Source of the DNA: Candidatus Omnitrophota bacterium | GTDB taxonomy: Bacteria; Omnitrophota; Gorgyraeia; Zapsychrales; Aceulaceae | Length of the DNA stretch: 64,000 nucleotides | NCBI GenBank assembly: GCA_029564765.1 | Contig: JAKQPK010000029.1 | Coordinates: 119 to 64,118, forward strand | Reading direction: 5' to 3' | In this document: positions 1 through 64,000 of the stretch, piece after piece | Layout of the letters: every line of letters begins with the position of its first letter | How positions within the stretch are numbered: the first letter of the stretch is position 1 | Notes under the pieces: generated by a model | Told to the model about the DNA's origin: nothing | Database searches by the model: none | Seen by the model: the letters and a program-made list of their open reading frames with translations, nothing else | Position numbers and translations under genes: made by a program

Positions 1-1
1 T

Positions 2-3000
2 CCTACTTTCACAGCGCCTGAAACACCTTTTGTACCTACATTTGAAACACCTGTTATGCCTGCTGAACCGGTTATGCCGATGATGCCGGTCATTAACTTT
101 ACGATGCCGCTTTCCTTTAATAATACAAGCCCCGGATTAAGCGTGACATCACAAAATTCGAACCCTGAGAGCGGGTGGACTACTCCGTTATACGCCTTCG
201 TTTATCCAAATAATAGTCAACCCAATACTGACAGTGGCAAAGACAGTCATAATAAACCAAATCAAGAGGCCATTCCGCTCTCAGGGCCTCAATTACCAGC
301 TGTTCCTGTGTCTGAGATGCCAACTCCGACAAGTTCTGGCTCTAAACCTAAGGCACCTCAACATTTGGTAGTCGCGTTTGTCAATAATTCTCATGTAGAT
401 AAGGCAGCCATACTGCAAACCAGCGCGCCGGTAAGGACATTTGAAGGTGTAGAGTTTAAGGTTGCTGTTGCCAAAGACACCAGTACGCGCGGCTTGACGT
501 CTGGCTTGTCCCCAGGTATCAACATGCCGTCGTCCACTCCCGCAGTGGATCAGACGGTGAGAGGAATAGTTAGAGCGGGAACAATAGCTACGGATGCTGC
601 TTTGAGAGTTAGAGCTCTTTCTCTCTCTGCCGCAATAGAAGAAATAAGAGCAAAGGTTGTACAAAGCGTTAACTTGATCTCTGTAAAATCTGTCAAGTTA
701 GTGGTGCGTGGGGTGCGCGCTCTTCAGATCACCCTCAGCCAGGCCCAATTCGCCTTGTTGTTCGAATTAGGGGAAATTGGGACGTCTCGATTACCTTTGT
801 TTGTAGGTCGAGGAAAATCGAGTCAGGCCAAAGCTGCTCTCGTTAAGAGAGAAACAGGCTTGAATAGCTCTTTGAATTCAAGGTTTGCAGGTGTTTTGCA
901 AAACTTAGCTTCCTTGAAAGGTGTTATTAAGGAAAGCGGAATTCACTTCGATCTCCTTAGCGTTATTCGAGGAAAATCGGAGCTGATTTCTGGATTCAAA
1001 GCTTTTGCTCTTTGGATAGTAATGTCGCTACAGGAAGTGCTGACTGCAAATGAAGCTTATGCAAGCGAGTTTGTGTTCGCAGAGTCTAGCGTTTCCGGTG
1101 CTTTGGAAGGTGCGTCTGTCGCAAAGACTGCCAAGACAGCTAAGAATGTGTCCAGCAATGTCTATAGACAGGCCAGATCTAGCGTGTCCAGTGCTGTTGT
1201 GGGCCGCGAGACTGTCGCATCCTCTGTATTAGAGGCCGGGTTTGCTAGAAACGATGCCAATATGAGCTCTGTTGGCTTAAGTGACAGACGTTCTGTGATT
1301 GCAGAAATTGGCGTTTCCGGTGCTTTAGAGAGTGTGTCTGTCGCGAAGACTGTTGAAACAGCCGAAACTGTGGCTGTGAAGACTGTGCCGCAGACCAGAT
1401 CAAGCGAGACTGCGTTGGTTGCAGACCGTGTGATCGCGAAAGCCTTTGTATTAGAGAATGCCGGTGCCAAGAATGTGTCTACAGAGTCTGGGCTTAATAC
1501 AACAATTGTTTATGCTCCGTCTGCAGAATTTGGCGTTTCTGGTGTGTCGCAAGGTGTGTCTTCGCTCAAAGCTGCCTCAGCGGTTGTCAACGCCGGTGCT
1601 AGCTTTAAGGAAGAGACCGTAGAGAGTGTTTCCGCGGCGCTCGTTAGCCGTAGAGATGCTAACTCTGTATCAAACGACTACTCCAGAGGCGTACGATCTG
1701 TAAATGTAGGGTCTGTGAGAGAGCCTGCGTTTGCAGAAATTGGCGTTTCCAGTGCTGTAGAAGGTGTGTCTTCTGAAAACAGATTCAGAGCCCTTGCAGT
1801 CAAGGCACAGAATGCCTTAGAGAACGCAAGACGCTACGCTGAGTCTTTAAATAGGAAGACGACTGCATTACTAAACAAAGTTGTCAGAGCGCAAAGAGAA
1901 TTTGAGCCTCAGGCCGAACAAAGCAATATTGGTGCACGCTTGGTCGGAATCCTCATTCCGACATTTGTCATAGCGCAGATCATCACCCATTTGCTTCCGT
2001 CGACAGGTCTGGCCCAAAATACCCTCTATATCGCTGGCGCAACGGTTAGCTTGACCGACTTTATCGCTCTAACTGGCTTAATGTTAGGATTGGTTAGGAA
2101 TTTACCGTTCACATTTGTGTTCGGATTCTTCCACATATTCCAGAACTATGTGACAGACGACATAGGATTTTTAGGCACATTTGCCACCAATTATGGCAAC
2201 AACATCCTCTTCGATGTTCCTTATTATACCGCGATGCTGATCATGCCCATCGAGATCACTGCCTGGATCATGAAGATAGCCGAGAAAAAAGATTTTGTTG
2301 CGGCCAGCAAGATGACCCGAAAAGCGATCTTAAGGTTTGTTGCCGCTATTTTCGTTCTTCTTTCTATCCAAGAAGCTTTAAGCGATCAGGTCACTCCGCT
2401 TTATCAGGCCATTCGCGAAAACATGCAACCCGGCAGTGAATATAATGCCCGCGTTCTGACCCGCGATTGGTGGGATATCGCCGCTTACTTTGCTGGAGCT
2501 GTTTGGTTCTACGCCTTCATGGATTGGTTCAAGCGTAAAACATACAACATTTCTCATGTGGAGAAGATTGAAAAGATGTTCGCCTTAGAAGAAGATGACG
2601 CCATTAATCCTTCGAAAGGCAGCGAGAATAGAATGAAGAATTCAAGAACAAGCAACAAAGCAAACGGCACTTCCAGCGCGATCAGCAACAAGGCTTCTTC
2701 CAACAACGTTCAAGATAAATTAGACGATATTCAGCAGAGAATGGAAAATTTTCAGGACGCTATTGAGGCTACTGGCTTAACGGCGAAAGTCGCTCGCTTG
2801 CAATACGCTATCTCTCTGGTTGAAAAAAGAATTAACGCTGCGCTCAAAGAGCACATGTCTTTAGAAACATCTTTTGATGCTTTGTGGGCTCAGAAAAATA
2901 ATGTTTCAGGTAGAAAAGAACGCATTCGTTTTGTTCAGAAAGCCAGATCGATCCATCAACAAAAGATCGCGGCTGAAAAGAAATTGGCTGATTTGATCTC

Positions 3001-6000
3001 CAAGAAAGAAGACTTTGAAAATCAAGCGGCTGATCTTCAAGAACAGATCTTCGGCTTCGCCGAACAGCACGAAGATTTCGTCAGCGAAGAAGATCGCTCT
3101 TTTGCCTACACCGTTTCTGTCTACAACAACGAAGTTGCCGGCAAGTGGTATTTCACCCGCGTTGCCAAGATCAAGAGATTGGCTGAGATCATCCGCGTGG
3201 CTTACAACGAGCTTTTGGCCAAGAGAGCAGGTGAGTGGCAGCAAGCTGGCGTTGCGACAATTTATGCCGATAGATTGTTAGGCGATGTCGTCAGCCGCGA
3301 GACCATGAGCGATATTTACGCCGCGACCATTTTAAAGAACGCAGGAGACCTATCTAACCTTAGCGCAGAAGTCGCTCAATTTGAAACCGTTGTCGCCATG
3401 ACGCTTGCTTCTAAGAATGTTTCCCGCAAGGCCAAAAAGCATTTCTTGAAGAATATTGAAGACGCTCTTAATTCACGACTTGGACAGGAATCTTTCAAGC
3501 TTGCCCGCAATGTAGCGATCGTTGTGATCGCGGTCGTTGTTGGCGGTCTTCTCTTATCAACATCAGCCTTCGCGCAAACAGCAACTACCACCAACAATGT
3601 CAACCTTGACCAGGCAGACACTCTTCAAGGTCTGTCCTTCAGCCATTCCTTTATCGGCGATACCACAAATGGCTATTATGCTCCGGTTGGTAAGTGGACA
3701 TCAAGGAATCCTGGCCAGAATACTTTAAGCGGTATCGTGATGGACGCGCAAAGCATTGGATTGATCCCGCAAGGCAATGTCATGAAGTATGTTGAAATTG
3801 TTGCCAAAGACAATCACATCAGAAATCCCAATGTTATCCGCGTTGGACAGAAGATCTGGATCCGATACGCCTTAGCAACGCTTACATCCGTGGTCCCGGC
3901 GCCAAGCAACAGGGTGCCGGTGAACAACAACGTGCCGGTCGAACAAAAAGTTGAGCAAGTTGTCCCTTCTGTTGTCAACGACACGATCGGCGCGGCAACA
4001 ACAACATTCGTCGTCACCGCTGACACGCTTGCACGAGCTGCTCAACCCACAACAGAAACAGCCGTTGTTAAGGCTGATGTAACATCTGTTCAGGCCCAGG
4101 CACCGCCGGTAGGATATACAGAAACGCGTGTCTCCCTCCAGGGTTATCAGATGTTCGTCAATGATTCCTCTTACTTTATCCGCGGTGTTACAGTTGATGA
4201 AAACTTCTCCATTAGCGATATCCACTATGTTCAAGCCTTAGGCGCCAATACTGTTCGTACGTACCAAGCGTATCCTTCTATCTTTAACAAGGCTACCTTA
4301 GATAGCTTAGCCAAGAGCGGTATTCGCGTGATCGTTGGCATCCCTGCCGATGCCGGTAGCGGTGCTCGTGTCAATATTAAAGACGGTACCTACAAAGACT
4401 TTATCCGTCAATACGGCAGTCATCCAGCTGTTTTAATGATCGAGTTCGGCAACGAGTACAATTATCATCCGGAATGGTTTAACAACAATATTAACAACTG
4501 GTACAGCATGCTGGAAAAGGCTGCTTCTGAAACAAAGAAGATCAATTCTAAGATCATTGTCGCTACAGCCCACGGTGAAGTACCGACATTTGATGTTGTT
4601 CAAAAAGTTCCTTCTGTGGATGTCTGGGGCTTAAACGTTTACCGCGGCACAAGCTTCGGCACATTGTTCCAGCAATGGGTGAACTTGACAACGCAACTAA
4701 ACCGCCCGATGCCGATGTATCTCGCTGAATATGGCTTTGATTCCCACAGATATGCTGAAGAAGGTCAGGCCAATGGCATTATGAGCTTGGCTCAAGAGCT
4801 TGAGAACAATAAAGATAAGGTCATCGGCGGAACAGCGATGAGCTTTAAGGATAACCGTAACAAGGGAAGCGAAGACGAAAATAGTTATGGTTTCTATACG
4901 ATTGATTTTAATGATCAGGTCAGCGGCGCTAAACAGGTTGTAGAAATTATTTCCAAGATTTGGGGCGGCAAGGGAGAGGTAGCAGTATTAACACAGCGAC
5001 AATTATTCCGCCAAGAAACAGAAGCAAAGGCCAAAGCCGCTGAAATGAGTATCGCCCAGTTCGACAGCACTGCCGCTGTTCGTGATTCGCTGCGCATCGA
5101 TTCGTTACAGCTTGTTAGCAAAAAAGACCTTGTTGATGCTCAGATCAACGCGCTCGCCGGCAATCCTGACAGTGTACTAAACGACCTAAGGCAGGTCTAT
5201 AGATATACAGGCGCTAGCAAGAACTTTGCTTGGCCGCTGACATTAAGCGCTGGCTACAACTACAACACAGGAAGCTTGATCAGCGTACCGTTTACCAAGA
5301 ATGGATTAGGGACCGTAAACCTTAGCATTAACAACGCGTTTGGCAATAGTATTAACTTCCTACAGCAAACAACAGGTCTTATGAACACAACGCTAACCGG
5401 TACAGCTTTGGAGATCGGAGTCGGTTATGTGGCGTATCTGCATGCTGCCATGGAGCTTCGCAACAGCATCATTTCAGCCGCGCATCAAGGTGATGGCGCC
5501 CTCGTCACAGGCCGCCGTATCAATGGCGCTCCTGTCTTAAGACCGGTCTTTTCTAAAACACATTACATGTATGAAAACAAGATCATTACCGATACCAACG
5601 ATGTCAATTCTTTTGCAGAAAGAAAAGACCGCTCCCACGTTTCCTTTAGGCCAGGACAATTCCTCTTTAATGATGTGATGCGCAAATATGTTCCCGAAGT
5701 CATTACCGGCATTACAGATGAAGTTTTCGCGCTGCCATTTGACATGAGTAAAGATTTTAATCTAACCGATTCTGCAAAGACAATGAAGGCAAAAACAGGT
5801 GTTCAGACCTTCTTCAGCGGACTCGTCAATAAAACTTTAGGATATGACCCTGCGATCGTTCCTGCTTACGCAAAGCCAAAATACGACGTCTGGGCCGTGA
5901 TCGGAGATAAGGAGCATGCGTTCGTCTATGACAGCGCCTTAACTTGCATGAACCCGAACCTGTATTACGTTATCGCGCGTGATAGCATCTACGCTGTCGG

Positions 6001-9000
6001 CTATGTGATCGATCTTCAAGATCCTATGCATCCTGTCGTTAAGGAATACTTCCGCACCCCTCGTTTCATTGACAGCTTGGACCGCACATTCTTTATCGAT
6101 TACAACCTTTGGTTAGAGCCAAAACAAGCCTACATCGTTCCAACCGGTTGGATGATCCAGAATCTGATCGATGCTTACAGTGTTCGCTCCAGCAAGCAGG
6201 CGATCGTTGCCGCTCAAGATCCTCGCAGTGGAAAAATTCTTAACACATATCATTTATCCCAATCCCCGTCTATTGAGCATCGCCCTGTTTATATGAAAAA
6301 AGGAACCATTGCTTATCAAGATTCTATTGTGATGGCACCTGTCTTTACGGATACGATCTTAGGTTCTTGGCCGAACGGACAGCCTATTTATCCTAACGCG
6401 ATCTTTAGCGAAAGCTGTGCCGCGATGAGTTATTTCTTCTATCGTCAGTCCGATGCCGCCACATGGAATGACCTGCAAGGTGATGTGATCGACCTTGCAA
6501 CAGGCAAAGCCACGCCAGTCATGGCTCATGATACAGTGACCTTTAAAGTGTTGCCTGGCGACCTAACGATCAAGACATTTGCTCAGGACACCATTCTACC
6601 TGCTGGATTCAAGGTCGCTTATCTTAACAACGATACGGCCATGAGCATTTTTGTTGCCAAACCTGTTGATATGCCCCAACCGCCGCTGGCACGCTTATTC
6701 ATCTATCCGGCAGGGCAGCAATACATTTATGATTCCGTTGAATTACGCAATCTTAACACTTATACCTTGAATGGTGTGACATATAAGCAGTTTGAGAATG
6801 GCCAGATCGCGCTTGTTGATTACAGCCCTAACGCCCAACGCCTTGACCTGCGTCACGTCAACGCTACGGTTATTTATGAAGATGGCACGATCAAGAACTT
6901 CACTAACGACAGCATTCCTGTCAATGTAAGCAAGAAAGAGATCCCTGTGGCTAAAGGGGAAGTGCCTTTAAGCGTTTCCATTCAGAATATTCCTGGCGAT
7001 CGTTTCGCGCAGCTGTCAGAAGCTTTAAATGTTTTAGGCATTCCAGGCGCTGACAGCATTGTCAATGACTTAAGACAAAAAGCTTTGGCTTTCGAACAAA
7101 GCACAGCTGCCTTGAGCCGCGAAAGCAACAATCTTCGCAACGCCGCCTTACAACGCGAGCAAGCCTATCAAATTTCCCGCGGCCTCAACCTCTTTACTCA
7201 AGGTCTTTATAAGATTGTCCAGTCCCTGGAAGAGCACAATACTAAGATCGACAACAAAGAGCTCCTTTATAGCTGGTTACGTCAGATATCTTTTGACATG
7301 GTTGCCGGATCTTTAGATCCTCAAGCAGATGCCAACGCCTTTTACAATACGATCATTGAAAGAATGAAAGAAAGCACTCCAGAAGATGTCATGTTCAATT
7401 CACAAGATTCAGTTTTCTTAAACGGCAAGAGCCTTTTCGCTTATTGGAAAGATATGGTTTTGGGTGCTGGCAACACAAAGATCGCTGACATGGACTCTCT
7501 TAATATCAAGTCTTTAATCACAGTCGCTGACGCGAACTCCCAGCTTGCTATTTTGCAAGGTATTGGCCAGCCAGTAACAGATCCTTATGGTATGGCTGTG
7601 AACGTCCCTTACGCGATCACACAGCAAGATACCGCTCAAACAGCCGCCAATGATCTTAATGGCATGATTACTTTGAACAATTACGACAGCCTCTTTAATT
7701 ATGTTCCTGCTGACCTGGCGGCAACGCTGCAGGCATGGAATTATTATTTGAGCCTTTATAATGATTCTATCCCTGTCTGGGACAGTATCTGGAATGCAAG
7801 GCTTCAACAGGCAACAGTGGCAGGCGATGCGGCGTGGATCAGCCTTTGCAACAACGCGATCGCGAACATTAATACCTTGAAGACCACCTTAGGCAATCCT
7901 AATGCCTCTGTACCGAATACCATGTTCTGGGCTTTATATCAGCTTCAGCTTCATTATAATGGTAATATTGTGCCGTTCTCAACACTCGCCAATATCTTTG
8001 CCTCTATTAATCAGCAAATGGCTAACTACTGGACAGCTCAGATCAGCCTTCTCAATCAAGGCGCTGCTTTGATTATCCCTAATTATTTAGGCCTCAACGC
8101 TGTAATTATTCCTTATTTTGCGTCTTATCCGATCGTAGACGATCCCAGCACGCCTAACGTTAACGAGGCTAAGTTTGATACAGGGGAAGACGATCCTACA
8201 ACACCTGTTGATGAATCCAAGATCTTTACAATTTCATTCATCAACCAGTATCTTTATGTTGACGACAATACACCCAATGCCCAATCAGTGATGGGTTACT
8301 TAGCCAGAATGGAAGGCTTTGTGGCTTGGTTAGAAGACATCTTGGCAGAACACACAGATCTCTGGCAAACACATCCTCAATATCAGCAGAATATCCAGAA
8401 TTTGATCACCGCTATCAAGAACGTCTGGGATCCTGATGCCGCAAACTATAGCTATTGGAGAGTTCACGGCATTCCAGAATTAGCCAAAGATTCTATCTTG
8501 CAAGCTGTGAATCAGTATGCAGAAAGCGGCGCCCAGATCGTTACTCGTAAAACAGATGCCCGCAACGCTCAAGTGACCGCGTATACAGACCTTGCCAATG
8601 CGGCCTTAGGATTTAAAGATTTCTTAGAGTTCTTCTACGATGCTGATAGCGGCAAGACAGCTGAATATGTCAGCTTCGCCGAAAAGCAGATCAAGCGTGC
8701 TTTAAAGACCGTTCGCCATTACAACTCATTTGCCAATCATCCTTTACGCAATCTTCTGCAGGCAGGCCAAACCGTAAATAGCAGCAGCAAAGATCACGCA
8801 AGACAAAAGGCTCGCCAAAACGCTTCTTATCAGCAGGCGGAAGTTCGATATGATCAGATCTTTGCCGCGTACGACAGCGCCTTCAGTATTTTTGCCAACG
8901 CCAAGAACGCTCATGAACAATTTGTTCTAAGTACGATCGACAGCTTGGGCCGCAAGGACAGCATTCAAGCCAAAGCCTTGATCCAGAACTATTTTGCCAA

Positions 9001-12000
9001 CATCAATATTGTTAAACCAGCCTTTATCATTAAAGGTGATCAGCTGATCTTTATCAAAGACGGCGAGCAGATCCCAATGGTTCGCGTCAATGGCCAAGCC
9101 CTCAGCAAATCTTCTGCTCAGTGGTCAGGCAACATTTCTGATATCTCAAAGATCAACGATGATAAAAAGTATGGCAACTTTACCGGCTTATCAGTATATG
9201 ACATCGTCAGGATGTCTAACGGCGCTGTGTCTATTGGCGCGCATGTCATCAACACACAAGCCATGGGCATCGAGAACCCTGCCGCGTTTAATCAGGTCCT
9301 CTTGTTCCAGGTCAGCGTTGATCCTAAGGAAGAGAATTGGGTATTTAATTTCGCGGGAGGCTCAAGCCAGAGATCGTTCTTTGAAGAGCAGTCCGGCAGC
9401 ACAGAAGAAAATCCGATCGGCGAAAATGTTCGCAAACAACACTATCTGATGATCTCTAATATAGGCTTTAGCTCTAAGGATGGGTCTTTCTGCGGCGCTG
9501 TCGCGGGTGTGGCTCAATTCTCGCTGGATGAGAAAAACAATGTCATCGGCGTGGTCATGGATCTGGATTATGAGATATCCAGACGTTTTGTTGCCACGTT
9601 TAATGGCGGCTTTGCCTACGGCAAGAAAGAAACAGATTATACCATCAACGTGATCGATCCTCTCACGGGCAACAGCTACGGCTCTTATCCTTATGTTCTA
9701 AAGTCCGAAGACCAATTTAACTTCCAGAATTTCACAGTTCACTTTAAGCCGCTTCAGGGCGACAACGCCAACAAGCTTGTTTTTGACCTTTCCTTTATCA
9801 ATGAAATTAAAGGTGTTAATGATGCTTGGGGTCAAGATCAAACAACAGCGCTTGCGGTTGGTGGCGGAACGACCTTAGGCCGTTTCCATTTTGAAGCAAA
9901 AACAACCATTACAGGAGAAAATCACCGTTACGGCGCTGTGGCTGGTGTCGCTTTAGATAAGGCCGGCACGTGCCACTTGAACGGCTTCTACAACTATATT
10001 GAAGGTGAGCAGGGCGCTGGCATCGGCTTTAACTGGGGTAATCATTTAAATGTCAGTGTTAAGACGAATTTCGATAAAGATCATCAACTTTCCGCGAACT
10101 TTGGGTACAAATTTGATAACGGCCTTGGCGCAGGCGCTCGCGTGATGCCCAGCAGCCAGAATTGGTTCGGCGCCGGCGTTTCTTATCCGATCCTCAATCT
10201 CTTCACCAAGAAAGCTCCTCAGGAGAGCAAGCTTGTCTCCCGGCCGTTCAGCGCGCGCGACGCTCAGATCGTCGGCGGCATCGTCAACGATACGATCAAA
10301 CCCGCTGAAGGATCCAAGAGCAATATTTTCAATGTTGAACTGCCTCAGTCTGTCGCTGCTGACAACGTTGTCCGCCAAGACGGCGTCAACGGAACTGTTG
10401 TTTGGGGTTTGCCGCCATATCAGAGAACGGCTGAAGGATTACGCGGCAACGGCCTTCTTCACACCTTTGACGGTTTGATGCCGCAAGTTTTGAAGGGCAA
10501 TATTTGGGACGGTAAACAAATCTGGACAATGAAAGGCATTACAGAGACTTTGATCGCGGACAGCCTTGGACATTTTAGACAGATGAACAACTTAGGGATC
10601 ACCAAAAAAGCTGACGGTTATTATTTCAAGACAGCCAACGGCACTCTTCAAAAAATTAGCGATCCTGACGGCTCAGCCTTGGTCGTCCTTCAGAATGTTG
10701 ATGAAAAGAACTATCGCGCAGACGTGGTTGGCGTTGTTGAGATCGGCCTTCGTTGGTTAGACTTAGAAGATGCTCTTCTTTCTGATCGTTTATATGTTGA
10801 TCGCCAGAACAACTACTACATTGTTAATGATGCTGCTCAGGCCCAGGAGGGATGGGAGCTTGTGGTCATGTTCGTTGAAGGCAATGACACTATCAATGGC
10901 CTTCCTTGGATCCCTGTTCGCAAAAGTGAATATTCCCCAGCTAATATTCGCGCAACTCAGAAATCCGGTTCTGGTTATTGGTGGCAAGATAAGAACGGGG
11001 ATAACCGTCAAGACCCTGTCAACGAGCCAACAGTACGCAAACCATGGAAGGTTACAGAGCGCAACAGTGAAGTTGAAGATCTTTTGATCAGAGGCTTTAA
11101 GCCGTATTATGAAGTTAAAATGATCGTTTCTGGGGAAAACAGGCGTATTTGGATGTCCGGAAGAGCTGTTGAAGATATTGATCAGACGTTCTACAGATCG
11201 CATCTTTTATTTATCGAGTACGATGCTTCCGCAAATGACGGCATCCGTCAGACATGGATCTCTTTGAGCGATCTCAATTCTGGAAGCAACCGTGCTTATT
11301 ATCAGAAGAAGATCTATGAAGAAGGCGCTATCTTGCAACAGATGGCTAAGAGTGGAGAGCAAGTTGCTCCTATCCGTTATTATTACCCCAACCAAATCTT
11401 TTCTAAGAGCAATATTTTAGATCTTAAGACCAACGTGACCCATGCAATGAACGCTCAGCTTGGCCAGGGAAGCTCTCTGTACAAGGTCGCTCGCATTGGC
11501 GATTACCGTATTAAAACCGTGGATGGTAAGGTTCAGCGATTCATTCTTTATCGCAATACAAGCTTCAATGGCGCGATCGTTGGCTATACCGCAACTGATG
11601 CTTGGGGCAAGGTCGTGGCGGAGTTTATGATGAAGAACGGCAACATGATCAAGGCTATTGTGAGCTTGGGTGAAAAAGCCTCTATCTTGAGCCAGCAGAT
11701 CCGCAGAGATTACGACCTTAAGGGTTTTGAAAAAGTTTCCCGTCTTTATGATCATTTTGATAACAAAGCCGCTGGAAATTATAATTTAAGCCACCAAGCA
11801 GGCTGGGCTGTGAATTGTGGAGAATACAATTTAAGGCTTTTAGATGGGCGGATCATTCCCTTTAATCTTATCAAACAGATTTCCATGAATGGTAGCTTGC
11901 AAAGAATGTTCGGTATCCAAAAAAATAATGAAGAGATCACGATCACTTGCGATGGTTCTGTTTTCCGTGTTGATCGCCAGAATGGCTCCGATTCTTATAT

Positions 12001-15000
12001 CGTAAGTTTTGATGGTAATAAGACGTATACCGTAGAATACAAGACGGCTGAAGGCCAAACAGTTTCTTTCGCGAGCCTTCCTAATAATTGGTCTTCAACA
12101 ATGCGCAATGTTTTTGCTCAAATTGCCAGAATACAACCACAGGCAAAGATTTACAATCCTGCTCAGCTAACTTGGCTAAGAGTAACGCGATTTGATAGCC
12201 AGCGTAATGAAGCTTTCCGCTATTATCATGCTTTTGCCGGCAACTTCAGTGAAGCATTAATTGAGCTCAACCATAGCCTTACAAAAGGATATGTGATCGT
12301 TAACATCGGACAAGGTTATGATCAGAGAGTCAACGATAGTACGGTGTATCATTGGCAAGGCCGTCAGATCTATTCATTTGAAATGACACCTAATGGATTA
12401 AAGGTCCTTTTGGAAAAATATGAAGCAGTTTCCGCACAGCAAAGCATTCTCGTTGACCTAAGAACGATCAACGATGGGAAGAAGGGTGCCATCGTTCGAT
12501 GGACAAACAAGCCTAGATCAGATGATGCTTTTGGCGATGCTTTTTATCAAAGCATTATTCAAAATTATAAACAGAAAGAAGGATTTTTGCCGATCGACTT
12601 CAATCGTGTTTATGATGCCAGAACCCTTGTTGAAAGCCTTTCTAATATCTCGTGGGATGCCTATATCGAAGTCCGTCAGACCGCCGATGGATATGAACAA
12701 AGATTAACCTATGAAGCTGATCCTTTGACCGGAGAAAAGGCCAGATCAGGAAATCTTATCGGCCTTCAGATCGTTTTAGATAATGAGCAGTGCGGCGTTA
12801 TCAACAGCGTTTACCGCGACATCTTGAATATTAACCTTCGCTACCATGAGCGATGGGCTGGCTTTGCTCCTGTTAAGCTTGATCGCTATGATAGGCGCTA
12901 TGGCCACATTGTTGAATCCAAAGAGGGCATCTTTGTTTTGCCAGCAGATTTCCGCACCAATACAGAATTCTTTAAAAATATCACAGAAAAGAACTACAAC
13001 TATCGTGTTGTGAATTCCTATGATCAGGATTATCAAATTTTAAAGAGCAGCATTGTTTATATTCGTCCTCAGGTCAATATGGAATGGGTGAAGGCTTGGG
13101 ATTTAGTTGTTGAAGACGAGATCGCAGCCGGCAATATCCAAAAAGTCAACATTGCCATGTTATTGAAGCAAGGCGAGATCAGAGACGCCTTACAAAAAAT
13201 CTATGCGCGACAGGGTGCTTATGGCGTTGATCTTTCAACAGTATTTATTCCATCAATCGTGACGACCATCGATGGCGTTGTGACAACTGATTACCGTATC
13301 CCTCATGATTATCAGGCAAGAAAGATCATCAGTGTTCGCGAAGAAGGCGGACGTATCTTAGAGATCATTGTTGCCAGTCAGTTTGATCCCAAAACAGGAG
13401 AGGTTATCAAATCATTCTCAGTAACGCCGAATTATAAGATCCGCGGTGTTTATGAGTCCTTGGAAGAGAACGCTGAGGATTATCGCCAAGGATTGGCTCA
13501 GCATACTGTCCAAGGCCTTATTGACAACGGCATCATGAAAGCATATAGCAAGAAGTCGAAAGAATTTTTGAATGTTCAGAATGCGAACATCTGGAACGAT
13601 CTTGCCAGGATCGGTGTCGCGCCTAAAACGCGTCCGATCGTTGTTCGGTTCACGCCACGTTTACTTTTAACAGACAAAGACGGAACCACAGACTACACAA
13701 CAAAAACAGGTCGTCCTACATATCAATATCTGCAGCCCAACGATGCTCGTGGTCGCTCGCTGGCTATCGCCTATCCAGATGGTAATTTAGAGCTTAATTT
13801 CTGGTGGATGGAAGCTGAAACAAAACATGTTACAAACGGCAACCAACACGAAGTTTATATGAGGCCTGGGATCCTTCCTGGCCACATGCTTATTGGTGAG
13901 GATGGTAAATTTAAAGCTTTTGAGATTTATAAAGGCGTTCGCCCTGAAGTCTCACAGAACAATGACATTAGCTGGCAAGACCAGCAAGAGAATGTCTTTG
14001 TTATGTCCCGAAGCGAAGACCAGCGCTTTGTTTTGACTGTTACGACACCTGGTAAAGATACTATTTCAATGAAGGGCAATGAATATCATGTTCTCGGTGA
14101 ACCTTATCGTCGCGAGATCGTTTTCTCAGCCGCTGGACAGCTCTTAGCTGAAAAATATTCCTTTATGCGCATGCAAGTTATGAAGGAAAACTTTGGCGTT
14201 GCCGTCAAGGATGTTGAAACAACCCTTTACGACATCACGTCTAATTATCGTAAACCGGTCGTTTCTTTCTTGGATGACGGAACGATCACAAAAGATTACT
14301 TGAAGATCGTATTTAGCATTGAAGAGAAGAACGGCATTTATTATCAGAGGACAATAGTCCTTGTCAATGAAACTGAAGGATTGGATGTGTCTAAGATCAA
14401 TCTTCAAGAATATTCTTATCTTGATGGCAAGATGGTGAACAAGGAACGCCCGAGCTTATTCATGTCTTGGCTCGAGAAAGCTGCTGCTTGGCGTAATATT
14501 GGTCTAGTTTTATTTGGCTATATTTTTGGAACGTTGGCCTTAGGCAAGATACTGGCCTGGATCGGGCAAGCTATGAGAGCCCGCCGTTCACGCCGCCAAG
14601 GCTTAGATGAAGTAGTTCTACAGCTTTCAAAAGAAACAATTCAGAAGATCTTAGATGAAGTACAGGCTTATTCAGATTATGGCTTCCAGATCGGTGTTGT
14701 TAAGGTTGTGAAAGAGCAGCTAGTTGCCTTATTGAATCGCAGACTAAGCGCTGGCGAGAAATTAAGCGACATCACAACTGAATATTTCTCTCGATTTAAG
14801 AATGTTTGGTTTACGCCTGTGATGAAGAAAGTTTTAAGCGCAGAGGAGTTCAAGATTTGGATCGAAAGAATTGATCAGTTCGGTGTCCATGAGATCTATA
14901 TCTATATGCTCACAAACACAGCTGGCGGCAAGCTGGCGAACGTTACCGCATCTGTTGATTTCTTTAATTTCTATAGAGGGGTTAAGCTTCTTCGAAGCGG

Positions 15001-18000
15001 GGATGATCATTTTGGCGCCAGCATTGAACAGGATGTTTCAATGTGGGATAAGATCATTCTTCTTCATGGCGCTGGCAGCGATAAGTACCAAAAGATCCAT
15101 CACGATGATATCGAAGGATACTTCTGGACGCCAGGATTTATTACATTTTATGAGAATGGCGGAAGAGATCAGATCTGGAACTTGCTGACCGATGACGAAA
15201 AGAATAGCTATGAGATTGATCCACCGGCTAAGGGGGGTAGAAAAGGAATATTAACGGTCGACAATATTCTACGCAAGGTTTATCCAGATATTAAAACTTC
15301 CAAGTGGGGCATTTTAGGCTGGATCCGCGTTAATATCAGTTTCAATAGAATTTTGGCTGTTGTACTTGGCGTTTCAGCTTTGTCTTCCTTGGGATTGATC
15401 TTTGCGCCGGCAACAATGAGCTTTACGGCTGTCACAGGTCCTTTTGCTATTATTGCAGGTACCGTAGCCATTATTGGCATCGCTTATGGCGTTATGGTAT
15501 GGGTTGATAAGAAAAATCAGCAAAAGCTTCAGACAAAGGATGTTTACGGCGAATCCGTTTCCCCAGACACATGGGCTAAGAACAATCCTGTTAAAGGCAC
15601 AGCTACCCGCAAGGCAAGAGCTACTGTTGTTATGGTCGTTACGCTCTTGATGAAGCTGGGAGCTGACTTTATCACTTGGCATTGGCTTTCTGGAGCCTTA
15701 AATATTATTCATGGAAGCACATGGATTACAGCGTATGGCGCTATGTTTGGAGGCCCATACATTCTTTTAGCTGTCGTTGTATCGTTGTTCTTCCTTATTT
15801 TCTTCCTTGATATCTTTGCTTGCTACTATATTGTTGAAGGCGCCTTGGGCCACTGGATCGCAAAATTTGAAGGGGTCAATCGCGTTAACGCGTGGAATAA
15901 TCGCTCCTGGAAGAGTATTTCCGGATTTTTCTTTAGCACAGTAAGTTTTCTTGGTATCGTTTCTTTGATCCCAGGCGTTAACGTGGTCACTGGCATTGCT
16001 GTTGCTGTAAGTATTCCAAAGTTTTGGGCTTTCTTGGCAACAGGAGCTGCCATAACTTTATTTGTGTTAGTTATCGATGCTGCGCTAAAGGCCTTTGGCG
16101 CTGAAAGGATCATGGGTGAGAGTGTTAGAGGAAGCTTCAAGAGAGCTTCTCAATATTTCGCTGAAAAGATCCTCCCAGCCTCCATTGTAGGCGTTGATGG
16201 CCAGCGTCGCCCGATGACAAAGACCGAGAAGCTTATCGCTTGGGCTAAAGCATGGAACATGATCATTGCTCAATACCGCGAAGATGATCTGATCTCGGAT
16301 GATGAAAAAAGCGCTTTAAGCTATACAATTGCAAACATTCAAGAAAATGATTTCTTAGCCGGAAATATCACTAAGGATCCTGATTTAAGCGTTGTCCCTG
16401 AAGATGAGCGTGTTCGCGCAAGGATCCAGTTCTTTGTTTCTACGCTTTTCATGAAAATGGAAAACATGCCAGTCTGGGAAAAAATGTATTTATTCAGCGT
16501 TGTCACACCTCTTTATGAAGAGCCGATCATGTATCCGTTTGCCGACAAAACTTTTGGTGAATACGATGCGATCAATCAGAAGTATAAATCCGGACATACG
16601 CTTTTAACCTATCTTATTCATCGTCATTTACAGCAATGGATCAATTTTGTTGAGCGCTTAGCACGTTCCGGCAAGTATAGCGAAAAAGATATTAGTAAGC
16701 TTTACGATTTAAAGCAGAACGAAAGATTAGAGATCACCAATGAAGATCTGATCACTGAAGTTCGTCTATGGGTATCTTATAGATTGCAGCCTTTAGCTCG
16801 CACCGTTCGCGGCGTCATGAATTATCGTCAAGTTTATACCTTCTGGGCTAAGGTCAACTATCCAACACCTCAAAGCCTCCAGCAGCCGACAGCTGAGCAA
16901 TACAACGAAGAGATCGAGAAGATGGTTGATGATAAGTTTGAATATATTGTTGGCCATCAGCCTTATGGCAACTTAGTCGGTAAAGAGGGCGATAAGGAAA
17001 CAATGCTAGTCCAAGACATTCACTATATGTTAAAGAAGTATCGCGGCATGAAGGTTGCTTATCTTGGTAATAGCGATGTCAAAACTGGCACGCCTTATCG
17101 CGGCGTTCTATTGCAATATCGTAAAGGTCCTAAACAGCAAGGGGAGAAGGTTGTTCAGGAGTTTGAAGGCGGTCGCATTGTTGAGATCCATTGTATTAAT
17201 CTTTCTTCGCATTTTGCCGCAGGCCAAGGTAAGCCATTTAACCAGAATAACATCTTTAAGTTTGTTCGTGGCGAGATCGTTCAGATGATGGATATGAATC
17301 AGGACTTTTATCTTGAAGAGGCGTTCAAAGCCCCGAACCTTATGGAGGAATTCAAGAAAGAATCTCGCTTGGCCATTGCAGGGTTCCCCGAAGACGTTAT
17401 CACGGACGTGACAACGCCTGCCGGCCAGGTCCATGCTTTCGGTGACCATACGTTTGTCACTTTAGTTCAGAGAACATTGAATTTTATGGGTATTCGTTAT
17501 CATTATGGCCATCCGGATTTTGTTCGCGCTCAATCCTTCAGGCAGCTTGGTCTTTTGAGCGCTCCTTGGGTCAACGAAGATATTTTCGGGGCTTATAAAG
17601 GCACTATGTATGGCGAAAAGATTATCAACAAAGAAATTCTTCAGGCGGCTAAAGCTCGTGAAACGGTCTTTATTGGCTTAGTGGGTATTTCCGATAAATT
17701 TGGTGCTGGCGCAGGCGAGCAGGCCGTAAGCCAGATCGTATATCGTCACAATCGCTCTAAAGTAGTTGGTTTTTCCAGATCTTTCATGCATTATGTCGCA
17801 TCGATCGGTTACTACTTAAGAAAGCCTGCCATTGTCCTTCAGAACAATTTATATCTTTTAACCGTCGTTCTTTTTGGTATGAGCTTGTTCATGACTTTCC
17901 CTGACGAACTTATTTTTGGTCTTTTGGGCCTTATTCTTTCGCAAGCGATCACCTTTACAGGTTTCTTCCAGTTGGTGCTTGAGAACAGATTGAGCAAGGC

Positions 18001-21000
18001 GATCCGCAAATTCTTGATCATTTTCCCCAAGGCCGCTGTTTCTTATATGTCCTTAGTTTATACAGCGTTCTCTGTAGGTATGAAAAAAGCAATGAAGAAT
18101 AATGGTGATTATGTAAAAACAGGGCGTCGACCTGGCCGAGAACATATGGCGCCGTTTAAGCCTTTGTCAGCAATTGAACTTTTTGATCAGGATGGAAATC
18201 CAACAACAGAAACAAAAGAAGAAATCCAAGGACAAAGAATTGGCGATGCAAGTGATCTTTATGCGCAAATTAATTTGCCGGGCTTCCAGTGGGTGATCAT
18301 CGCTGTCTTTACTATTGCTGGCGGCATCTTCTTGTGGCAAAGCCCTTCAATGATTTGGTCTTTATTCCCGATTGGTATGATCGTTTGCGCTTTGTTTGCT
18401 CCGTTCATTTTGAATGCCGGTTCGTTACCGTTTACTACTGGTGTAAGATCCTGGATTCATCAGCATAGCGCTGATTGGAAAGACTTCCTTAAGAAGATTC
18501 ACGAACAATATCTTGAGGAAGTTAGCATTATGAAGCTTAAGAAGAAAACAAATTTTTACATTGAGAAAAAAATAAAAGACGTTGGTAAGAAAGCAAAAGA
18601 TGATTTAAAGAAGGGAATCCAAGGAGAAAAAGAAGAAGCCCAGGCAAAGAAAGCATTGCAAGATTATCAAGATGCTCAACAGGCAAGAAAGCAGGCGCTC
18701 GGAAAAATTAAAGTTTGGCAAGGAGCTCTTGCTTGGCTTGTCGTCACGACTATTGGCATCTTAACCGTTGTTTTTGCCGGAGGAAAAGTCTTCATCATCT
18801 TAGCCGCAACACTTTTGCTCTATACACTTTCTACGTTTGTCACCGGAACCAAAAGCATAGAAACATATTTAGCTGGTAAAAAGAAGTTTCCTTCTGTTGA
18901 TCAAGATAAAAATCCTTTTTATGCAAAAATTATTAAAGCACGTATTGTCATATATCAATGGGTTATCAAAAACCATATTTTTAAAACTATTTTAAAAACA
19001 CGAATTTCGATATCTAAATGGATTATCAAGGTCAGAGAACTCTTTAATTTTTATGTTTCTGGAACAGCTATTATGATAACGCTAACCATCGTCGGTTTTA
19101 TAAGCATCATTTTTGCTGCCCCTTATTGTATGATTGTAGGCTTAAAGAAAACCCGAATTTTAAAGAAAGGCTTTAATCCAAAGAATCGCGGAGCAGCTAA
19201 CGAGAATTCTTCAAATGATCCCCGTAACAGCCCCCGCAACAACCCGCCGGTCAACGAAAATAAGAAAGCCGTTTATGAAGAAGAAACAGAAAAAGCCGCT
19301 ACTGAAAAAGCTGAGCAAGATAGAATTGCTGAAGCTGCCCATATCGCCCAAGAGAACCGCAAAGCCCAAGAAGCCGAAGCTGCTCGCCTTGCTCAAGAAA
19401 AGGCAGATCAAGAAAAAGCCGCTCAAGCTGAAGCCGCCCGCGTGAACGGCCTTCTCGCTCAGATCAAGAATTTTATTCAATCCAGCGAAGTTACGGATGC
19501 CTTAATGAGCGATGCCGATCAGCGCGTTAGCGAGGCTGCTTCGCTTAAGAAGCAAGAGTTAAGAAATGCTGAGGCTCAGGCTGAAAAAGAAGCTGCTGAA
19601 GCCGCCCGCCTTGCTGATGAAAAGGCCGCTCAAGAAAAGGCAGATCAAGAAAAAGCCGCTCAAGCCGAAGCCGCCCGCCTTGCTGAAGAAAAAGCTGAAG
19701 CTGATCGTATCGCTGGTGAGAAAGCGGGCCAAGAAGACACAGAAACGACTCTTAACGCCCAGCAAGCCGAAGCTGATGACCGCATCGCTGAAAATAAACT
19801 TAAAGCCAATAAAGCCATAGATTCTCTTCAAAAATTGATCGATCAATATAACAATCTGATCGAGAAGTTTCGCGCTGGCAATGATCTTGCGACCGCGCAG
19901 AAATATGAACAGCTAAGAGATCAAGTTCAGGGAAAGATAGAAAAAATACGCAATGAAAATAACGGCACACTATCTTCCGCCCTTAAAGCAAATAACAGCT
20001 CAAGCTCTTCTTCGGTCAGATCGTGGAAAAATATCTTCAACAGAAATAAGATTTCTGCGCAAGATCCCGCAGAGCAGTCGACAGATAGATCAGCCGAAGA
20101 CTCTATCCAAGTTCCTGAATTTAACGAAAATGGACCTGTCAAGGTAACGCCAGAAGCAGAGGAATTGGAAGACCTGATCAGATCATTAGTTGATCAATAT
20201 AAGAACTATCTTGCCATTGTCGAAGATGTTAAGGCTCGCCTGCCGCAATTAGAGGCTTTGAGAGTTTTGTTGACCGAAACGACAAAGCAAGTGGAAGAGA
20301 CCCAAGAACTTGCGATGGGCAATGAAGATCCTGAAACGATATCAGCGATCTCAGAGGCAGTTCTTGAGATGATCAGCACGACCGAGACCTTAAGAGCGGA
20401 TCTTACAAATTTCGAAAATGAAATTGTTACTTTAAAAGAGCAGGCTGGCCAGCGATTGAACGCAATGGGCGACCTGTACGAAGACATCGCGCAAAAACAA
20501 AGATTTTATCAAGAGAAGAAAGAACAAGCTTCTCGCGCGCAGCAAAAAGCCCAAGATGCTCTGCGTAAGGCTCATGATGAATATAACACTGCCAACAACA
20601 GCCAGCAGACAGCCATAAGTCTTGTAGGCGAAAAAGAAGCTGCCGCAACAAAAGCCCAGGAAGCGATCAACGTTCTATTGCAGAGCATTCAGACAGCCAA
20701 AGAATGGCTCGATCCTTTGAAAGAAGAACTCCGATCCCTTGAGCAAAGAATACGTGACGAAAAAGCATTAGAAGCTGGTCGTCGAAGCCAGAGGGAAACC
20801 TTCGAAAATAGGGCTGATCATCTAGAAAATAAAAAGAATGTATTGCAAGCAGAATTAGATGCGATCGACCAGCAGCTTAACGATGTTTTGAGATCTTTAT
20901 CTGAAGCGCGTGCGAAAGAGGCGGAAGCGTTGCTTCTGATGACCACGAAAGAGGCTGAAGAAAACGACGCCCGTTTAGCCGCAAAGGCCGCGCAAGCATC

Positions 21001-24000
21001 TTGCAAAAAAGCCAAAGAAGAAGCTTTAGCGCAAAGACGTAGCGAAGAATTAGCCCGCACTCTTGCCCAAGATGCTGAGATCCAGGCTCAAGGATTTGAA
21101 GAAAATGAAAATGATGCCAGAAGCATAGCAGAAGCTAATGAACAAAAAGCTGAAAGCACCTCCAGCGACTATCGATCCGTACAAAAACTTGCCTCTGACA
21201 AAGAAAGCGCAATGTTGCGCGAACAAGCTGATGAGCAAGAAGCTACGCGAAAAGTTTATGATCTGACAGAGCAAAAGCTTCAGCTGGAAAAACAGGCGCA
21301 ACAAGCACAAGCAATTATTGCTCAAAAAGAACGCGAAGCTAAGGCCTATCGGACAAAAGAGCAGAACCATAGAATGCTCGCGGAGCAGAAAGAAAAAGAT
21401 ATAGAACAGCAAGAAAAGATCAAGCAAGAAGCTCGCGAGCGGATGATCAAAGAAGGTTTGCAGGCAAGATCTGCCTCTTTATGGGAGCAGCATGAAGAGA
21501 TCAGGAAGCTTCTTGCTTCTGCTGAAAACGATAAAGGAACGCTGCAAAGAACAATCGACGACAATGTTTTGTCTATCGGTAAGCTTAAAGAAGAGCAAGC
21601 AAAGAATAAAGAGAGGCTATCTGATGTTTTGCAAGAGATAGAAGCTGTTCGCTCTAAGATCCAAGAAAGCCGGAAAAAGATCTATGATGCCAACAATGGC
21701 TATGGGGCTTCTTTAAAAGAAAGAAATTCACAGGCCGTTGCTTCAGAAAGCGGCATGGACGAGTTGTTGTTCTCGCAAAGAACCCTTTTAACCGAGAAAC
21801 AACATTTAGAGGAGAGGGACACAGAAATTAGCCGAGCGCTTGGAGGCTTGCAAAATAGTCTAACAAAGCATCGCATTGCTGTTGTCTCGCTTAATAAGAA
21901 AATTGTTGAAAATAGCCCGAAATTTAGGCGCATACGAAAAGAAGCAGAAAGCGTAGATCAGCTGATAACAGACCTGCAGAGCGCGATAGAAAGGGCCAAT
22001 GCCGCCAGCACAGAATATGTTCTTGCTGCTCAGAAAGAACGCAGGCAGGAAGACGAAAATCGTCAGTTGGCAATAGGGATTGAAATAGAAATAAAGAATG
22101 CAAAGTCTTCTAAAGACCAGGCAAAAAAGATGATCGAAGACCTGGAACAGCAGATCCTTGGCAAGAAGGCCGCGCAAGAAACAGCAAAGAGCAGATTCTT
22201 TGAGCTAAAAAGCTCTTTTGGATCTTTGCAAGCACGTGCTCGCGCCTTGGGCGAAGAGAATAAGGGCGCGTCTGAGAAGGCGAAGGCCGCGCGCGATCAG
22301 GAAAAGCTATTTTGTCAGAAAAAAGAAGAATCTTTGCATGTGGCCCGCCTAAAGCGTCAAGAGGAGCAAGAAGCTCGTCAGGAAGCGGAAGAGCAAGAAG
22401 CGCTTTCCCACAAGAAAACACAAGAGCACAATCTGTTTTTAGCTAAAGCTCGGGAAGCAAAGGAGATCTCTCAGCAGCAAGCCCAGATCGTGGAGGCGCA
22501 GCAAAAGAGGATCCTTGAGCTTGAGATCCTTCAGCAGCAGTTCAGCGAGAGCTCTTCTAAGAAGCGTTCTCAGGTAGGACGGCTAGCGCAGATCCTCAAT
22601 CTTTTATTCAAGGAGATCAACGAAAAGATCCTCAACGAGGAGAATCTGAGACAATCTTGGCAAGAATATGAGCAACAATACAATACACAGCAGACTGTTT
22701 ACGCGTCTACGTCAAAAGAGAAATTTGACGCTGAACAAGAAGTCCTTAAGCAACAAAACATCCTTCAGCTATCACAGCAAGAGAAGATAAGGCAGGAAAC
22801 GATCGCTTATGAGGCTCAGCAAATAGCCGAACGATCACAGACAGAAATAGATCATCTGAGCGCAAAGATCTTGCGCGCCCAACAGGATGAGATCCGCTTT
22901 GGGCAGGTCATGATCGACATAGAAAGGCTGCATACGGAAACGACACGCCAATGGCTTGCAAAGATCTCCGATGAGATCAAAAAAGACCGATCACAAGGCC
23001 AAGGCGCTTCGCCGATATCTGAGCCTTTCATTCCCGTGCCGTCGATAACACCAGCGTCTTCGATCTTGTTGCCGAGTATTTTAATGCCAACATTTATAGT
23101 GATCCCAGGCTTTTTAAGCCGTTCGTACCCATCCAATAGGGGCCAAGGCGTTTTAAGTAATGATGCTATTCGCGCTTGGCTTGCCGAAAAGATTTCTGCA
23201 CCAACAAAAGCTGTCAAAGAGAACCAGGGGTTGGTGTTCGGAAAGCCGTTGTCGCAATCGACAACGGCTTTCTCTTTGCTTCGCCCCAGGGAAAATTTGG
23301 TCAGGGATGAGATTTCTTCACAAACAGGCCGCTGTCAGAATCTTCCTACCGTGGCAGGAAGCAAGATTTCTTCAACAGCGGCCTTTGCTTTGATCGATAA
23401 GTCGTCGAAGGCTGACCTTCTTTCCGTGGCTGGAACGGGCACCGATGTGGCGACTTTAAATTTTGCTAACAGGCCGTTATTAGAAACATCTTCTTTCCGT
23501 GGTCCCGCTCCTCTCATTCAAAATTTTGTTTATCAAGGAAAAGGAAGCGGTATCCAGATTTCCTCTCGAAATAAATTTAAGGGGAATCTGGTCTGGAACC
23601 GGGTTTCGAGCACGGCCTGTTCTTTATTTTTCAGTGGTTTCAATTCGACTTCTAAATTTTTCTCACAAAACAGGCCGGCGCTTAATCCTTACCGTGGCAG
23701 GGAAGATTTTAATGCACCGGCTTCTGTTTCTTGTTCATTGATAAATATTTTAAGAACGGTCTCGATCTGTTTCTTGGCCGCCGCTATCTTGACTTTTGCA
23801 TCTTGCAAGAAAGAGGAAGAAGACCTGATCAGCCAAGGCATTTGGCCGGTCAGCGTGACGACCCAGAATAACCAGATCTATGTTGATGGCACGCAGTTTC
23901 GGATCAAGGGCCTCACAGCAGACCAAAAACTCTTGACCATGGATGACCTCGCGCAGATCAAAAAGCTTGGCAATGACATTACCTTGCGCGTTTATCTGCC

Positions 24001-27000
24001 TGTTGTGAACAAAGAACTTTTAGCAAAAGCTGCCCAAGAGAATATTAAGCTTATTATCGTTATTCCTTATGATATTAAAGCCGGATCTGTTTACGCTCTT
24101 AAAGACGGTTTTTATGCGGCTTATATCGAAGACTATAAAAAATACGCTGCTATTTTAATGTACGAACTTGGCAACGAATATAATCTCCACCCTGAATGGT
24201 TCAACGGTGACATCAATGTTTGGTACGCAGCCGCGGAAGAGGCTGCTCAAGTGATCAAATCGATCGATCCATCTCGTCCAGTCTCGATGTCTTTTGGCGG
24301 TTGGGCTCCAACCCCTGATATTATCGCCCAATGTCCTTCTGTTGACGTCTGGAGCTTAAACGTTTATCAAGGCTTAAGCTTAAGCGGTGTTTATTCCGCT
24401 TGGCAATCCTTAGGCGTCAACAAGCCGATGTATGTCGGTGAAACAGGCGCGGATTCTTGGAATGCTACAACAAATCAAGAAGATGAGGCTGCACAGGCGT
24501 ATGCCGCTAAAACGCTTTGGCAGGAATATGCGCAGTCCTACACAAATGTTTGCGCTGGCATAACCTTCATGACCTTGCAAGACAATCCTACCTTAACTCA
24601 AAGCCTTCCGTTGTCTGTTTATCCGGATAACACGGCCAATGAATGGGCATGGGGCTGGCTCAGATCTAACGGAACACCCAAAGCTGTTGTCGATACCATG
24701 GCCAATGTGTGGGCGGGGAATGGCGGTAAGAAAAATATAAAAATTAAGCTGGCCCCCAACGAGAAGATTGAAAAAAAGAACAGCAATAAAAAAGTATCGT
24801 CCGCTATTATTTTAGATATTTATGATCCAGGCTTGCTGCTTTTGACAGTTGTTTTTTGGGGGGGTGCTATTATTTTTGTCATTTACCACATATTGAAGTT
24901 TATTGCGAGCACTATACAAGAAGTCGTAAGAACGCGTCAAAACAAAAGATCGCAAGCAAATCAGCAAGGAAAAGATGAGCTAAAAGAGATCTTTTTGTCA
25001 GCTTTAAGGGATGTTGACGAGGGTAAAGGAAGCGGAGAAGTTAAAGAAGCTTTTATTCGTAATCGTCAACAGTTAAACCAATTATTTGCCGAAAACAGCA
25101 TTATTTATCGTGAGCACACCTGGGGGACGATGATGGTTACCCCAGATGGCGTATACAATAATGAATATGATTTCCCACAAAGATACTCTAACACAAAAGA
25201 GCGAGAGGAGCTCGTAGGCAGCAAGAATATTGAAGATTTTGGTTATCAAGATTCCTTTTTAGGGGACGAGAAAGCTGGTATAGAGATCACGTATCGACTA
25301 TCTCGTAAAATAAACACTGCGAAGCTGAAAGATTTCTTTCTTCAGTTTACTCGGGAAGCGGCGATAATATTTTCCTATATTCCCGGAGAACCTTCTGAAG
25401 CCGTTTTTTCTTTTCAGCTTCTTTTAGACGAAGCTCTTGTAAAAGCTGCGGAAATCTACCAGCAAGGTTTTCATTTCAAAATTGATATAGACGAGGCAAC
25501 AGAGGAGAGAGGAAGATATCATTCTTGTACAGATGCAAATAGTAATCATTGCTGTGGTGAACCTTATGCTTCAGGATGCCCAGGATCAGGATATTGGGTT
25601 GTTACGGGGATCTCCACTCGTGTTACTAAAAACGGCGAGATACATAAGACAAAAAAGACCTCTTCTTCAACCCTTAGCCAGCGCAAAGCCCAAGAGATAT
25701 TATTCTCCTTTTTAGCGCAGGAAGACCAGCTTCCTTCTGATCCGGCTGACTTGTTGTTATTGTTAGGCAACAGCCGCTTGGAAACAGTTGAATTAGCTGC
25801 ATATATATACAATCAAGGATTAGCTAGAAATATATTTGTTACCGGCGGCATTGGAAGGGAAACACCATTTCTCGTTAACAACATCAAACGATCTGGAAGA
25901 TATTTAGTCCAGTCGAACCAGCCTGAGGCGTACATATTTAAGGATGTTCTTGTCGCCAATGGGGTCCCAGAAGGCGCTATTTTTGTAGAAGACCTATCAA
26001 CTAATTCAAAAGAAAATATTATTTATAGCAAAGAGATCATTGAGGATCGAAATATTGCGCATGATGTTGTTATTCTGGTCCAGCATCCTTTGATCCAGAA
26101 AAGAGCGGTGGCCACATTCAAACGCTGGATGAGCGATGATGTTGTCATAAGCCGTACGCCTTCCTGGAGAAACATTTGGAATAGACTGACAACAGAAGAG
26201 CAACGAGATTTCACAAAGATGGCTTTAGGAGAAATTGATCGACTTCAAAAATATGGTCCCAAGGGCTTTGGCGATATTGCTTATGTCAAGATCCCTTCCC
26301 GGGTATCGGAAGCATATTCTATTTTAAAAGGAAAGATTTCTTCATCTATTTCTTCTTTTCGTTTTTATTTTAAGTTATCTCTGCTTGTCTTAAGTCTGGG
26401 CCTTTTTACTGCCTGTTCTTCTCGCGATCAGAACGAGAAGAACAATCAGGCGGAACAATCGGTACGCCAGTGCCCACAGATGAAAGTCGAAGACAGGGCA
26501 AAGCTTTCCGATATTCTTGAGCGCGCAGGGTATTCTGGCGCGGCTAAGGATCAGCTGATTAATGAGTTTGCAATACTTTTCCAAGAGATCAACTTTGAGC
26601 GCTTCCAGAAAGAATTACAAACCGAAGATCCTGAAGATCTGGAAAAAGCCATCAACGAACTTATCAGCGTTCTTAAGGGAAAAGGATATTTAGACACTTC
26701 CAATCCCAAGACATTGCTGAAGCTTTTAGTCAACGGTCTTAATCCAAGAGGCGAAGATGTTTTTAAATTGTTGGACGAGTCTAGCTTGAGCAACGAAGTC
26801 AAGACTTTAGAAAAAGAAATCCTTGTTGCTTGTTCTGCTCAATCCCAATTAGCATATATTCTTCTGCGCTTAGCTGATATATCTGCAATTGGAATTCTTT
26901 CAGATAATCCACATCTTTCAAAAGCCGGGCATGCTTATGTCATTATAGAAACAAGGAGCGGACGGTTTATTTTTGTAGATTTTGTAAATAGATTTGCTCG

Positions 27001-30000
27001 AATTATAAATCTTTTTAAGTTTTATCAAAAAGAAGGAGAATTTTGGGTAATAAAATTACAATATAGGTTAAATAAAGATGCATTACCTAAAAAGTCGCCA
27101 GACCTGAAGAGCTCCATAGACATAGAACTCCTTAATCAGCTTTCTTATTACTTTCTTATTTCATCAAAAGATAAAGGAGATTTTATTACTTCTGGCATCT
27201 TAGTTAATATCGCATCTACTTATTCTAAATTAGTTAGATATCATGAAGCAATGCAACTTTGTAAAGAAGCCATTAGACTTAATCCGAACAATGCCGTGGC
27301 ATTTTATAATTTAGGTGTTTTTTATGCTAAATTAAATCAATCTCATAAAGCAATTCAAGCTTATGAAGAAGCCATTAGGCTTAATCCGAACAATGCCGAT
27401 GTTTATTATAATCTCGGTGTTACATATGACAATTTAAGCCAATATAGCGAAGCAATTCAAGCATATAAAGAAGCCATTAGGTTTAATCAGAATTATGCTG
27501 AGGCTTATTCTAATTTAGGCGTTACGTATTGTGCTTTAATGCGACACTTTGATGCAGTTCGAGCATTGGAAAAAGCGATTAGACTTGATCCAAGCCTTGC
27601 CGAGGCTTATCTTAATTTGGGTAGTGCGTATTATCTGGCGGGAAACGAAAACAAAGCATTAGAAAGCTGGGAAAAAGCTGTGCAGTTAGACGGTACGTTT
27701 TTGAATCTGCTTCCTGCGAATATTAAAGCTAAAATTCTTCAAAAAGGCAGTTCAAGCGTTCAGGCATGCTTAAAGAAACTCGCGCTTAAAGGCCTCTTTT
27801 TAGCTATGGGAATAGGTCTTTTCTTTTCATGCAAGAAAGACAATATTGTGGAGCCTATCGATCCATCTCCGGCACAGGATACAGTTCCTGCTTATCTGCT
27901 CAATGAGCGCATAGGTTTTGTTGAGACCGGCTCAATCGATGGGGGTATGTTGTGGCTTAAAGATATGAAGGGCACAAATACAGCTCTATTAAGTGATGGG
28001 GTTTGGAGTGATGTCAAGTGGGCGCCTTGCGGCGATAAGGCTGTTTTTTCTATTCGAGAGAACGGGCAATATTTTATGAAAGTTGTTGATACCCTTGGCA
28101 CGATTAGAATTAAGATGACAGATGGGGCAGCCAATTATGACGCTCAATGGCTAAGTGATACAACAGTGCTTTATACAAATAATTTTGATGGTATTTATAA
28201 GCTTAACGTGAATACAGGCATTTCAGAAGTTCTTTTTAAAACAAACGGTTATGTGCTGGACCATAATCCTGCAGTTCACGGAAACAAGCTTGCGTTTATT
28301 GAGCATTATTATGAAACATTCTTTTCTTTGAGGCTAAAAGATATAGACGGAACAAATAACTTTGCAACATTATTCAAAGGGAATTCTGCATTTAACGAGC
28401 ATATGGGCTTAGTCTGGACGCCAGACGGTAGGAAGCTCATATTTTTCTCGCAGGTGAACGGTGGCCTTATTTATGTTTACGATGTTTTTGTTCGGTCAAT
28501 GGATACTATCAGCCTTCAAGATCTCGGAATACCAATGTATATGAGGATGCTTCTTTCTCCAGACGGCCAGAAGATTGCTATTGGCGGGCATTATGTAGTA
28601 AATATTGATGGGACTGGGTTTTCCCAGATGAACGAAAATATATATCAGCCGCTTGCCTATGCGTGGTCATGGGATAGTCAATATATCATTGCTTCTCCAT
28701 GGAACCAGGATGTTTATATTTATAGCGTTGATGGATCAAAGGGATACACTGTTAAAGACGTTACGCGGAAGCCGTATTTTATTAATGGAATATCATGGCG
28801 TCCTCAAGGAGATAAAAAGGGCGTGATTGTTGGCGGCAAGGCCAATTCTCCGATCGGTTCTCGTCAGGACATTCCAAGCCTTCCTTTGATGGACAGATCT
28901 ATCAGTAGTCCTATGAATTTATTGCCGACCATGCCGGTCTTTGCGCCGATGATGTTCGTCGCCGGCGCTGTGCCGGGTGCAAGGTTTGTGCTGACAGCTT
29001 TGGCAGTCTTAACGATTATTACGATCTTAGGAAAGTGGTTTGCTAAGCGAATTAGTGCGTCTAACGCTGATCAGCAAGCATCAACTTTGGTTTTGTTCTT
29101 TGAAAAAATGAAGTTGATGTCAGGTCTTTCGGTTGAAATGAAAGAAGAAAAAGACCTGAATAACTTTGCGGCATTTTCCAACAGGCCGCTGCCCAATCTT
29201 CCTTCCGTGGCAGGAATTAGATATGTGGCAGCGGCTGCTTTCTTTTCTTACCGCAGTCCCGCTTTCCTAAGTAAGAATAAAGGAAGCGTTACGACTGTCT
29301 TCGCCAATCGTCCCGTTTCCCTTAAAGAAAATCAAGGAAACGGTATCCAGATTTCCATTAAAAATCGATTCAAAGTGAATCTAGTCAGGATGAAAGATTT
29401 GGCACCGACCTTTGTTCTTTTTCCCCAAGCCTCTTCCTCAGCGTTAAAAAATGATTTTGATATGCATATTTATTCTATGCTTAACGTGATTCCTTCGGTT
29501 TCTGCGCAAGGATGGTCTTTCGGGGTAAAAGAATTTTCAAAAATTTTAGCCAACGCAGACATCCGCTATTCAATTGAGGTTGGAAGCTTTGTTAAAGGAT
29601 TTCCTAAATCTATCGCACGAACACTACACTTAAAGTTTCTCGATTCAAGTATTAAAGGATCGCCATTGTTGAATTTAGCGAGCGCCGAAACTCGACAGAA
29701 AGCCGAAGATGGTACGCTTCATCTATATGATGTTGTTAAAAAAGTTAGACCGCAGATCATATCTTTCCATCTCGGATTTTCAGTAGAAGCGGTCGTTGTG
29801 AATTCTAAAACAAGAGATTTTGAACCAGCGTCAAATACTTTCAGCGCGATGACGCAAAGCGAGGTTTTTGATAGCATTGCTGCGACAACACGCGCCATTT
29901 TCGAAGCCTTGAAAAATTTAGGATATAAGAAAAATGATCTTCTTTTAGAAAATCTTGTTTATTCTGAAAATGGCGCGTTTGAACATGTTTGCAATCCATA

Positions 30001-33000
30001 TTTTATCCGTTCTGTTTGGCAGGAAACAGAATATGGAGCGCTGGTCGATTTCGGTCACGCCTTTGTCAGTGCTAAGCTACTCGGTTACGATCCAAAAGAT
30101 TACATTAAGATTATTATTAATAAAGATAATATTTCCCATCTTCGGGAGGTCCACATCGCTGTTCCAGGTTATGACCAAGGAAAAAAGCAATGGAGAGATC
30201 AGCACAATTGTTTCTCCAGCGATACCGGGAGCGAAGCCAACCAAGCGCTAAGATCCATGCTTTATTATATCTTAGACCTTAGAAGAGTAGAGAGCGTGTC
30301 CGAGCCTTTGATTGTTAATTTTGAGACAGGAGAGGAAAGCGCGACCAGAGAACTTGATGCTTTAAATAGCTATTTGTGCGAAGTTTCTTCAAGCGTGTTA
30401 TCTTTTTTTAGAAATTGGCGGGAAATACGTAAGGAAAAAAGAACGATAGAAGCCATTCAATTTATCAACAGTTTTGATGAAAAGGATGACAACAATATAT
30501 ATATAAGTGAAAATTTAATAATGAATGATGTTTATGATAGGTATGTTAAGACAGGCGTAAATTTTTCACAGTTTATGGAATATGCTGCATTTCTTGCGGC
30601 GACCAAAGATCATCGAAGATTCAAAATTCTTCCAAAGCTAAGAGAAGTATTTTTAAAGCTACCCTCTAAGGTTACCAGAAGCTCCCTCTACAATGGTGAT
30701 ACCTTTGTAGGCATAACATCCGGTTCTTGTTTTGAGAGTGACGAGCTTTTAAAGATAATAAATGACATAGAAAGCTCCTTAAGAGAAAGAAATTCTTCGG
30801 CAACAGCTATTTCCTCCCCAAGCCGATACAATCCTCATAAAAGTTTTGGGTATCGTCCGCAGAGCTGGAATGAGGAAAAAGGTTTTGAGTATCAGCCAAG
30901 AAGAAAATATTCTTATCCCATCAGAGAGCGCTCTTCCAAAGGCTCCGAAAACGACCAAGAAAAAGAGAGCGAAGCATCTTCTGAGCAAGAGAATGATCCG
31001 CAAACGTCTGAAAACAAAGAGCAGCAAGCAACCAGCGAGAGTTCTTCGAACGTCAAGCTTGTAAAAAGAATAGAAGCGGTCGTTCCGCGGCTGGAAAAGT
31101 ACGCCTTTACCTATATTAAAAGCTGCTATTTGTATGATCATAACGCTCATAGCAAGCTCTCCAGGGTGCATCCCGCGGCTATTTATCTTCCTTTAGTTTT
31201 CTTTTTAGAAGGAGGATGTTCATCCTACCCGCATGTAGAAGAAGCGATCGCATTATTAGCTATCATTTTAGAACCTCAAGATTTCGAAGGCTTTCAGAAG
31301 TCTGCCTGCGCTTGTGACGCCAAACCTGTTCATTTGGTCTATCGCGCGATGGCAAGATCAGAAAAATATCACACAAAGAAAGCTTCTATGGCGAGCCCTC
31401 TGGCGTCCGTGATATCAAGCAGTCTTCGCCGTTTTGTTCTGACCACCATTGTTTTGATCGCTATGAGCGTGACATCCCTTTTCGCCCAAGCGATACCCCA
31501 AGAGAACGCCCAGCTCGATGAATCATGGCGCGTGCGTTTTCTCGCGATCAATGCCAGAGAGATAAAACATTTGGACATGATCTCTATCGGCCAAGACGTG
31601 TATGATACTGTTTTACGTGGTCAGCTTGAGCGAGAGATCGTTCAAAAGAGAGTGTTCTTGGAAAAGAGTTCTTGGCAGTATCAGGAAATGGAGCAAGACA
31701 AGGAAGTTTTGCGTATTTTAAAACTTGTTGAAAACGCGAAAAATAAGCGAGACCTTGAAAACATTGTCATCGGGTCGCAAGTATTCGATCCCCAAGTTAG
31801 GGCGCAAATACAAGAGCATATTGTAAGCGTAAAGACGCAGCTGAAGAATTCCCAGGAATTATCTTATATTGAGGAAATGCTTAAGTTCTCGACTGAAGAA
31901 GACTTTTTGAAGAGAGCGGGAGTTTTTCAGTATATGCGTGCTTTCCCTGCAGAGCAAAGACTTTATGTTGAGAATAAAATTGCTCGGCAGCAAAGAGTGT
32001 TTGAAAAAGAAAAAGAGTATGCGCTTGCGATCTCACGCTCCCAGGGGTACTTATCTATTCTCAGCGATCTTTCGCAATGCACGAACCAGCAGGAAGTGAA
32101 TTCTATCCGCATTGATTGGGATTTGTACGATACGTATCTTAAGCAGGCGATTAGACAGGCGATACGCCAACGCTTAGAGGAGATCGATCAAGAGGCTTCT
32201 TTACACGGCCTGGAAAAAACGTTTTACGCGCGGGAAGCATTCCTTCAAAGCGCGATGCTTTATTTAACAACAGACGCTCGTCTTTCTCTCAATATTTCCA
32301 GTGATAATCCCTGGCTTGAACGATGGATCAAAAAGGAATTAATCGCGAAAGAGCGAGAATTGGTCTCTGGCAAGTTTGATATTGAGCAGGAAAAGGAAGT
32401 TTTACGTTTTTATCGAGCCATGATCGATGCCGATCAGGTAGATCTTTTGGATAGTCTGAAATATGGTCCTCAGATAACTTCTTTAGAGGTGCGCGAACAA
32501 TTGCTGAGAGAAAAGCAAGCAAAGCGAGATCTTTTAAAGAAAATAGAGGATCGTTTTCGAGAAATGGAACAATGGGCTAAGGTCGTCGATCTGCAGAGCG
32601 CGATATTTTATGCTAACGCACAGAAAGATCTTGAGGGTTTTTATGTTGATCCACAAGTCTACGATGCAGACATCCGTCAATGGCTCATGTACCAAGCCCA
32701 AGCGAAACGCCGCGTACTCGCGCAAGATGAAGAAGTGAAACGTGTAGAAAAGAAGATCGATTCCGCTGCGCGCTCTTATGATCTTGAAAACATTTTTATT
32801 GGAAAAGCAGTTGTTGATCTTTCAACATACAAGGAACTTGCGGCCAAGATCTCCGTGCGACAACAAGCCCTTAAAGAACAAGAGCGCTTGCGCATAAGGA
32901 TCCTTGAGCTTCAGGGATCTTTGAGCGTTCGCCAGGATATCCGGCGGGCTTATCAGACCCAAGACCTTGCTCGTGTTAAGATCGATGGCAATGTGACCGA

Positions 33001-36000
33001 TCAAAAGACGCTTCAGCGCGAGATCTTGGATAAAAAAGCTTATTTTGATCTTCAAAAAAGCTTATCGTTTTTGATGGATCGCGATAAGGAGATCTTAACG
33101 ATCCGCTCGCTTGTTGATAACGCCAATACAATCAATGATATAAACATTGTCCAGGCCCGGGTCAAGATCCTGGAAGAGGTAAGGTTTTTTGACGGAACCG
33201 ATTGGGCGCGAAGACTTCAGCAAGAGATCTCGATAAAGAAAGCCGAGATAGAAAAGAAAGACGACACGACACAAAAAGGAAGCGTGAATATTTTCATGAT
33301 CTTTTTCGCCTTTTTGTCCCAGCCCTGGCAAGCCCTCAAGCGTTATGCCAGCCGCCTTCTAAGCCGTCGATCTATCCGCGAACAGACCTTGCAAGAGGAT
33401 GACCAAAAAAGATCACAAAATGATAATATTCTGCGATGCGATGGATTTCGCATCGTTGAAAAGAACGTTTTTGTACCTGAGCGATTGTGGAAAGATATCG
33501 TCAAAGGGCCTTTGAGCGAGAAGATCAGCTTAGCCTTAAGGTCTATCGATGAGAATCCGTATTGTGGATTTTTAGCACGTGAATATCATTTACGTGTTTT
33601 TGTTTCGGATCGGGTCCCTGGCGCAAAGCTTTATGGATACAAGCTTGGCCCGTCACAAAGTTTGTTCTATGTCGTTTTTGATTCTCAGAAAATCCTTGTG
33701 GCAGGTGTTATCTATAATGAATTTACGCACTATTTATCTAAGAATAAGCATTGGATCGCAACGACCCAGCATACCATTGATCGCTTTGTCGCGCTGCATA
33801 GGCAAGCTCTGCAGGAAAGAACAGAGACTGTAGAGATCCCTGAAAACAAACAGAATGTGCCGTTACGTTATATGCAGGCGTTCGCGGCGCAATATGACAA
33901 GGTTGAATTTTTATACACAGAAAAAGACGGCCGAGCCTATTTTGTTATTCCAACGTCGATACAGCGCGTGAAGGACATCGTTGAGAGCAAAGGATTTAGA
34001 TATCAGATCGTTGAAAAACGTTCAACACCGACATTCTTTATTTTAGGACCTGACGATGAGCGCATAGGTCGTTTTGGCGTGTACGATGAGCGTGTTGTTA
34101 TTAATCCATGCCATGTGAACAGCTGGGATCAGGTTCAGACGATCATCGCGATCACGCGTCTTGCTCTTGACCTTAAACCCTTAAGCACGACAGGGCGTAC
34201 GAAGATCTCAAGCGGCATTCTTTTCGATCGAAGATCATGGTTTTCGGCAGATCTATTTTCTGAAAGGCCGCTGTCAATATTGCTATTTTTATCTTTCAGC
34301 TCTTTTGTGAGCAACCATGGCGGTGAGGATAAGAATGGAATGACAGCGGCCTTTTTTGCGATAGGAGCACCTATTCTTCCGCCGCAAGAGCTTACCGACA
34401 ATGTTCATTTAGCCTATCCTGTGGAGCTTGATACGCGCTTGAAGGACACCAGGCCTTCGATGAGGATAGCGACTTTCAAAGCTAAAAAGATCCTTTGGAA
34501 GGTAAAAGATTTTTCTTTATTCTTTTACGCGACAGCGCCTTTTATGTTTTTGACAGTTGGCGCTCAACAAGCGAAAGAAGAAAGCAAGGTTCGGGTTTTC
34601 GCGCCTTTGTCTTTTTATCCGGAGGCGGTTTTACGCTACAGCAGGCCAAATGTCAGGATCACTGTGTTTAAGGTCAAGAAGATAGAATGGAAAGTAAAAG
34701 ATTTTTCTTTGATTCCCCAAGCCCTTGCGCGTCAGGATCAGGATCAGCCAAAGCTTCCAAGGGATCCAAAAAGCCTTCCTTTAAAGAGTGCGCCTGCCTT
34801 AAGCGCGCAAGAACAAAATATGGACATAAGAGTCTCAAGGCCTAAGGGATCTGTGATTACTGAAAAAGGAGATTTGAGCAGCAAGGCCCCAAAAGCTTTT
34901 GAACTTTCTCATAACGATTATGCGCGGGCGGTTGCATCAAGGACGAACGCTATTTCCTGGCATCCTATCAGCAGGGGAAGATCCGTTGCCTGTACCAGCG
35001 CTGTCCTTTCTGATCATTTCTTTTTAACAGTCCTTCATAAAATCACCCTTCTTTTAGCCCGTATCCATGATCGTTTCTTTTTTGGCAGTTCGCGACACGC
35101 AAATGAGCGGCTTTCCGCCCTGTTTTATCACGCGCTTTCTGAGAAAGGCCTGTGGATATCAAAATATTTAAGGACGCGGTCGCGAGAACAAGGACGAGAG
35201 GCTTTGTACCACGAAACTCTTAAGATAATATTTTTCATCCGAAAATTTTCAGAAAGAGCGTTAGGGATCTTGCGCCACGAGCGAAGCGCCGGTCTTTGGA
35301 TCAAAGATGATGAGGCGATCGAACAGCAGCCAAAAAATTTAATGCGCCAAGAACTCTTTGTTCCCGCTAATCCTCGTCCAATGGCCGCGATGGCTGAAGG
35401 CGATCCCAAACCCGAATTTATTTTCTCGAACTTTCCTGTTTTGGAAGAAAGCGCTACCCCCACCAGCGGACAACTGGGTGCCAAGCTTGGCATCGATGCG
35501 TACGAGAAGGGGAGTGCGTGGCCACAGGATAATTCTCGTTTATTCGTAGGGTCGCTTGCAAGTACGCGAGCGGCCTCTGTTTTTTTGTCTGTTGAGCAAG
35601 CGCTTGCTTCAAGCAATGTGTCGAACTGGAAACCGATCTTTCATGTTTCTGGCCAAGGCGTTCAATGGTATTTACCGGAATATTTTCAGAAGAAAGTTAG
35701 GATCACACGGTTTGGCAAGGGAAAAAACTCGTTCGTGGAGATCGTCGACACATCTTTGTCGCCCTGGGACACAGAGAACAAGATGCGTTTATATTTCCCT
35801 TCCAAAGGCTGCGCGCGCGTCGTGTTGTTAAGATTCTTCTCTCCTTCAGGATCACAAAAGATCGTTTGGGAAGAGAAAAGCGCGGAATTTCAGACGGATC
35901 GACGAGGGTATTCGTTGACACGCCATCCTTTGATCGCGGAATTCTTGTTGCGCATGTTCGCCGTACGCCATGCAGAGGATGAGCTGACCGTTGCTGTGCG

Positions 36001-39000
36001 TAAAGAGCTAAGAATGTTGTCCTCGTTCATGCCGTCCTTGAAAAGAGAACTTCGCAAACAAGGGGATCTGCGCTTTGAATGGAACCATGTGCGTTTTAGC
36101 GGATTGCCTTTCAATCGCAAGAACCGCAGTCAGAATAAAGACGCTGCTGATCAGCAAGACAACCATCCTTTCCTTATGTATTCTTTCCCGGGGAGTCTTG
36201 TTGGCAATCCGCTGTTCTTGATCTTTGTTGACCGTAAGGATAGCAGCCGATTTATCGTGTTGGGCCGGGATGAGGAAAAATTTTATGTTCTCAACGACAA
36301 AGGTATCAAGAAATATTTAAAAATAAAAGCTTCCGATGGCCATGGCCGCCACGAAGCAACAGCGGATCTAAGACAGGCTAAAGAATTCCGTGATTTTATT
36401 GGCCTTTCATCGCGCAACAGGATCCTTAAAGATCAATCCAGGGCCTCAGAGAAAAGGAATCATTTTTATGTCGGGTTCTTGGAAAAAGATTTGAGGGTCT
36501 GTTTTACCTCAAAGATCCCCTTGAATGTTGAAGTCGTCAAAGAGCGCGGACGTGTTCGTCGCTTGCTTATTTCTGACCGTCAAGGGCGAGAGATCACCCA
36601 GGTTGCTGCTTTGGGAGATCGACAGTTCTTTGTTAAACACCTTGTTGATAAGAACAGCAAGCCCATTATTTTCACCGTTTATGGCAAGGCTGTCTTGATG
36701 AATGCCGTGTTAACGCGTATCAAAGATATTATCAATCCTTGCCAAGAAATGGCGATCATGCGCCAGCAGGTTTTTCCTTCGTCAAAGCCAGGCTCTCAAT
36801 TTTGCCCTATGCGGATCGTTGAGAAGAACGGCAAGACGAAGGTTATTTTCGAGAAAAAAGAAAAAGGTAAGGGCGCGCAAAATAAGAATATTTCTTCAAG
36901 CCTTGATTTGTCGCTTGATTCTTTCATAATACATATAAGCCTTTCTCAAAGATCAGACTGCCCTGTTAAAAGTTTAAAAGCTATCTTACCTCGTCCGTGG
37001 CTGGTGGGGGGTAGCTCTTTTAACAGGGCAGTTTCTTCTAGTCTTTCGCGCGCGTCATCCAACAACGTAAAGAACAGCAAGCAAGAAAGAACTCTGCCCA
37101 AAGATTCCATGAGCCCGCACAATATCGTTGATCTTCTGGGTATGCCAAAATATATCGGAGCTCAAGGAAAAGGGTCTTATGTAGTCTTAGATTACATGAA
37201 CGCGATCGTTAAGCTGGTCGGCTCTCTTGAGGATGCTCAAAAGCTCATTGGCGAGAAATTATTAGAGAGATTGTCTCAGTCGGAGCAAGGGCTCATTAGC
37301 GCCCAAGGCCTGCAATATTTGGAAAAAGTCGCGCTGGATATTTATGTTCCTCTGGCGATCCGGCTCGGACTTGAACCATTGGCGCAGGAACTTCGTGATC
37401 GCGTTTTTCGAGCTATTGACCCGGATCAATATCAAGAAACAGCTCGGCAAATGCAGGAAGCGACCGGGATGGATGCTGGTCAACGTAAGGCCTTTTTGGA
37501 TACTATTAGCGACCGCGTTGTAAGCAAATTGCGCAGTACCGCTGGCATTGTGATCGTCAATGAAGAGCATCGCGTCAAAGGTATTTACGCCTCAAGCCAA
37601 AAGATCGGACGCAAGGGCAAGAAAGGCAAGCAATACACTTGCATTAACGATCTCGAAGATCTTCTAGGCATCCATCTGATCGTTGACAGTGAAGAAAGTT
37701 TTTGGAATACGGTCGGACAGCTCAGAGGCTGGGCTTATAATTTTAAAGATATTAAAGGCGAGATCTTAGAAGATCAGACAGAACTGAAGAGTATTTATAA
37801 AGGAGACAATTATAACGCCCATCATTTTGGGGTCCGTATCCCTGTGGACGCTGGAGCGCAGAAGCGCTTTGTGATCCTTGAGATCAAAGTATTCAGCAAA
37901 AGCGAATATGACGCTTTCAAATACGGCAATGCCGCTGTCTGGATCTGGGAAGCTAAGAAAAGAAACCCTAGCCAGCGATTTGACCTTGATGGGCTTGTTT
38001 ACGTGAGCGAAAATGCGAAAGAAAGTTTTTCTTCTTTGCTTTCGTTTTTAAACAATTGGATATATGTTTTCTTGTATCAAGAACTGCCTTCAGGGGAAAC
38101 CGTTCTTCAACCTGTGCGCATGAAGCAGGGAGCCATTGTCGCTGATTTTCTAGCTGCGCAGTCAAAGGAAGACAAGCAATGTATCCATAGTGAACAGTAC
38201 CGACGTTTTTATAAAAAACCTTTTTCTTTGCAGATCGCTCGCAGCTATCGTCCACACGGCAAAGACGAGCGCGACCTTGGAGAGGCATTGTTCAACGCGG
38301 ATATCGTGCGTATCAGCACGCGCTATGCGGAGATGACCGTGCCTTTGATGCAGCATATAATGGCCCGGGCGCGATATTTTAAGACTATTAGCTTCTTACA
38401 ATCAGAACCTCGAAAGGCTGACAAGAAAGGCAATGATCTTAGTCCTAATGTTGAAGAATTTTTTAAGGAGATCGGAGGAACAAGCTTTGAAGCATTCTTA
38501 AGATATCACACGCTGACGGTTGCTCAGGCCAATGCGCTTCTCTCCAATAGCGTAATGCGTGTCCGTCTTGATCAAAGAGAGTCCGTTGTGCCTGGGGAAG
38601 AGACGATCAACATGAAGACCGTTATTTTTCAGTCTCCTTCTGGCCAGGCAAGAGAATCTTTTGTTTCCTTGCGCATCGAGATCGCTCAAGATCGCATAGG
38701 GTTCATGCGGGACATCCTTGAGCATATTTCTGCTTTTGGTGCTGTTATTGCTCAAGATCGATCCACACAAAAAGTTGTTCACATCGAATTAGTTCAAGTT
38801 GATCCCCAAGACCTTGATCAGCTATTTTCTTCGTTAAGTGATATTCAATTTCAGGATTTTGTCGCTGTGGAGCAAGTTCAATATCGGCCAGGCCATGTTT
38901 CTGTTCTCGTTTTGTCGGAGCAAAAAGGCTTTCGTTATAGGGCGCTTAAACTTCTTATTTTGCAACGTTTATCCCGGCTTAGCGTTAACTTTCAAGAAGC

Positions 39001-42000
39001 CTTGGGCTCTCAAACAACCATGGATCAGACTGGATGGTTGTTCTCGTATTCTGTCGATATTCCGCTGGAATTAGGGAACGCGATCATTAAGGAGAGCTTA
39101 GAAAATCTTTTGTTTGAGGATCTTAGCTTTACACCCGCAGAGGTCGCTATCGAGGTCACATCGTCCAGCCTTGATATCAAGCGCGTGTTCGATGAGAAAT
39201 TAAGCGCGATCTACACGACAACCAAGCCAGTTGTCGTGGATATCTCTCTGGAAGCTTTTTTGCCCGAATTAGATGACCGGGCTTGCCGTGCTTTGGGAGC
39301 GGGTGGGCTTGGATTTTTAACCGGAGAAACATGGGGAGCGTATAGCGAACTTAATAATATTTTGGCTTTTGGTGTTATGCCGCTTTACGATCTTGATAAG
39401 CAAGATCAGCAGATCGATTGGACGAGCGAGCGCAATATCCATCCTGTTATTCTGGAGAATGGAAATCCGCTTGTTATTAACGTTGTGTTTAATTCTATGA
39501 TCTATAGCGCGTCGATCTTTTGGGTCAACCGCAGAGGCACTCTTGTTTTTCTCATCCGCTGTCCAGAGATCTTTTCACGGTTATATCGCGGCGGGGATGA
39601 GCAAACGAGATATTATGGATTTTTAGCGCGTAGTTTTGTCGAATTAATGAAGCGTTTGAAGATCGCGCCCGCGCTCACTCGACTCAATGAGCCTCAACTA
39701 GTGTTTGTGGCAACAGCCATGGAAAATGATCGCGCTTGGTATCGAGATAATGGCAATGGCCACCACAGTCTTTTTGAAAAGACAAAGATCGTTATGACAA
39801 CGCATACGCCTGAAGCCGCGGCTCTTCCTTACTGGAATCGTGGTCATATTTGCCATGTGGTGGGTGAAGACCTGGTGCGATGGGAGATCGTCTTAGGTGG
39901 AAAATATGGAAATGTTGTCAATGCCGCGATCGGTTTAGCTCGTTTAGCGGATGTCATTAATGGTGTTGCGCAAGAGCATGCCGAAGTCACAAAGATCGCT
40001 GTATTGCCGGAGTTTAAAGATAAGATCGTTGGCATCGTCAATGGATCTGACCCATGGCTATGGGCTTGCGATGATCTGCGTGCACTGTTGGAACAAAAAG
40101 GCAGAGAAGACATTACTGGTGAGGATCTCTTTGCTCTTCGCCATGCGCAAAAAGAACCTTTGAATCAATACTTGGAGAAGAATTTTGGATTCTCTTTTTC
40201 TGATCCTTCAAAGCCTCTTATTGGGCTCATTCGCCGTTTAGTGGACTATAAAGAGCAAGGCATTTTGATCCCGAACTGGCAGCAGGAGTGGGATAAATTT
40301 TTGCATAAAAAGTATGCTGCCTGGATCACAGGCGATAGGGATCGTTTTTATGAAACTCCTTGGGACGCAGAAGTTCCGCTCAAGAAAGGATTGGCAGCGA
40401 ATCTTTTGGTCGGCGGAGATACTTATTACGACAACGGTGCTATCTGGGTGTCTTTATTCAAGGAAATGGCACAGGATCCTGAGCTAAAGGGTAAATTTTT
40501 ATTTGTGGAAAAAAGCGGCATTGAGATCATGAAAAAGGTTATTAACGCCACCGATGTATGGGTCAGCATGCCGCGTTGCACGCGTGAAGCCTGCGGCACC
40601 AGCGATCAGCGGGCGGCGCTTACAGGCGGATATAATATCGCGACCGCGACCGGAGGCCCTCTGGAATACATCATTCATGGAGTGAATGGATGGCTTATGG
40701 ATCCTTTCGCAGGATGGGATCTGGCGCGCGTGGTTCGAGGATTTGATTTTAAGGATCCATGGTTCGTCGGTGAATTTCAGCGGCAAGCCGCTATTCTTCT
40801 GGGCCGTTATCTTCAAGAGGCTATGGACCGTTATTATCGATATACAGAGCAAGGTGATCGCGCTTGGGTGCAAGGCCTTAAAGATTCTATGGATATTGCT
40901 TATGAAAAAGTTTCTATTCATGTCATGGCGCGCAAATACGAGCTTTTGTTTTTGAGTACTTTAAGCGGCAGAGGGGCTGAAGGCTTTAAGCAGGATATGC
41001 TGAACGTAGGTTCTTCGAACATTTCTCTTGCCGTGCGTACGCTCAAGAATTTATTTGGTATAACGATCGACTTGCAAAAACAGACCGTTAACGGTATGAC
41101 TATCAAAGATTTTCTTTTTAATCATGAGCTTTTCTGTGACTGCGCTGAGGCGGGCGAATACAAAAAGCAAGATGAGCAAAATTGGTACCTTACTTTATTG
41201 CATGACTATAACCTCGCGCGCATGTCTGTTGCGAAAGCTAAAAAATATATTTTAGCTACTGCTGAAAAGCTTGACTTAAAGGATGAAACGCAGAAAAAAC
41301 TTGATGGTTGCACAACGAAAAAGGGACAATTGTGGCATCTTTATAAATGGGCGGCGGCTGAGCAATGTTTCACAAGCCGCAAGCGCCAGCGTCAGATGAA
41401 AAAAGAATTGCTCTTTGCCAGGATCGATGTTCGCGATATCAAGCTTGAGCATCTTCCATTGTTTGTTGTTGATCGCAACGGGTATTTTCTTCAGAGTCCC
41501 GCGATGTGGCGCTGGATGACACAGCCGCAACAAGCTCCACCGGAAGAATATTTTTATGCCCGCAAGACCTCCCTTTTTCAGTATTCCCCCAAGCAGCCTC
41601 AACAACTAACACTTAAATTCCCAAGCTCTTCCGCGATCCTTGTCAAGGTCGAACATATTGCTTCCATTTGGAAATATCTTGTGGAATCGAACGCATTATC
41701 CGGCCTGTTGGCACAGTACGGACAAGGCGCGACAACGAAAAACAGCCGGAAGGCGTCTTTTAAAAAAGATCTCATGGCTCTCATCCAAGGCTATGCCACG
41801 TTGGAGCCTGAGGCTCAGGAATGCGCGCGAGAGATCACAAGGCTTTATACGGAAGATGGCAAGGTCGTTGTTGTCTACGGTCGTTATCCAAACGCATTTT
41901 TAGTGCGTATTGCGCGTATTGATTTTGTGGATTACATGACCGACGTTGCTGCAACGACATCTTTTTTCAGCCGTGATATTTCAGCTCGGGTTGATATTAT

Positions 42001-45000
42001 TCGCGATCAAAGAGAGGTTCAGAGCATTGAGCAGGAGCTTTCGGTATACGGTCAGTATCCTTATTTATATGCTTTCATGCGAAGTTTTGCGGGGTATGAT
42101 ATTTTTGATATCGAAGAAAAGATGCGACAGGCGCGTCGCGTTTATCAGATGCCTGGCACATCGGAAAAATCACGCAAAGAGATCCTTCGTTTGTTCGTTG
42201 CTCTTTTAGCTAAAGATAATATGTGGCAGATCCAGCAAAAAGCCCAGGGGATCTTAAACCATATTTTTAGCTTGCGGCCGTCAGAATTTCCATCCGCAGT
42301 TGATGTTCAGATCGTTTGCCCAGGGCAGGCAATTGACATTGAGCCTGTCGTGATCAATATTGGCTTTGATCCTTTTCGCGAAAAAAGAAAGCTCAAAGCT
42401 TTACGCGCCCAATTAGTCATTTATCAATCCAGCAATGATCGCTATGCGCATGTTGATCTCAAGGTCACAGCGCATGCGGATCATCAGGTCAGGCTCGATG
42501 TCGAGGACCGATTCCAGATCGTTGCTGACAAAGGTTATGTTCATGTAAGCGTTCGTTTAGCTCGTGGACGTAGTCAGACGTTACGATATATCGCTTTGCC
42601 GCAAGCCAATCGCACGTTCATTGTTCAGCCGGATATCTCGGGGAAGAAAATTTATCAGCTTTGGCCTAACTATGTGAACGTTTATCATAATGAAGATGGA
42701 AGCTCTCATCACCAGGGGAGCGTTGAGCGCGGCAGAGACGGCCGACCTGCCTGCGGACATTTTCAAATGGTCGAAGCTCTTTTGCCTCAGCTTAAGGCGA
42801 AAGGTTATAGCCATGTGTATGTGATGGGCGCTTATCAGCTGGAGCGTCCGGAGAATATTCAAGGCCAGGCTGGACCTGATGCATCACTGTTCTCGCCTTA
42901 CAGCTGGCGCGTAAGCCGCGAGGCGGGCGGGGAAGAAGCGTTTCGTTCAATGGTGACAAAAGCTAATGAGCTTGGGTTAGGCATTTTGGTCGATGTGATT
43001 CCGCATTTAAATCAAAACTCTCATGAGCTTCCTGAGTGGGCGACTGTCAAGGCTTATGGCCCAAATGGCCAGATCGTGCGCAGACTTGCCACGGATGGCG
43101 GTGTTAATCATGAGGACGGCAGCCCGGTGGAGTGGCATGACTCGGTGGCTCTTAATTTCCGGGATAAACGCGTTTTGGATGCCTTTGCGGCGCTGATCCT
43201 CAAATTAGCTGGGATGGGAGTTGCTGGTATCCGCGGCGATGTTTTTCATAATTATGGTAACGCGTTACCAGTATCAGAAAATCTTCAAGGGCGAGAAAAA
43301 GTTTTTGGCTATGTGACAAGCTGGCAGCGCGCGGATAGCGGCGGATTTAAGATCGTCAATCAATGGCGCAACGACCAGGCCAATCCTTTGCTCACGCATT
43401 TGGTTGCTCAGACCACCCAGCAGTACCCGCAGTTCATCTTTATTGGCGAGAACTACAGTCGCTATGAACAGTTGATCAAATCTGGCATTATCCCGATGAA
43501 TTCTGGGACTCATGACGATTTGGAAAAAGTTATCGTTAAGGACGAACCTGCTAAGCATATCTTGAATGGTCATTTCTATTGGTTGTTCAATATGTTGCCT
43601 TTTGGCGCTCAACTGGTTACTGCCTTAGAGACGCATGATTATTATCGCATTATGGATAGGTGGCAAAGTTACGGTCCACATAAGGTCAAAGCGGCTCTGT
43701 GGGCATGGCTGGCGACGATCAAGGGCGCTCTTTTGGTGTATAACGGCCAAGAAAAAGGAGAGGTCCACCGCATCCGTATTGATAACTGGAGTGAGCATAA
43801 TTATGAAGAGGCGGACCGTCAACGTTATTATGCCTTGAAAGAGTTTGAAAGGGTCAATCGCGTCACCTATGAGGATTATTGGCAGCGATTGTTCAGTTTT
43901 TACCAAGAGAACAGAGAGCTTTATAGCCGCCAAGCCAAGACCTATCTTTTTAATGTATCCCATGATCGTATTTTAGCCTTTGCGCGCTATACCAACGATC
44001 GAAATGCTATTTTCGTTATTAACACCAGCTGGCATTTAGCGCGTGTGACGATCAACTTAGCGGATATCTTTCAGGATCTAGGGATCAAGGATAGCGCCAG
44101 CAGGATCTATCGCGTTTCTGATATCGAGAGCGGTGAAGAAGAAACGTCTTCTGGTCACGGCCTTTTTGTTCATGGCATTGATGTGCGCCTGAAAGCTTAT
44201 GATGTGGCTGTTCTCAGGCTTGAGGATATCAGTGATCAGCCTGGGGCTGAAGAAAGTTTGATCAAGGATTCTTTCGCGCGCTATGAACAACAGCCTTTTT
44301 CTTATCGCACTCAGCATAATTATGCTTCGCGCTGGATGCAGCATGCTCTGAACACAAAGAACAGGGAGATGTTCGTGCAACGCTTTGCCTTTTTGGCCAA
44401 GCTGGTTGATACGGATGACCGTTATAAAGACCTTTGGCCATGTGATCTGACCATGATGATGCATGAGCTGACCGACGAAAGAACAGATGTCCGAGATTTT
44501 TCAAAAACAGTGTTGGCGAGCATTGTCGCCGCCCAACAAGATGAGAAGATCTGCGATGTAGCGGCCAAGGTTTTGCGCTGGATCGATATCGGTATCATTG
44601 TCGACATCTCTCCTGAGGTTGCGCCTTTTTCTAAGGGTGGCGGCTTAGCAAACGTTCCAGGGCAAAAGGCTGAAGAGTTCGTCCAGTCCGGCCTTAAGGT
44701 TTATATCATAAGCCCATTATATTCTTTTAGGGAAGATGAGGCGACTTTAGAGAGGACCTATGTTAAGGACGAAACGATCAGAAAATTCGATATTCGTTAC
44801 GTGAACGTTGTTCCACAGGTCTATATGGGTCGCCATGGATCTGTTCCAGCCGCTGTCGCGTATACGCGCAAAGGTGGCGTGAACTATCTTTTCTTGGATA
44901 ATCCGAACTTTTCAGATTCACTTTATGGCCAGCTACGTGGCAACACGACCGACAGATCTCAGCGCGTCACCAAGGAACATGAACAACTGCGATCGATCTT

Positions 45001-48000
45001 CCTTTCCCTTGGGGCTTTAGAAGCGATTAAGCAGATCGATGTCCATCCTTCCTTTATTGTGGGTAATGATTGGATGTGCGCTCCATTGATGGCGCATTTG
45101 AATTGTGATGCCTCTTTGTACCGTCACGACCCGCATTTTAAGAACACACAAACGATCTTCTTCGTTCATAACAATGGCCAAGATTATCAATTTAAACTTG
45201 CCCACGATCAGAATGGCGTAGAACTTTTAGATAATTTAGGATTGCCCAGAACGGATCACGCTTGGTTTCTAGATCCACATCATCCGGAATTAATGAATTT
45301 TACCGCAGCAGCCATCCGTCATGCCCGCTTTGTCGGGACCGTGAGCCCGGGCCAAATGGAAGATTTCTTAGGATCTGACAACAAGGGCGGCGGTGAGGGA
45401 TTGTGCCATTTATTTCATGAGAAAAATGACCAGGGAAGATTGTTCGCCATCACCAACGGACTTCCGTTGGAAGTTCGCCAAAAAGGTTGGCTAGGATTTT
45501 CTTTCAAGGATGTTGACCGCAGTGACCGCGTCGCTGTCAAAAGGGCTTTAGATGAAATTAAAGCTCTCCAGAAAGAGGCGCGCCAAAAGATCGCAACTGA
45601 ACATCCTGATTTCTTTCCATTTTCAAACGGCACTTCGCCTTACTTGACTGATGATGACCATCTTGTCGTCATGATGGTTACGCGCGTCACAGAGCAAAAG
45701 GGGGTTCATTATGTAGCGTCTTTCGTACGCAGGGTTATTCATTCAGGAAAAAAAGTTGTCTTTTTATTCGTTGGCGCGGGAGATCAGCGTCTCATGGATA
45801 CCCTAACAGAGGTCGCGAGGGAATTTCCAGGGCGTGTTGGCTATCCAGCCAAGTTCGTTTCGGATCAGCAACCGATCTATTATCATATGTATCTTGCTGG
45901 AGACATTTACTTAGCTTTCTCGACTTGGGAGCCGGGTGGAATTTCCCCGATGGAAGCGCTGGCGTTTATGACCGCGGTCTTAGCTTCTGATAAGCAGGGC
46001 CACAAATCAACGATCAGATCCCTTTATATAGAAGCCCTAAAAGATATTTTAGGAGTTTTTGCAGATGAACAAGGTGTGAATGGCGCGCGTTTTCCGATCG
46101 ATGACGGAAATTTTGACAATACAGTTGATAATGCTTATCAAGCATTTGAGACGCTGTTTGCAGCTTGGGAAGATCGTTTTGTCGATAGCAAGTGGGATGC
46201 GATCCTTGAAAACGCCTTTTTCTCTGACAATAGCTGGGAGAGGGTTGTCGGAGACTTTGAAGCGCTATTCAAGAATATCCGTTTTCTGGGGAGGGTATCG
46301 TCATCAATTGAAGATCGCACAAGATTGTTCTTTGATCTGCAGATGCTCAAAGACGCTTTTGATACACAGAAGATCATACAATATATCCCAGAATTCAAGG
46401 CCCTGAGTAAGAATGATTTTCGGAAAAGAGGTCATTTTAGATTCCTGTCTGTTTATAAGCATATCTATCGGGCTCTTTTTTCAGAACCAGAACGCGTGAC
46501 TGCAAGATCAAGACACGATTTTCGTCCTGAGGCTGTTATCAGGGCTGCCTTGGTTTTTCACGATATTGGCGTTGGTGAGCCTAGCAATACAGAATATGCC
46601 TATCTGGCATCCTGGAGCCCAGAGAGGGAAGAAGCGATCGCAAGACAGATGATGCCTTTCGTGGATCCACGCAGCGAGATCGCGCGCCAGCACGTTCAGT
46701 ACCTTAAGCATCCTTACATTTCTGTCGCTATCGCTGATAAATATTTAGAAAGTTTTGGGTTTTCACAACCTGAGATCATCGTTATTCGTTTTTTGATCTG
46801 GTATCATTCAGCTCTTTCAGAGTTTGTCTTGCATGGCAAACTCAAAGACCTTACTTCTTTAGATCAATTTTTGGAGGAGGCTTACGGACTTTCTGGTTGG
46901 ATGGACATTGACTTTAATGATTTGATCGACATGCTTTTGATCGTGCAGTTGCGTGATTCCTACGCGGTTGTCTCCCGCAAAGAAGATGGGATGAATGAAG
47001 CCACTGAAGAAAAGATCCGACAGCTGGCTTCTTTGATCAAAAAAGGATCTGAGGCAAGAATCCATTTAACGCAATTTTTGGACAATATCTCGCGTGAGCG
47101 CCAGAATATTTACGCTCAATATTCTTATCTGATCGACGTCATCAAGCGTAAAGCTGCGCAACAAGGACAAGACCGTATCAGCGATGAACGACTGGCAGAG
47201 ATCTTTTCCATTCTTTATCGCCTTCACGCTTTTCAGAGAAGGCGCCAACGCAAAGAAGAAGGTATCTGGCTTCCAGAGTTTTCTTACAAGCTTTATATTG
47301 AGCATGTTATTGATGTCACTACAAAGCTTGTGTTCCATTATGGTCTGACGGATGAAATATCGATCTTGGAAGCGCTATTTCATGATGTTAAGGAAGACAC
47401 GCGGTTTTCAGATACGCTGTTGCGGATCATTTTCCATCCTCATGGAAAAGGGATCGTGACCGGATTGAATGTTCTCGACAAGACGAGAAAATTTGATTTT
47501 AGCGTACTTAGTTTTTCTTCGCTGAAGAATTCTTTAAAGGAGCAGAGAGATCTCGTTTATATGGCCATGATCTTTGTTGCCGGAGAGCGAAGAGAGCAGT
47601 GCATCAAATCATGTGATGTTTTTTCTAATTTTGAGACGCTCGGCGGATTTGAGACCCCGGAAGACAAGCTTAAACAACTGAAGAAGTTTAGAACATTGCT
47701 GATGTTTCTTGTCGAAGCCTCATACTTAACTGAACAAGAAAAGATCTTGATGCTCCGCCAACACCATGTTTATATCCAGGCTGCTGAAAAAAAGGAAGTC
47801 AGCGAGCTGGTCATAAGCTTTCTGAAGAATTACACAGATGATGTGCGGTCTTATGGCAAGCGCATCCGTAACGCGAAGATTGACCTTAGCGCCCTGCACA
47901 TTTTAACAGCCCTGTATCAAATAACCACCCCCAAAGAGATACTTGTCTCAGAGACAGTTTCTGACTTGGCCCTGTTGGATCCTAAAATGCGTATTTTAGA

Positions 48001-51000
48001 ATTCCTACCGATCGTTTCGATCAGCATAACGCCTGTGATCAAGAAAATATTTGGCCATAAAGGCTTTGTGGCCATTTTGCGGGAATTCTTGCCACATATT
48101 GTTTTAAGTTATTTGCCTGATGAATTCCGTCGCGATATCAAGGCTGATGTTAAGGCGAAGGTCATTGATTCACGTATCCATATTTTTGGCCATCGCATGA
48201 TGGCACAATATATCTTTAAGTATGCGTGCGATACATATCGTAAACCCCGGCGTTCATCATCGAGTGTGTGTGATCCAAGCCGTCAAAAACTTTCAGCGGA
48301 TATCGCCCGTTGGCATGAACTGCAGAATATGCGTTCGCGGATCTTTAGTATGCGCATGCCAAGGATCGCTAAGGATATTTTGACAGCGGTTTCCTGGGTG
48401 CAAGACGCTAGAAAGCTTTTTACTGATGAGGAGATACAAAAGATCCGCCAGAACCCTATTGTCGCTTTAAAGTGGATAGGCCGAAAAGGTATTCCGTTTT
48501 ATCGGATCAATGATGCTAGAGCTGATTATTCACAGAGCATTGTGGATAGGCTTAGCGCCGAGAGCCAGATCGATAAGCTTTTTACTTCTTTTCCTGTGCG
48601 AACACAAAAATTTCTCAAGAGACGATACATAGCGAAAGGGTTTTATTTTTCTCCTGAAAGAACGGCTTTACGCTCTCAAAAGAAAGGTTCGGGCCGGGCC
48701 GACAGGATCTCTTCGAACATCACGCCGATCGTGATCGATGATGTTCTGCCGACACATGGGGACATGTATCGTTTGGCGCATCAAAGATTCGCGCAGATCA
48801 AGAAACCCTTATTTATTTTTAATGTGGATGCCCACGACGATCAGCGGGATAACAAGTTTTTAGACGCCAGCTGGGCGTTTCGGCTTGCACAGGAGAATGT
48901 CGCGTTCGTGCAACACGTTCCTTCCTATCATGATATGTGCGGTAATCGAACAGCAGAGAACTGGAATACGGATACCCCAAAGATCGTTGAGCATCAAGGC
49001 CTCATCTATGAACTCCCTAACCGGAACGCTATTCTCAATGCGTATTTGGCGCTGAAAGAAGACATCGCAGAAACTTGGGTCACGATCGATCTTGACTTTT
49101 TTTCTCTGCGGCAAGAACCTCGTCCTGATCTTCACCTTGGAATGATGATCCCCGGAAAACGTCTTTATCATCTCTCCTGGGAAGAGATTGATCGGGAATT
49201 ACTTGCCTTAACAACATTTTTTGATGAACACCACATGATGATTCACCGTGTTATTCCTTCGATGCCATCTAATACTGAGGAATATTTGAATCTTGATGAT
49301 ATGGAGCTTAGCTTTTTCGAGGAAGAAAATGATATCCGTTCGTATGAAGAGATCTTCGCGGACAAAGTCACACGCCGCATCCATGATCATTTTGGCGAGC
49401 TTTCAAGAAGGCAAATGCGCAAGATCGCCGCTCAGGCCGTTTCCTCATCCGTGAATAATATTAGCGAAGCTTTTTTATTTGGCACATGCGAAAGCGCTTC
49501 CTCAGCCAGCGCACTGACCAATTTCCAAGACGCGCAGTTCAAACGTAGTCTTGAGATGGTGCGGGCCGCTTTTGAAAAAACGGGCGACGCTAACGCTGTC
49601 TTTGATCGTTTTTATCAGTTCGTTGTTAAATTAAGATTTGAAGGTTCTTTGTTCGCGCTTCAGCTTTTCGCGCAAGGATATACCCATCAGCTTTGCCAGG
49701 AGCTTATTTCTTTTGATCGTGATAAGTTGACACCTAAAAATCAGATCTTGCAGAAAATGCTGGAAGGGTATCTGTTGAGCGAGACAGAGAATTTTATGTC
49801 TTGCTGGGACGCTTTTTTGCAAGCAGCATGGGATGCTGCTGATCAAAAAGATTTTGATCTAGGGCGCTTCTGTTTTTCCACTATGCGCGATCTTTTGCAT
49901 TCGATGGCAAAAACAAAGGACGCGGTAACGTTTGCTGTCAGGATGCAGGGGATCGTTGCCGCCTTGCAGGATGCGCGTGATAATTCTGAGATCTTTTTAG
50001 TAGTGAAGCTTATCGAAAGGCTTCGCCGATCCTTAGCAGCCGACATGGAAAAGGTGAAAAAAGGGTCAAAAAGATCGATTTCAAAGAATGAATATCAGAA
50101 TTTTGCCTTTGTCGTTGAGCTGGAGGCAGGTTTTTATGACCATAAGGAGTTCCGTGAGCTTGTGTCCTACAGCGACCAGGAAATGGCTAATTTGTATGAT
50201 ACTTTGGGGCAAACGTATCTTGCGATCGATCCTTACGCTTTTGACATGGTTGAAAAATCTGAGCGTGCGATGAATCAAGCGCTTTGGATCATTCCGGATC
50301 ACCCCCCTTATCTTATGCGCTTAGTGGATATCTATCTATGGAAGATAGGATTTTTTATCAGCGTTTTAGATTTTAATTCAGCTTATGATTACTACTGTAA
50401 AGCTTCTAAGCTCGATCGTATCGCGACCACGCATGGGGCTGTAAGCCAGATCCCAACGATAGATTTTTATTTTATGGTTTTAGAGACTTTGGATCCGCAA
50501 GGGGACAAAGAGAAGGCGCAAGAGGTCTATCGTACAATGGTGCTGCCTGCGCAAGATGCCTGTGCATTAATCGCACTGTTTCGTAGGGTCTTTCATGAGA
50601 ACATGGAAACAGCTTTGAAAGAGGAAATGATCAGGCTTTTCATGTTGTCTCTAAAGAATAACTCATTTTCTCAAGAACAGCATATCATCATATCGAAATT
50701 GCTTCGAGAGATCGATAGCGAGAGCAACCTTCTTCTCCTCGCTCGTCAGCAGATCACCCGCGCGCAGCAGATGATCGCTAAGGGACAATACGAAAAAGCC
50801 GGCCATGCTTTGATGATCGCGGTCACGTTAGGAGCTTCTCGGCGAGAGGTTCAGGAGGCTCAGGCACGCATTGATCAAATCTCGCGCTTATGGAAAAAGA
50901 TCGAAAAAGCGCAAGAAAACAAGAATGTTGAAGAAGCTTTAAGGAATGTAGAAAAGATCCTCAGTCAAAATCCCGGAGATATTTTGGCCCAGGTGAAGCG

Positions 51001-54000
51001 GCAAGAACTTAGTGCGCAGCATAAGGTGGCTTTAGAGCGTCGAGCGATCACCTCCCAGATCGAGGAATGCTTACGCAATGCGAACAATCAGGCTCAGCAT
51101 CCGGATAAGCATGACCGCGCCCAGAAGAATTTAGACAGGGTAGAGGAATTGCTGCGTGGATTCAGCGAGGGCGATGCGCAGGCATACGCAGTTCGGCTTT
51201 CGAATGTCCAAAACCTTATGGCGCAAAGCAGAAATCGCACGACAGAAAGAATAGCCAAAACAGAAAAAGAGAATAATCATAACAAGGCACCACCAGCTGT
51301 TGAAGGAGATCAAAAGAAAAACGAGCCCTCTGCCGTACAAGACCCTCTTGAAACAAAAACAATCCGTGTTTATATCACTAAAGATCTCTGGGAAGTCCTT
51401 TCCCAGTCTTCCTACGCGACGTTAAGAAAACAATTTGTTGATTCAGCCAAGGCTTTGGCTGATCGCATTCTCGCAGGGAAGCATCATTATCAGATCAAGC
51501 ATATTACCAAAGGCTACCCTGTTAACCGTATCCATGTTGGCAATATCCATCATTTTGCTTATACCGTCTCTGACGAGACGCAGTCTACAGCTCAAGCATG
51601 GCTGTTCTTTGATTACCAAAAGAGTCAGGGCAGAAAAGGGTATAAGAAGTTAGCCGATCGTGGCGCTCTTGACAATGTGTTCGCAAATCACGAGAAGATC
51701 CTTGGGGAAGCAGTGTTGGTCTATTCGACAGGCTCCAGCGCTGTCATCGCCCAAAGTAGTTCAGGTATCGAAAATATCGTCACTGTTAACGATCTCGTTC
51801 TGCAAACCCTTAAGGACTTTAAGGTTGACGAGCTAAGCTCTGATGAGTGGGCTTGTTTATTAGCTTTATCCAACGTCCTGGATGAAAACAGCTTAAAGCT
51901 TAACGGAAAAGCGTATCTTAGCCGCTTTCAAGAAAGCTTAGGGCTGTTATCTGATATCAAACCTGCTGTGGATGGAAGGCTGCTTTTTGAAGAAAAAGTG
52001 TTTTTATCTCACCCGCGTCACTTAGCGTTCTTTATTGGCGGGCCGGGAGAGATGGTCGTTGATCTTCTCTATGTAATGACCCAGGCCAAGCGCTACCAGC
52101 AGTACACAGCAACAAACCGTGAGTGGCAGATCAGTCTCGTTATCGATTTTGCTTTAGGTGCTTTTATTCACCAGAAGATCGCTGAGCAACTTCTTGAGCT
52201 GGTCGCTCAGGAACCTCTTTTGGCTGATCTGCACGCCTTTATTCAGCAAGGCAAGGTTGAAGTGATCTGGCAGGATGCTGAAAAAGAAGATCAAGGCACC
52301 TTGTCTCGATTTCTGCAGGATCTAAGCCTGAAGAAGGGAACGATCCTGGTCAAAGGATTAAAAGATATCCAATATTTAAAAAGTTTTTCAGCCCGTCGTC
52401 TGCATTTTCTGACAACGAAAAGCCGGGAAGACGCCGTTGAGACAGGCACACAGATCAACGATCTGGTTGTCGCTTATAAGCCGCGTTCTTTTCGAGGACG
52501 GCTGACTGCAGATCAGGAGACAATGCGCAGCGTGACACTCTATCACGCTTTAAAATATCTTTTTCGGTTCGTTCGCGGATATTCTCGCCGCGGGGATGGA
52601 CGAGAAAAAAAGATCATCCCTCCTGAGGAAACTTGGCTGTACCTTCTGCCCCTTGTCCTTTATTTAAAAGAAAAGCGGGAAATCGCATACCCCATCTTTT
52701 TAGAGCGCGGAAGCTTGTTGCTCATCAAGCCATGGAAAACATTGATCGCTTATCTTAAAAAGCTCGATATTATTGATTTCCATGGGGAGTACGCGACGCA
52801 ACGTATTAGCAGTTATAAGAAGGCAGGTGATCTATCCAGGATGATCAACACGATCCTCAGTAGCAGTGAAACGCGTCAAGAGATCATTGGAGCGCGATGG
52901 CGCGGGGTCTGGAGCGCGTATCAAAGCCTGAGCGCTGATCAGCAAAAGATCATCGAAGAACATTTGCGCAAGGTCACAGGGGATATGCAGATGACATTTA
53001 AGGGCCTGGAAGGCAAAAGCGTTGGCGAGATCGTTTCTTTGATCGCTGAAGCAGGTATGGATCAGCGCTATCAAAGGTTTTCTTTTAAGCAAAGTTTATC
53101 GAAAAAAAGATGGGACGCGAACGCAGAAGATATCAAACGTATCCAAGAACAGGATCCATCGCTGGCTGAGCAGATCAGCCTTTTGATATCTTATCGTAAA
53201 GAAAGCTCGGTGAAGTTTTTGGCGAAGATCAAAGAGGTTTTCACGAAATACGACGCGCAGGTGGCCACCGATATGCGCAGAAATACCCAGCACGTTGCCC
53301 GTCCGATCCTGAACATTTTATTGTCAGGAACAAAGTTCTCGCAGCTTTTAAGATCGCGCCAAGTTGTCTTTATCGATGAGGCTTTGGCAGGGGGCGCGAC
53401 CGTGATCACTTGTGAATTGATTGCCAAAAGCTTTGATGGTAACAATGAATTTCAGTTCGCGGCCATTGACGCTTGGGACGCGACGCGATCTCCGCGCTCG
53501 ATCGTGGACATTCTTGTGACATCGGACTCCATGATCGAAGAAGATGCGCCAGAAAAACTAGGTGTTTTTGCGTATGTCACAGAAAAGATCTCAAATATTG
53601 AGAGATATAAGCAGATCAACATTGAAGGCATGATACAAGATCTGTCTCGCGCGTATACGACTTCCCGCGGCCATTTGGCAGACGAACGCCTAGAAGATGC
53701 TTTAGATAAAGATTATTTTAGCCAGAAAAAATTACGTGAAGTTAACGCCAAGATCCAGTCGTTCGTTCATGCACATTTAAAGGATCTTTTTTCTGAAGAT
53801 TATAACGAAAAAGTTCTTGTAGCCCTTGTTAAGCATTATTTGCGTAAGCATGATGTTTCCAAGGTGTATTTTGAAGAATATATGGCTCCTCGAGGATGGG
53901 AATATTTGCTCGCGGAAGAATTTAAGGCAAAAAACGAACAAGCTTATAACATTCTTCGAAGCCTTGATCAACAAGAAGACCTAGGATTAGAGGATGTCCG

Positions 54001-57000
54001 TCAGCTTGATAGCGAAGTCGCTTCGTATGACATGCTGAAAGTCCTGCTGTCCTGGAAGCTTGAGGAAGAGGCTTATCAAGCGCGTCAGGTCAAAGGGATC
54101 GAGCGTCTTGTTCAAGATACGAAGTTAAGGACGCTAACCTCTCTTTATCTGCAAGGGCCAGAGTCCATGGGGGAAGCCGCTCGGCTTCACGAACAAAATC
54201 AAAGAATTTCTAAGATATATCCCCAATTTCTGCACTCTCGCTTTAAAACAAAAATAGCCATTTTTGATTGGGATGGAACGTTATCGCGTATTCGAGAAGG
54301 ATGGGAGTGGATCCTGTCTCCTTTAGTCGCGGCGATCATTTCTGGAGCCCAATGCCCCATGACGTTTTGGGATGAGGTCGTTCGCGCTGTTTTAAATGAT
54401 GAGCGACGATATGATGCCACGCGCCTGGATGGCGTTGAGGACTTGATCAAGAAAGGTATTCTACGCCAAGAAGATATGGAGTGGGCTTATCAGATAGTCG
54501 AACGGACAAAAGGTTTTACGAACCGGGAACAGATCCTTTTAGCCTACGATGAAGCCATGGCCCGCAATATCAAGATCGAGAATTTTCAATGGGTCCTAGA
54601 TTATTGCCAAGATAAAAGCGGTGCGGCTCCTCCATCGGCAGCTGAAGCCCTGGTCATATTCTTTCTTGATCTAGTTTATCGTTTGCGTAACGACCGCCTT
54701 GCCACCCTTAAAGAAACTAACCTTTCGCCCGCCAAATACCTTTTTCCAAAGACAACCGCTTTCTTAAGCCGCTTACAAGATGAAAATGTTGTGTGCTATA
54801 TCGTGACAGGCTCTGATAAGCGAGGCGTTGAGGAGGAAGTGGCCTTGTTGGGCTTGCGACCTCAGGTCAAGGATATCGTTGGTTTTTCTCTTGAAGGAGG
54901 GAAGGGAGAAAGCAAGGAAGAGATCATGCAGGCTTTAGTGAATCAAGCCATCAAGGAGCGCGTGATCGGGCATACCCAAGAAGTTTTGGTCGTTGGTGAT
55001 GGATGGGCTGAATTGCAGGCGGGTCACAAGATAGGATGCTTAACGGTCGCGATTCGCTCTCGCGAGAATACAGATTCTTTTTCTTTTATAGAGGAGGCCA
55101 AGCCTTGTTTTACGATCAATATTCAGACCGATGGTGTACAGCCTTATGATCTGGCTCTTCGTGAAGCTAGAGATATCTTCGAAGCGCTTCAAAAAGGGAA
55201 GCCAGAACAATGCGCGTGGCTTCCTGATCCGATCCTTTCTTTATCATTAACCAGCAAGGTAGAAGAAAGTTATGCTAGCTTTTTGACTCCCCAGGCGACC
55301 GACGCGGTTTTGCCTCAGGTTTTGCGTCATTTTCCGTTCTCAGAGAACGAGAGTGTTCGCATGGAAACTGTTTATCAGGTATCCGCCCTTAATAACGAAG
55401 ATGTTAACGCGCACGCGCATGATCTTATTCTTTTTAAGATTGGTCATGAAAAATGGATAAAACATTTCGCGGAAATCCTTTCACATCGCATCCGTCAGAT
55501 GATCCCAGATCTCAGCGGGTGGATCTTGGCTTTTCGCAAGTCAACTCCGGAGCACGCCACACAACGACTGGGAGACTATATCGCGGCTAGCTTGGGCGCG
55601 GAGGTGGTTTATTTAGAGCAGAAAAAATGGCCTGTCGGATATGTCTCTATGTCCGCCCAAGAGCGCTATAAGGCTGTGGAGAACTCGACCGTGGTTTTAT
55701 CACCTGAAAAGGTCGCAGGAAAGAAAGTGATCATTATTGATGATGTGATCCATAGCGGCGGCGTGTTAAAAGATTTGGCGCAGACGCTTATAATCCTTAA
55801 AGCGAAAGAAGTTTTTGCCTTTGTACTTTTTGATTCAGGAGACGTTAGTTTTGAGGTTGGCATCTATCCTTTCTTGCAGGCGCATCCTTCCTTGCTTAAA
55901 GAGGCGATCATTGAAAATCAAGGGAGGCTTTCCTTGGGAGGGATCAAGTATTTGATGCAGTTCATCCGCGATTCACGGACAGCTTTTCTACAGGCAACAG
56001 AAGGTCTTTCCCGAGATGTTCGCTATGAGCTTGTCAAACGCAGCTTGCAATATCTTGACATTGTTCCTCGTCAATATGAAAAAGATCTGCTGCACGCGCT
56101 TCTTTCAATCTGGGCTGCGGACATTTATCAAGGACTTTCACTATCAAATAAATTAGAGGTTCTGACAAGCTTGAAAGATGTTGTGTCTCGTGGGATCTTA
56201 GCCAACGGCGAGCGGACATTATTTGTAAGCGCGCAAGAATGGGAGTCTTCTTCAAAAGCGGTCTTCTATGCGTATGTCAAAGGGTATGACTTCCTAGTTT
56301 TTAGGGACAGACGCGCAATGAGCTCTGACGCGACCGAAGAAGCCCTAGAGGCAGCCCGCCTTTTCCATGTTTTTTTAGCAAGTCCTTATTATACAACGTT
56401 GCCGCGTTCCATTTATGCTAAGCAGGAAAACCAAGGGTTCGCGATCGCGAAAGAACAAAAGGATTTTCTAAGCTTTTTAGCTGAGGCCATGAAAAATATC
56501 CGTAATGCGCATAAGGCGAGGATCCTTGAGCTGTCTTTGGGAGCTGCTGAGAACGATGCTCCATCCGCCATACTGAAGGCGTCCAAGGACTATGCGCAGC
56601 AGTGCGCCAAGATCTTTCAGGATGTTTGTGAAAGTTTGATCGATTTTTTAAGGAAGAAAAATATCGCTATTTCCAAGAATGATCTTGCGATCGCCTTTGT
56701 TGGATCCTTAGCTCGCGGCGAGGTGACTGAAGCTTCTGATATTGATTTTGATATTATCGCTAAAGATGAAGAGACCGCTAAGATCATTGAAGGGTCTGTT
56801 GCGTTAGCTCTTACGCATTTTTTAAGGCTGGCCGGATTTGATGTTGGCCCCTCGGATGAATTATATCAGCGCCATATCAAAACCCGTTACGAGCTTAAGA
56901 CGCATAAATTATTTGATGAGCGCATGCGCGCTGAAGACCGCCCAAGCACGCTCATCCGTTTTTGTGATTACACCTTTGCCTGGGGAAACCCGATGATCTT

Positions 57001-60000
57001 TCACGCGTTTACCAAACGGGGTAAGTCAGAGATCCTTTGTCAGCAGGGACCTTGCGTGCTTATGATCGAGCAGGCTGCTAATGAATATATTGATATTGCT
57101 AAAAACGGGCACGGACGTTTTTCGGGGCGCAATTTTATCGTGGCTTATGACACGTTGCGCCGCATTTCCTTTGACGTTAAATGGATCATTAATCTTGTCG
57201 AAATTTCTTTGAAAGAGTTCGTGATCCGTAATCTTCCTTTATTATCGACCGATAAGCATTTTTCTTGGGATAGCTTGCCCAAACAAAAGAGCGCTTTGCT
57301 GACATTTTTTAAAGAACATCATTTTCTCAACGGTATTGATGATCAGGAGATAGAGAAAGTTAAGAACTCCTATGCATGGTTCTTGGAGTATCGACAGCAA
57401 AGAGCCGCGCGGGGAGAACTGAATACAGCTTGCCCGTTTGAACCAGGATTTATCGATCATTTGAACATCCTCGGGCGATTCATCTTGCGTCACATTATTG
57501 CCCAACGGATTAAGCCCGCGATCATTAAAGAGCACAATATTCCTTTTGTGAGCAATGAACTTGGTCAGCAGATCGGAGTGTATATCGGTCATTTTCCCGA
57601 TGGAGAGATCCATTTGTCCTTAGAAAATCCAGACGATGTTAAGGATAGCCATATAAAGGTCATCCACGCCTTAGAAACGAGCCACGACCTTGTCCAGCTT
57701 GTTCTTTTAGCAGGAGCTTTAAAAACCTATCATGCCAAAGAGCTGACCCTTGTGGTTCCTCAAGAGCCTTCGATGTCCCGGCATAACGGCTATCGATATG
57801 TTTTATATTATTATTTTGACCATGTTATGTATCAGGACGGCAAGGATATCCCTCGGCTAGAAATTTTTGACCGCGCACCGTATACACAGGCTGTCCGTTT
57901 CGAGACTGTTTTGTACCAGCATGGGCGTTTTGGTGAGGACGCGCGGGAAGCCGCGGCACGTATTAACATTGATCATGCCAAGATCGACATCGTGAAGATA
58001 GAGGACAATCCTTTATCGTGGCAAGTTTGTCTGCCTTTTGGGCTTAACGGTAAGCACGTCGCGCTGATCCACAGCACAGAAAACACAGAAGATATTGTTG
58101 AGCTGTGGTTCATCCTCGTTGCCTTGCATCGCGCCAATGTTGGCAGCATTTCCTTGATCAATACGTGCGAGGGATATTCGCGGCAGGATAAAATATTTGA
58201 GCATGGACAGGCTGTAAGCGCGAAAACGATCCTGGACGCAACAGATGGATTTTTAAGCGCTCATGCGGCATTTAATATTCATTATGGTAAACAAGTGGGG
58301 TGGGTCGCTCTCAAAGGGCATGACATCCTGAACTTGAACGCCTTTACGGCTATCGCCCAGACCATGATCGATTGGATCATGAAATCTTTCGCTTGCGCGG
58401 CAGAGCTTGTTCAAGAAACACAACGACATCCCATTCTATTGCTTGGCCCTGATGACGGCTCTTTTCCTTATGTGCAAGAAGCGGTGACGGCGATCAAGCG
58501 ACATTTCAGAAAATGGCACGATATAGACCTTGATCTTTATTGCGGTTACCTCGACAAGGTCCGCAAAAGCGGCACAGAGGTTTCTATTCCTGATTATATT
58601 TTAGGGCCTGACGGCCAACGCATCGAACAAATAAATGGTCTGGATGTATCAGAGTGTTGGTGTTTGATCTTGGATGATGAAACAGCTTATGGGTCAACAT
58701 TGTTCGCGGCTACTTATATGTTGGTGCGAAAACTCCGTTTTTCCTGGCAAAGGATCCTCGCGGGCGTTGTGCGTGCTAAGCTTGTGCGCGGGCTTGAGCC
58801 GTTTCTGACGGGCCTCAAGGCGACAGAGCTGTCTTCAGCCAAAGAGCCTGTGGCGGTATACGTCAATGAACAGAAAGAGCACATGCCTCCTCGCGCTTTA
58901 TTTGCAACAGAATCTGTCGCGCTGCCCAAAGAGTTCCCGGAGGATCAAAAGATCCCGATCGGCCCCTTGGTAAGCTATGCGCTGCGGTATTTGCAAGGCG
59001 ATATTCATGAAGGCGACAGCTCTAACGGTCAGAATTTAATTAGCTCTTCCGTCGATATTGCTGGCGCGTGGGAGCGCGCGCAAAATCAAAGAATAGACGC
59101 TGTTCGATCTGCCGTCGCAACCTTAGAACAGGTTCAGGAAAAAATAATCTCGCATTATCCGCAATTTTTGGCGTTCTGGAGCAAGCTTGACACTTTAGAT
59201 ATTTGGTATGACGCATCGGGATTCATCGAGAATACGTTTGATTATATTCCTTCTGAGCTATCTGAAGAGAACATGATCCTTCGCCGTTCGTTTAACGCTA
59301 TTATTCGGGCAGAACAAGCTTTGACCGTTCTTTTTGAATGCGCGACAGCGGATACCCAGCAACAGCTGTACAACGCCTGCAAGGGAAAAACAATGTTGTA
59401 CTTTCCTGCCAGACTTGTCCAACAAGTACAGCGATCAGGCAAGAAAAGCTCCAGCATCCTTAGAGCTTGTTATCATCCGAAGTGCTTTTCGCTCAAAAGA
59501 TATGTGGAGCCTGTTAGCCAGCATGTTTTTTCTTTTGTGTTTTTCTCAGCGACTTTGTGCGTGATCTTTGATCATTGGCTTGTTCTTGCTTTGAGCCTTA
59601 CCTTGGCGATCAGGAATTACGCTTTTCGTGACACAACAGCGTTCTTTCGCAATCGACATGTTCGGGATCCTTTCCAGGACTTCTACGGGAATGTGGTCGG
59701 TGGCTACATCATTCCTGTTCTGAAAAAGCAAGGACGTTCAGCGAGGATCCACTCCGCGGGGGCTTCTGATTTCAAGGAAGCGATCAGCATTGCGATCATG
59801 CTCCATGAAGATTATCAAAAGGACCCAGGATCCTGGGGAAAGATCAATCCTCTTGAACATATCAAGATCTACGCGACGGAATTTGACCCTATCGTGTTTA
59901 AGCGCGGAAAATCTTTTGTTTATTCTTCTGAACAGATCCGACAAGGATTCTCCTTTAGACAACAAGAGAGAAGCTCTTTTGACCAAAGCAAGATCTTCTG

Positions 60001-63000
60001 CCAGAACGAATATTTTGACGAGATAAAGCGCAAAGATGGGACGATCGCGTATCGGCTCAAGCCTTATATTCGTTCAATGATCAGGATCCGACAGCGTAAT
60101 TTAAAGGACGCGCATCCCCGCGATGTCGATGTTGTTTTCTTTTTGCACACCGCTTATCTGATGGGGCCCTGGACGCTGAAGAGAACGATCAAGAATTTCA
60201 TTGACTCTGTACGTCAAGACAGCATTATTGTGGCTTCGTATGGGCACTGCTTCATCAATCCTTTTAGCTTTTTGATCAAAAAACATTTTATTGGCTATGA
60301 CCAGCGATATGTTTTCTCTTCTCGTAATAGCGTAAATCATTATATTTTCCGTTTCAAAGATCAGAAGCCAAGAGCAGCTTATCGCTTTGGATCCGCTGTT
60401 TATGGTCTAAAAAAAGCATCAAACACCTCCGCAGTTTCTTCCTGTCTTTGGCAGGAATTCAGACAGATCGATCATAAATTAAAGACGGAGGTTGAGGAGC
60501 TTTTATGGCTTCGATACGCTCGTCGACAGCTAGGCAAGGTCAGGACGTTTTATGGTCAGTATATTTTTGTTAGGCCGGGAGCTTGCGCAACATCGGAAGA
60601 GGCCGTCGGTATCCAAGATATTTTAGAGGATCTTCGAAACCAAGGTGATACTCAGGCCAGCTTAAGCAGTGCCCGCCACCCTCAAAAACGTGTGATCGCG
60701 GCAAACCTTGAAAAAGTCATGTCCTATCTTCAGACAAACGACACGCGATCGTTGGTCGAGACCATTGGGAACACCATTGATGTGGTTGACGCCAGAGGAA
60801 AAGAGGTTCGAAAGATCATCAAGAATATTTATGAGCGTCAATTGCCGGGGTTACGTGATCGCTTTATTTACATGAACGATCAATACGGATCTCGCATCAC
60901 GAACATCCTTGCGAAGCTTCATGACGGGGATTATCGGACAGCCTGGCAGTATGTTCAGGGATTTTTGAGCTCTCGAGCGCTCGAAGGGTCTTTTAGTGAA
61001 CCGGATTTGACAGGCATGCGTCAGCTGTTAGGCTACGTGGGGTCGCTGTTAAAGGATGGAAAAGATGTTGATGCCGCGAAAAGAAAGCTTGAAGATTTTC
61101 AGGCAGAGGTACAAATAGCACAAGCCGTTCATGATTTTATGTATAGGCTTAGGACCCTCTATGTTGTCCAGGCCTTAGAGCATAAGGGCCTTGACTGGCA
61201 GCAGGCATTTAATTGTGCTTATGATATTTATCTTAAGGAAAAAGGCCTTATTCGTGGATCGCCCAAAGAAGAGATCTTTCGCCTCGCTGTTTTTCGCCCC
61301 GCCTTTATTCCGTTTATGATTGATCATCCCCAAAAAAAGAACCAGCGCCTTATCAATCCTTTCTTCTTAGCTGTAACGAGTCTGATCCAGATCCAGCGAT
61401 CTTTGTCCTTTGATCTTATGTCACGGCATTTCCAGCGCCGCCATCCAGAAACAGCTTCATTATTATCGCAATTTGCCTCTGAGCATAAGCATGTTTTTAC
61501 GGACCTTAGCTTTAAGGATAGGCGTGCTCTTGTTGGGGCTTTGGCGCGTGATCATCAGTTGATCAAGCAGGATGTCCATATGTTCGTCACGATCGCCATT
61601 CCTCGCAAGAGGCATGAGCAGGATCAATATACGCTTATCTCCAAGATCGTTGCGGTAGCTGAAGAGCAGGAAGCGGAGCTGGCAAGGCGGTCTTCTGCGG
61701 ATTCTCAAAAAAAGGGGCAGGATGCCCAACATGAGCGCGTTGTTCGCATGGCCCAGATCATTGAGAACACCATTTTGGATCACTACATTGACGAATATGA
61801 CCGCGGTCTTTTGTGCGCCGTTGGATATATCAAGAATGACAAAGCTTTTCATAGCAACAAGAAAAGTTTTCAGGAGTTGCTCCCTGTGATCGCTGAGCTC
61901 TGTTGCTTGACGGATCCTCAGAAAGCGATCATCACGATCGCTTTCTTGCCGCAAGACCGCGAGGCGGATGATAGGACGGGGAAGGCAGTTTCCAGCGGGC
62001 TTTCTGATCGCTGCAAGGCGTTTCGTGCCCAGCTCGGATTTCTTCTTGTCGATATGATTAGCGTTATCTTTGCTGTCGGCGCTTTGCTTTCTTATGGGAT
62101 TATGAAAATTTTATTCTTTGGCATGAACACCACTGCAAGAACCATACGCTATGTTAATAGAAAAGGTTTTAAGAATGATTGCCACGTGATCTGGTCTTTT
62201 TGGCTGTTAATGGCGTCGATTGTGATCTTGCCCGATATGCTGGTCTCGTTGATCCTGCAGTCCTTAGGTCTTGCTTATTTTTCGATCGCTCTTGTCAGGC
62301 TTGAAGCCCGAGAAGACCAGAAAAAAGCTGAAGCCAAGCTTTTTGACAATCGTCTTTCACGTCTATGGAATGAGCGCATGCAGAAGGGTGGAGTGTTTAG
62401 ATACCGACTTTCATACCCGCAGTATCGGCGAGTTGGAGATTTTATTCTATTCCTGAATCAGGGAAGGGCACGGGCTGAAGAGGAAAAAAAGCGTTCTTTC
62501 GTTGATTGGAGCCCTGTGTTTGAACCGTTCGGCCGCACAGATAATTTTAACCGGATCTACAGAGATCATCCCCATCAGCGGTTATTCACTCAGAGGATCG
62601 GCTTTCAGCGTTTAGTTGTCAATGTTAACCATACACCTTATTTTTCATGCCATTTCCTTTTGATCCCTTCTCCCAAGAAAAATGTTGAGCAGTTCTTGAT
62701 CCTGTCGAACTTAAAAACTATTTATCGTGTTTTTCGTCTTAGCTATGCGGATAATCTATATTTTGGATTTAACAGCAGAGGCGCCTGGGCTTCTATTAAT
62801 CACCTTCATTTCCATGGCATATATTATCCTTTCGGCGTTTTACCCATAGACCAAGCTGTGAGACAAATTGTCGCAAAGGAACAAAGTGTCCGCATATCAA
62901 AAGTTTCCGACTATCCCTTGCGAGGGCTTATTTTTGAGAGTGCCAAGACCAGGCGGTTGATCAAGGCCACGTATTCATTTATTAGTTTTTTACAAAATCA

Positions 63001-64000
63001 CAACATTCCTCACGTCGTTCTTTTCGCAAGAGATCGGACGTATGTGTTTCCAGGCAATCGCAAGATGCGAACGCTCTCTCGATGCGGGATCGGATTTCTG
63101 GAGGCAGCAGGCGTTATGTACGCGGGGGATCAAGAAACTTTTAACACTTTAGCAGAAGTCGATGTTGCGCAAGAGCTTTCCCTTGGCTCCTTAAGTTCAC
63201 AGCAATTTGATCAATTGATCAAGTCTTGGAAGGCGTCTTCGCAGGTGCCAGCCTCTCCGCCTTTTATACCTTTTTTTGTTCATGGCGTGTTCAATGATTA
63301 CAACGCGCGACAACTTATCGCCTTGGGGCAAAAAGCGCGCCAGATCATCGCCTTATCCCGTAAAGACGCTCACCATCTTTTTGTGATCCTTTTTTCTGGG
63401 CCAACGGGAACATTAAAGACGACATTACTGAAGGCGATGAAAAGCAAGATCGAGGAAGCTGGATTGAGCGCCACTGTTGTTGATGAAGCGTCTTATTCTG
63501 ATCCACGCGCGGCTTTCACGATCGATGCGCTTGCCAAGGCTTTTTCATCACATAACATTCTTTTTGTGGAGACGGCAACATTTTTGCCATCTGGCGGCCA
63601 GAGCTTAGATCTTTTTATCCGATGTGAAGGAAGCTTGAAGGCGCGTCATGAAAGGATCACGCAGGGCAGCGGGTCATTTGAATACGCGCAACAACGAGTT
63701 TCTGTTGATGAGATACCAGCCAGCTCTTATCAGAGGTATCGAGCGGCCGATCTTGTGATCAATACGGATGTCGCTGATCAAGATTTTATCCAGGGTGGAT
63801 TTTTGCAAGCATTGTTCGATCAGGGTTTTGGTTTATCTTTACCCAAAGAGCTGCCAAGACCAAAGAACGAATGGAGAGAGTATTATTATTGCAGTATCAT
63901 CGGGCCGATCGCTTTCTGGGCTTTCTTAGGGCGCGCGGCCATACAAGCTTCTAAAAAAGTTTTTCAATATTTTGATCAAAGGCCAAGGCAGGAGAACATC
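2..64000 (+). CDS. Internal fragment of a giant multidomain protein gene (more than 21,333 codons; 5' and 3' ends outside the window)
   Basis: Frame +2 has no stop codon across the entire window (read through codon by codon, with triplet spot-checks at 9 positions). All plus-strand ORFs in the supplied track are in frames +3 or +1, none in +2, consistent with a frame that never terminates. Recognisable protein motifs at 4.4k, 24.2k, 27.3k, 39.8k, 43.0k, 44.6k, 54.3k, 56.7k and 59.8k all sit in this same frame. Confidence 0.9.
1020..1810 (+). repeat. Four tandem copies of a ~222-nt (74-aa) repeat; protein unit contains AE(I/F)GVSGALEG(A/V)SVAK
   Basis: The seed gcaga(a/g)(a/t)ttggcgtttc(c/t)ggtg recurs at 1079, 1301, 1523 and 1733 with periods of 222, 222 and 210 nt. 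The copies are in frame, so the protein carries the same repeat. Confidence 0.8.
1915..2560 (+). other. Cluster of ~5-6 predicted transmembrane helices
   Basis: Long hydrophobic stretches in the frame +2 translation (IGARLVGILIPTFVIAQIITHLL, LYIAGATVSLTDFIALTGLMLGLV, YYTAMLIMPIEITAWIM, AILRFVAAIFVLLSI, WWDIAAYFAGAVWFYAFMDWF). Confidence 0.55.
3512..3575 (+). other. Internal signal-peptide-like / signal-anchor segment (VAIVVIAVVVGGLLLSTSAFA|QT)
   Basis: A hydrophobic core followed by an AxA-type site (SAFA-QT), positioned immediately before the LysM-like and GH-A module. Confidence 0.45.
3700..3866 (+). other. LysM-like peptidoglycan-binding segment, followed by a Pro/Thr/Val-rich linker (3867-4110)
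   Basis: KYVEIVAKDNHIRNPNVIRVGQKIWI resembles the C-terminal half of the LysM consensus (N..I.pGQ.L.IP). The N-terminal half is only weakly similar. Confidence 0.3.
4125..4915 (+). other. Clan GH-A (beta/alpha)8 glycoside-hydrolase catalytic module, copy 1 (GH5/GH72-like)
   Basis: IEFGNEYNYHPEWF carries the acid/base Glu in an NEY motif at ~4451-4459. VDVWGLNVY is a beta-strand 6 motif. MYLAEYGFDS carries the nucleophile Glu in an EYG motif at ~4727. The spacing between the two glutamates is typical of the GH-A clan. Confidence 0.55.
9480..10200 (+). other. Beta-barrel-like segment with alternating hydrophobic pattern
   Basis: YGAVAGVALD...GFYNYIEGEQGAGIGFNWGNHLNVSVKTNFDKDHQLSANFGYKFDNGLGAGARV...WFGAGVSYPI has Gly/aromatic-rich amphipathic strands reminiscent of outer-membrane beta-barrels. 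Confidence 0.25.
14470..14560 (+). other. Single predicted transmembrane helix (NIGLVLFGYIFGTLALGKILAWIG) followed by an RRSRR stop-transfer-like motif
   Basis: A hydrophobic segment is followed by MRARRSRRQG in frame +2. Confidence 0.5.
15330..16090 (+). other. Polytopic membrane bundle (~7-9 predicted TM helices)
   Basis: Consecutive hydrophobic helices (ILAVVLGVSALSSLGLIFAPA, FAIIAGTVAIIGIAYGVMVWV, ATVVMVVTLLMKLGADFITW, GGPYILLAVVVSLFFLIFFLDIFACYYIV, FFFSTVSFLGIVSLIPGVNVVTGIAVAVSI, FLATGAAITLFVLVIDAAL). Confidence 0.6.
17830..19160 (+). other. Two further TM clusters (17830-18440 and 18700-19160) separated by a Lys/Glu-rich loop
   Basis: Hydrophobic helices LYLLTVVLFGMSLFMTF, LLGLILSQAITFTGFFQLVL, FQWVIIAVFTIAGGIFLW, IWSLFPIGMIVCALFAPFIL, ALAWLVVTTIGILTVVFAGGKVFIILAATLLLYTL, GTAIMITLTIVGFISIIFAAPYCMIVGL. 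Confidence 0.55.
19160..23020 (+). other. ~1,280-aa Glu/Lys/Gln/Ala-rich coiled-coil rod
   Basis: Heptad-like charged composition throughout (AEEKAAQEKADQEKAAQAEAARL, LEQQILGKKAAQETAKSRFFELK and similar) with no hydrophobic cores. Lys-rich ORFs in the track at 19215-19445 and 19566-19820 are frame-shifted readings of the same GAA/AAG-rich DNA. Confidence 0.7.
19396..19678 (+). repeat. 45-nt near-perfect direct repeat (gaaaaggcagatcaagaaaaagccgctcaagc(t/c)gaagccgcccgc) at 19396-19441 and 19634-19678
   Basis: Seen directly in the sequence: one mismatch over 45 nt, with extended similarity gccgcccgccttgct on both sides. Confidence 0.85.
23270..23740 (+). repeat. Cluster A of hairpin-forming nucleotide repeats, embedded in frame. 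Core hairpin 23327-23383: GGCCGCTGTCA ... (inner palindrome CTTCCTACCGTGGCAGGAAG) ... ACAGCGGCC, then a T-rich run
   Basis: The outer arms ggccgctgt / acagcggcc are reverse complements, and the inner cttcct...aggaag is a second palindrome. Degenerate copies (aacaggccg...ttccgtgg...) recur at ~23441 and ~23657. The track shows several overlapping ORFs in different frames here, i.e. a stop-poor low-complexity region. Confidence 0.6.
23737..23806 (+). other. Lipoprotein-signal-peptide-like segment (INILRTVSICFLAAAILTFAS-C-KKEE), internal to the ORF
   Basis: A positively charged n-region is followed by a hydrophobic core and the lipobox-like LTFASC, with Cys at 23804-23806. A possible TTG start sits at 23737, but no stop codon lies upstream. 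Confidence 0.45.
23810..24720 (+). other. Clan GH-A glycoside-hydrolase catalytic module, copy 2 (paralogue of 4125-4915)
   Basis: MYELGNEYNLHPEWFNGDINVWY has the NEY motif at 24173-24181. VDVWSLNVYQG and MYVGETGADSWN carry the nucleophile Glu at ~24440. Motif order and spacing match copy 1. Confidence 0.55.
24800..24900 (+). other. Single TM helix (LLLLTVVFWGGAIIFVIYHILKFIAS)
   Basis: A hydrophobic stretch in frame +2. Confidence 0.5.
25690..26190 (+). other. DUF218 (YdcF/SanA/ElyC-like) envelope-associated domain
   Basis: VEDLSTNSKENIIYS at ~25990-26030 matches the DUF218 signature (E..STNT.ENA). A Rossmann-like GGIGRETPF segment lies upstream. Confidence 0.4.
26372..26416 (+). other. Second internal lipoprotein-signal-like segment (FRFYFKLSLLVLSLGLFTA-C-SSRDQ)
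   Basis: A hydrophobic core plus lipobox-like LFTAC, with Cys at 26414-26416. Confidence 0.45.
27167..27700 (+). other. Five tandem TPR repeats (34 aa, 102 nt)
   Basis: AIRLNPNNA..YNLG..Y units begin at 27269, 27371, 27473, 27575 and 27677 with exact 102-nt spacing (AIRLNPNNAVAFYNLGVFYAKLNQSHKAIQAYEEA and following units). Confidence 0.85.
27770..27832 (+). other. Third internal lipoprotein-signal-like segment (LKKLALKGLFLAMGIGLFFS-C-KKDN)
   Basis: A KK n-region, a hydrophobic core and a Cys at 27830-27832 followed by KK, as in segment 1 (both have C-K-K). Confidence 0.45.
27900..28800 (+). other. PD40/TolB-like beta-propeller repeats
   Basis: Recurrent (W/S)xPDGxK(I/L)(A/I)F motifs: WAPCGDKAVFS, LVWTPDGRKLIFFS, LLSPDGQKIAIGG, plus YIYSVDGSKG. 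Confidence 0.5.
28890..29040 (+). other. Two adjacent predicted TM helices
   Basis: MNLLPTMPVFAPMMFVAGAVPGARFVLTALAVLTIITILGKWFAK. Confidence 0.5.
29170..29420 (+). repeat. Cluster B of the hairpin repeat. Core hairpin 29184-29236: GGCCGCTGCCC ... CTTCCTTCCGTGGCAGGAA ... GGCAGCGGCT, then a T-rich run; a second hairpin CCGTTTCC...GGAAACGG at ~29306-29340
   Basis: Homologous to cluster A (aacaggccgctg..aatcttcct.ccgtggcagga...). There are compensatory changes in both stem arms (tgtca/tgaca becomes tgccc/ggcag). A 1-nt indel means the 5' arm is translated in a different frame than in copy A. Confidence 0.6.
31388..31486 (+). other. Sec-type signal-peptide-like segment starting at an in-frame ATG (MASPLASVISSSLRRFVLTTIVLIAMSVTSLFA|QA)
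   Basis: ATG at 31388 in frame +2. The n-region has RR, the hydrophobic core is ~15 aa, and the cleavage site is AxA-like. There is no upstream stop codon and no obvious GGAGG Shine-Dalgarno sequence. Confidence 0.5.
31490..33250 (+). other. Alpha-helical region with ~4 degenerate ~100-aa repeats
   Basis: Repeat cores EQDKEVLRILKLVENAKNKRDLENIVIG (~31690), EQEKEVLRFYRAMIDADQVDLLDSLKYG (~32380), DEEVKRVEKKIDSAARSYDLENIFIG (~32730) and DRDKEILTIRSLVDNANTINDINIV (~33080). Confidence 0.45.
33500..33740 (+). other. Possible RelE/ParE/YoeB-fold (toxin-like) segment
   Basis: YGYKLGPSQSLFYVVFDSQKILVAGVIYNEFTHY resembles the C-terminal beta-strands of RelE/YoeB-family toxins (R(I/L)(V/I)Y.V..(I/V).(I/V)...HY). 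Weak. Confidence 0.2.
34240..34720 (+). repeat. Cluster C of the hairpin repeat. Perfect 11-bp stem GGCCGCTGTCA(34266-34276)...TGACAGCGGCC(34341-34351) followed by TTTTTT; also the direct repeats tggaa(g/a)gtaaaagatttttcttt at 34496 and 34687
   Basis: The 5' and 3' arms are identical to cluster A, but the loop is larger (64 nt) and contains accatggcggtgagg, similar to accgtggcaggaag of cluster A. The T-tract immediately 3' gives an intrinsic-terminator-like architecture. A degenerate copy cagcaggccaaatgtcagg sits at ~34636. Confidence 0.6.
37540..37960 (+). other. RelA/SpoT-type nucleotidyltransferase ((p)ppGpp-synthetase / small-alarmone-synthetase-like) domain
   Basis: EEHRVKGIYASSQKIGRKGKK...DLEDLLGIHLIV matches RVKs..Si..Ki.RK...DiaGlRvI. 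DNYNAHHFGVRI and RFVILEIKVFSKSEYDAFKYGNAAVWIW correspond to the G..NGYxSLH and EiQiRT..mh.WAe...H..YK regions. Confidence 0.45.
38650..38830 (+). other. ACT-like small-molecule-binding domain
   Basis: SLRIEIAQDRIGFMRDILEHISAFGAVIAQ resembles the ACT beta-alpha-beta core (L.v...DRpG.L..i...l...g.nI). Its position after a RelA/SpoT-like domain mirrors RelA C-terminal organisation. Confidence 0.35.
39230..40900 (+). other. GT35 alpha-glucan phosphorylase-like module
   Basis: LGAGGLGFLTGE is the GGLG.L motif. VMTTHTPEAAALPYW matches T.HT..PEA. INGVAQEHAEVTK matches NGVa.lH..lvk. IVNGSDPWLW corresponds to the TNGitpRRW region. REACGTSDQRAALTGG aligns to the PLP site EASGTsNMKf.lNG, but with Arg in place of the Schiff-base Lys. 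Confidence 0.55.
42700..44250 (+). other. GH13 (alpha-amylase superfamily) catalytic (beta/alpha)8 module
   Basis: The four conserved regions are in canonical order: I GILVDVIPHLN (~42990), II GVAGIRGDVFHNYG (~43225, nucleophile Asp), III FIFIGENYS (~43447, acid/base Glu), IV ALETHDYY (~43630). A beta-sandwich-like segment lies upstream at 42280-42700. Confidence 0.45.
44580..46000 (+). other. GT5 glycogen/starch-synthase-like module
   Basis: DISPEVAPFSKGGGLANVPG matches the GlgA N-terminal K(T)GGL motif (SE.APF.KTGGLgDV). STWEPGGISPMEALAFM matches the C-terminal S.fEPcGl.q.yAm motif (~45920-45960). Confidence 0.55.
46500..46840 (+). other. HD-domain (metal-dependent phosphohydrolase) module
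   Basis: RSRHDFRPEAVIRAALVFHDIGVGE is the H....HD(I)G motif at ~46555-46570. A downstream His sits in FLIWYHSA (~46797). Confidence 0.4.
54245..55080 (+). other. HAD-superfamily hydrolase-like module
   Basis: Motif I IAIFDWDGTL (DxDGT, ~54266-54280). Motif II YIVTGSDKRG. Motif IV VLVVGDGWAELQAG (~54990-55015). Confidence 0.5.
55640..55830 (+). other. Type I phosphoribosyltransferase-like PRPP-binding segment
   Basis: KKVIIIDDVIHSGGVLKDL (~55727-55766) resembles the PRPP motif hhhhDD.h.tGgT. Similar but weaker motifs occur at ~53330 (VVFIDEALAGGATV) and ~58650 (CLILDDETAYGSTL). Confidence 0.35.
56650..56900 (+). other. Minimal nucleotidyltransferase (Pol-beta superfamily) fold
   Basis: IAFVGSLARGEVTEASDIDFDII (~56692-56752) matches G[SG]x9-13Dx[DE]. 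Confidence 0.5.
59740..60330 (+). other. CheR-type SAM-dependent methyltransferase-like module
   Basis: ARIHSAGASDFKEAISIAIMLHE matches the CheR motif RIWSAgCStGEEpYSiAm.l. DVDVVFFLHTAYLMG matches DvIfCRNvlIYF. Confidence 0.4.
62030..62290 (+). other. Cluster of ~3-4 predicted TM helices
   Basis: LGFLLVDMISVIFAVGALLSYGIMKILFFG, CHVIWSFWLLMASIVILPDMLVSLILQSLGLAYFSIALV. Confidence 0.5.
63370..63500 (+). other. Degenerate P-loop NTPase-like segment
   Basis: LFVILFSGPTGTLKTTLL is Walker-A-like, with Leu replacing the conserved Gly before Lys. SATVVDEASYSD is Walker-B-like (hhhhDE). Confidence 0.25.

What the first reader, a model, noticed from the sequence alone, without database searches (positions are those of the whole stretch)
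2..64000. The entire 64-kb window is one stop-free reading frame: an internal fragment of a giant gene longer than 64 kb
Frame +2 contains 21,333 consecutive sense codons and not one TAA, TAG or TGA, while all other frames show ordinary stop density (the longest other-frame ORFs are 60-163 aa). Both ends of the frame leave the window, so the gene and its protein (more than 21,300 aa) are larger than what is visible. Genes of this size are extremely rare in prokaryotes. The content also matches what has been reported for bacterial giant genes, with most examples coming from Candidatus Omnitrophota: numerous TM helix clusters, carbohydrate-active modules (2x GH-A, GH13, GT35, GT5), binding and adhesion repeats (LysM-like, TPR, PD40, a long beta-rich region, coiled coil) and embedded enzyme modules. 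Moderate GC content and standard-code behaviour are compatible with that group, but the taxonomic assignment is only an inference.
Basis: partly seen in the sequence, partly recalled or inferred. Interest (0 to 1): 0.95.

Follow-up and report, generated by a model that had tools for sequence, protein, structure and literature searches.

The report
Fragment of a giant Omnitrophota gene
The whole 64-kb window is one uninterrupted piece of a single enormous bacterial gene (over 21,000 amino acids, both ends missing) from an Omnitrophota bacterium; genes like this are now documented in that phylum, but this one carries a complete fungal/plant-type beta-glucan synthase.

Summary
Observation confirmed. 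Frame +2 has 0 stops in 21,333 codons; the other five frames have 738-1,581.

- Five protein fragments from a shattered NCBI Omnitrophota MAG (GCA_035417865.1) are 100% identical to 4,221 aa of the frame.
- The domain content matches the published "Archaeovorin" / "multi-enzyme" class of Omnitrophota giant proteins.
- That phylum is now reported to hold thousands of proteins of 10,000 aa or more, up to 147,155 aa. This is therefore a new member of a known kind.

Added value:
- aa 4220-6373 is a complete FKS/GT48-type glucan synthase unit. It has both TM bundles, and 13 of 16 FKS1 active-site residues are identical.
- The unit lies between two GH-A barrels that most resemble beta-1,3-glucan enzymes, about 2,500 aa upstream and 1,600 aa downstream.
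- It recurs in 42 species' genomes, and in 35 of them the frame is open across the whole fetched stretch.
- I found no report of this unit in the papers searched.

The "GT35" module lacks the PLP lysine. The true gene ends could not be reached. About two-thirds of the protein has no recognisable domain.

The parts
2..64000 (+). Single stop-free reading frame of 21,333 codons, open at both window edges. It is an internal fragment of a giant gene.
   Evidence: 0 stops against 738-1,581 in the other frames. (codon-position composition). (domain matches in this frame along the whole window).
1071..1950 (+). Four diverged tandem copies of a 222-nt (74-aa) repeat with no recognised fold. The end coordinate is approximate.
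   Evidence: families D3 and D5: copies at 1071, 1293, 1515 and 1725, 72-87% identical.
4019..5041 (+). GH-A (beta/alpha)8 barrel no. 1 (aa ~1340-1680). Invariant Glu1485 (LGNEW) and Glu1576 (EFG) are the presumed acid/base and nucleophile.
   Evidence: GH158, E 2e-6. (relatives carry PF02836, PF03198 or GH17 labels). (invariant glutamates). (model pTM 0.70; best folds GH158, GH72 Gas2/Gel4, GH157).
12659..19120 (+). Complete FKS/GT48-type glucan synthase unit (aa 4220-6373). It comprises a bacterial-specific N-terminal block (aa 4220-4830), TM bundle 1 (aa ~4833-5362), a cytoplasmic GT domain (aa ~5407-5960) and TM bundle 2 (aa ~5944-6373).
   Evidence: PF02364, 250 bits against a cut-off of 37. 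(FKS1/GSC2, E 2e-37 and 7e-54). (catalytic residues). (model pTM 0.77; Fks2/Fks1 E 4e-30 over 976-1,142 columns; BcsA only E 2e-9). (block colinear in many relatives).
19349..22651 (+). Charged E/K/Q/R/A-rich, low-complexity, coiled-coil-like stretch of about 1,100 aa (aa ~6450-7550).
   Evidence: EKQRA fraction 0.51-0.58, low entropy. (AT skew up to 0.31). (weak TolA-like match).
23240..23273 (+). Perfect 15-bp hairpin inside the ORF. Function unknown.
   Evidence: (minimum free energy -26.9 kcal/mol, z -5.2).
23753..23806 (+). Internal lipoprotein-signal-like segment 1 (RTVSICFLAAAILTFASC), immediately before GH-A no. 2.
   Evidence: 3 motifs observed against 0.025-0.15 expected.
23849..24724 (+). 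GH-A barrel no. 2 (aa ~7950-8241), a paralogue of no. 1.
   Evidence: GH158, E 2e-8. (30-46% identical to aa 1427-1658). (weak Glyco_hydro_2_C match).
25691..26329 (+). DUF218 / YdcF-like domain (aa 8564-8776).
   Evidence: PF02698, E 5e-15. (YdcF 3ca8, E 5e-13).
26360..26416 (+). Internal lipoprotein-signal-like segment 2 (RFYFKLSLLVLSLGLFTAC).
27209..27721 (+). TPR array of 4-5 repeats. It is the only clear tandem domain repeat in the window.
   Evidence: TPR_1, E 1.5e-40. (102-nt period).
27773..27832 (+). Internal lipoprotein-signal-like segment 3 (KKLALKGLFLAMGIGLFFSC).
28412..28885 (+). PD40 / WD40-like beta-propeller region (aa ~9471-9628). Only weakly supported.
   Evidence: PD40, 23.1 bits against a cut-off of 20.9. 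(weak WD40 match).
29714..30208 (+). MbnB/TglH/ChrH (DUF692)-like module (aa ~9905-10069).
   Evidence: PF05114, E 6e-7, 29.4 bits against a cut-off of 25.
35549..35586 (+). Intrinsic-terminator-like hairpin with a T-run inside the ORF. Function unknown.
   Evidence: (minimum free energy -20.1 kcal/mol, z -3.2).
37310..38071 (+). RelA/SpoT-synthetase-like module (aa ~12437-12690). Its catalytic motif has diverged (EIKVFS in place of EIQIRT).
   Evidence: below the Pfam cut-off. (GTP pyrophosphokinases, E 2e-5)..
40454..40888 (+). C-terminal GT-B half resembling alpha-glucan phosphorylase (aa ~13485-13629). The PLP lysine is replaced by Arg.
   Evidence: PF00343, below cut-off. (9l6i, E 1e-9; EASGTSGEK aligned to EACGTSDQR).
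43199..44101 (+). GH13 (alpha-amylase family)-like module. By-eye candidates for the catalytic regions are GIRGD, IGEN and THD.
   Evidence: PF00128, 28.6 bits against a cut-off of 22, partial match..
44597..46273 (+). GT5 starch/glycogen-synthase-like module plus its GT1 C-terminal half (aa 14866-15424). The KGGGL and WEPGG motifs are present.
   Evidence: PF08323, E 5e-30; PF00534, E 2e-14. (GBSS / glycogen synthase)..
54251..55036 (+). HAD-superfamily hydrolase module with an FDWDGT motif I.
   Evidence: PF00702, E 8e-13..
55667..55840 (+). Type I phosphoribosyltransferase PRPP-binding motif (IIIDDVIHSGG).
   Evidence: PF00156..
56654..56800 (+). Pol-beta-type nucleotidyltransferase motif (GS...DID).
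   Evidence: PF01909, 26 bits against a cut-off of 21..
57935..58345 (+). N-terminal-domain-like module of PRPP synthetase.
   Evidence: PF13793, E 8e-15..
59633..60232 (+). CheR-type SAM methyltransferase-like module. Motif I has diverged.
   Evidence: PF01739, E 3e-10..
62033..62257 (+). Pair of strongly hydrophobic TM-like segments near the window's 3' end.
63305..63493 (+). P-loop NTPase (GPTGTLKT), weakly T2SSE-like.
   Evidence: PF00437, below cut-off.

Best explanation
The window is an internal 64-kb piece of one real protein-coding gene from an Omnitrophota bacterium, the same population as NCBI MAG GCA_035417865.1. The gene belongs to the described class of Omnitrophota giant multi-enzyme ('Archaeovorin-type') proteins.

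Shown:
- one uninterrupted, compositionally uniform coding frame
- about 18 unrelated modules in that frame
- at least 23 strongly hydrophobic segments in clusters

Inferred layout:
- The first ~10,400 aa have low charge, are S/T/N/G-rich and contain many TM segments. They weave through the inner membrane and face the envelope.
- This half is built around a complete FKS/GT48-type glucan synthase (aa 4220-6373).
- Two GH-A barrels lie on either side of the synthase, about 2,500 aa upstream and 1,600 aa downstream.
- After the synthase come a ~1,100-aa coiled-coil-like spacer and then DUF218, TPR and PD40-like modules. These are interspersed with three TM or lipobox-like segments, which precede GH-A no. 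2, the TPR array and the PD40-like region.
- The last ~10,900 aa are more highly charged and nearly free of TM segments. They sit in the cytoplasm and carry enzymes that need cytoplasmic substrates: GT5 glycogen-synthase-like, a second GT-B, GH13, HAD, PRTase, PRPP-synthetase-like, nucleotidyltransferase, RelA-like and CheR-like modules.

Inferred mechanism: the polypeptide tethers in cis a membrane-embedded machine. That machine polymerises a glucan from a nucleotide sugar on the cytoplasmic face, extrudes it through its own TM channel, trims or transglycosylates it outside with the GH-A barrels, and couples this to cytoplasmic sugar and nucleotide handling.

The cellular purpose (an envelope or attachment matrix towards a host or prey cell) is speculation.
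For: Open frame and coding signature.

Low repetition and uniform composition.

Independent assembly:
- Five fragments from one MAG are 100% identical and cover 4,221 aa. Each fills its whole short contig.
- One of these contigs is 100% identical at the DNA level.

Conservation of the phenomenon:
- 42 species' genomes carry the FKS-like unit (39 Omnitrophota or Planctomycetes-labelled MAGs and 3 Endomicrobiaceae).
- In 35 of them the frame is open across the whole fetched stretch.
- 11 of those stretches are 20 kb or longer, including one on a 3.36-Mb chromosome.
- A colinear block of about 2,000 aa is shared at 25-69% identity.

Domains.

FKS unit:
- PF02364 scores 250 bits.
- A profile of the block matches FKS1 at E 7e-54.
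- FKS1 residues E851, K1082, N1085, D1102/N1104, E1155, H1195, N1220/E1221/D1222, K1246, R1248 and K1261 are all present in the window. The residue list comes from PMC10499315 and PMC12715860.
- The model aligns to Fks1/Fks2 over 976-1,142 columns.

GH-A barrels: two invariant glutamates; best folds are GH158, GH72 and GH157.

Motifs intact in GT5, HAD, PRTase and NTase, and by-eye candidates in GH13.

Two-compartment composition.

The published class has the same module set, including GT5, GT1, HAD, methyltransferase and TPR.
Against: - Neither end of the gene was reached, so the total length, N-terminal targeting signal and genomic neighbours are unknown.
- No reads were available, so long-range contiguity rests on frame continuity and composition alone.
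- Topology comes from crude hydropathy. Simple counting of TM segments does not give a consistent in/out assignment for every module.
- About two-thirds of the protein has no recognisable domain.
- The GT35-like module lacks its PLP lysine, and the RelA-like and CheR-like motifs have diverged. Some modules may therefore be non-catalytic.
- The glucan product and linkage are inferred only from homology. Specificity within clan GH-A cannot be read from the fold.
- SecA-DEAD, HEAT, NUDIX and C39 domains, which are typical of published Archaeovorins, were not found in this window.
- Two stable plus-strand hairpins lie inside the ORF, one of them terminator-like.
Confidence: 0.85

Rival explanations
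1. Polyprotein. The ORF is real, but it is cut after translation, or read from internal starts, into many separate proteins. In that case the working units are ordinary-sized enzymes and lipoproteins rather than one 21,000+ aa chain.
For: Three internal lipoprotein-signal-like segments sit in front of the GH-A no. 2, TPR and PD40-like modules. Three were observed against 0.15 expected, and none of 300 local shuffles exceeded 1. West-Roberts et al. raise cleavage by C39 or S8 peptidase domains in other giants. Two stable hairpins lie inside the ORF.
Against: No peptidase domain was found in the window. No Met lies within 15 aa upstream of the three lipobox-like segments. Promoter-like sites are at chance level. 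Ribosomes that start internally would still have to read to the distant stop. Lipobox processing is only known for N-terminal signals (own knowledge).
Confidence: 0.25
2. Prey or host cell-wall attack and adhesion effector, as proposed for Archaeovorins. On this reading the GH modules degrade a target cell's polysaccharide and the GT modules only recycle the products. The protein would not build a polymer of its own.
For: This is the published hypothesis for the class. The window has two GH-A barrels with intact catalytic glutamates, TPR and PD40 binding repeats and a long coiled-coil spacer.
Against: The best-conserved part, in the window and across 42 genomes, is a processive synthase with an export channel and an intact active site. 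It is not a hydrolase. The GH-A folds resemble beta-1,3-glucan enzymes, not murein or pseudomurein hydrolases. No lytic transglycosylase, dockerin or adhesin repeat was found.
Confidence: 0.3
3. Assembly artefact. The long frame would result from chimeric joins or collapsed repeats in a metagenome assembly.
For: The source contig could not be found, and no reads were available. The only independent assembly of this organism is shattered into contigs of 1.5-3.9 kb.
Against: A random join keeps the strand and frame in only 1 case in 6, and here 64 kb stays open. There are almost no repeats that could collapse. Composition and codon usage are uniform. The five independent fragments are identical and open from end to end. 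Relatives on contigs of 100 kb to 3.4 Mb show the same long open frames.
Confidence: 0.03
4. Open but not a normal gene. Either the organism uses a non-standard genetic code, or the frame is a decaying or untranslated relic.
For: None specific. No expression data exist for this organism.
Against: All three stop codons are absent from the frame and common in the other frames, so no reassignment is needed. A relic would acquire stops at roughly 5.7% per codon. Catalytic residues are conserved across relatives that are only 29-57% identical, which indicates purifying selection. According to West-Roberts et al., Kizina et al. 2022 reported expression of a giant protein in Vampirococcus sp. LiM, also referred to as V. 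archaeovorus LiM. Their own de novo re-analysis aligned only 381 short peptide fragments.
Confidence: 0.02

Closest known systems
Archaeovorin-type giant proteins of Omnitrophota (West-Roberts et al. 2023, bioRxiv 10.1101/2023.11.21.568195). Type example: the giant protein of Velamenicoccus archaeovorus.
   Same: Same phylum. A single ORF of tens of kilobases. Many TM segments. A mosaic of GT5 and GT1 glycosyltransferases, glycoside hydrolases, a methyltransferase and TPR repeats. No dockerin or TSP3 repeats. Long unannotated stretches.
   Different: No SecA-DEAD, HEAT, NUDIX or C39/S8 peptidase domain was found in the 21,333 aa visible; these may lie outside the window. The window contains a complete GT48/FKS unit, which the paper's main text does not mention. 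Length is known only as a lower bound (over 21,333 aa), which is below that paper's 'giant' threshold of 30,000 aa.
Class 1 'multi-enzyme metabolic cluster' long proteins of Omnitrophota (Nielsen & Lui 2026, bioRxiv 10.64898/2026.06.07.730766).
   Same: Many distinct Pfam families, none of them dominant. Shares the families PF08323, PF00534, HAD and methyltransferase from that paper's modules 1 and 2. Membrane-anchored. Little nucleotide-level tandem repetition. Sequence-unique: very few homologues outside the conserved unit.
   Different: PF02364 (glucan synthase) appears neither in that paper's text nor in its one held supplement. This window is not from that data set as far as can be told.
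Fungal Fks1/Fks2 and plant callose synthases (CAZy GT48).
   Same: For aa ~5100-6300: the Pfam family, GT-A domain inserted between two TM bundles, DxN and ED motifs, and the basic residues of the active site and interface helix. The predicted fold superposes on cryo-EM Fks1/Fks2.
   Different: Only 24-33% identical to eukaryotic members, against 33-60% among the bacterial ones. FKS1 D1080, K1172 and E1173 are replaced by Q, G and D. No match to the N-terminal accessory domain; a bacterial-specific ~600-aa block sits there instead. The unit is embedded inside a far larger polypeptide. No Rho1-type regulator is expected in bacteria (own knowledge).
GH158, GH72 and GH157 beta-1,3-glucan-active clan GH-A enzymes.
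   Same: (beta/alpha)8 barrel with invariant Glu after strand 4 (NE motif) and at strand 7. They are the best sequence and fold matches.
   Different: About 20% identity. GH2 glucuronidases score almost as well, so the family and substrate are not settled.

Membership tests
Omnitrophota large/giant genes (West-Roberts 2023: 'large' is 10,000 aa or more, 'giant' is 30,000 aa or more) | One uninterrupted ORF encoding at least 10,000 aa | tested here: met
   21,333 sense codons with no stop.
Omnitrophota large/giant genes | Length of at least 30,000 aa ('giant' in the strict sense) | not testable with these tools
   Both ends leave the window. The source contig is absent from the GTDB representatives and the JGI metagenomes, and no protein overlaps either edge.
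Omnitrophota large/giant genes | Encoded in an Omnitrophota genome | tested here: met
   Five proteins of MAG GCA_035417865.1 ('Candidatus Omnitrophota bacterium') are 100% identical, and one contig is 100% identical at DNA level. Relatives are mostly Omnitrophota.
Omnitrophota large/giant genes | Numerous transmembrane regions | tested here: met
   23 segments at Kyte-Doolittle score 1.8 or above, and 34 at 1.55 or above, in clusters. This is hydropathy only; no dedicated predictor was available.
Omnitrophota large/giant genes | Divergent SecA DEAD helicase domain (present in 'most') | tested here: not met
   No SecA family hit in any Pfam scan of the window. It could lie outside the window or be too divergent to detect.
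Archaeovorin type | Glycosyltransferases (GT5, GT1) and glycoside hydrolases on one chain, with no dockerin or TSP3 repeats | tested here: met
   PF08323, PF00534 and PF02364, two GH-A barrels and GH13 are present. No dockerin or TSP3 hit.
Archaeovorin type | Methyltransferase or SAM-dependent methylase module | tested here: inconclusive
   CheR domain at E 3e-10, but the SAM-binding motif I has diverged (GASDFKE).
Archaeovorin type | HEAT repeats, NUDIX hydrolase, and C39 or S8 peptidase | tested here: not met
   None detected in the window. C39 is reported near N-termini, which are not in the window.
Class 1 multi-enzyme long protein (Nielsen & Lui 2026) | Many distinct Pfam families tile the chain, and none dominates by copy number | tested here: met
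   About 11 distinct non-TPR Pfam families reach their gathering cut-off. Only TPR is repeated, 4-5 times.
GT48 / FKS 1,3-beta-glucan synthase (embedded unit) | Match to PF02364 above the curated cut-off | tested here: met
   250-252 bits against a cut-off of 37.2.
GT48 / FKS 1,3-beta-glucan synthase | Active-site residues shown by mutagenesis in Fks1 (E851, K1082, D1102/N1104, E1155, H1195, N1220/E1221/D1222, K1246/R1248, K1261) | tested here: met
   All are present in the window (E5507, K5744, D5764/N5766, E5797, H5837, N5858-E5859-D5860, K5884/R5886, K5899). D1080, K1172 and E1173 are substituted.
GT48 / FKS 1,3-beta-glucan synthase | GT domain inserted between two TM bundles that form a cellulose-synthase-like translocation core | tested here: met
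   Hydrophobic clusters at aa 4833-5362 and 5944-6373. The model (pTM 0.77) aligns to Fks2 and Fks1 over 976-1,142 columns, E 4e-30.
GT48 / FKS 1,3-beta-glucan synthase | Makes beta-1,3-glucan from UDP-glucose | not testable with these tools
   Needs biochemistry.
Clan GH-A glycoside hydrolase (GH158-like) | (beta/alpha)8 barrel with catalytic Glu after strand 4 and at strand 7 | tested here: met
   E1485 and E1576 are invariant in 22 sequences. They fall at the ends of model strands 178-183 and 273-278. The fold matches GH-A enzymes.
Clan GH-A glycoside hydrolase (GH158-like) | Assignment to GH158 specifically, with beta-1,3-glucanase activity | tested here: inconclusive
   GH158 is the best hit by sequence (E 2e-6 and 2e-8) and by fold (E 1e-15). 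Identity is only 21%, and GH72, GH157 and GH2 score close behind.
   The window has EACGTSDQR aligned to EASGTSGEK of 9l6i. Which residue of that motif is the lysine is from my own knowledge. The Pfam match is below cut-off and covers about 70 of 713 profile positions.
GT5 starch/glycogen synthase | PF08323 above cut-off, plus the KxGGL motif and the Glu of the C-terminal GT-B half | tested here: met
   105 bits against a cut-off of 22.7. KGGGL at aa 14878 and WEPGG at about aa 15311.

The most novel reading that the evidence does not exclude
A complete, catalytically intact FKS/GT48-type glucan synthase is the conserved core of a family of very long Omnitrophota and Endomicrobiaceae proteins. 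GT48 is a family I know only from eukaryotes, where it is the target of echinocandin antifungals and the maker of plant callose. In this window the synthase is fused in one chain with GH-A glucan-remodelling barrels and with cytoplasmic sugar and nucleotide enzymes. On this reading these giants would be polysaccharide-building envelope machines rather than, or as well as, prey-wall degraders. GT48 would also have a deep prokaryotic lineage that bears on the origin of the eukaryotic enzymes. I found no report of this in the papers searched.
Probability: 0.35. Interest if true: 0.7.

Novelty: new member of a known kind. Interest (0 to 1): 0.4.

Why it matters
The giant ORF itself adds one more partial example to a phenomenon already catalogued in Omnitrophota: up to 85,804 aa in 2023 and up to 147,155 aa in 2026.

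What matters more is that this example gives the class a biochemically tractable handle. What these proteins do is still open. Here the best-conserved ~2,000 aa are a recognisable processive glucan synthase whose tested catalytic residues are almost all in place, and two glucanase- or transglycosylase-like barrels lie on either side of it.

This can be tested directly by:
- a UDP-glucose polymerase assay on the excised unit
- mutants of the ED motif
- aniline-blue or laminarinase tests on enrichment cultures

The result would shift the working hypothesis from 'prey-wall digestion' towards 'building an envelope or attachment glucan'.

The 42 bacterial GT48 loci also provide prokaryotic sequences for asking where fungal FKS and plant callose synthases came from.

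The shattered MAG, where one gene is spread over at least five contigs of 1.5-3.9 kb, is a concrete case of how short-read bins hide such genes.

Tried and rejected
1. A homology search with the first 5,000 aa timed out.
2. Locating or extending the source contig failed. The first 5,000 aa were searched against the GTDB representatives and the JGI metagenomes, and the last 5,000 aa against the JGI metagenomes; none gave a confirmed match. Two of the six peptide patterns used lie inside the region covered by MAG contig L001, so that MAG is not in genome contigs.
3. A chimeric query made of the first 350 and last 350 aa, meant to catch fragments overlapping the window edges, gave no hit.
That block remains structurally uncharacterised.
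5. NCBIfam on the first 10,000 aa added nothing beyond TPR-like and a weak TolA-like match.
6. Strict regular expressions for catalytic motifs mostly failed on these divergent modules. They were replaced by inspection of local sequence and HMMER alignments.
7. tRNA and Rfam scans found nothing.
8. A viral-contig scan with the GT48 profile found no relative. This gives no support for a viral or mobile origin.
9. I first read L006, L017 and L012 as stand-alone FKS genes of 2,460-6,022 aa. I rejected this because their upstream ORFs are open to the edge of the fetched stretch. What remains true is that in 6 of 42 loci the frame ends 1-8 kb after the GT domain, and that L006 and L017 are interrupted by one in-frame TAG and one frameshift respectively.
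10. Internal lipobox-like motifs are not a general feature of giant ORFs: relatives have 2 in 185,239 aa against 0.5 expected.

Full report
**Observation.** A six-frame scan shows that frame +2 (nt 2-64000) has 21,333 sense codons and no stop. The other five frames carry 738-1,581 stops, and their longest stop-free runs are 110-215 codons. From base composition, the chance of no stop over this length is about 10^-546. GC by codon position is 52/37/45%, with G-rich first positions. Protein-domain matches in this frame are spread from aa ~1267 (a weak match) to aa 21,164. The other two plus-strand frames are never open for more than 133 codons, so a change of frame between modules is excluded.

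**Is it an artefact?**
- The window contains almost no repeats that could have collapsed. There is a 4x102-nt TPR array, four diverged 222-nt repeats and a short 15-nt array.
- Codon usage and tetranucleotide composition are uniform along the window.
- Five proteins annotated in one NCBI MAG (GCA_035417865.1, 'Candidatus Omnitrophota bacterium', locus tags PLO93_) are 100% identical to aa 346-1484, 1641-2132, 3533-4478, 4481-5409 and 5407-6121. P0002 differs only at its annotated start residue.
- Each of these fragments fills its whole 1.5-3.9-kb contig.
- One such contig is 100% identical to nt 510-4453 and open in the same frame.

A separate assembly of the same population therefore reproduces 20% of the frame, shattered into short pieces. 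The window comes from a more contiguous assembly that I could not locate. No tRNA or Rfam family lies in the window.

**What the frame encodes, in order along the protein:**
- four 74-aa repeats
- a GH-A TIM barrel (aa ~1340-1680)
- about 2,500 aa with no recognisable domain
- a complete FKS/GT48-type glucan synthase unit (aa 4220-6373)
- a ~1,100-aa charged, coiled-coil-like stretch (aa ~6450-7550)
- a second, paralogous GH-A barrel (aa ~7950-8241)
- DUF218/YdcF-like, a TPR array, a weak PD40/WD40-like region and an MbnB/DUF692-like module
- a nearly TM-free ~9,000 aa holding RelA/SpoT-like, a phosphorylase-like GT-B half, GH13-like, GT5+GT1 (glycogen-synthase-like), HAD, PRTase, a nucleotidyltransferase, a PRPP-synthetase N-domain and CheR-like modules
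- two TM-like segments and a P-loop at the window's 3' end

. Roughly two-thirds of the residues match nothing.

The N-terminal ~10,400 aa have low charge and are S/T/N/G-rich. The C-terminal ~10,900 aa are more highly charged. Together with the cofactor needs of the C-terminal enzymes, this suggests an envelope-facing half and a cytoplasmic half. That layout is an inference.

**Are the modules live enzymes?**
- *GT48 domain.* Thirteen of the 16 Fks1 active-site residues compiled from PMC10499315 and PMC12715860 are identical in the window, including the DxN and ED motifs. Most of them were shown by mutagenesis to matter in yeast Fks1. A model of aa 5100-6299 (pTM 0.77) aligns to cryo-EM Fks2 and Fks1 over 976-1,142 columns (E 4e-30). 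Bacterial cellulose synthase scores far lower (E 2e-9).
- *GH-A barrels.* They keep two invariant glutamates, at the end of strand 4 and at strand 7. They resemble GH158, GH72 (Gas2/Gel4) and GH157 most closely, all of which act on beta-1,3-glucan, but GH2 enzymes are close behind.
- *Other modules with hallmark motifs.* GT5 (KGGGL, WEPGG), HAD (FDWDGT), PRTase and the nucleotidyltransferase keep them. GH13 has by-eye candidates for its catalytic regions (GIRGD, IGEN, THD).
The RelA-like and CheR-like motifs have diverged.

**Relatives.**
- The nearest relatives of the GT48 module are partial proteins on short Omnitrophota contigs (33-60% identity). Plant, oomycete and other eukaryotic GT48 enzymes follow at about 24-33%.
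- A profile scan of the GTDB species representatives returned 42 loci. They are Omnitrophota (some labelled Planctomycetes) plus three Endomicrobiaceae.
- In 35 of the 42 loci, the frame carrying the GT48 domain is open across the entire fetched stretch. Eleven of these stretches are 20 kb or longer, and one lies on a 3.36-Mb chromosome.
- A colinear block equivalent to window aa ~4220-6170 is shared at 25-69% identity. Outside it, the neighbouring modules differ. For example, a RelA-like module lies about 4 kb downstream in L007 and L019, and a GH-A barrel lies upstream in L027.
- In six loci the frame ends 1-8 kb after the GT domain, whereas here it continues for at least 45 kb.
- The bacterial-specific N-terminal block has only 46 matches among 1.84 billion cluster representatives.

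Long open frames around this unit are therefore a conserved biological feature, and the giants look like mosaics assembled around shared units.

**Comparison with what is known.**
- West-Roberts et al. (2023) described Omnitrophota ORFs up to 85,804 aa. They defined 'Archaeovorins' as carrying GTs (especially GT5 and GT1), GHs, methyltransferases, TPR and many TM helices, and they proposed roles in prey adhesion and wall digestion.
- Nielsen & Lui (2026) report 3,650 proteins of 10,000 aa or more and a maximum of 147,155 aa. Their 'multi-enzyme metabolic' class includes PF08323, PF00534, HAD and methyltransferase families. They note that fragmented MAGs hide such genes.
- The window fits these descriptions. 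It is a new member of a known kind, not a new phenomenon.
- SecA-DEAD, HEAT, NUDIX and C39 domains were not seen in the part visible here.
- Neither paper's main text, nor the one supplement held, mentions a GT48 or glucan-synthase module. Literature searches that paired GT48 with Omnitrophota or with prokaryotes found nothing.

**Most likely mechanism (largely inferred).**
- One multi-pass inner-membrane polypeptide holds in cis a glucan synthase with its own export channel.
- It also holds outward-facing GH-A barrels that trim or transglycosylate the product.
- A long helical spacer and binding repeats follow.
- A cytoplasmic tail of sugar and nucleotide enzymes could supply or buffer the substrates.

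This differs in emphasis from the published 'wall digestion' idea. Both remain possible, and I rate the degradative-effector reading at about 0.3. A polyprotein reading cannot be excluded. Three lipoprotein-signal-like segments lie inside the ORF, directly before GH-A no. 2, the TPR array and the PD40-like region (3 observed against 0.15 expected). They could be fossil N-termini of genes that were fused in frame, or working processing sites.

**Limits.**
- The gene's ends, total length and neighbours are unknown.
- There are no reads and no expression data.
- Topology rests on hydropathy alone, and simple parity counting does not resolve every module.
- The product of the synthase is inferred from homology.

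**Verdict.** The finding is real and correctly interpreted, but its headline (sheer size) is no longer novel for this phylum. Its most interesting content is the embedded, conserved and apparently functional FKS-type synthase unit.

Noticed in passing
window 23753-23806, 26360-26416, 27773-27832: Three lipoprotein-signal-like segments lie inside the ORF, each with a basic n-region, a hydrophobic core and a lipobox ending in Cys. They sit directly before GH-A no. 2, the TPR array and the PD40-like region. Three were observed against 0.025-0.15 expected. They could be fossil gene starts from in-frame fusions or internal processing sites.
   Followed up: partly
window 23240-23273: A perfect 15-bp stem with a 4-nt loop lies inside the coding frame (minimum free energy -26.9 kcal/mol, z -5.2). 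By a rough estimate of mine, about 4e-4 such perfect stems are expected in 64 kb. Its T-tail is poor and its function is unknown.
   Followed up: partly
window 35549-35586: An intrinsic-terminator-like hairpin lies on the coding strand in the middle of the ORF (11-bp stem with 7 GC pairs, followed by CTGTTTTTTT; -20.1 kcal/mol, z -3.2). Terminator-like sites are also in excess across 20-40 kb (45 against 22 expected). Part of that excess comes from the A-rich coil region.
   Followed up: partly
window 40454-40888: The phosphorylase-like GT-B module has Arg where alpha-glucan phosphorylases have the PLP-binding Lys (EACGTSDQR against EASGTSGEK). It is probably not a PLP enzyme.
   Followed up: yes
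L012, L018, L025 (Endomicrobiaceae); P0035 (labelled Njordarchaeales): The bacterial FKS-like unit also occurs in Elusimicrobiota (Endomicrobiaceae) genomes within frames of more than 5,700 aa. One partial hit is binned as an Asgard archaeon next to radical-SAM domains, which may be a misbinning.
   Followed up: no
L006 7301-7303; L017 9044-9069: In two relatives the long frame upstream of the GT48 domain is broken. L006, a single-cell genome, has a single in-frame TAG. L017 (Ca. Zapsychrus exili) has a frameshift with a 25-nt overlap. These could be sequencing errors or real gene splits.
   Followed up: partly
window 1071-1950: Four diverged 222-nt (74-aa) tandem repeats lie near the window start and match no known family.
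   Followed up: no
window 29714-30208: An MbnB/TglH/ChrH (DUF692)-like module is embedded in the giant protein. This family is known for modifying RiPP precursor peptides. No partner or precursor was looked for.
   Followed up: no
window 1-10000 versus 10001-64000: GC skew is mostly negative or near zero from about 2 to 10 kb, and positive throughout from about 10 kb onwards. Cumulative skew rises steadily after 10 kb. This was not examined further.
   Followed up: no
window 63305-63493: A P-loop NTPase (GPTGTLKT) with a weak T2SSE-like match sits 500 nt from the 3' edge. It may begin a secretion-ATPase-like module that continues outside the window.
   Followed up: no

Follow-up and report, generated by a model that had tools for sequence, protein, structure and literature searches.

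Paired clan GH-A glycosidase modules around an FKS-like glucan synthase module in a giant Omnitrophota reading frame: candidate beta-1,3-glucan-processing domains

We analyzed a 64,000-nt stretch of a Candidatus Omnitrophota metagenome-assembled genome, hereafter the window. In a frame scan, a single plus-strand frame (nt 2-64000) ran through 21,333 codons without a stop, and the other five frames contained 738-1581 stops. Because the whole window is one open frame, the two GH-A modules described here are domains of one giant protein. The giant-protein context assumed by the original prediction is supported, here in Omnitrophota, by this frame and by P0001 and P0121, partial Candidatus Omnitrophota proteins at NCBI that are identical to segments of the window. 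Many stretches within the giant ORF show low coding signal in the codon-usage frame score. The features discussed below are collected in Table 1.

Table 1. Features of the giant reading frame in the 64,000-nt window
Feature	Position (nt)	Residues (aa)	Strand	Basis or remark
Part of giant Omnitrophota ORF	2..64000		+	stop-free, open past both window ends
Signal-like element 1, Sec/SPase I-type	3497..3577	1166-1192	+	KLARN-VAIVVIAVVVGGLLL-STSAFA↓QT
LysM-like stretch, weak	3698..3865	~1233-1288	+	Pfam LysM, below cut-off
V/P/T/A/Q-rich low-complexity linker	3866..4111	1289-1370	+	sequence
GH-A module 1	4112..5041	1371-1680	+	family HMM score 327, E=7e-99
Module 1 predicted acid/base	4454-4456	E1485	+	GNEYN
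Module 1 predicted nucleophile	4727-4729	E1576	+	AEYG
First TM helix predicted downstream of module 1	14498..14554	4833-4851	+	Kyte-Doolittle scan
FKS/GT48-like beta-1,3-glucan synthase module	15350..19120		+	Pfam Glucan_synthase E=5.4e-74
FKS module, N-terminal TM cluster		5117-5362		
FKS module, GT core	16238-17872	5413-5957		
FKS module, C-terminal TM cluster		5970-6373		
Spacer, very low coding-frame signal, stop-free	23240..23737	7747-7912	+	codon-usage frame score 0.077
Perfect 14-15 bp stem-loop, terminator-like	23241..23272		+	within the ORF, 465 nt ahead of signal 2
Signal-like element 2, lipoprotein-type	23738..23806	7913-7935	+	TTG(L)-INILR-TVSICFLAAAIL-TFAS↓C, then KKEEED
GH-A module 2	23822..24724	7941-8241	+	family HMM score 375, E=1.6e-113
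Module 2 predicted acid/base	24176-24178	E8059	+	GNEYN
Module 2 predicted nucleophile	24440-24442	E8147	+	GETG
K-rich 25-aa tether and TM helix closing module 2 loop	24725..24886	8242-8295	+	sequence, hydropathy scan

Across all six frames of the window, the family HMM recovered exactly two modules of about 300 aa each. The original prediction of two paralogous clan GH-A modules about 19.7 kb apart was borne out: pairwise BLASTP aligned 302 aa of them collinearly at 33% identity (E=7e-52), and their GNEYN(Y/L)HPEWFN motifs (aa 1483, nt 4448; aa 8057, nt 24170) are separated by 19,722 nt. In a chunked self-comparison, no other internal paralogy of the window comes close to this pair in strength. 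The predicted order of motifs is present in both copies, with VDVW(G/S)LNVY at aa 1539 and aa 8114 and the nucleophile motif at aa 1575 (AEYG) and aa 8146 (GETG), but the first motif had been slightly mis-transcribed, the residues before its G being I-E-F and Y-E-L. The two module sites are the only matches to a degenerate DNA pattern encoding D[VI]WxLNVY (0 expected, 100 shuffles), and the coding-frame scores of both modules lie at the 91st-96th percentile by codon usage.

On sequence and modeling evidence, we assign both modules to the retaining clan GH-A (beta/alpha)8 barrels with intact acid/base and nucleophile glutamates. The AF2 model of module 1 (pLDDT 82, pTM 0.84) contains eight strand-helix units; the N-E with the acid/base follows strand 4, and strand 7 bears the nucleophile E. 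The modules belong to a large bacterial family that is itself uncharacterized; 1,125 relatives were found, and a 36-sequence alignment keeps both glutamates invariant; all 24 of its invariant columns, including these two, are retained in both modules, by construction. Both modules also keep the profile columns R79, N139, E140, Y202, E226, Q244 and E303.

The nearest characterized family is GH158 (endo-beta-1,3-glucanases), which sequence and model comparisons place as a remote relative with a small margin over GH2, GH157 and GH72. GH5 and GH72 had been proposed as closest; instead, GH158 came first by phmmer, profile and Foldseek, with GH2, GH157, GH72 and GH5 behind. The top match was GH158(Pro) (9oro) by phmmer (5.7e-8, and 5.5e-10 for module 2, where both glutamate motifs aligned) and by profile (4.7e-14), with a modest lead of 55 vs 46 bits over GH2 barrels. 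Comparison of the module 1 model with known barrels, as had been suggested for GH5, GH72 and GH2, upheld the clan GH-A fold but returned GH158(Pro) as best match (Foldseek E=1e-15, TM 0.63-0.65); other top folds were GH157 and GH72 Gas2/Gel4 (GH72 at ~4e-11), which are beta-1,3-glucan enzymes too. The glutamates of NEY and E(Y/T)G align with the motifs bearing the GH158(Pro) catalytic residues, Glu143 and Glu229 (PMC13195107). Pfam Cellulase (GH5) matched module 2 only, at a marginal 26.4 bits. Pfam GH72 matched module 1 below cut-off (69 of 314 model positions) and module 2 not at all, and GH72 membership was rejected on these grounds.

Standalone members of the family carry an N-terminal signal in 102 of 119 cases. 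One example, P8625_02440 of Tenacibaculum tangerinum (P0036), lies in a locus ordered SusD-GH16-GH17-[P0036]-GH30-MFS-GH17-LacI, and another, P0006, neighbors T9SS GH16 and GH81 genes; the laminarin PUL set in the literature comprises GH16, GH17, GH30, GH149 and GH158. The contig of a further close relative, P0041, is phage-like, and an M15 peptidase lies nearby. Both window modules lack three loops that are >90% conserved in PUL-type enzymes, namely CYxPVxKGS (following strand 1), DEWWKAG (following strand 8) and the next loop, GGWAPNSSGVPYD, and module 2 additionally lacks the His and Glu of TAHGE. Specificity or activity may therefore differ from that of the PUL-type enzymes.

Signal-like and lipoprotein-like segments had been anticipated before copies 1 and 2, respectively, and both elements show the canonical n-h-c layout, with AFA↓Q before module 1 and a lipobox, FAS↓C, before module 2. 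Only four n-h-c matches occur in the 21,333 aa, and two of them are these. The predicted PT-rich linker before copy 1 is likewise present, with an ordinary coding-frame score at the 86.8th percentile. The LysM-like stretch scored 18.9 bits against a Pfam cut-off of 20.9 (E=1.5e-3) and covers model positions 23-42 of 43, the C-terminal half only; an AF2 model built from the single sequence carried no information (pLDDT 39.6). The layout of signal plus GH module recurs in long ORFs of other contigs, with GAFA↓K in P0002 and GAYA↓QG in L083, while L102 repeats the module 2 arrangement (RILAVLAFLVLPAFISA↓CAGEK, a linker, then the GH module) and has a CBM-like segment behind the module. The LysM-like stretch was not found in these three counterparts.

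A segment of ~3,640 aa without a hydrophobic helix ends at the TM helix at aa 4833-4851, the first to follow module 1, which falls within a block (window aa ~4200-6400) conserved in other Omnitrophota FKS loci. For the TM helices that bracket module 2, the flanking charges are ambiguous, and the topology is based on a crude hydropathy scan and motifs. A comparable TM-GH-TM bracket occurs in L016, where KKYKW before the first TM helix and RRHGRRQARPARR after the second give positive-inside charges; in its GH module, R replaces the N of the N-E motif.

Between GH modules 1 and 2, in the same gene, lies the FKS/GT48-like module, which aligns with residues 749-1317 of yeast FKS1 (phmmer, E=2e-37). 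Yeast residues Y849, E851, K1082, N1085, D1102-x-N and E1221-D1222, taken from the list of FKS1 UDP-Glc and catalytic residues (PMC12715860), are all matched. Module 1 is 12 kb upstream of the GT core. Of thirty FKS-related loci, nearly all belong to Omnitrophota, and FKS and GH modules lie within 10 kb of each other in two of the eight lineages having enough downstream sequence; L016 is the second lineage with a GH-A module just downstream of the FKS unit. Term searches of two preprints on giant genes turned up neither FKS nor GT48 nor callose in the first, the retrieved passages of the other contain no glucan synthase or GH158-type domain, and no paper pairing Omnitrophota with 'glucan synthase' was found in the searchable literature.

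The two copies had been read as an internal duplication, an origin that our comparisons do not show. They share 36.6% identity with each other, against medians of 36.5% and 34.1% with standalone enzymes of other phyla, and their grouping as sisters has a bootstrap of 22-28%. Module 2, at least, is probably an independent lipoprotein gene that was captured in frame rather than a copy of module 1: a unique hairpin, a low-coding spacer and a TTG start lie upstream of it. The hairpin (fold energy -37 kcal/mol, z=-6.9) is the sole perfect short-loop stem of >=14 bp in 64 kb, and the spacer ranks at the 0.8th percentile among stretches of its length. Gene capture is also suggested by L008 and L017, which span the distance from FKS to RelA/SpoT in ~1,400-1,850 aa without a GH module, far shorter than the ~6,200 aa in the window.

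With middling confidence, we favor a reading in which the modules are exported domains, tethered to the membrane, that hydrolyze or transglycosylate beta-1,3-glucan and probably act on the product of the synthase, with module 2 probably a captured gene. The data show the homology, the fold and the catalytic dyad of the modules, the signal-like elements, the FKS module with its conserved catalytic residues and the laminarin-locus setting of relatives; we infer the topology, the cleavage, the substrate and a coupling to the synthase. Each module keeps the layout of a standalone secreted enzyme, with signal peptide, short linker and barrel. Because the signals are internal in a giant multi-pass membrane protein, they would most likely act as start-translocation or signal-anchor elements, placing the barrels on the extracytoplasmic side; signal peptidase I or II may also cleave there. 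Module 1 would then stand at the head of an exported segment of ~3,600 aa, and module 2 would occupy a loop of ~340 aa bounded by two TM helices. Outside the membrane, the modules would act on beta-1,3-glucan by cleavage or transglycosylation, and their likeliest substrate would be the polymer extruded by the FKS-type synthase module between them in the same polypeptide. Such coupling would have parallels in the cognate hydrolases that accompany exopolysaccharide synthases in bacteria and in the fungal pairs of FKS and remodeler.

A role in cell-wall or polysaccharide digestion, as first proposed, stays among the options. The FKS-type synthase between the copies had not been noticed in the original prediction, and processing of self-made glucan is therefore at least as likely; since the modules flank a beta-1,3-glucan synthase domain, trimming of self-made glucan rather than prey digestion may hold. 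The modules could instead be surface laminarinase-type enzymes attacking prey, host or environmental beta-glucans independently of the FKS module, which we consider unlikely but worth serious attention. The standalone relatives are catabolic and sit in laminarin PULs and T9SS glucanase clusters, most lineages lack a conserved FKS-GH linkage, a CBM-like segment follows the L102 module, and Omnitrophota giant proteins are proposed to degrade surface polysaccharides of prey, their peptides rising upon attachment. Against this, the predicted synthase with its complete set of catalytic residues is in the same polypeptide, module 2 on its short loop between TM helices suits the cell's own membrane surface, both modules miss loops of the catabolic enzymes, and the window holds no uptake genes. 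Methanothrix, the known prey type, is not known to contain beta-1,3-glucan. We think it improbable that the substrate is another glycan, such as a prey wall or capsule polymer, with the LysM-like segment targeting GlcNAc-containing walls. The weak LysM-like match, the active-site loops diverged from PUL enzymes, the phage-like setting of P0041 near an M15 peptidase and the nearly equal profile similarity to GH2/GH5 and GH158 would fit such a substrate; however, the LysM match is sub-threshold and absent from the three counterparts, the nearest characterized small single-barrel relatives (GH158, GH157 and GH72) all act on beta-1,3-glucan, and no peptidoglycan hydrolase family is known in clan GH-A.

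Decay offers another account, in which the modules are remnants of fused genes, open only through selection on the giant frame and serving as spacers or binding domains without catalysis. The loss of several otherwise highly conserved loops and residues, the missing Asn in L016 and the many low-coding stretches of the ORF agree with it, but the retained invariant columns (by construction) with both glutamates, the high coding-frame scores of the modules and the confident AF2 barrel make it very improbable. We give least credence to separate expression of small secreted proteins from internal promoters or starts, such as the TTG at nt 23738. That codon with INILR, an h-region and a lipobox would form a perfect lipoprotein precursor N-terminus, behind a strong terminator-like hairpin; yet no sigma-70-like promoter or purine-rich Shine-Dalgarno sequence was found upstream of either signal, nor a suitably placed start codon before signal 1. 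In addition, the ~166 codons of the spacer have stayed free of stops although their coding signal is low, an argument for selected read-through.

The preferred reading, glucan processing by tethered domains, can be set against several known systems. With GH158 (BuGH158, PDB 6PAL; GH158(Pro), PDB 9ORO/9P25), the modules share the clan GH-A barrel, the retaining Glu/Glu pair, the LGNE... and ...E.G motifs and, through their standalone relatives, laminarin loci as genomic setting. They differ in having ~20% identity, their own family signature GNEYNYHPEWF, several loops missing, no C-terminal Ig-like domain of the GH158 kind (PMC13195107) and a position inside a giant membrane protein. The uncharacterized standalone enzymes of Bacteroidota laminarin PULs (~330-420 aa, secreted or lipoprotein) are closer, with 35-41% identity, identical catalytic motifs, a signal peptide immediately before the barrel and a family HMM that scores the modules at 327-375; those enzymes are encoded by small genes of their own in catabolic loci, whereas here the unit of signal and barrel is fused in frame within an ORF of >21,333 codons. 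The multi-TM giant proteins of Omnitrophota of the 'Archaeovorin' type (10.1101/2023.11.21.568195, 10.64898/2026.06.07.730766, PMC10066038) resemble the protein of the window in their stop-free ORFs of tens of kb, their numerous TM helices and their dispersed domains of glycosyl hydrolases, transferases and other enzymes.

The pairing itself resembles fungal FKS1 (GT48) with GH72 Gas/Gel or GH16 remodelers, where a membrane beta-1,3-glucan synthase with the conserved FKS catalytic residues and a cytoplasmic GT core is combined with extracytoplasmic clan GH-A or GH16 enzymes acting on the extruded glucan; Bgs3-Ghs2 has been described as a 'synthase-remodeler module' (PMC13612389). Here, in contrast, the host is bacterial, synthase and glycosidases share one polypeptide, no Rho1 is expected, FKS1_dom1 was not detected in the window, and the Pfam Glucan_synthase match covers only positions 2-509 of 819. 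Bacterial exopolysaccharide systems have cognate periplasmic hydrolases that cleave the polymer of the neighboring synthase, as in BcsZ with BcsA, PslG, PelA, AlgL and PgaB. The locus shares with BcsZ/BcsA-type systems a hydrolase encoded in the same unit as a membrane synthase; there, separate proteins of other families (GH8 for BcsZ) accompany GT2 synthases, whereas here clan GH-A modules are fused to a GT48-like synthase.

The window is a single open frame on the + strand from nt 2, with 21,333 codons and 0 stops (738-1,581 stops in each of the other five frames); amino acid (aa) numbers refer to this frame. Both hydrolase modules thus belong to one giant protein, which extends past both window ends. 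Giant multi-transmembrane (TM) ORFs are a known trait of Omnitrophota (10.1101/2023.11.21.568195; 10.64898/2026.06.07.730766; PMC10066038), and a GH domain within such a protein is a known kind of thing. Among database proteins labeled 'partial, Candidatus Omnitrophota bacterium', P0001 is identical to the window from aa 8008 on, in module 2, and P0121 matches the glucan-synthase region with 100% identity over 99% of the query.

The original prediction of two collinear modules with shared motifs was borne out. GNEYN(Y/L)HPEWFN lies at aa 1483 and 8057 (nt 4448 and 24170, spacing 19,722 nt), VDVW(G/S)LNVY at aa 1539 and 8114, and the third motif reads AEYG at aa 1575 in module 1 and GETG at aa 8146 in module 2. 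In the pairwise alignment, the modules are collinear over ~300 aa with 33% identity (302 residues, E=7e-52), by far the strongest internal paralogy in a chunked self-comparison of the window. A family HMM run over all six frames found exactly two copies, and a degenerate DNA pattern for D[VI]WxLNVY matched only these two sites, with 0 expected from shuffles. Another long ORF with two family copies is found in L075 (1-6844 of Ga0247841_10000018, 441 kb), where GH-A family modules 32% identical and ~550 aa apart lie in the same open frame (at least 2,281 aa), surrounded by Ig/fn3-like and CBM-like segments and with no internal signals. A close standalone relative, P0041 (locus L032, 2680-3669), shares 42-50% identity with module 1, the value varying with the alignment, and its contig is phage-like, with a terminase and an M15 peptidase.

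Features in and around the two modules; arrows mark candidate cleavage points
Feature	Position	Strand	Description
Signal-like element 1	aa 1166-1192	+	K-LAR-N / VAIVVIAVVVGGLLL / STSAFA↓QT; n-h-c pattern, before module 1
GH-A barrel, module 1	aa 1371-1680	+	
FKS/GT48-type module	nt 15350-19120 (aa 5117-6373)	+	Pfam match and FKS1 alignment
Low-coding spacer	nt 23240-23737	+	~166 stop-free codons; frame score in lowest 0.8% of windows
Hairpin, terminator-like	nt 23241-23272	+	perfect 14-15 bp stem, -37 kcal/mol, z=-6.9
Signal-like element 2	aa 7913-7935	+	L(TTG)-INILR / TVSICFLAAAIL / TFAS↓C-KKEEED; before module 2
GH-A barrel, module 2	aa 7941-8241	+	

The modules have 1,125 relatives, mostly standalone Bacteroidota proteins of 330-420 aa with weak Pfam GH2_C/GH72 matches and, in some, T9SS tails, and the putative catalytic Glu pair is invariant in a 36-sequence alignment. 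The AF2 model of module 1 (pLDDT 82, pTM 0.84) contains eight strand-helix units forming a (beta/alpha)8 barrel, with N120-E121 following strand 4 (113-118) and E212 within strand 7 (208-213); in window numbering these glutamates are E1485 and E1576, and their equivalents in module 2 are E8059 and E8147. Foldseek returned 620 matches to this model at E<=1e-3, of which the best 50 were all GH-A-type barrels. N-E after strand 4 and a second, likewise intact, E on strand 7 are the signature of clan GH-A, in agreement with the clan-level part of the original prediction.

The closest family had been proposed to be GH5 or GH72; our comparisons shift that assignment toward GH158. Phmmer (5.7e-8 and 5.5e-10), the family profile (4.7e-14) and Foldseek (1e-15, TM 0.63-0.65, 20% identity) all ranked the characterized enzyme GH158(Pro) (9ORO/9P25) first, with GH2 barrels, GH157, BuGH158 (a second characterized GH158), GH72 Gel4/Gas2 and GH5 next. 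Similarity to BuGH158 was weaker (2.8e-4 for module 2, 9.6e-6 for the profile), and GH2 barrels reached 2e-11. HMMER placed LGNEY over LGNES and VGETG over VTEFG of 9oro, and the N-E and E-x-G glutamates align with the motifs bearing Glu143 and Glu229, the catalytic residues of GH158(Pro) (PMC13195107). GH72 membership was rejected: Pfam GH72 PF03198 scored 23.9 bits on module 1, under the gathering score of 25.9 (model positions 46-114 of 314), and had no match in module 2, while sequence matches to Gas2/Gel4 in the PDB gave E=0.009-0.05. The GH5 model, Pfam Cellulase PF00150, matched module 2 marginally and in part (26.4 bits vs 23.5 gathering; model 105-255 of 272) and module 1 not at all, and GH5 structures rank under those of GH158, GH2, GH157 and GH72. 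Pfam GH2_C was weak for both modules, NCBIfam gave only weak GH2-type matches, and neither database returned a GH158 model match. The C-terminal eight-stranded Ig-like domain of GH158 is absent after either module; unrelated sequence follows module 1, and a 25-aa K-rich tether and a TM helix follow module 2, while standalone relatives end at ~335 aa or carry a T9SS tail in its place. Because identity is ~20%, the margin over GH2 is small and the Ig-like domain is absent, we do not claim GH158 membership; on alignments and model, the modules are labeled clan GH-A, nearest GH158 ('GH158-like'). The LysM stretch proposed upstream of module 1 gave 18.9 bits with PF01476, under the gathering score of 20.9 (model positions 23-42 of 43), and single-sequence AF2 modeling of aa 1193-1300 reached a pLDDT of 39.6, too low to judge the beta-alpha-alpha-beta fold of LysM in this candidate stretch.

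By analogy, beta-1,3-glucan is the most likely substrate class of the family, because relatives lie in laminarin-type loci and the nearest folds, GH158, GH157 and GH72, are all those of beta-1,3-glucan enzymes. The locus of the Tenacibaculum tangerinum relative P0036 reads SusD-GH16-GH17-P0036-GH30-MFS-GH17-LacI, and the relative P0006 neighbors T9SS-tailed GH16 and GH81 enzymes; both loci are of the laminarin type, which according to the literature usually contains GH16_3, GH17, GH30_1, GH149 and GH158. The window modules keep profile columns R79, N139-E140, Y202, E226, Q244 and E303. Missing from both, however, are three loops with >90% conservation in PUL-type enzymes, namely CYxPVxKGS following strand 1, DEWWKAG following strand 8 and then GGWAPNSSGVPYD, and module 2 also lacks the His and Glu of TAHGE. 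The window modules are thus atypical family members, whose mode of action or even specificity may differ from that of PUL-type enzymes.

Each module is preceded by a signal-like element (Table). As originally predicted, a signal-like segment stands before module 1, with an n-h-c pattern ending in AFA↓Q, and a lipoprotein-like one before module 2, reading INILR-TVSICFLAAAIL-TFAS↓C. Signal peptidase (SPase) I sites were defined by a positive n-region, a hydrophobic h-region of 10-20 residues and small residues at -1/-3, and lipoprotein signals by the lipobox [LVI][ASTVI][GAS]C after n- and h-regions, both in N-terminal position; in the motif scan, both elements are internal, not N-terminal. The lipobox of element 2 has a non-canonical F at -3, with A at -2, S at -1 and C at +1. 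An n-h-c scan of the 21,333 aa returned four elements, two of which are these. The candidate N-terminus left by SPase I after AFA is Q1192 (QTATTTNNVNLDQADTLQGLSFSH...), the candidate lipidation residue is C7935, and on these motifs signal peptidase I or II might cut the protein. A third internal signal-like element, RRFVLTTIVLIAMSVTSLFA↓QA, lies at nt 31427-31492 (aa 10476-10497), and after it come tandem, unannotated paralogous domains of ~195 aa (nt 31547-32131 and 32423-33001; 24% identity, E=2e-9).

Comparable arrangements occur in relatives. P0002, a partial marine-sediment protein, has GAFA↓K, a linker and a GH module ~52% identical to module 1. From the metagenome scan, L083 (169-kb contig) has KKAVIVTSVLVALGIGSGAYA↓QG, a linker and a GH module, and L102 (182-kb contig) has RILAVLAFLVLPAFISA↓CAGEK, with the lipobox I-S-A-C, before its linker and GH; in both, the GH module lies within an open frame exceeding the fetched DNA at both ends. 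A secretion signal directly precedes the barrel in 102 of 119 standalone relatives, so that the 'signal + barrel' unit is taken as ancestral and as retained inside the giant ORF. Hydropathy found no hydrophobic helix for ~3,640 aa from the module 1 segment until aa 4833, and a TM helix at aa 8267-8295 that closes a loop of ~340 aa around module 2. The signal-like elements would thus start translocation of the domain downstream, with module 1 heading the ~3,640-aa segment as an exported stretch and module 2 displayed on the ~340-aa loop. In L016, a second lineage, the GH is bracketed by KKYKW-TM and TM-SRRHGRRQARPARR, a clear extracytoplasmic loop as predicted by the positive-inside rule. Within the window, nt 5042-14497 (aa 1681-4832) form a ~3,150-aa, N/A/G/S-rich stretch with neither a Pfam match nor a hydrophobic helix; aa 2901-3427 and 4200 onward are conserved in other Omnitrophota FKS loci.

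FKS/GT48-type synthases are an enzyme type known from fungi and plants. The module of this type between the two hydrolase modules matches Pfam Glucan_synthase PF02364 at 250.3 bits (gathering 37.2; E=5.4e-74; model 2-509 of 819) and aligns with residues 749-1317 of yeast FKS1 (E=2e-37). The UDP-Glc-binding/catalytic residues of FKS1 (Y849, E851, K1082, N1085, D1102-A-N and E1221-D1222; PMC12715860) are all conserved, with LYEEP, GQGKPFNQN, DMN and NEDIF at those positions. By a crude hydropathy method, TM clusters (aa 5117-5362 and 5970-6373) flank the GT core (aa 5413-5957). FKS1_dom1 PF14288 was not detected within the window, and NCBIfam had no match in the FKS region. A scan of species-representative genomes returned 31 FKS-related loci, nearly all embedded in long open frames. 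One of these, L029 (CALOCH010000001.1, from a 'Gammaproteobacteria' MAG), was rejected as bacterial, being a mis-binned eukaryotic contig with MAP65/ASE1, a detectable FKS1_dom1 and a full-length FKS (E=6e-188). The other 30 (L001-L028, L030 and L031) come from Omnitrophota or PVC-labeled MAGs, including an Omnitrophota single-cell genome (L003), and from one contig binned as Methanosarcinales; a ~2,200-aa block corresponding to window aa ~4200-6400 is conserved among FKS loci. The Methanosarcinales contig (L031, JAIWAR010000013.1) carries an Omnitrophota-type FKS-like module in an open frame of at least 6,123 aa; it may be epibiont DNA co-binned with that of its host, such archaea being reported prey of Velamenicoccus. 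In the searchable literature we found no description of a bacterial GT48 or Omnitrophota glucan synthase and no paper pairing Omnitrophota with 'glucan synthase'. None of FKS, GT48 and callose turned up when the giant-gene preprint of 2026 (10.64898/2026.06.07.730766) was searched by term.

Our preferred reading, which we hold with middling confidence, is that the modules are exported, membrane-tethered beta-1,3-glucan hydrolase/transglycosylase domains, whose most probable substrate is the polymer made by the FKS-like synthase of that polypeptide. In favor of this coupling, modules and synthase share one polypeptide, and the modules are predicted to lie on the membrane side where an FKS-type channel would release glucan. 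In the L016 lineage, too, a GH-A module follows the FKS block, at a distance of ~440 aa. Pairs of a synthase and its cognate hydrolase are well known, BcsA/BcsZ among them. In fungi, Bgs3-Ghs2 is a synthase-remodeler pair (PMC13612389). The main rival explanation is digestion of external glucan by the modules, a digestive role having also been part of the original prediction; the context shifts the question from predator digestion to the synthesis and remodeling of the bacterium's own beta-1,3-glucan. Conserved FKS-GH synteny across Omnitrophota was considered and is not supported: the GH-A profile matched only L016 among the 31 FKS loci, and in the FKS surroundings of L008 and L004 Pfam detected no GH, whatever the family. 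Eight lineages had sufficient downstream sequence, and a GH-A module within 10 kb of FKS is present in just two of them, the window and L016, a count that covers flanks of up to 10 kb, module 1 lying 12 kb upstream of the GT core. In the L016 module (13098-14000), GREDG replaces GNEYN, turning the Asn of N-E into Arg, and this module may be catalytically altered.

As to the origin of the two copies, the modules are indeed paralogous, as predicted; our comparisons do not establish the internal duplication that had been proposed. Each module is no closer to its partner (36.6% identity on profile columns) than to standalone enzymes from other phyla (medians 36.5% and 34.1%), and module 1 has 52 proteins nearer to it than module 2. 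In NJ trees, the two modules and P0002 (with P0041, L083 and L102) form a sub-clade with weak bootstrap (34-68%), and the modules are sisters at only 22-28%. A division into two orthologous groups by SPase I-type and lipobox-type signals was rejected (2% and 0% bootstrap); L083 and L102, whose signal types differ, group together at 62%, and signal type does not follow the tree. A recent duplication was also rejected, DNA similarity being restricted to 19-57 nt at conserved motifs, and module GC (0.456 and 0.468 vs 0.448 for the window) gave no compositional sign of recent horizontal transfer.

Module 2 is best read, from its surroundings, as an in-frame captured lipoprotein gene, because a fossil-like gene boundary precedes it and the corresponding gap is short and GH-free in L008 and L017. 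The hairpin is the sole perfect short-loop stem of >=14 bp in the 64 kb, and the spacer is followed by a TTG codon and a complete lipoprotein-type signal, then module 2; by codon usage, both modules have frame scores in the 91st-96th percentile. In L008 and L017, the FKS block passes to the conserved RelA/SpoT block within ~1,400-1,850 aa without a GH, compared with ~6,200 aa in the window. No internal promoters were found above shuffle expectation.

Along the ORF, troughs in the codon-usage frame score recur at aa 7611-7968, 8431-8530, 8944-9087, 9789-9893, 10130-10288, 10375-10482, 11340-11809, 11919-12018, 12244-12396, 15406-15505, 15991-16179, 19734-19888 and 20919-21033, several of them just ahead of recognizable modules (TPR, signal 3, RelA/SpoT, CheR and T2SSE), a pattern that would suit a giant gene in which former genes and their spacers were joined in frame. 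Pfam places DUF218 (aa 8587-8722) and TPR repeats (aa ~9079-9230) at nt ~25760-27700. Cytoplasmic-type modules at nt ~37500-63500 comprise RelA/SpoT (~aa 12523), GT1 (~13483), alpha-amylase (~14537) and glycogen-synthase-like GT5+GT1 (14867-15340), further along HAD (18084-18345), phosphoribosyltransferase and PRPP-synthetase-like (18557 and 19314) and nucleotidyltransferase (18886) modules, and toward the end of the window CheR (19878-20077) and a weak T2SSE ATPase (~21102). Two TM-containing segments bordering module 2, DUF218 and the TPR region (nt 23012-23593 and 28934-29386; aa 7671-7864 and 9645-9795) show weak paralogy (26% identity, E=6e-7).

Omnitrophota giant proteins are mostly unannotated. 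The window combines a bacterial FKS-type synthase, internal signal-peptide-like elements and a fossil-like gene boundary, and its modules, at ~300 aa small and foldable with intact catalytic dyads, offer a direct experimental handle. These elements and the boundary suggest that giant genes grow by in-frame capture of neighboring genes, and hint at how the products might thread through the membrane or be cleaved into pieces. A bolder reading, which we consider unlikely, is that the giant ORF is a bacterial counterpart of the fungal wall-building machine, with an FKS synthase and exported GH158-like remodelers in one polyprotein that was assembled from in-frame-captured genes and is cut or threaded at internal SPase I/II sites. 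If it were true, Omnitrophota would build a beta-1,3-glucan-containing coat, and eukaryotic GT48 would gain its first bacterial relatives in the FKS-like clade (30 loci), with a bearing on the origin of FKS and callose synthases. Such a giant polyprotein might resemble viral polyproteins, which are cut at internal signal sequences.

What the first reader, a model, noticed from the sequence alone, without database searches (positions are those of the whole stretch)
23737..31486. Gene-start-like export signals (lipobox and Sec type) recur inside the giant ORF, each followed by an envelope-type module
Three segments with lipoprotein-signal architecture occur in frame with no stop upstream: charged n-region, hydrophobic core, then Cys+1 followed by KK or SS (TFAS-C-KKEE at 23804, LFTA-C-SSRD at 26414, LFFS-C-KKDN at 27830). 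Each is followed by a typically periplasmic or outer-envelope module: GH-A hydrolase, then DUF218 and TPR, then a PD40 beta-propeller. A fourth, Sec-type signal peptide starts at an in-frame ATG at 31388, and another signal/anchor-like segment precedes the LysM/GH-A module at 3512. This looks like a string of formerly independent secreted or lipoprotein genes fused head-to-tail by loss of stop codons. Alternatively, the protein may be processed or threaded so that successive modules alternate across the membrane. Either explanation would be unusual biology.
Basis: partly seen in the sequence, partly recalled or inferred. Interest (0 to 1): 0.8.

Follow-up and report, generated by a model that had tools for sequence, protein, structure and literature searches.

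The report
Signal peptides inside a giant gene
A giant Omnitrophota gene (over 21,000 codons with no stop) is a head-to-tail, in-frame string of complete gene-sized units, some still carrying their own lipoprotein or secretion signals, joined by a short conserved serine-rich junction that may mark where the giant protein is cut.

Summary
The whole 64-kb window is one open frame of 21,333 codons. Two Sec-type signals are also present.

These signals are signal peptides by descent. The internal signal before the glycoside hydrolase aligns with the N-terminal signals of 330-aa stand-alone homologues. The lipobox Cys before the PD40 propeller aligns with the lipobox Cys of a stand-alone lipoprotein. 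Signals B and C have no in-frame start codon nearby, so separate translation is unlikely.

The new result is a junction motif, [V/I/A]-S-S-S-[V/I/L/A]. It occurs 15 times against 2.5 expected, and SSS is the most enriched tripeptide in the protein. It lies a few residues upstream of signals B, C and D, with a degenerate SVSCS before A. It also lies at the ends of complete enzyme units such as GlgA. Some related giant ORFs use S-S-P-[V/I/A] at the same module borders, between complete enzymes, an ECF sigma factor and further internal Sec, Tat and lipobox signals.

Best reading: an in-frame cassette array whose signals still direct export. Membrane threading is largely consistent with the charge pattern, and cutting at the junctions is plausible but untested. 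I found no description of the motif in the literature I searched.

The parts
2..64000 (+). One open reading frame of 21,333 codons, open at both window ends. It is part of an Omnitrophota giant gene.
   Evidence: No stops in this frame, against 738-1581 in the others. Fragments P0001 (100% identical) and P0171 (99.9%) are named 'Candidatus Omnitrophota bacterium' by NCBI.
3494..3574 (+). Sec-type signal-like segment E (FKLARNVAIVVIAVVVGGLLLSTSAFA|Q). It is followed by a weak LysM hit (about nt 3803-3865) and a GH paralogue (nt 4130-4954).
23723..23737 (+). Degenerate junction (S-V-S-C-S) upstream of signal A.
   Evidence: Best-scoring site lacking an exact S-S-S in the matrix scan (score 8.9). 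The start Met of the stand-alone homologues aligns 1-5 residues after it.
23738..23806 (+). Lipoprotein-type signal A: LINILR / TVSICFLAAAILTFAS / C (Cys codon at nt 23804).
   Evidence: It aligns with the N-terminal signal peptides of P0002, P0010 and P0012.
23807..24739 (+). Clan-A glycoside hydrolase cassette. The NEY and GE(T/I)GADS motifs are conserved.
   Evidence: 33% identity to 330-aa stand-alone proteins over their full mature length.
24827..24895 (+). Transmembrane helix after the GH module. It has an acidic N-flank, and basic residues (RTRQNKR) begin about 15 residues after its C-terminal end, so it is a candidate stop-transfer helix. A degenerate junction, V-S-S-A-I, lies 10 residues upstream.
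25661..26338 (+). DUF218 cassette, starting at S-S-S-T (aa 8553). It would be cytoplasmic under the threading model.
   Evidence: Pfam PF02698, 53.6 bits. SSS site listed.
26339..26347 (+). Junction I-SSS-I (aa 8779-8781).
26348..26416 (+). Lipoprotein-type signal B: ISSFRFYFK / LSLLVLSLGLFTA / C (Cys codon at nt 26414). Counted from the junction, the Cys is residue 23 and the first Arg is residue 5.
   Evidence: No in-frame ATG, GTG or TTG in codons -40 to -11 before the Cys.
26417..27748 (+). Cassette B: an uncharacterised domain of about 270 aa plus five TPR repeats. The TPR repeats form a 102-nt tandem array.
   Evidence: GC3 falls to 0.24 here.
27749..27757 (+). Junction G-SSS-V (aa 9249-9251).
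27758..27832 (+). Lipoprotein-type signal C: VQACLKKLALK / GLFLAMGIGLFFS / C (Cys codon at nt 27830).
   Evidence: Its lipobox Cys aligns with the lipobox Cys of the stand-alone PD40 lipoprotein P0013.
27833..28897 (+). PD40/TolB-like beta-propeller cassette.
28898..29032 (+). Pro-rich hydrophobic stretch plus a TM helix (FVLTALAVLTIITILG followed by KWFAKR). It is a candidate stop-transfer helix and is preceded by I-S-S-P-M.
29432..30394 (+). Junction A-SSS-A (nt 29432-29440), then an MNIO/MbnB-like cassette, then junction V-SSS-V (nt 30386-30394).
   Evidence: Pfam PF05114 and NCBIfam NF050167. The extrapolated profile ends fall at aa 9835-10118, between the SSS sites at aa 9810 and 10128.
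31415..31492 (+). Junction I-SSS-L (nt 31415-31423) plus Sec-type signal D: LRR / FVLTTIVLIAMSVTSLF / AQA|IP.
33278..33337 (+). TM helix about 600 aa after signal D, with a +4 C-terminal flank. It is a candidate stop-transfer helix. Cytoplasmic-type enzyme cassettes follow it.
   Evidence: Pfam and NCBIfam hits downstream.
41624..46306 (+). Amylase-like plus GlgA cassette, bounded by P-SSS-A (nt 41624) and V-SSS-I (nt 46298). Relatives share this unit and nothing around it.
   Evidence: The GlgA profile NF001905 (positions 3-487 of 489) ends 5 residues before the SSS. Homology with P0172, P0173 and L003 covers only aa 13854-15424. The borders in those relatives and in L008 carry SSP[V/I].
20006..59455 (+). 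Span that holds all 15 SSS-[VILA] junction sites. First bases: 20006, 26339, 27749, 29432, 30386, 31415, 36893, 37034, 39161, 41624, 46298, 48257, 49442, 59042, 59447.
   Evidence: 15 observed against 2.5 +/- 1.6 in shuffles. SSS is the top-ranked tripeptide. Ser codons vary between TCN and AGY.

Best explanation
The giant ORF is an in-frame array of complete, gene-sized cassettes. Some of the captured genes encoded secreted proteins or lipoproteins, and they kept their N-terminal signal peptides. A short conserved junction, [V/I/A]-S-S-S-[V/I/L/A], has replaced the stop codon, intergenic spacer and start codon. Some relatives use [A/V]-S-S-P-[V/I/A] instead.

Shown:
- The internal segments are signal peptides by descent.
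- They sit at cassette N-termini.
- Signals B and C have no nearby in-frame start codon, and A and D have no clear ribosome-binding site.

Inferred, step 1 (about 0.55): the signals still work as topogenic elements. During co-translational insertion, each one starts translocation of the envelope-type module that follows it. The next helix has N-out/C-in orientation and stops translocation. Hydrolase, TPR and PD40 modules therefore end up outside. DUF218, MNIO, RelA/SpoT, GlgA, HAD and PRPP-synthase modules stay inside.

Inferred, step 2 (about 0.45): the chain is then cut. Cutting could occur at the Ser-rich junctions by an unidentified protease, at the signal c-regions by signal peptidase II (lipobox) or I (AQA, AFA), or at both. 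The cassettes would then become separate proteins, some of them lipid-anchored. This would work much as a flavivirus polyprotein is threaded and then cleaved.
For: - The lipobox rule hits only the three named sites (P = 0.002).
- Signal A aligns with the N-terminal signals of stand-alone GH homologues.
- The lipobox Cys of signal C aligns with that of the stand-alone lipoprotein P0013.
- No ATG, GTG or TTG lies in codons -40 to -11 before the Cys of B or C, and there is no Shine-Dalgarno sequence before A or D.
- The junction motif occurs 15 times against 2.5 expected. SSS is the most enriched of all tripeptides. Its codons vary between TCN and AGY, so selection acts at the protein level.
- The motif coincides with independent module borders: the GlgA profile ends 5 residues before an SSS, and the MNIO unit fits between two SSS sites.
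- The only block shared with P0172, P0173 and L003 is aa 13854-15424, which lies between two SSS sites.
- Relatives carry SSP-[V/I/A] at the same borders: L008 has 17 against 1.46 expected, and P0040 has 13 against 0.97.
- In relatives the motif separates complete enzymes of single-gene size: a radical SAM enzyme of 460 aa, an amine oxidase of 455 aa whose Rossmann motif starts at residue 14, a Zn-ADH of 351 aa, and an ECF sigma factor of 261 aa.
- Relatives also have further internal lipobox, Tat-like and Sec-like signals directly after the motif.
- Motif sites are followed by a hydrophobic segment within 30 residues in 4 of 15 cases, against a 4.6% background (P = 0.004).
- Threading: signals A, B and D have net-positive N-flanks. 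The next helices (aa 8275, 9661, 11092) are followed by basic residues. Cytoplasmic-type enzymes lie in the predicted inside segments.
- Cutting: signals B and C follow one another with no stop-transfer helix between them. A Tat-type signal and a sigma factor embedded in giant ORFs are hard to use without release. One giant encodes an LspA domain, and published work names cleavage points as an open question.
Against: - There is no experimental evidence for export, lipidation or cleavage.
- No peptidase domain was found in the 21,333 residues of the window.
- Position -3 of all three lipoboxes is Phe, not the canonical Leu.
- Signal C conflicts with simple threading.
- Cassettes B and C lie in a low-GC3 island, so their signals could be unerased remnants of a recent capture.
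- The motif is absent from several related giant ORFs (L005, L006, L007, L009) and from the first 6,600 residues of this one. It is therefore lineage- and region-specific and may be only a preferred linker.
- No orthologue of the nt 23717-31501 region was found, so conservation of the signals themselves could not be tested.
- SignalP, LipoP and DeepTMHMM were not available.
Confidence: 0.55

Rival explanations
1. The product is an uncleaved giant multi-pass membrane protein. The signal-like segments act only as internal start-transfer helices. The Ser-rich motif is a favoured inter-domain linker or a modification site such as phosphorylation or glycosylation. The product stays one polypeptide, with envelope modules outside and enzyme modules inside.
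For: - The alternation of positive-N-flank signals with helices followed by basic residues fits the positive-inside rule for A, B and D.
- Module types match the predicted sides of the membrane.
- Published topology predictions also describe these giants as membrane-anchored.
- No protease domain was found in the window.
Against: - Signals B and C are consecutive with no stop-transfer helix between them. The 13-residue h-region of C cannot insert N-in from the periplasm.
- A sharply defined 5-residue motif kept through TCN/AGY codon changes, and co-varying between lineages (SSS-hydrophobic against SSP-hydrophobic), is unlike ordinary linkers.
- A complete ECF sigma factor and a Tat-type signal embedded in related giants are hard to use while tethered.
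Confidence: 0.25
2. The signals are evolutionary relics. Complete foreign genes were captured recently, signal peptides included. The signals have no present function and have not yet decayed.
For: - Cassettes B, C and MNIO lie in a low-GC3 island (0.24-0.38 against a mean of 0.455).
- The TPR repeats are recent DNA-level duplicates.
- GH modules in other giants mostly lack a preceding signal.
- No other giant shares this region.
Against: - All five signals keep an intact n-region, h-region and c-region. All three lipoboxes keep Cys, which is rare here (0.57% of residues).
- Signal A lies outside the strongest part of the GC3 dip.
- Hydrophobic sorting segments are enriched directly after junctions across the protein, and the same is seen in independent relatives.
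- The matching stop-transfer helices would not be expected for inert relics.
Confidence: 0.15
3. The cassettes are really separate genes. They are either translated from internal starts, or the single frame is an assembly or sequencing artefact or reflects an unusual genetic code.
For: - There is an in-frame ATG at nt 31388 before signal D and a TTG at nt 23738 before signal A.
- The related locus L003 is split into four overlapping frames.
Against: - There is no stop in 64 kb, while the other frames have 738-1581.
- Independent NCBI MAG fragments are 99.9-100% identical and also open.
- Five related loci are open across their full 21.6 kb.
- No start codon lies near signals B or C, and there is no Shine-Dalgarno sequence.
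- Promoter-like sites occur at the shuffled expectation (20 against 19.7), and there are no Rfam matches.
- An internal start would in any case read through to the end of the giant ORF.
Confidence: 0.05

Closest known systems
Omnitrophota giant ORFs: the 'Archaeovorin' and 'multi-enzyme metabolic cluster' architectures (West-Roberts et al. 2023, bioRxiv 10.1101/2023.11.21.568195; bioRxiv 10.64898/2026.06.07.730766; Seymour et al. 2023, PMC10066038)
   Same: - An open frame of more than 21,000 codons, with fragments named as Omnitrophota.
- Many hydrophobic helices.
- Starch synthase, GT1, HAD, methyltransferase and hydrolase content.
- Sparse Pfam coverage.
- The literature poses the same open question of whether the product is cleaved.
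   Different: - Those studies treat hydrophobic segments as generic TM helices. One deliberately suppresses internal signal-peptide calls.
- In the texts I searched, none describes lipobox or Tat signals at internal cassette starts, or a conserved Ser-rich junction.
- No SecA_DEAD or C39 domain occurs in this window.
Bacterial lipoprotein signal peptides (Lgt/LspA/Lnt pathway; PROSITE PS51257 rule)
   Same: - A positive n-region, an uncharged h-region of 13-16 residues, [AGS]-Cys, and a polar +2/+3.
- Counted from the junction, Cys falls at residues 23-25, and a Lys or Arg lies within the first 7 residues, as the rule requires (rule recalled from memory; positions).
   Different: - The signals are thousands of residues from any N-terminus as encoded.
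- Position -3 is Phe rather than Leu/Val/Ile.
- Processing is untested.
Flavivirus-type polyproteins, which are threaded through a membrane by internal signal and stop-transfer sequences and then cut by host signal peptidase on one side and a dedicated protease on the other
   Same: - One ORF holds several complete proteins.
- Internal signal sequences alternate with stop-transfer helices.
- There is a short recurrent junction motif.
- Soluble enzymes lie on the cytoplasmic side.
   Different: - This is a cellular bacterial gene more than ten times longer.
- No protease has been identified and cleavage has not been shown.
- The resemblance rests on established knowledge of flavivirus biology, not on homology.
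Processed bacterial surface polyproteins (Porphyromonas gingipains RgpA/Kgp; Mycoplasma P97/P102-family adhesins, which are cut at short motifs)
   Same: A large envelope-associated precursor with recurrent short sites between functional units. This is from my own knowledge and was not tested here.
   Different: Those precursors have one N-terminal signal and adhesin or protease domains. They are not dozens of unrelated complete enzymes, each with its own sorting signal.

Membership tests
Bacterial lipoprotein signal peptide (SPase II substrate) | Lipobox with an invariant Cys preceded by a small residue, after an uncharged hydrophobic h-region | tested here: met
   The PROSITE-type pattern matches at aa 7934, 8804 and 9276 only. 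The h-regions are 13-16 residues long. Position -3 is Phe, which is non-canonical but is shared with the stand-alone homologue P0013.
Bacterial lipoprotein signal peptide (SPase II substrate) | Positively charged n-region | tested here: met
   Net charge of the flank is +1, +2 and +3.
Bacterial lipoprotein signal peptide (SPase II substrate) | Located at the N-terminus of the translation product (Cys within residues 15-35) | tested here: not met
   As encoded, the signals are internal to an uninterrupted frame, and B and C have no nearby start codon. The criterion would be met only if the chain were cut at the Ser-rich junction, which would place Cys at residues 23-25.
Bacterial lipoprotein signal peptide (SPase II substrate) | Diacylglyceryl modification by Lgt and cleavage by LspA | not testable with these tools
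   This needs proteomics, or globomycin or labelling experiments. The only indirect hint is that a related giant protein carries an LspA Pfam domain.
Omnitrophota giant genes | ORF of more than 10,000 codons in an Omnitrophota genome | tested here: met
   21,333 codons, open at both ends. P0001 and P0171 are 99.9-100% identical and NCBI names them Candidatus Omnitrophota bacterium.
Omnitrophota giant genes | Numerous transmembrane segments and multi-enzyme content (starch synthase, GT1, HAD, methyltransferase) | tested here: met
   33 hydrophobic runs. Pfam and NCBIfam hits.
Omnitrophota giant genes | SecA_DEAD and/or C39/S8 peptidase domains, which most full-length giants are reported to have | tested here: not met
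   None was found at E <= 0.01 in the 21,333 residues of the window. The gene continues beyond both ends, so their absence from the full gene is not established.
Proteolytically processed polyprotein | Several complete, independently functional protein units in one ORF | tested here: met
   - Full-length GlgA (profile positions 3-487 of 489), the GH unit and the PD40 lipoprotein unit.
- In relatives: a complete radical SAM enzyme, amine oxidase, Zn-ADH and ECF sigma factor.
Proteolytically processed polyprotein | Recurrent short motif at the unit borders | tested here: met
   SSS-[VILA] occurs 15 times against 2.5 expected. SSP-[VIA] is the counterpart in relatives, at homologous borders.
Proteolytically processed polyprotein | A cognate protease and demonstrated cleavage | not testable with these tools
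   No peptidase domain occurs in the window. Cleavage can only be shown by N-terminomics or by expression experiments.
Polytopic membrane protein with start-transfer and stop-transfer topogenesis | Hydrophobic segments alternate in orientation, consistent with the positive-inside rule and with module type | tested here: inconclusive
   The pattern is consistent for signal A with TM 8275, signal B, TM 9661, and signal D with TM 11092. Signal C breaks the alternation. This was a hand analysis of flank charges only; no topology predictor was available.

The most novel reading that the evidence does not exclude
Some Omnitrophota giant genes are true bacterial polyproteins. On this reading, dozens of complete proteins are translated as one chain and released by cleavage at a dedicated [A/V/I]-S-S-[S/P]-hydrophobic junction. 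They include cytoplasmic enzymes, a sigma factor, and Sec, Tat and lipoprotein substrates. Every internal signal peptide would become a working N-terminal one. The giant gene would then be an operon without stop codons rather than a giant protein.
Probability: 0.35. Interest if true: 0.92.

Novelty: new variant of a known kind. Interest (0 to 1): 0.8.

Why it matters
Giant Omnitrophota ORFs reach 147,155 codons. They are currently discussed as single giant surface proteins. Both main studies say it is unknown whether, and where, they are cut.

This window gives concrete, testable coordinates. It shows a junction motif conserved at the protein level, and complete sorting signals (lipobox and Sec here; Tat-like in a relative) directly downstream of it.

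If the junctions are cleavage sites, three things follow. The giants would be the first cellular polyproteins on this scale. Their apparent size would say little about the size of the working proteins. Their predicted topologies and functions would have to be re-read cassette by cassette.

Even without cleavage, the motif gives a rational way to cut these proteins into units for structure prediction and annotation. It also shows that giant genes grow by in-frame capture and shuffling of whole genes.

Tried and rejected
**Internal translation starts.** Rejected for B and C, which have no ATG, GTG or TTG in codons -40 to -11 before the Cys. No Shine-Dalgarno sequence precedes A or D. The codon after SSS is not consistently a near-cognate start (GTG 3 times, ATT 2, CTT 4, GCG 2, and others).

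**DNA-level junction site, such as a recombination core or restriction-like site.** Rejected, because the Ser codons switch freely between TCN and AGY both here and in relatives.

**RNA elements or ribozymes at junctions.** There are no Rfam matches. Promoter-like sites are at the shuffled expectation.

**Orthologues of the nt 23717-31501 region.** The genome-contig scan returned only TPR hits. The first metagenome-contig scan found nothing. Conservation of the signals themselves therefore could not be measured.

**SSS-[VILA] in 150 relatives found through the glucan-synthase region.** Enrichment was only mild (48 against 26 expected). The lineage-specific SSP variant appeared only after inspecting P0172 and P0173.

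**Strict lipobox hits in relatives.** Most lie inside multi-TM bundles and are not signal-like.

**Structure prediction of the N-terminal domain of cassette B.** I suspected a Cys/His peptidase. The single-sequence AlphaFold2 model was unusable (pLDDT 46), so I ran no fold search.

**PDB search of the MNIO cassette.** No hits.

**GH modules in other giants.** Most are not preceded by a signal, so the signal-plus-GH arrangement is not universal.

Full report
**1. What the window is**

Frame +2 (nt 2-64000) contains no stop codon in 21,333 codons. The other five frames contain 738-1581 stops each. Two NCBI protein fragments named "Candidatus Omnitrophota bacterium" are 100% (P0001) and 99.9% (P0171) identical to parts of it. 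The window is therefore an internal piece of one of the giant ORFs known from Omnitrophota.

Pfam and NCBIfam find the following:
- an FKS-like glucan-synthase region in a multi-TM block (aa 5465-5959);
- DUF218, five TPR repeats, and a weak PD40 hit;
- an MNIO/MbnB-like unit and a RelA/SpoT unit;
- a glucan phosphorylase-like unit, then an amylase-like unit plus a full GlgA;
- HAD, PRTase, a nucleotidyltransferase, PRPP synthetase, CheR, and a T2SS-ATPase fragment.

The first 4,800 residues have no hit at E <= 0.01 when scanned as one piece. Shorter sub-queries give only weak LysM and clan-A GH hits.

**2. Checking the observation**

Their Cys codons are at nt 23804, 26414 and 27830.

A PROSITE-type lipobox pattern matches exactly these three sites among the 122 cysteines. 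I then required a hydrophobic core, an uncharged run of 10-30 residues and a net-positive n-region. Random relocation of the cysteines then gives a mean of 0.235 hits, and P(>=3) = 0.002.

The uncharged h-regions are 13-16 residues long. That is signal-peptide length and is too short for a normal membrane span. This last judgement is from my own knowledge.

Two Sec-type segments are also present:
- SSS-LRR-FVLTTIVLIAMSVTSLF-AQA|IP, with the in-frame ATG at nt 31388 upstream of it;
- FKLAR-NVAIVVIAVVVGGLLLSTS-AFA|Q, at nt 3494-3574.

The second of these is followed by a weak LysM hit and by a paralogue of the GH module.

DUF218 lies upstream of the second lipobox, not after it. Position -3 of all three lipoboxes is Phe.

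**3. The segments are signal peptides by descent**

The GH cassette is 33% identical to a family of 330-aa stand-alone proteins. These begin MKKIFIAFLLSTNLAYS-IEV... In the multiple alignment their N-terminal signal peptides lie on top of the internal segment, and their start Met falls 1-5 residues after the S-V-S-C-S that precedes it.

The PD40 cassette aligns with P0013 over 97% of its length. The alignment runs through the signal, so the lipobox Cys of each sequence is aligned: LFFS-C-KKD against MFLS-C-KTD. P0013 is a separate gene with in-frame stops upstream.

**4. Not separately translated**

No in-frame ATG, GTG or TTG lies in codons -40 to -11 before the Cys of B or C. A has only a TTG and D only an ATG, and neither has a purine-rich ribosome-binding site. 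Promoter-like sites occur at the shuffled expectation, and there are no Rfam matches.

**5. A junction motif**

Each of signals B, C and D is preceded by S-S-S. The n-region follows directly, and the hydrophobic core begins 6-14 residues after the motif. A is preceded by a degenerate S-V-S-C-S.

- SSS-[VILA] occurs 15 times against 2.5 +/- 1.6 in shuffles (maximum 8).
- [VILA]-SSS-[VILA] occurs 9 times against 0.67.
- In an unbiased scan, SSS is the most enriched of all 8,000 tripeptides (26 against 7.8, P = 2e-7). SSSV is the second most enriched tetrapeptide.
- The Ser codons vary freely between TCN and AGY, so the constraint acts on the peptide and not on the DNA.
- All 15 sites lie between aa 6668 and 19815.

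Counted from the residue after the motif, the lipobox Cys is residue 23-25, and a Lys or Arg lies within the first seven residues. That is what the full PROSITE lipoprotein rule demands of a true N-terminus. I recalled the rule from memory; the positions come.

**6. The motif marks cassette borders, and not only at signals**

- An NCBIfam GlgA model (positions 3-487 of 489) ends five residues before the SSS at aa 15432 (PDB alignment).
- The MNIO unit fits between the SSS sites at aa 9810 and 10128.
- DUF218 starts after an S-S-S-T at aa 8553.
- Two related large proteins (P0172, P0173) and the locus L003 share only aa 13854-15424 with this ORF. That is the block between SSS 13874 and SSS 15432, and the flanks are unrelated.

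Cassettes are therefore units of evolutionary shuffling.

**7. The motif is conserved as a variant in relatives**

At those same borders P0172 and P0173 carry S-S-S-P-[V/I], sometimes expanded into tandem arrays such as ESLRSSSPTRT.

SSP is the top tripeptide in P0040 (13 against 0.97, P = 5e-11) and in P0166.

A second metagenome scan with a GlgA-cassette alignment returned five loci, each open across its whole 21.6 kb. One of them, L008, has 17 SSP against 1.46 expected (P = 5e-13). It carries the motif at both ends of the homologous amylase-plus-GlgA cassette. The other four lack the motif, so it is lineage-specific.

Between motifs in the relatives lie complete, single-gene-sized units:
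- a radical SAM enzyme (460 aa);
- an amine oxidase (455 aa), whose N-terminal Rossmann GxGxxG starts at residue 14;
- a Zn-ADH (351 aa);
- a full ECF sigma factor (261 aa), followed by a unit that starts with a TM anchor.

Relatives also show further internal sorting signals directly after the motif:
- SSSP-AHVSLTPYFTNIGLVVATLFITS-C (P0040);
- SSP-VSDKSDMNRRGFLVVAGSSVFGLWG-C (P0040), which is Tat-like plus a lipobox;
- SSPV-AEIFKRSVKMFLNGAALASSLIFGVSHVDA (L008).

In the window, motif sites are followed by a hydrophobic segment within 30 residues in 4 of 15 cases, against a 4.6% background (P = 0.004). With a relaxed motif the figure is 6 of 15 (P = 3e-5).

**8. How it may work**

*Threading.* Flank charges give a largely coherent alternating topology:

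| Element | Proposed orientation or side | Note |
|---|---|---|
| Signal A | in to out | positive N-flank |
| GH module | outside | |
| TM at aa 8275 | out to in | RTRQNKR begins about 15 residues downstream |
| DUF218 | inside | |
| Signal B | in to out | positive N-flank |
| Cassette B with TPR, then PD40 | outside | |
| TM at aa 9661 | out to in | KWFAKR follows |
| MNIO | inside | |
| Signal D | in to out | positive N-flank |
| About 600 aa | outside | |
| TM at aa 11092 | out to in | +4 C-flank |

After the last helix comes a long run of cytoplasmic-type enzymes. All three helices that follow exported modules have the N-out/C-in orientation that a stop-transfer helix needs. From my own knowledge, this is the rarer orientation for N-terminal anchors of independent proteins. 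This argues that the chain is continuous while it is being inserted.

*Cutting.* Four points argue for it.
- Signal C follows cassette B with no stop-transfer helix between them, and it cannot insert N-in from the periplasm.
- A Tat signal or a sigma factor inside a giant chain is hard to use without release.
- The motif is too sharp, and co-varies too clearly between lineages, to be an ordinary linker.
- One published giant contains an LspA domain, and the field lists unknown cleavage points as the obstacle to understanding these proteins.

If Lgt/LspA and signal peptidase I act on the internal signals, they would themselves sever the chain.

I therefore favour co-translational threading followed by processing. 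The closest mechanistic analogue is a flavivirus polyprotein; this is an analogy from established knowledge, not homology.

The alternatives remain open: an uncleaved giant protein, or relic signals from a recent capture. The relic reading is supported by the low-GC3 island over aa 8250-10250.

**9. Novelty**

Giant Omnitrophota ORFs and their many TM helices are known. Internal signal peptides have been treated as artefacts. Text searches of the two giant-gene preprints for linker, junction, serine and motif found no description of a junction motif. This is a new variant of a known kind. If cleavage is shown, it would be a new way of organising a bacterial gene set.

**10. Limits**

- No orthologue of the nt 23717-31501 region was found.
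- No dedicated signal or topology predictor could be run.
- No protease was identified.
- Single-sequence structure prediction of the unknown domain in cassette B failed.

Noticed in passing
window 20006-59455 (15 sites); also L003, L008, P0040, P0166, P0172, P0173: A conserved Ser-rich junction lies between gene-sized cassettes: [V/I/A]-SSS-[V/I/L/A] here and [A/V]-SSP-[V/I/A] in some relatives. It is the most enriched tripeptide in each of those proteins. Its codons vary between TCN and AGY. In L003 it is expanded into tandem arrays (SSSPSRTESLR repeated; SSPIISWENIKEAGTSARSA repeated).
   Followed up: yes
window 24752-30751 (aa 8250-10250): A low-GC3 island: 0.24-0.38 against a window mean of 0.455, with the lowest value over the TPR repeats. 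It covers the TM helix and spacer after the GH cassette, plus DUF218, B/TPR, PD40 and MNIO. This suggests that these cassettes were acquired more recently from a lower-GC source.
   Followed up: partly
window 23240-23273: A perfect 15-bp stem with a 4-nt loop (GGAAAGCCGTTGTCG CAAT CGACAACGGCTTTCT) lies inside the ORF, about 460 nt upstream of signal A. It sits in a low-complexity stretch with no Pfam hit. It could be a relic of a terminator or another element from a captured gene.
   Followed up: no
window 23541-23597 and 29334-29390 (wider: aa 7674-7911 and 9632-9810): A 57-nt direct repeat (79% identical) forms the core of a duplicated 'connector' of about 100 aa or more. The connector has a Pro-rich hydrophobic stretch, then ..LP(T/S)VAG.., ..FANRP.. 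and G-x-G-IQIS-x-(K/R)N(K/R)FK-x-NLV. Both copies lie just before a new cassette (GH at aa 7911, MNIO at aa 9810).
   Followed up: partly
window 16397-17879 (aa 5465-5959), within the multi-TM block at aa 5116-6380: There is a strong match to the eukaryote-type 1,3-beta-glucan synthase (FKS) family PF02364 (250 bits). In the 1.84-billion-protein library, 901 proteins match the 1,200-aa query around it (aa 5100-6300) at E <= 0.001. Many of the best 150 are fragments of 2.5-7.9 kaa, probably from other giant ORFs. This block and the 6,600 residues before the first junction lack the Ser motif.
   Followed up: partly
window 4130-4954 versus 23807-24739: A second copy of the clan-A GH module lies downstream of the Sec-type signal at nt 3494-3574. 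It includes a 48-nt stretch that is 83% identical at the DNA level (nt 4609-4656 against 24334-24381). Related giants carry the same module at internal positions (P0026, P0036, P0037, P0066, P0080).
   Followed up: partly
L003 (ENA ERZ25039459 contig_38025), locus nt 9521-10053, 15991-16060 and 21792-22251: In this relative the giant ORF is split into four same-strand pieces whose open frames overlap. The first break falls inside an SSSP repeat array. The cause could be indel errors in the assembly or genuine frameshifts; this is unresolved.
   Followed up: no
L008 nt 17081-18490: A complete ECF sigma factor (regions 2 and 4) is embedded in a giant ORF between two SSP junctions. The next cassette starts with a TM anchor, which resembles a sigma/anti-sigma gene pair fused in frame.
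   Followed up: partly
window 1071-1771 and 19373-19725: Two internal repeat regions. One has four copies with a 222-nt period (74 aa) and is rich in S, V and A, near the window start. The other is an AQEKA-type repeat with a 15-nt period, probably coiled coil, just before the first junction site.
   Followed up: no
window 27220-27627: The TPR repeats form a 102-nt tandem array. The copies are 62-78% identical at the DNA level, which indicates recent internal duplication.
   Followed up: no

Follow-up and report, generated by a model that had tools for sequence, protein, structure and literature searches.

Terminator-shaped RNA hairpins in the linkers of a giant Omnitrophota reading frame

The reading frame, its modules and the linker hairpins

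The window analysed here, a stretch of 64,000 nucleotides from an uncultured Candidatus Omnitrophota bacterium, is occupied by one stop-free reading frame of 21,333 codons (2–64000, +) that is open at both window ends; it contains no stop codon, against 738–1581 in the other five frames. In the related genome L004 this frame is likewise free of stops and the hairpins recur, and dN/dS between the two is 0.23 in the giant frame compared with 1.0–1.2 in shifted frames. Fragments of the Candidatus Omnitrophota MAG (GCA_035417865.1) are 100% identical to the window. That the window is part of a single giant Omnitrophota ORF of more than 64 kb is largely shown, as is the composition of its ~23–37 kb portion, in which former-gene-like modules are separated by short linkers whose coding potential is low; codon-usage scores are minimal at 22.9–23.9, 34.1–35.4 and 36.8–37.2 kb.

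At least eight sense-oriented hairpins lie within 23.2–37.1 kb (A0, A1, the split A3, A4, B1, C, E and D). The preliminary description, in which only three clusters were recognised, was an undercount to which A0, A4, the split A3, E and D have to be added, and the coordinates and sequences that it gave for copies A, B and C are as claimed, including the perfect 11-bp stem and T6 of C. The outer stem of the family is GC-rich (consensus RGCCGYUG.../...CARCGGCY) and encloses a variable interior, at whose end there is often an apical stem capped by a CCGUGGC loop; the 5' flank is rich in A and the 3' tail in U. The GC-rich stem, A-rich 5' flank and U-rich tail are also the shape of intrinsic transcription terminators. 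The features are as follows.

23240–23273 (+): A0, the minimal member, with a 15-bp stem, a 4-nt loop and the tail UUUCUCUUUGCUU
23326–23384 (+): A1 (earlier copy A), outer stem AGGCCGCUGU/ACAGCGGCCU and U-rich tail; arms GGCCGCTGT at 23327 and ACAGCGGCC ending at 23383; apical stem CUUCCU/AGGAAG with loop ACCGUGGC
23414–23435 (+): A2, a partial copy of the apical motif (CTTCTTTCCGTGGCTGGAA; repeat family D14)
23470–23619 (+): A3, a split hairpin, with its 5' arm and apical half at 23470–23502 and its 3' half, ending ACGGCCUG and followed by UUCUUUAUUUUU, at 23593–23619; the halves are parted by a ~90-nt 'G block' (23503–23592) with its own hairpin CCAGATTTCC/GGAATCTGG (stem 23554–23591)
23672–23722 (+): A4, AGGCCGG.../...CCGGCU with an apical CCGUGGC loop (79.8 bits); its tail UCUGUUUCUUG leads directly into the signal peptide
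23738–23812 (+): lipoprotein-type signal peptide LINILRTVSICFLAAAILTFASC with lipobox LTFASC, which begins the next module; outside the hairpin family, it marks the module boundary
29183–29237 (+): B1 (earlier copy B), tail CUUUCUUUUCUU (91.4 bits); arms GGCCGCTGCC at 29184 and GGCAGCGGCT ending at 29236
29290–29431 (+): remainder of linker B, with a second hairpin (29313–29343, CCGTTTCCCTT/AAGGAAACGG, encoding FANRPVSL...QGNG), a G block (29334–29390), a T-rich run and the junction motif CCCCAAGC at 29423
29462–30823 (+): MbnB/DUF692-like cassette, present in the window and absent from L004
34262–34357 (+): C (earlier copy C), outer stem of 11 perfect bp, or 15 bp with a GAAA/UUUU extension; arms GGCCGCTGTCA at 34266 and TGACAGCGGCC ending at 34351, then T6; interior with a 14-bp inner stem rich in G-U pairs and two small apical hairpins; U6 tail
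35548–35576 (+): E, a minimal diverged member, AGGGUCGCUUGC/GCGAGCGGCCU, with three G-U pairs and the tail CUGUUUUUUU (U7)
36955–37034 (+): D, with an 18-bp outer stem unrelated in sequence to the family, an apex that carries the family UCCGUGGCUGG motif, and a U-rich tail

The inner palindrome CTTCCTNCCGTGGCAGGAA is common to A and B (23342 and 29198), as had been described, with 0.04 matches expected by chance, and a copy with two mismatches lies at 23417. The G block constitutes repeat family D8 and is found in linkers A and B. Since the arms of neighbouring copies are interchangeable, so that a 3' arm pairs with the 5' arm of the copy that follows it (for example 23613–23677), attenuator-like alternative pairings are possible.

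The linkers adjoin lipobox or signal peptides and C-terminal anchors. A hydrophobic segment (23063–23120) precedes A0 by ~40 codons, and a transmembrane-plus-basic segment resembling a C-terminal anchor (28985–29060) precedes B1 by ~45 codons. Signal-peptide-like segments had been proposed after both A and C; the former, that at 23738, is strong; the latter, at 34530, is below the hydrophobicity threshold. Downstream of B is the cytoplasmic-type MbnB/DUF692-like module, whose homologs include many stand-alone proteins of 250–375 aa, and D lies ~25 codons upstream of the Met that opens a RelA/SpoT-like module. The modules between linkers differ between the window and L004, in which the linker corresponding to A is followed by a different module that is likewise lipobox-initiated (KGIFAWVFLNLTSC). 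Linkers are breakpoints of module gain or loss, as is shown by the MbnB/DUF692-like cassette, which is flanked by the direct repeat T(CC)TCCCCAAGCC (29423 and 30816).

Stability, strand asymmetry and tails

A, B and C fold stably, with free energies of -30.2, -36.1 and -45.4 kcal/mol and z scores of -3.86, -4.06 and -5.72 against 200 dinucleotide shuffles, none of which was as stable. Across the family z ranges from -3.9 to -6.9, the extreme being A0 with its flanks (dG -37, z -6.9); D folds at about -45.1 (z about -5.4 to -5.5). Of some 3,200 segments of 100 nt on the sense strand, the most stable is C, followed by D, and the A cluster completes the top three; linker A as a whole folds at -179.6 compared with -146.5 ± 6.3 kcal/mol.

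The U-tails are all on the sense strand, and in eight of eight hairpins the tail scores within the top 0.1–2.9% of the window (A0 at the 0.8th percentile, A4 at the 2nd and B1 at the 0.2nd), as against the 5th to 33rd percentile on the antisense strand. An excess of terminator-like sites is confined to 18–38 kb (46 vs 21.8 ± 4.7) and is not seen at 1–18 or 38–58 kb. A0 is the top-ranked such site and has the canonical shape of an intrinsic terminator. C and D, being long and branched (80–97 nt), are atypical of efficient terminators, which counts against such a role.

Summed over the hairpins, dG is -369 on the sense and -319 on the antisense strand, with 25 and 9 G-U pairs respectively. The antisense cost is 9–13 kcal/mol for C (-45.0 vs -31.7, with five G-U pairs), D (-41.4 vs -30.4) and E (-19.3 vs -10.7). 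This asymmetry, like the surplus of G-U pairs, favours RNA over duplex DNA as the selected form; for A and B, however, antisense folding is as good or better, which counts against a sense-RNA reading.

Conservation of structure and of the encoded peptide

Window and L004 have diverged to a dS of ~0.3, and the orthologs of A0, A1 and C still pair after 3–8 stem substitutions. In the A0 ortholog two A-U pairs are replaced by G-C through double changes; that of A1 (GGCCGUCACA/UGUGGCGGCC) has three double compensatory changes and one G-U. Hairpin C differs from its ortholog by five substitutions, three in stems with pairing kept and two in loops; its nucleotide identity is 94.8%, compared with 88.7% in the adjoining module, and its dS 0.105 compared with 0.341. 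The A3 ortholog is contiguous in L004 (L004rc 523–582, dG -24), where the G block instead splits an A4-type hairpin, after the same CCGTGG as in A3 here. In a seven-copy alignment 89.9% of cells are paired and 10 of 19 pairs show double changes (1–4 in slid controls), and the covariation score is 0.43 (0.09–0.18 in slid controls; reached by 0 of 500 shuffles), on a basis of 7–14 related copies from two genomes only and an alignment fitted to the model. Selection is not the only source of compensatory changes in palindromes: template-switch (quasipalindrome) correction and gene conversion between copies can produce them as well.

The compensatory substitutions described earlier between A and B come down to one pair (U-A to C-G), and the tgtca/tgaca arms then assigned to A are those of C. 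A and B do differ by a 1-nt indel and in frame, and translation in different frames holds for the 5' arm of A1 and for the apical CCGTGGC, which is read as SVAG, FRGR, FRGP or YRGR depending on the copy. Otherwise the arms are in phase: CCG of the 5' arm falls in frame as a codon in 12 of 13 copies, only window A1 being shifted there, and GCY of the 3' arm does so in all 13. Since the hairpins share one codon phase, the spread of a common linker cassette is indicated rather than a set of independent old terminators.

The 5' half of A1 is translated as QTGRCQNLPTVAGS in the window and, in a different frame, as HNRPSQESSFRGRI in L004, so that the peptide would seem to be weakly constrained, and no homolog of the linker peptides was found among 5.8 billion proteins. 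Conservation of hairpin structure, but not of most of the linker peptide, is for the most part shown. To exclude selection on the peptide, as was done previously, is somewhat overstated, as F-x-N-R-P recurs in frame, once with other codons (AAT CGT CCC vs AAC AGG CCG), and the four matches to [FLYW][SAT]xRP[LAVI] in 21,333 residues are all within linkers; together with the uniform arm phase this hints at some peptide-level or history-level constraint. The observation in the preliminary description is therefore confirmed and its interpretation partly supported, while its core inference, that in-frame terminator-like hairpins are selected at the nucleic-acid level, is supported by better evidence than originally: paired orthologs, covariation, the low dS of C, the frame change of A1 between genomes and the sense orientation of every U-tail.

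Further copies, which the preliminary description had proposed to seek, are found in the window and in L004, and nowhere else among 185,579 species genomes, JGI metagenomes and viral contigs; that this is a lineage-specific family of sense-oriented RNA hairpins carried by linkers is largely shown. Six related long-gene loci contain no comparable in-ORF hairpins, indicating that these are not general to giant genes. In the related Omnitrophota loci L012, L014, L016, L017 and L018 the strongest hairpins are directly 3' of true stop codons (one reads GGCCGCAG...CUGCGGCC+UUUUCG); these share the shape of the linker hairpins, whereas those of the window are translated through.

Possible roles of the hairpins

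Attenuators, RNase processing sites and REP/MITE-like repeats were all listed in the preliminary description, with no preference among them. The main rival to a role in the transcript, though in our view an unlikely one, is that these are REP/BIME- or MITE-like palindromic DNA repeats, selfish or recombinogenic, that have spread among linkers and are tolerated only where stop-free. The hairpin would then be needed as DNA, for single-strand transposition or recombination, the resemblance to terminators would be secondary, and module exchange would reflect recombination between dispersed copies. Such repeats would account for at least eight copies per 14 kb, several to a linker and mosaic in arrangement, for the insertion of the G block into different hairpins at the same point, for indel breakpoints that lie in linkers with direct repeats (TCCCCAAGCC) at their edges, for the folding of A and B on either strand, and for a uniform codon phase suggestive of one spreading unit. 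Palindromic elements translated in frame are, moreover, known in Rickettsia (RPE). These elements are mentioned in PMC1779305. Less readily accommodated are the single orientation of 14 of 14 copies, even though several could be reversed and still leave at least one frame free of stops, the U-tail asymmetry and G-U excess that point to sense RNA, and the restriction of copies to the window and L004. A GT[AG]G head is present in two of 13 copies, the level of chance, attC core sites in none of 13, and no target-site duplications were seen at individual hairpins. REPs themselves serve as terminators or stabilisers, so the two readings are compatible.

It is improbable that the hairpins are ribosome pause sites, slowing translation at seams to allow module folding or engagement in membrane insertion by the preceding transmembrane anchor or the next signal peptide. 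The structure is selected on sense RNA, A0 and B1 follow the segments at 23063–23120 and 28985–29042 by suitable distances and A4 abuts the lipobox signal peptide, but no hydrophobic segment lies at a matching distance from C, D or E, the conserved U-tails are left unexplained, and ribosomes readily unwind hairpins of this kind. Rather improbable, too, is a peptide-level signal, in which a motif encoded by the linkers (F-[AS]-x-[RE]-P...) would be recognised or cleaved so as to cut the giant polyprotein into its modules, and the hairpins would be by-products of repeated coding sequence. The in-linker motif matches, one of them recoded, and the constant arm phase favour it, and proteolytic processing has been proposed in the literature, albeit without known cleavage sites (10.1101/2023.11.21.568195); the lack of homologs, the frame change between A1 orthologs, the varied apical peptides, the absence of the motif from D, and stem substitutions that track base-pairing and not amino-acid similarity all argue otherwise. 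Neutral relics, whether decaying terminators of fused genes or chance palindromes in T-rich, low-complexity linkers, are already disfavoured and very improbable. Contiguous 9-bp stems are indeed frequent by chance (95 on the + and 101 on the - strand), yet few stems reach 13 bp, and A0, C and D supply the three longest (15, 15 and 18 bp); the stability exceeds that of every shuffle, covariation is present, and all eight tails score in the top 3%. A fused-gene context, as proposed earlier, does fit, with signal peptides or lipoboxes after linkers, one C-terminal anchor before, low codon-usage scores and post-stop terminators in relatives, but the shared phase and the maintenance of structure by compensatory changes indicate that the hairpins are not mere relics.

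Our preferred reading, which we hold tentatively and with rather more doubt than confidence, is that these are terminator-shaped RNA elements of a repeated linker, selected for structure and probably serving as translation-dependent terminators or 3'-end stabilisers. They would act on the nascent sense transcript as punctuation that depends on translation. With the leading ribosome close behind RNA polymerase, the hairpin could not form and the polymerase would read through; most of a terminator's activity is lost when it is placed close behind a translating ribosome (PMC4824070). Where translation of the enormous message lags or fails, the hairpin and U-tract would end transcription, or would later block 3' exonucleases, which would give transcripts with defined 3' ends inside the gene and a graded output of upstream relative to downstream modules. 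Also counting against such a role, termination within an ORF would yield non-stop mRNAs, normally subject to tmRNA tagging, so that the benefit is not evident, and the mosaic, nested layout, with the G block in different hairpins in the two genomes and several hairpins per linker, resembles repetitive DNA more than terminators. Judging from the breakpoints, the repeated linker, with its one codon phase, may also be a site of in-frame module exchange between relatives.

In summary, the hairpins sit at the seams between several protein modules of a giant gene, and look like transcription stop signals yet are kept free of stop codons. This suggests that the gene is a welded gene array in which the old punctuation is still selected.

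Terminator-shaped hairpins within a giant reading frame

Read in codons from position 2, the window contains 0 stops in 21,333 codons and the frame runs off both window ends, with 738-1,581 stops in each of the other five frames. In a protein search P0001-P0003 are 100% identical to the window protein, and locus L013 (GCA_035417865.1) matches window positions 28132-35847 with 0 mismatches; queries with region A, the peptides of the linkers and the glucan-synthase region brought up nothing beyond fragments of that MAG and a single match at 53%. Pfam and NCBIfam domains of the ORF comprise FKS-type glucan synthase, DUF218, TPR repeats, MbnB/DUF692-like, RelA/SpoT, alpha-amylase, starch synthase (GT5), GT1 and HAD. 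With >21,000 codons, many transmembrane segments and starch synthase, GT1, HAD, TPR and MbnB-like domains, the gene fits the 'multi-enzyme' class of Omnitrophota giant genes (10.64898/2026.06.07.730766; 10.1101/2023.11.21.568195). For the module at 31416-34100, comparison with a related genome gives a dN/dS of 0.215 in frame as against 1.0 and 1.24 in two shifted frames, and the window frame is therefore truly coding. The FKS 1,3-beta-glucan synthase domain is of eukaryote type (PF02364, E 5e-74) and lies at 16394-17879 with many transmembrane helices on either side. Two sets of tandem repeats are present: at 1071-1771 a 222-nt unit occurs four times and a strong hairpin (z -3.7) lies at 1640-1760, and at 27220-27627 a 102-nt unit, the TPR unit, also occurs four times.

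The preliminary description had reported three terminator-like hairpins (here A1, B1 and C) embedded in this frame. All three lie where it placed them and, folded as RNA, are far more stable than dinucleotide shuffles. They belong to a structured, sense-oriented, terminator-shaped repeat family that resides in translated linkers, the short stretches of low coding potential joining gene-like modules, and that numbers at least eight copies in the window.

Hairpins of the family in the window (all on the sense strand)
A0, 23240-23273: 15-bp stem, 4-nt loop, U-rich tail; z -6.9
A1, 23327-23383: dG -30.2 kcal/mol, z -3.86; 0/200 shuffles as good
A3, arms 23470-23502 and 23593-23619: split hairpin
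A4, 23672-23722: hairpin abutting a lipobox signal peptide
B1, 29184-29236: dG -36.1 kcal/mol, z -4.06; 0/200 shuffles as good
C, 34266-34357: dG -45.4 kcal/mol, z -5.72; 0/200 shuffles as good
E, 35548-35576: hairpin followed by U7
D, 36955-37034: 18-bp outer stem unrelated in sequence, with the family apical UCCGUGGCUGG present

Family hairpins overall have dG values of -19 to -45 kcal/mol (z -3.9 to -6.9 against shuffles), and when the sense strand of the whole window is folded in sliding 100-nt segments, hairpin C ranks first in stability, D (segment 36941-37040) second and the A cluster third. Linker A in its entirety (521 nt) folds at -179.6 kcal/mol compared with -146.5 +/- 6.3 for shuffles (z -5.3). 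Contiguous 9-bp stems are frequent by chance (95 on the plus and 101 on the minus strand); stems of at least 13 bp are rare, A0, C and D being the longest three of the sense strand. An enrichment of terminator-like sites is confined to 18-38 kb, where 46 are found and 21.8 +/- 4.7 expected, and does not extend to 1-18 kb (26 against 16.9 +/- 4.7) or 38-58 kb (23 against 21.4 +/- 5.3); promoter-like sites are not enriched (38 against 29 +/- 6). No Rfam 15 covariance model matches the window at its gathering score, the sole match at E <= 1 within 22.8-37.3 kb being a chance-level gyrA at 30732, and ARAGORN finds no tRNA or tmRNA in the window. Outside the family, a 14-bp perfect stem (ACGCGCCATTTTCG/TGAAAATGGCGCGT, z -3.5) encloses 60 AU-rich nt at 29890-29978, within the MbnB-like domain, and 3' of hairpin C a unit of about 20 residues is present twice in tandem at 34463-34720 (RIATFKAKKILWKVKDFSLF and RITVFKVKKIEWKVKDFSLI), resembling the end (KDL/KDF...PQA) of the G block, a repeat of about 90 nt found inside linkers.

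A TransTermHP-style score over the 15 nt after each stem places the sense tails of all eight window hairpins among the best 0.1-2.9% of all positions on that strand, and the corresponding antisense tails no higher than the 5th-33rd percentile; the mean tail score is -4.3 against a background of -2.16 +/- 0.67. Thirteen copies from the window and the related genome, folded as RNA, sum to -369 kcal/mol in sense and -319 in antisense, with 25 and 9 G-U pairs respectively; on the other strand C, D and E fold worse by 9-13 kcal/mol, and A1 and A4 slightly better. All 14 copies are in sense orientation, which avoidance of stop codons does not force in every case. Openness in three frames was considered as a hallmark of linkers and rejected, as it does not set them apart. 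The copies thus have the stem and the U-tract of intrinsic terminators but, within a 64-kb stop-free frame, not the position after a stop codon. A role as stimulator of programmed -1 frameshifting of the dnaX type is likewise rejected: on inspection, the 5' flanks (including TTCACAAAC, CTCACAAAAC and TTTTCTGAA) contain no canonical in-frame X XXY YYZ heptamer 5-9 nt upstream.

Conservation of pairing in a related genome

Scanned for the hairpin pattern, 185,579 species genomes gave 11 loci, ten of which are GC-rich chance matches (Desulfovibrio, Blautia and others). The remaining one, L004, is the sole relative; it belongs to a MAG labelled Planctomycetales, and 8 kb of its 42-kb contig were examined. 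JGI metagenomes contain no match with the adjoining module protein or with the most conserved 21-mer of the linker, and viral contigs gave none. On the reverse complement of L004 (rc), to which its coordinates refer, one frame is stop-free across all 8 kb, identity to the window is 94% at 22939-23268 and 89% at 31416-34616, and at least six copies are present, among them orthologues of A0, A1, A3, B1 and C and an A4-type copy. The segment at 22939-23268, just 5' of A0, has a dN/dS of 0.75 (from 6 synonymous and 14 non-synonymous differences), indicating near-neutral protein evolution, compared with 0.2 for modules.

The family is kept in both genomes with changes that preserve pairing. The outer stem of A1 reads GGCCGCUGU/ACAGCGGCC in the window and GGCCGUCACA/UGUGGCGGCC in L004, amounting to three double compensatory changes and one G-U pair; two A-U pairs of A0 are G-C in L004; and of the substitutions in hairpin C three fall in the stem and keep pairing through G-U, the remaining two lying in loops. 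Hairpin C is 94.8% identical and the adjoining module 88.7%, with dS values of 0.105 and 0.341, although these rest on small numbers. A covariance model built from three window copies recovers those three and four L004 copies, all in sense. In the alignment of these seven sequences 89.9% of cells are paired and both-sided changes affect 10 of 19 pairs; sliding the partner by 1-3 columns lowers this to 1-4. The score for covariation is 0.43 (0.09-0.18 when slid), and none of 500 shuffles reached the observed score or paired fraction. These figures derive from few and related copies in an alignment fitted to the model, and template switching or gene conversion can also give matched changes in palindromes.

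That selection acts on the nucleotides and not on the peptide, as initially proposed, is borne out in part. The translation of A1 is QTGRCQNLPTVAGS in the window and HNRPSQESSFRGRI in L004, becoming common again from KISS[TV]AAFAL, and the apical CCGTGGC is translated as SVAG, FRGR, FRGP, FRGW or YRGR depending on the copy; the peptide inside the hairpins is thus not the conserved feature. The claim fits less well with the arms, which share a codon phase (the 5'-arm CCG is in frame in 12 of 13 copies and the 3'-arm GCY in all 13, over sub-types whose interiors differ), and with the in-frame recurrence of F-x-N-R-P, for which the copy at 29300 uses other codons (AAT CGT CCC). Such a common phase speaks for copies having spread within a linker unit that was translated beforehand, and against independent old terminators, each brought in by an accidental fusion.

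Linkers as module seams

The lowest codon-usage scores in the window are found at 22883-23870, 30491-31535, 34088-34424, 34625-35363 and 36770-37199. Linker A runs straight into a lipoprotein signal peptide (LTFASC, 23738), and in L004 it leads into another module, which has a lipobox of its own, NLTSC. Linker B comes after a transmembrane helix and a basic cluster, GKWFAKR, resembling a C-terminal anchor, and is followed by an MbnB-like module whose homologues include many stand-alone proteins of 250-375 residues; hairpin D precedes the Met of a RelA/SpoT-like module. The segment just before linker B (28985-29060, with an equivalent in L004) comprises a conserved PMNLLPTMPVF.PMMFVAGAVPG, the transmembrane helix and GKWFAKR, and from its sequence looks like the C-terminal sorting or anchor signal of a formerly separate protein.

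The hairpin family therefore sits at the seams of gene-like modules, and these modules vary between relatives. Between linkers A and B the window carries 5.1 kb encoding a lipoprotein, DUF218 and a TPR/beta-propeller lipoprotein, and L004 3.2 kb of unrelated DNA that includes GNAT-like and glycosidase-like sequence; a multi-module segment has thus been wholly replaced (window 23738-28846, L004 rc 850-4050) between flanks that are 89-94% identical, and one of its breakpoints (window ~28846) lies outside the hairpin linkers. The MbnB-like cassette at 29462-30815 is absent from L004, with a direct repeat T(CC)TCCCCAAGCC at its window edges. Despite all these differences in modules and inserts, the single open frame is intact in both genomes. 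The G block, encoding G[NS]GIQIS..N.FK.NLV and with a hairpin of its own (CCAGATTTCC/GGAATCTGG), is found at four places.

Positions of the G block
Window, sense strand, 23503-23592 and 29334-29390
L004 rc, ~660-750 and ~4340-4490

The hairpin that it splits is A3 in the window but an A4-type copy in L004, and each time it sits directly after CCGTGG in the apical loop, which suggests site-preferring insertion or recombination at CCGTGG. A further motif, CCCCAAGC, follows a T-rich run at window positions 29423, 30816, 34715 and 41587 and at L004 rc 4536. Its four copies on the window sense strand (about one expected) are read in all three codon phases; three lie at a linker or cassette edge, two of the four flanking the MbnB-like cassette, and that at 41587 is in a low-coding stretch.

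Homologues of the MbnB-like module led to six further loci (about 110 kb) with long Omnitrophota-type genes. The strongest hairpins of these loci are placed directly 3' of genuine stop codons or within real intergenic DNA.

Gene-end hairpins in the related loci
L012, 18161-18280
L014, 17181-17320
L016, 9761-9900
L017, 23041-23180
L018, 21041-21260

One true terminator in L014, GGCCGCAG...CUGCGGCC followed by UUUUCG, is close to the outer stem of the family. None of the six loci has a comparable hairpin within an ORF, the best candidate (in L017) reaching only z -2.9. The window hairpins thus have the form and strength of the gene-end hairpins of the phylum but lie inside a gene, which is unusual even among long Omnitrophota genes. 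In L016 a real intergenic region (9809-10000) between genes of 8,134 and 2,768 residues consists of a stop codon, an A-rich run, a 15-bp hairpin, ~130 nt, a strong Shine-Dalgarno sequence, ATG and a signal peptide, a layout that parallels window linker A minus the stop and the Shine-Dalgarno. Collinearity of a separate DUF218-MbnB gene of L016 with the window was rejected, the match being limited to the MbnB-like parts. A 3,668-residue protein encoded at L018 10001-21007 (GCA_041643075.1) and L019 1154-12160 (GCA_041643055.1) combines MbnB-like, GDPD, methyltransferase and intein-splicing domains.

Strong Shine-Dalgarno sequences precede real genes in the relatives (GGAGGAGG in L012, AGGAGGG in L016) and none precedes the internal Met codons and signal peptides of the window, so that its modules are probably not translated separately. 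Internal signal peptides lie deep in the ORF, two with classical lipoboxes (LTFASC at 23738, LFTAC at 26363) and two with sites of the AxA type (SAFAQT at 3512, SLFAQA at 31409). Signal peptidases I and II could cut a giant polyprotein at such sites; one of the two giant-gene studies cited above, a recent survey, discarded internal signal-peptide calls as chunking artefacts.

Possible roles and relation to known elements

Our preferred reading, held tentatively, is that the hairpins work at the level of the sense transcript, where they would terminate transcription in a translation-sensitive way or stabilise 3' ends. They would be masked where the leading ribosome is closely coupled (compare the masking of a terminator by a close leading ribosome, PMC4824070), and uncoupling would leave them free to form. 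Because all 5' arms are alike, as are all 3' arms, neighbouring copies can cross-pair (for example CGGCCUGUU/AACAGGCCG at 23613-23677), and such cross-pairing could produce attenuator-like alternative structures. With intrinsic terminators the copies share a GC-rich stem-loop that leads straight into a U-rich tract on the transcribed strand and in many cases has A-rich sequence on its 5' side, and placement at the ends of gene-like units; with leader attenuators they share interchangeable arms that permit alternative pairings. They differ from both in lying, several per linker, in an uninterrupted ORF without a preceding stop, from terminators in that C and D are branched hairpins of 80-97 nt, and from attenuators in having no leader peptide logic.

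The main rival, a DNA repeat of REP/MITE type, is rather improbable as the explanation, albeit compatible with a role on the transcript. The mosaic, nested structure and the breakpoints fit such an element; the uniform orientation, the asymmetry of the U-tails and the excess of G-U pairs do so less well. REP and BIME elements of enterobacteria and pseudomonads, which are multi-copy, are likewise imperfect palindromes in mosaic clusters between cistrons, and REPs are known stabilisers of upstream mRNA and weak terminators, but they lie outside genes and remain untranslated, switch orientation within BIMEs, and have a GT[AG]G head and a link to RAYT transposases. The present copies are all in frame, in one orientation and headless (GT[AG]G occurs in 2 of 13 flanks, no more often than by chance), and as far as seen are restricted to a single gene region in a single lineage, no copies occurring in the 185,579 species genomes scanned other than L004. 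Rickettsia palindromic elements are likewise palindromes in frame within genes, translated as the present copies are, and conserved at the nucleotide level with predicted RNA hairpins; the likeness drawn here is one of properties, and homology is not expected because the host belongs to a different phylum. Those elements are, however, scattered over many ordinary genes and lack U-tails, whereas the window repeats are terminator-like and mark the module seams of a giant ORF. Integron attC sites, too, are hairpins of conserved structure and variable sequence that border exchangeable cassettes, and cassette content varies among close relatives, but the window cassettes are fused in one reading frame, the breakpoint at ~28846 lies outside a hairpin linker, and attC identity was rejected since none of the 13 copies has either core site, R'' (RYYYAAC) or R' (GTTRRRY). 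Three further explanations, pausing of ribosomes, a cleavage motif in the peptide and neutral relics, carry less weight.

Neither of two studies of giant genes mentions terminators, hairpins, linkers or fusion in them (10.64898/2026.06.07.730766; 10.1101/2023.11.21.568195), and whether the giant transcript and protein remain in one piece or are divided was left undecided, with no division points named (10.1101/2023.11.21.568195). The present analysis supplies candidate division points at exact coordinates, for the RNA the terminator-shaped hairpins under structural selection and for the protein the lipobox and signal peptides that follow. If termination occurs only when translation lags, an attenuation logic within coding sequence would police a message of extreme length. 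Judged from the two genomes that carry the hairpin family, giant genes appear to grow by the joining of gene-like modules through a repeated linker, with modules replaced or inserted among relatives and the frame kept open. A broader and unlikely extension is that parts of Omnitrophota giant genes are operons, or arrays of cassettes, that a reusable in-frame 'adapter' linker has joined into one reading frame, with expression still punctuated by its RNA hairpins. Linker hairpins would then yield sub-genic transcript ends by translation-sensitive termination or processing, internal lipoboxes and signal peptides would allow cleavage of the polyprotein by signal peptidases, and the same linkers would permit in-frame swaps of modules between genomes. 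If true, this would represent an undescribed form of gene organisation, and would explain in concrete terms both the expression and the growth of giant genes.
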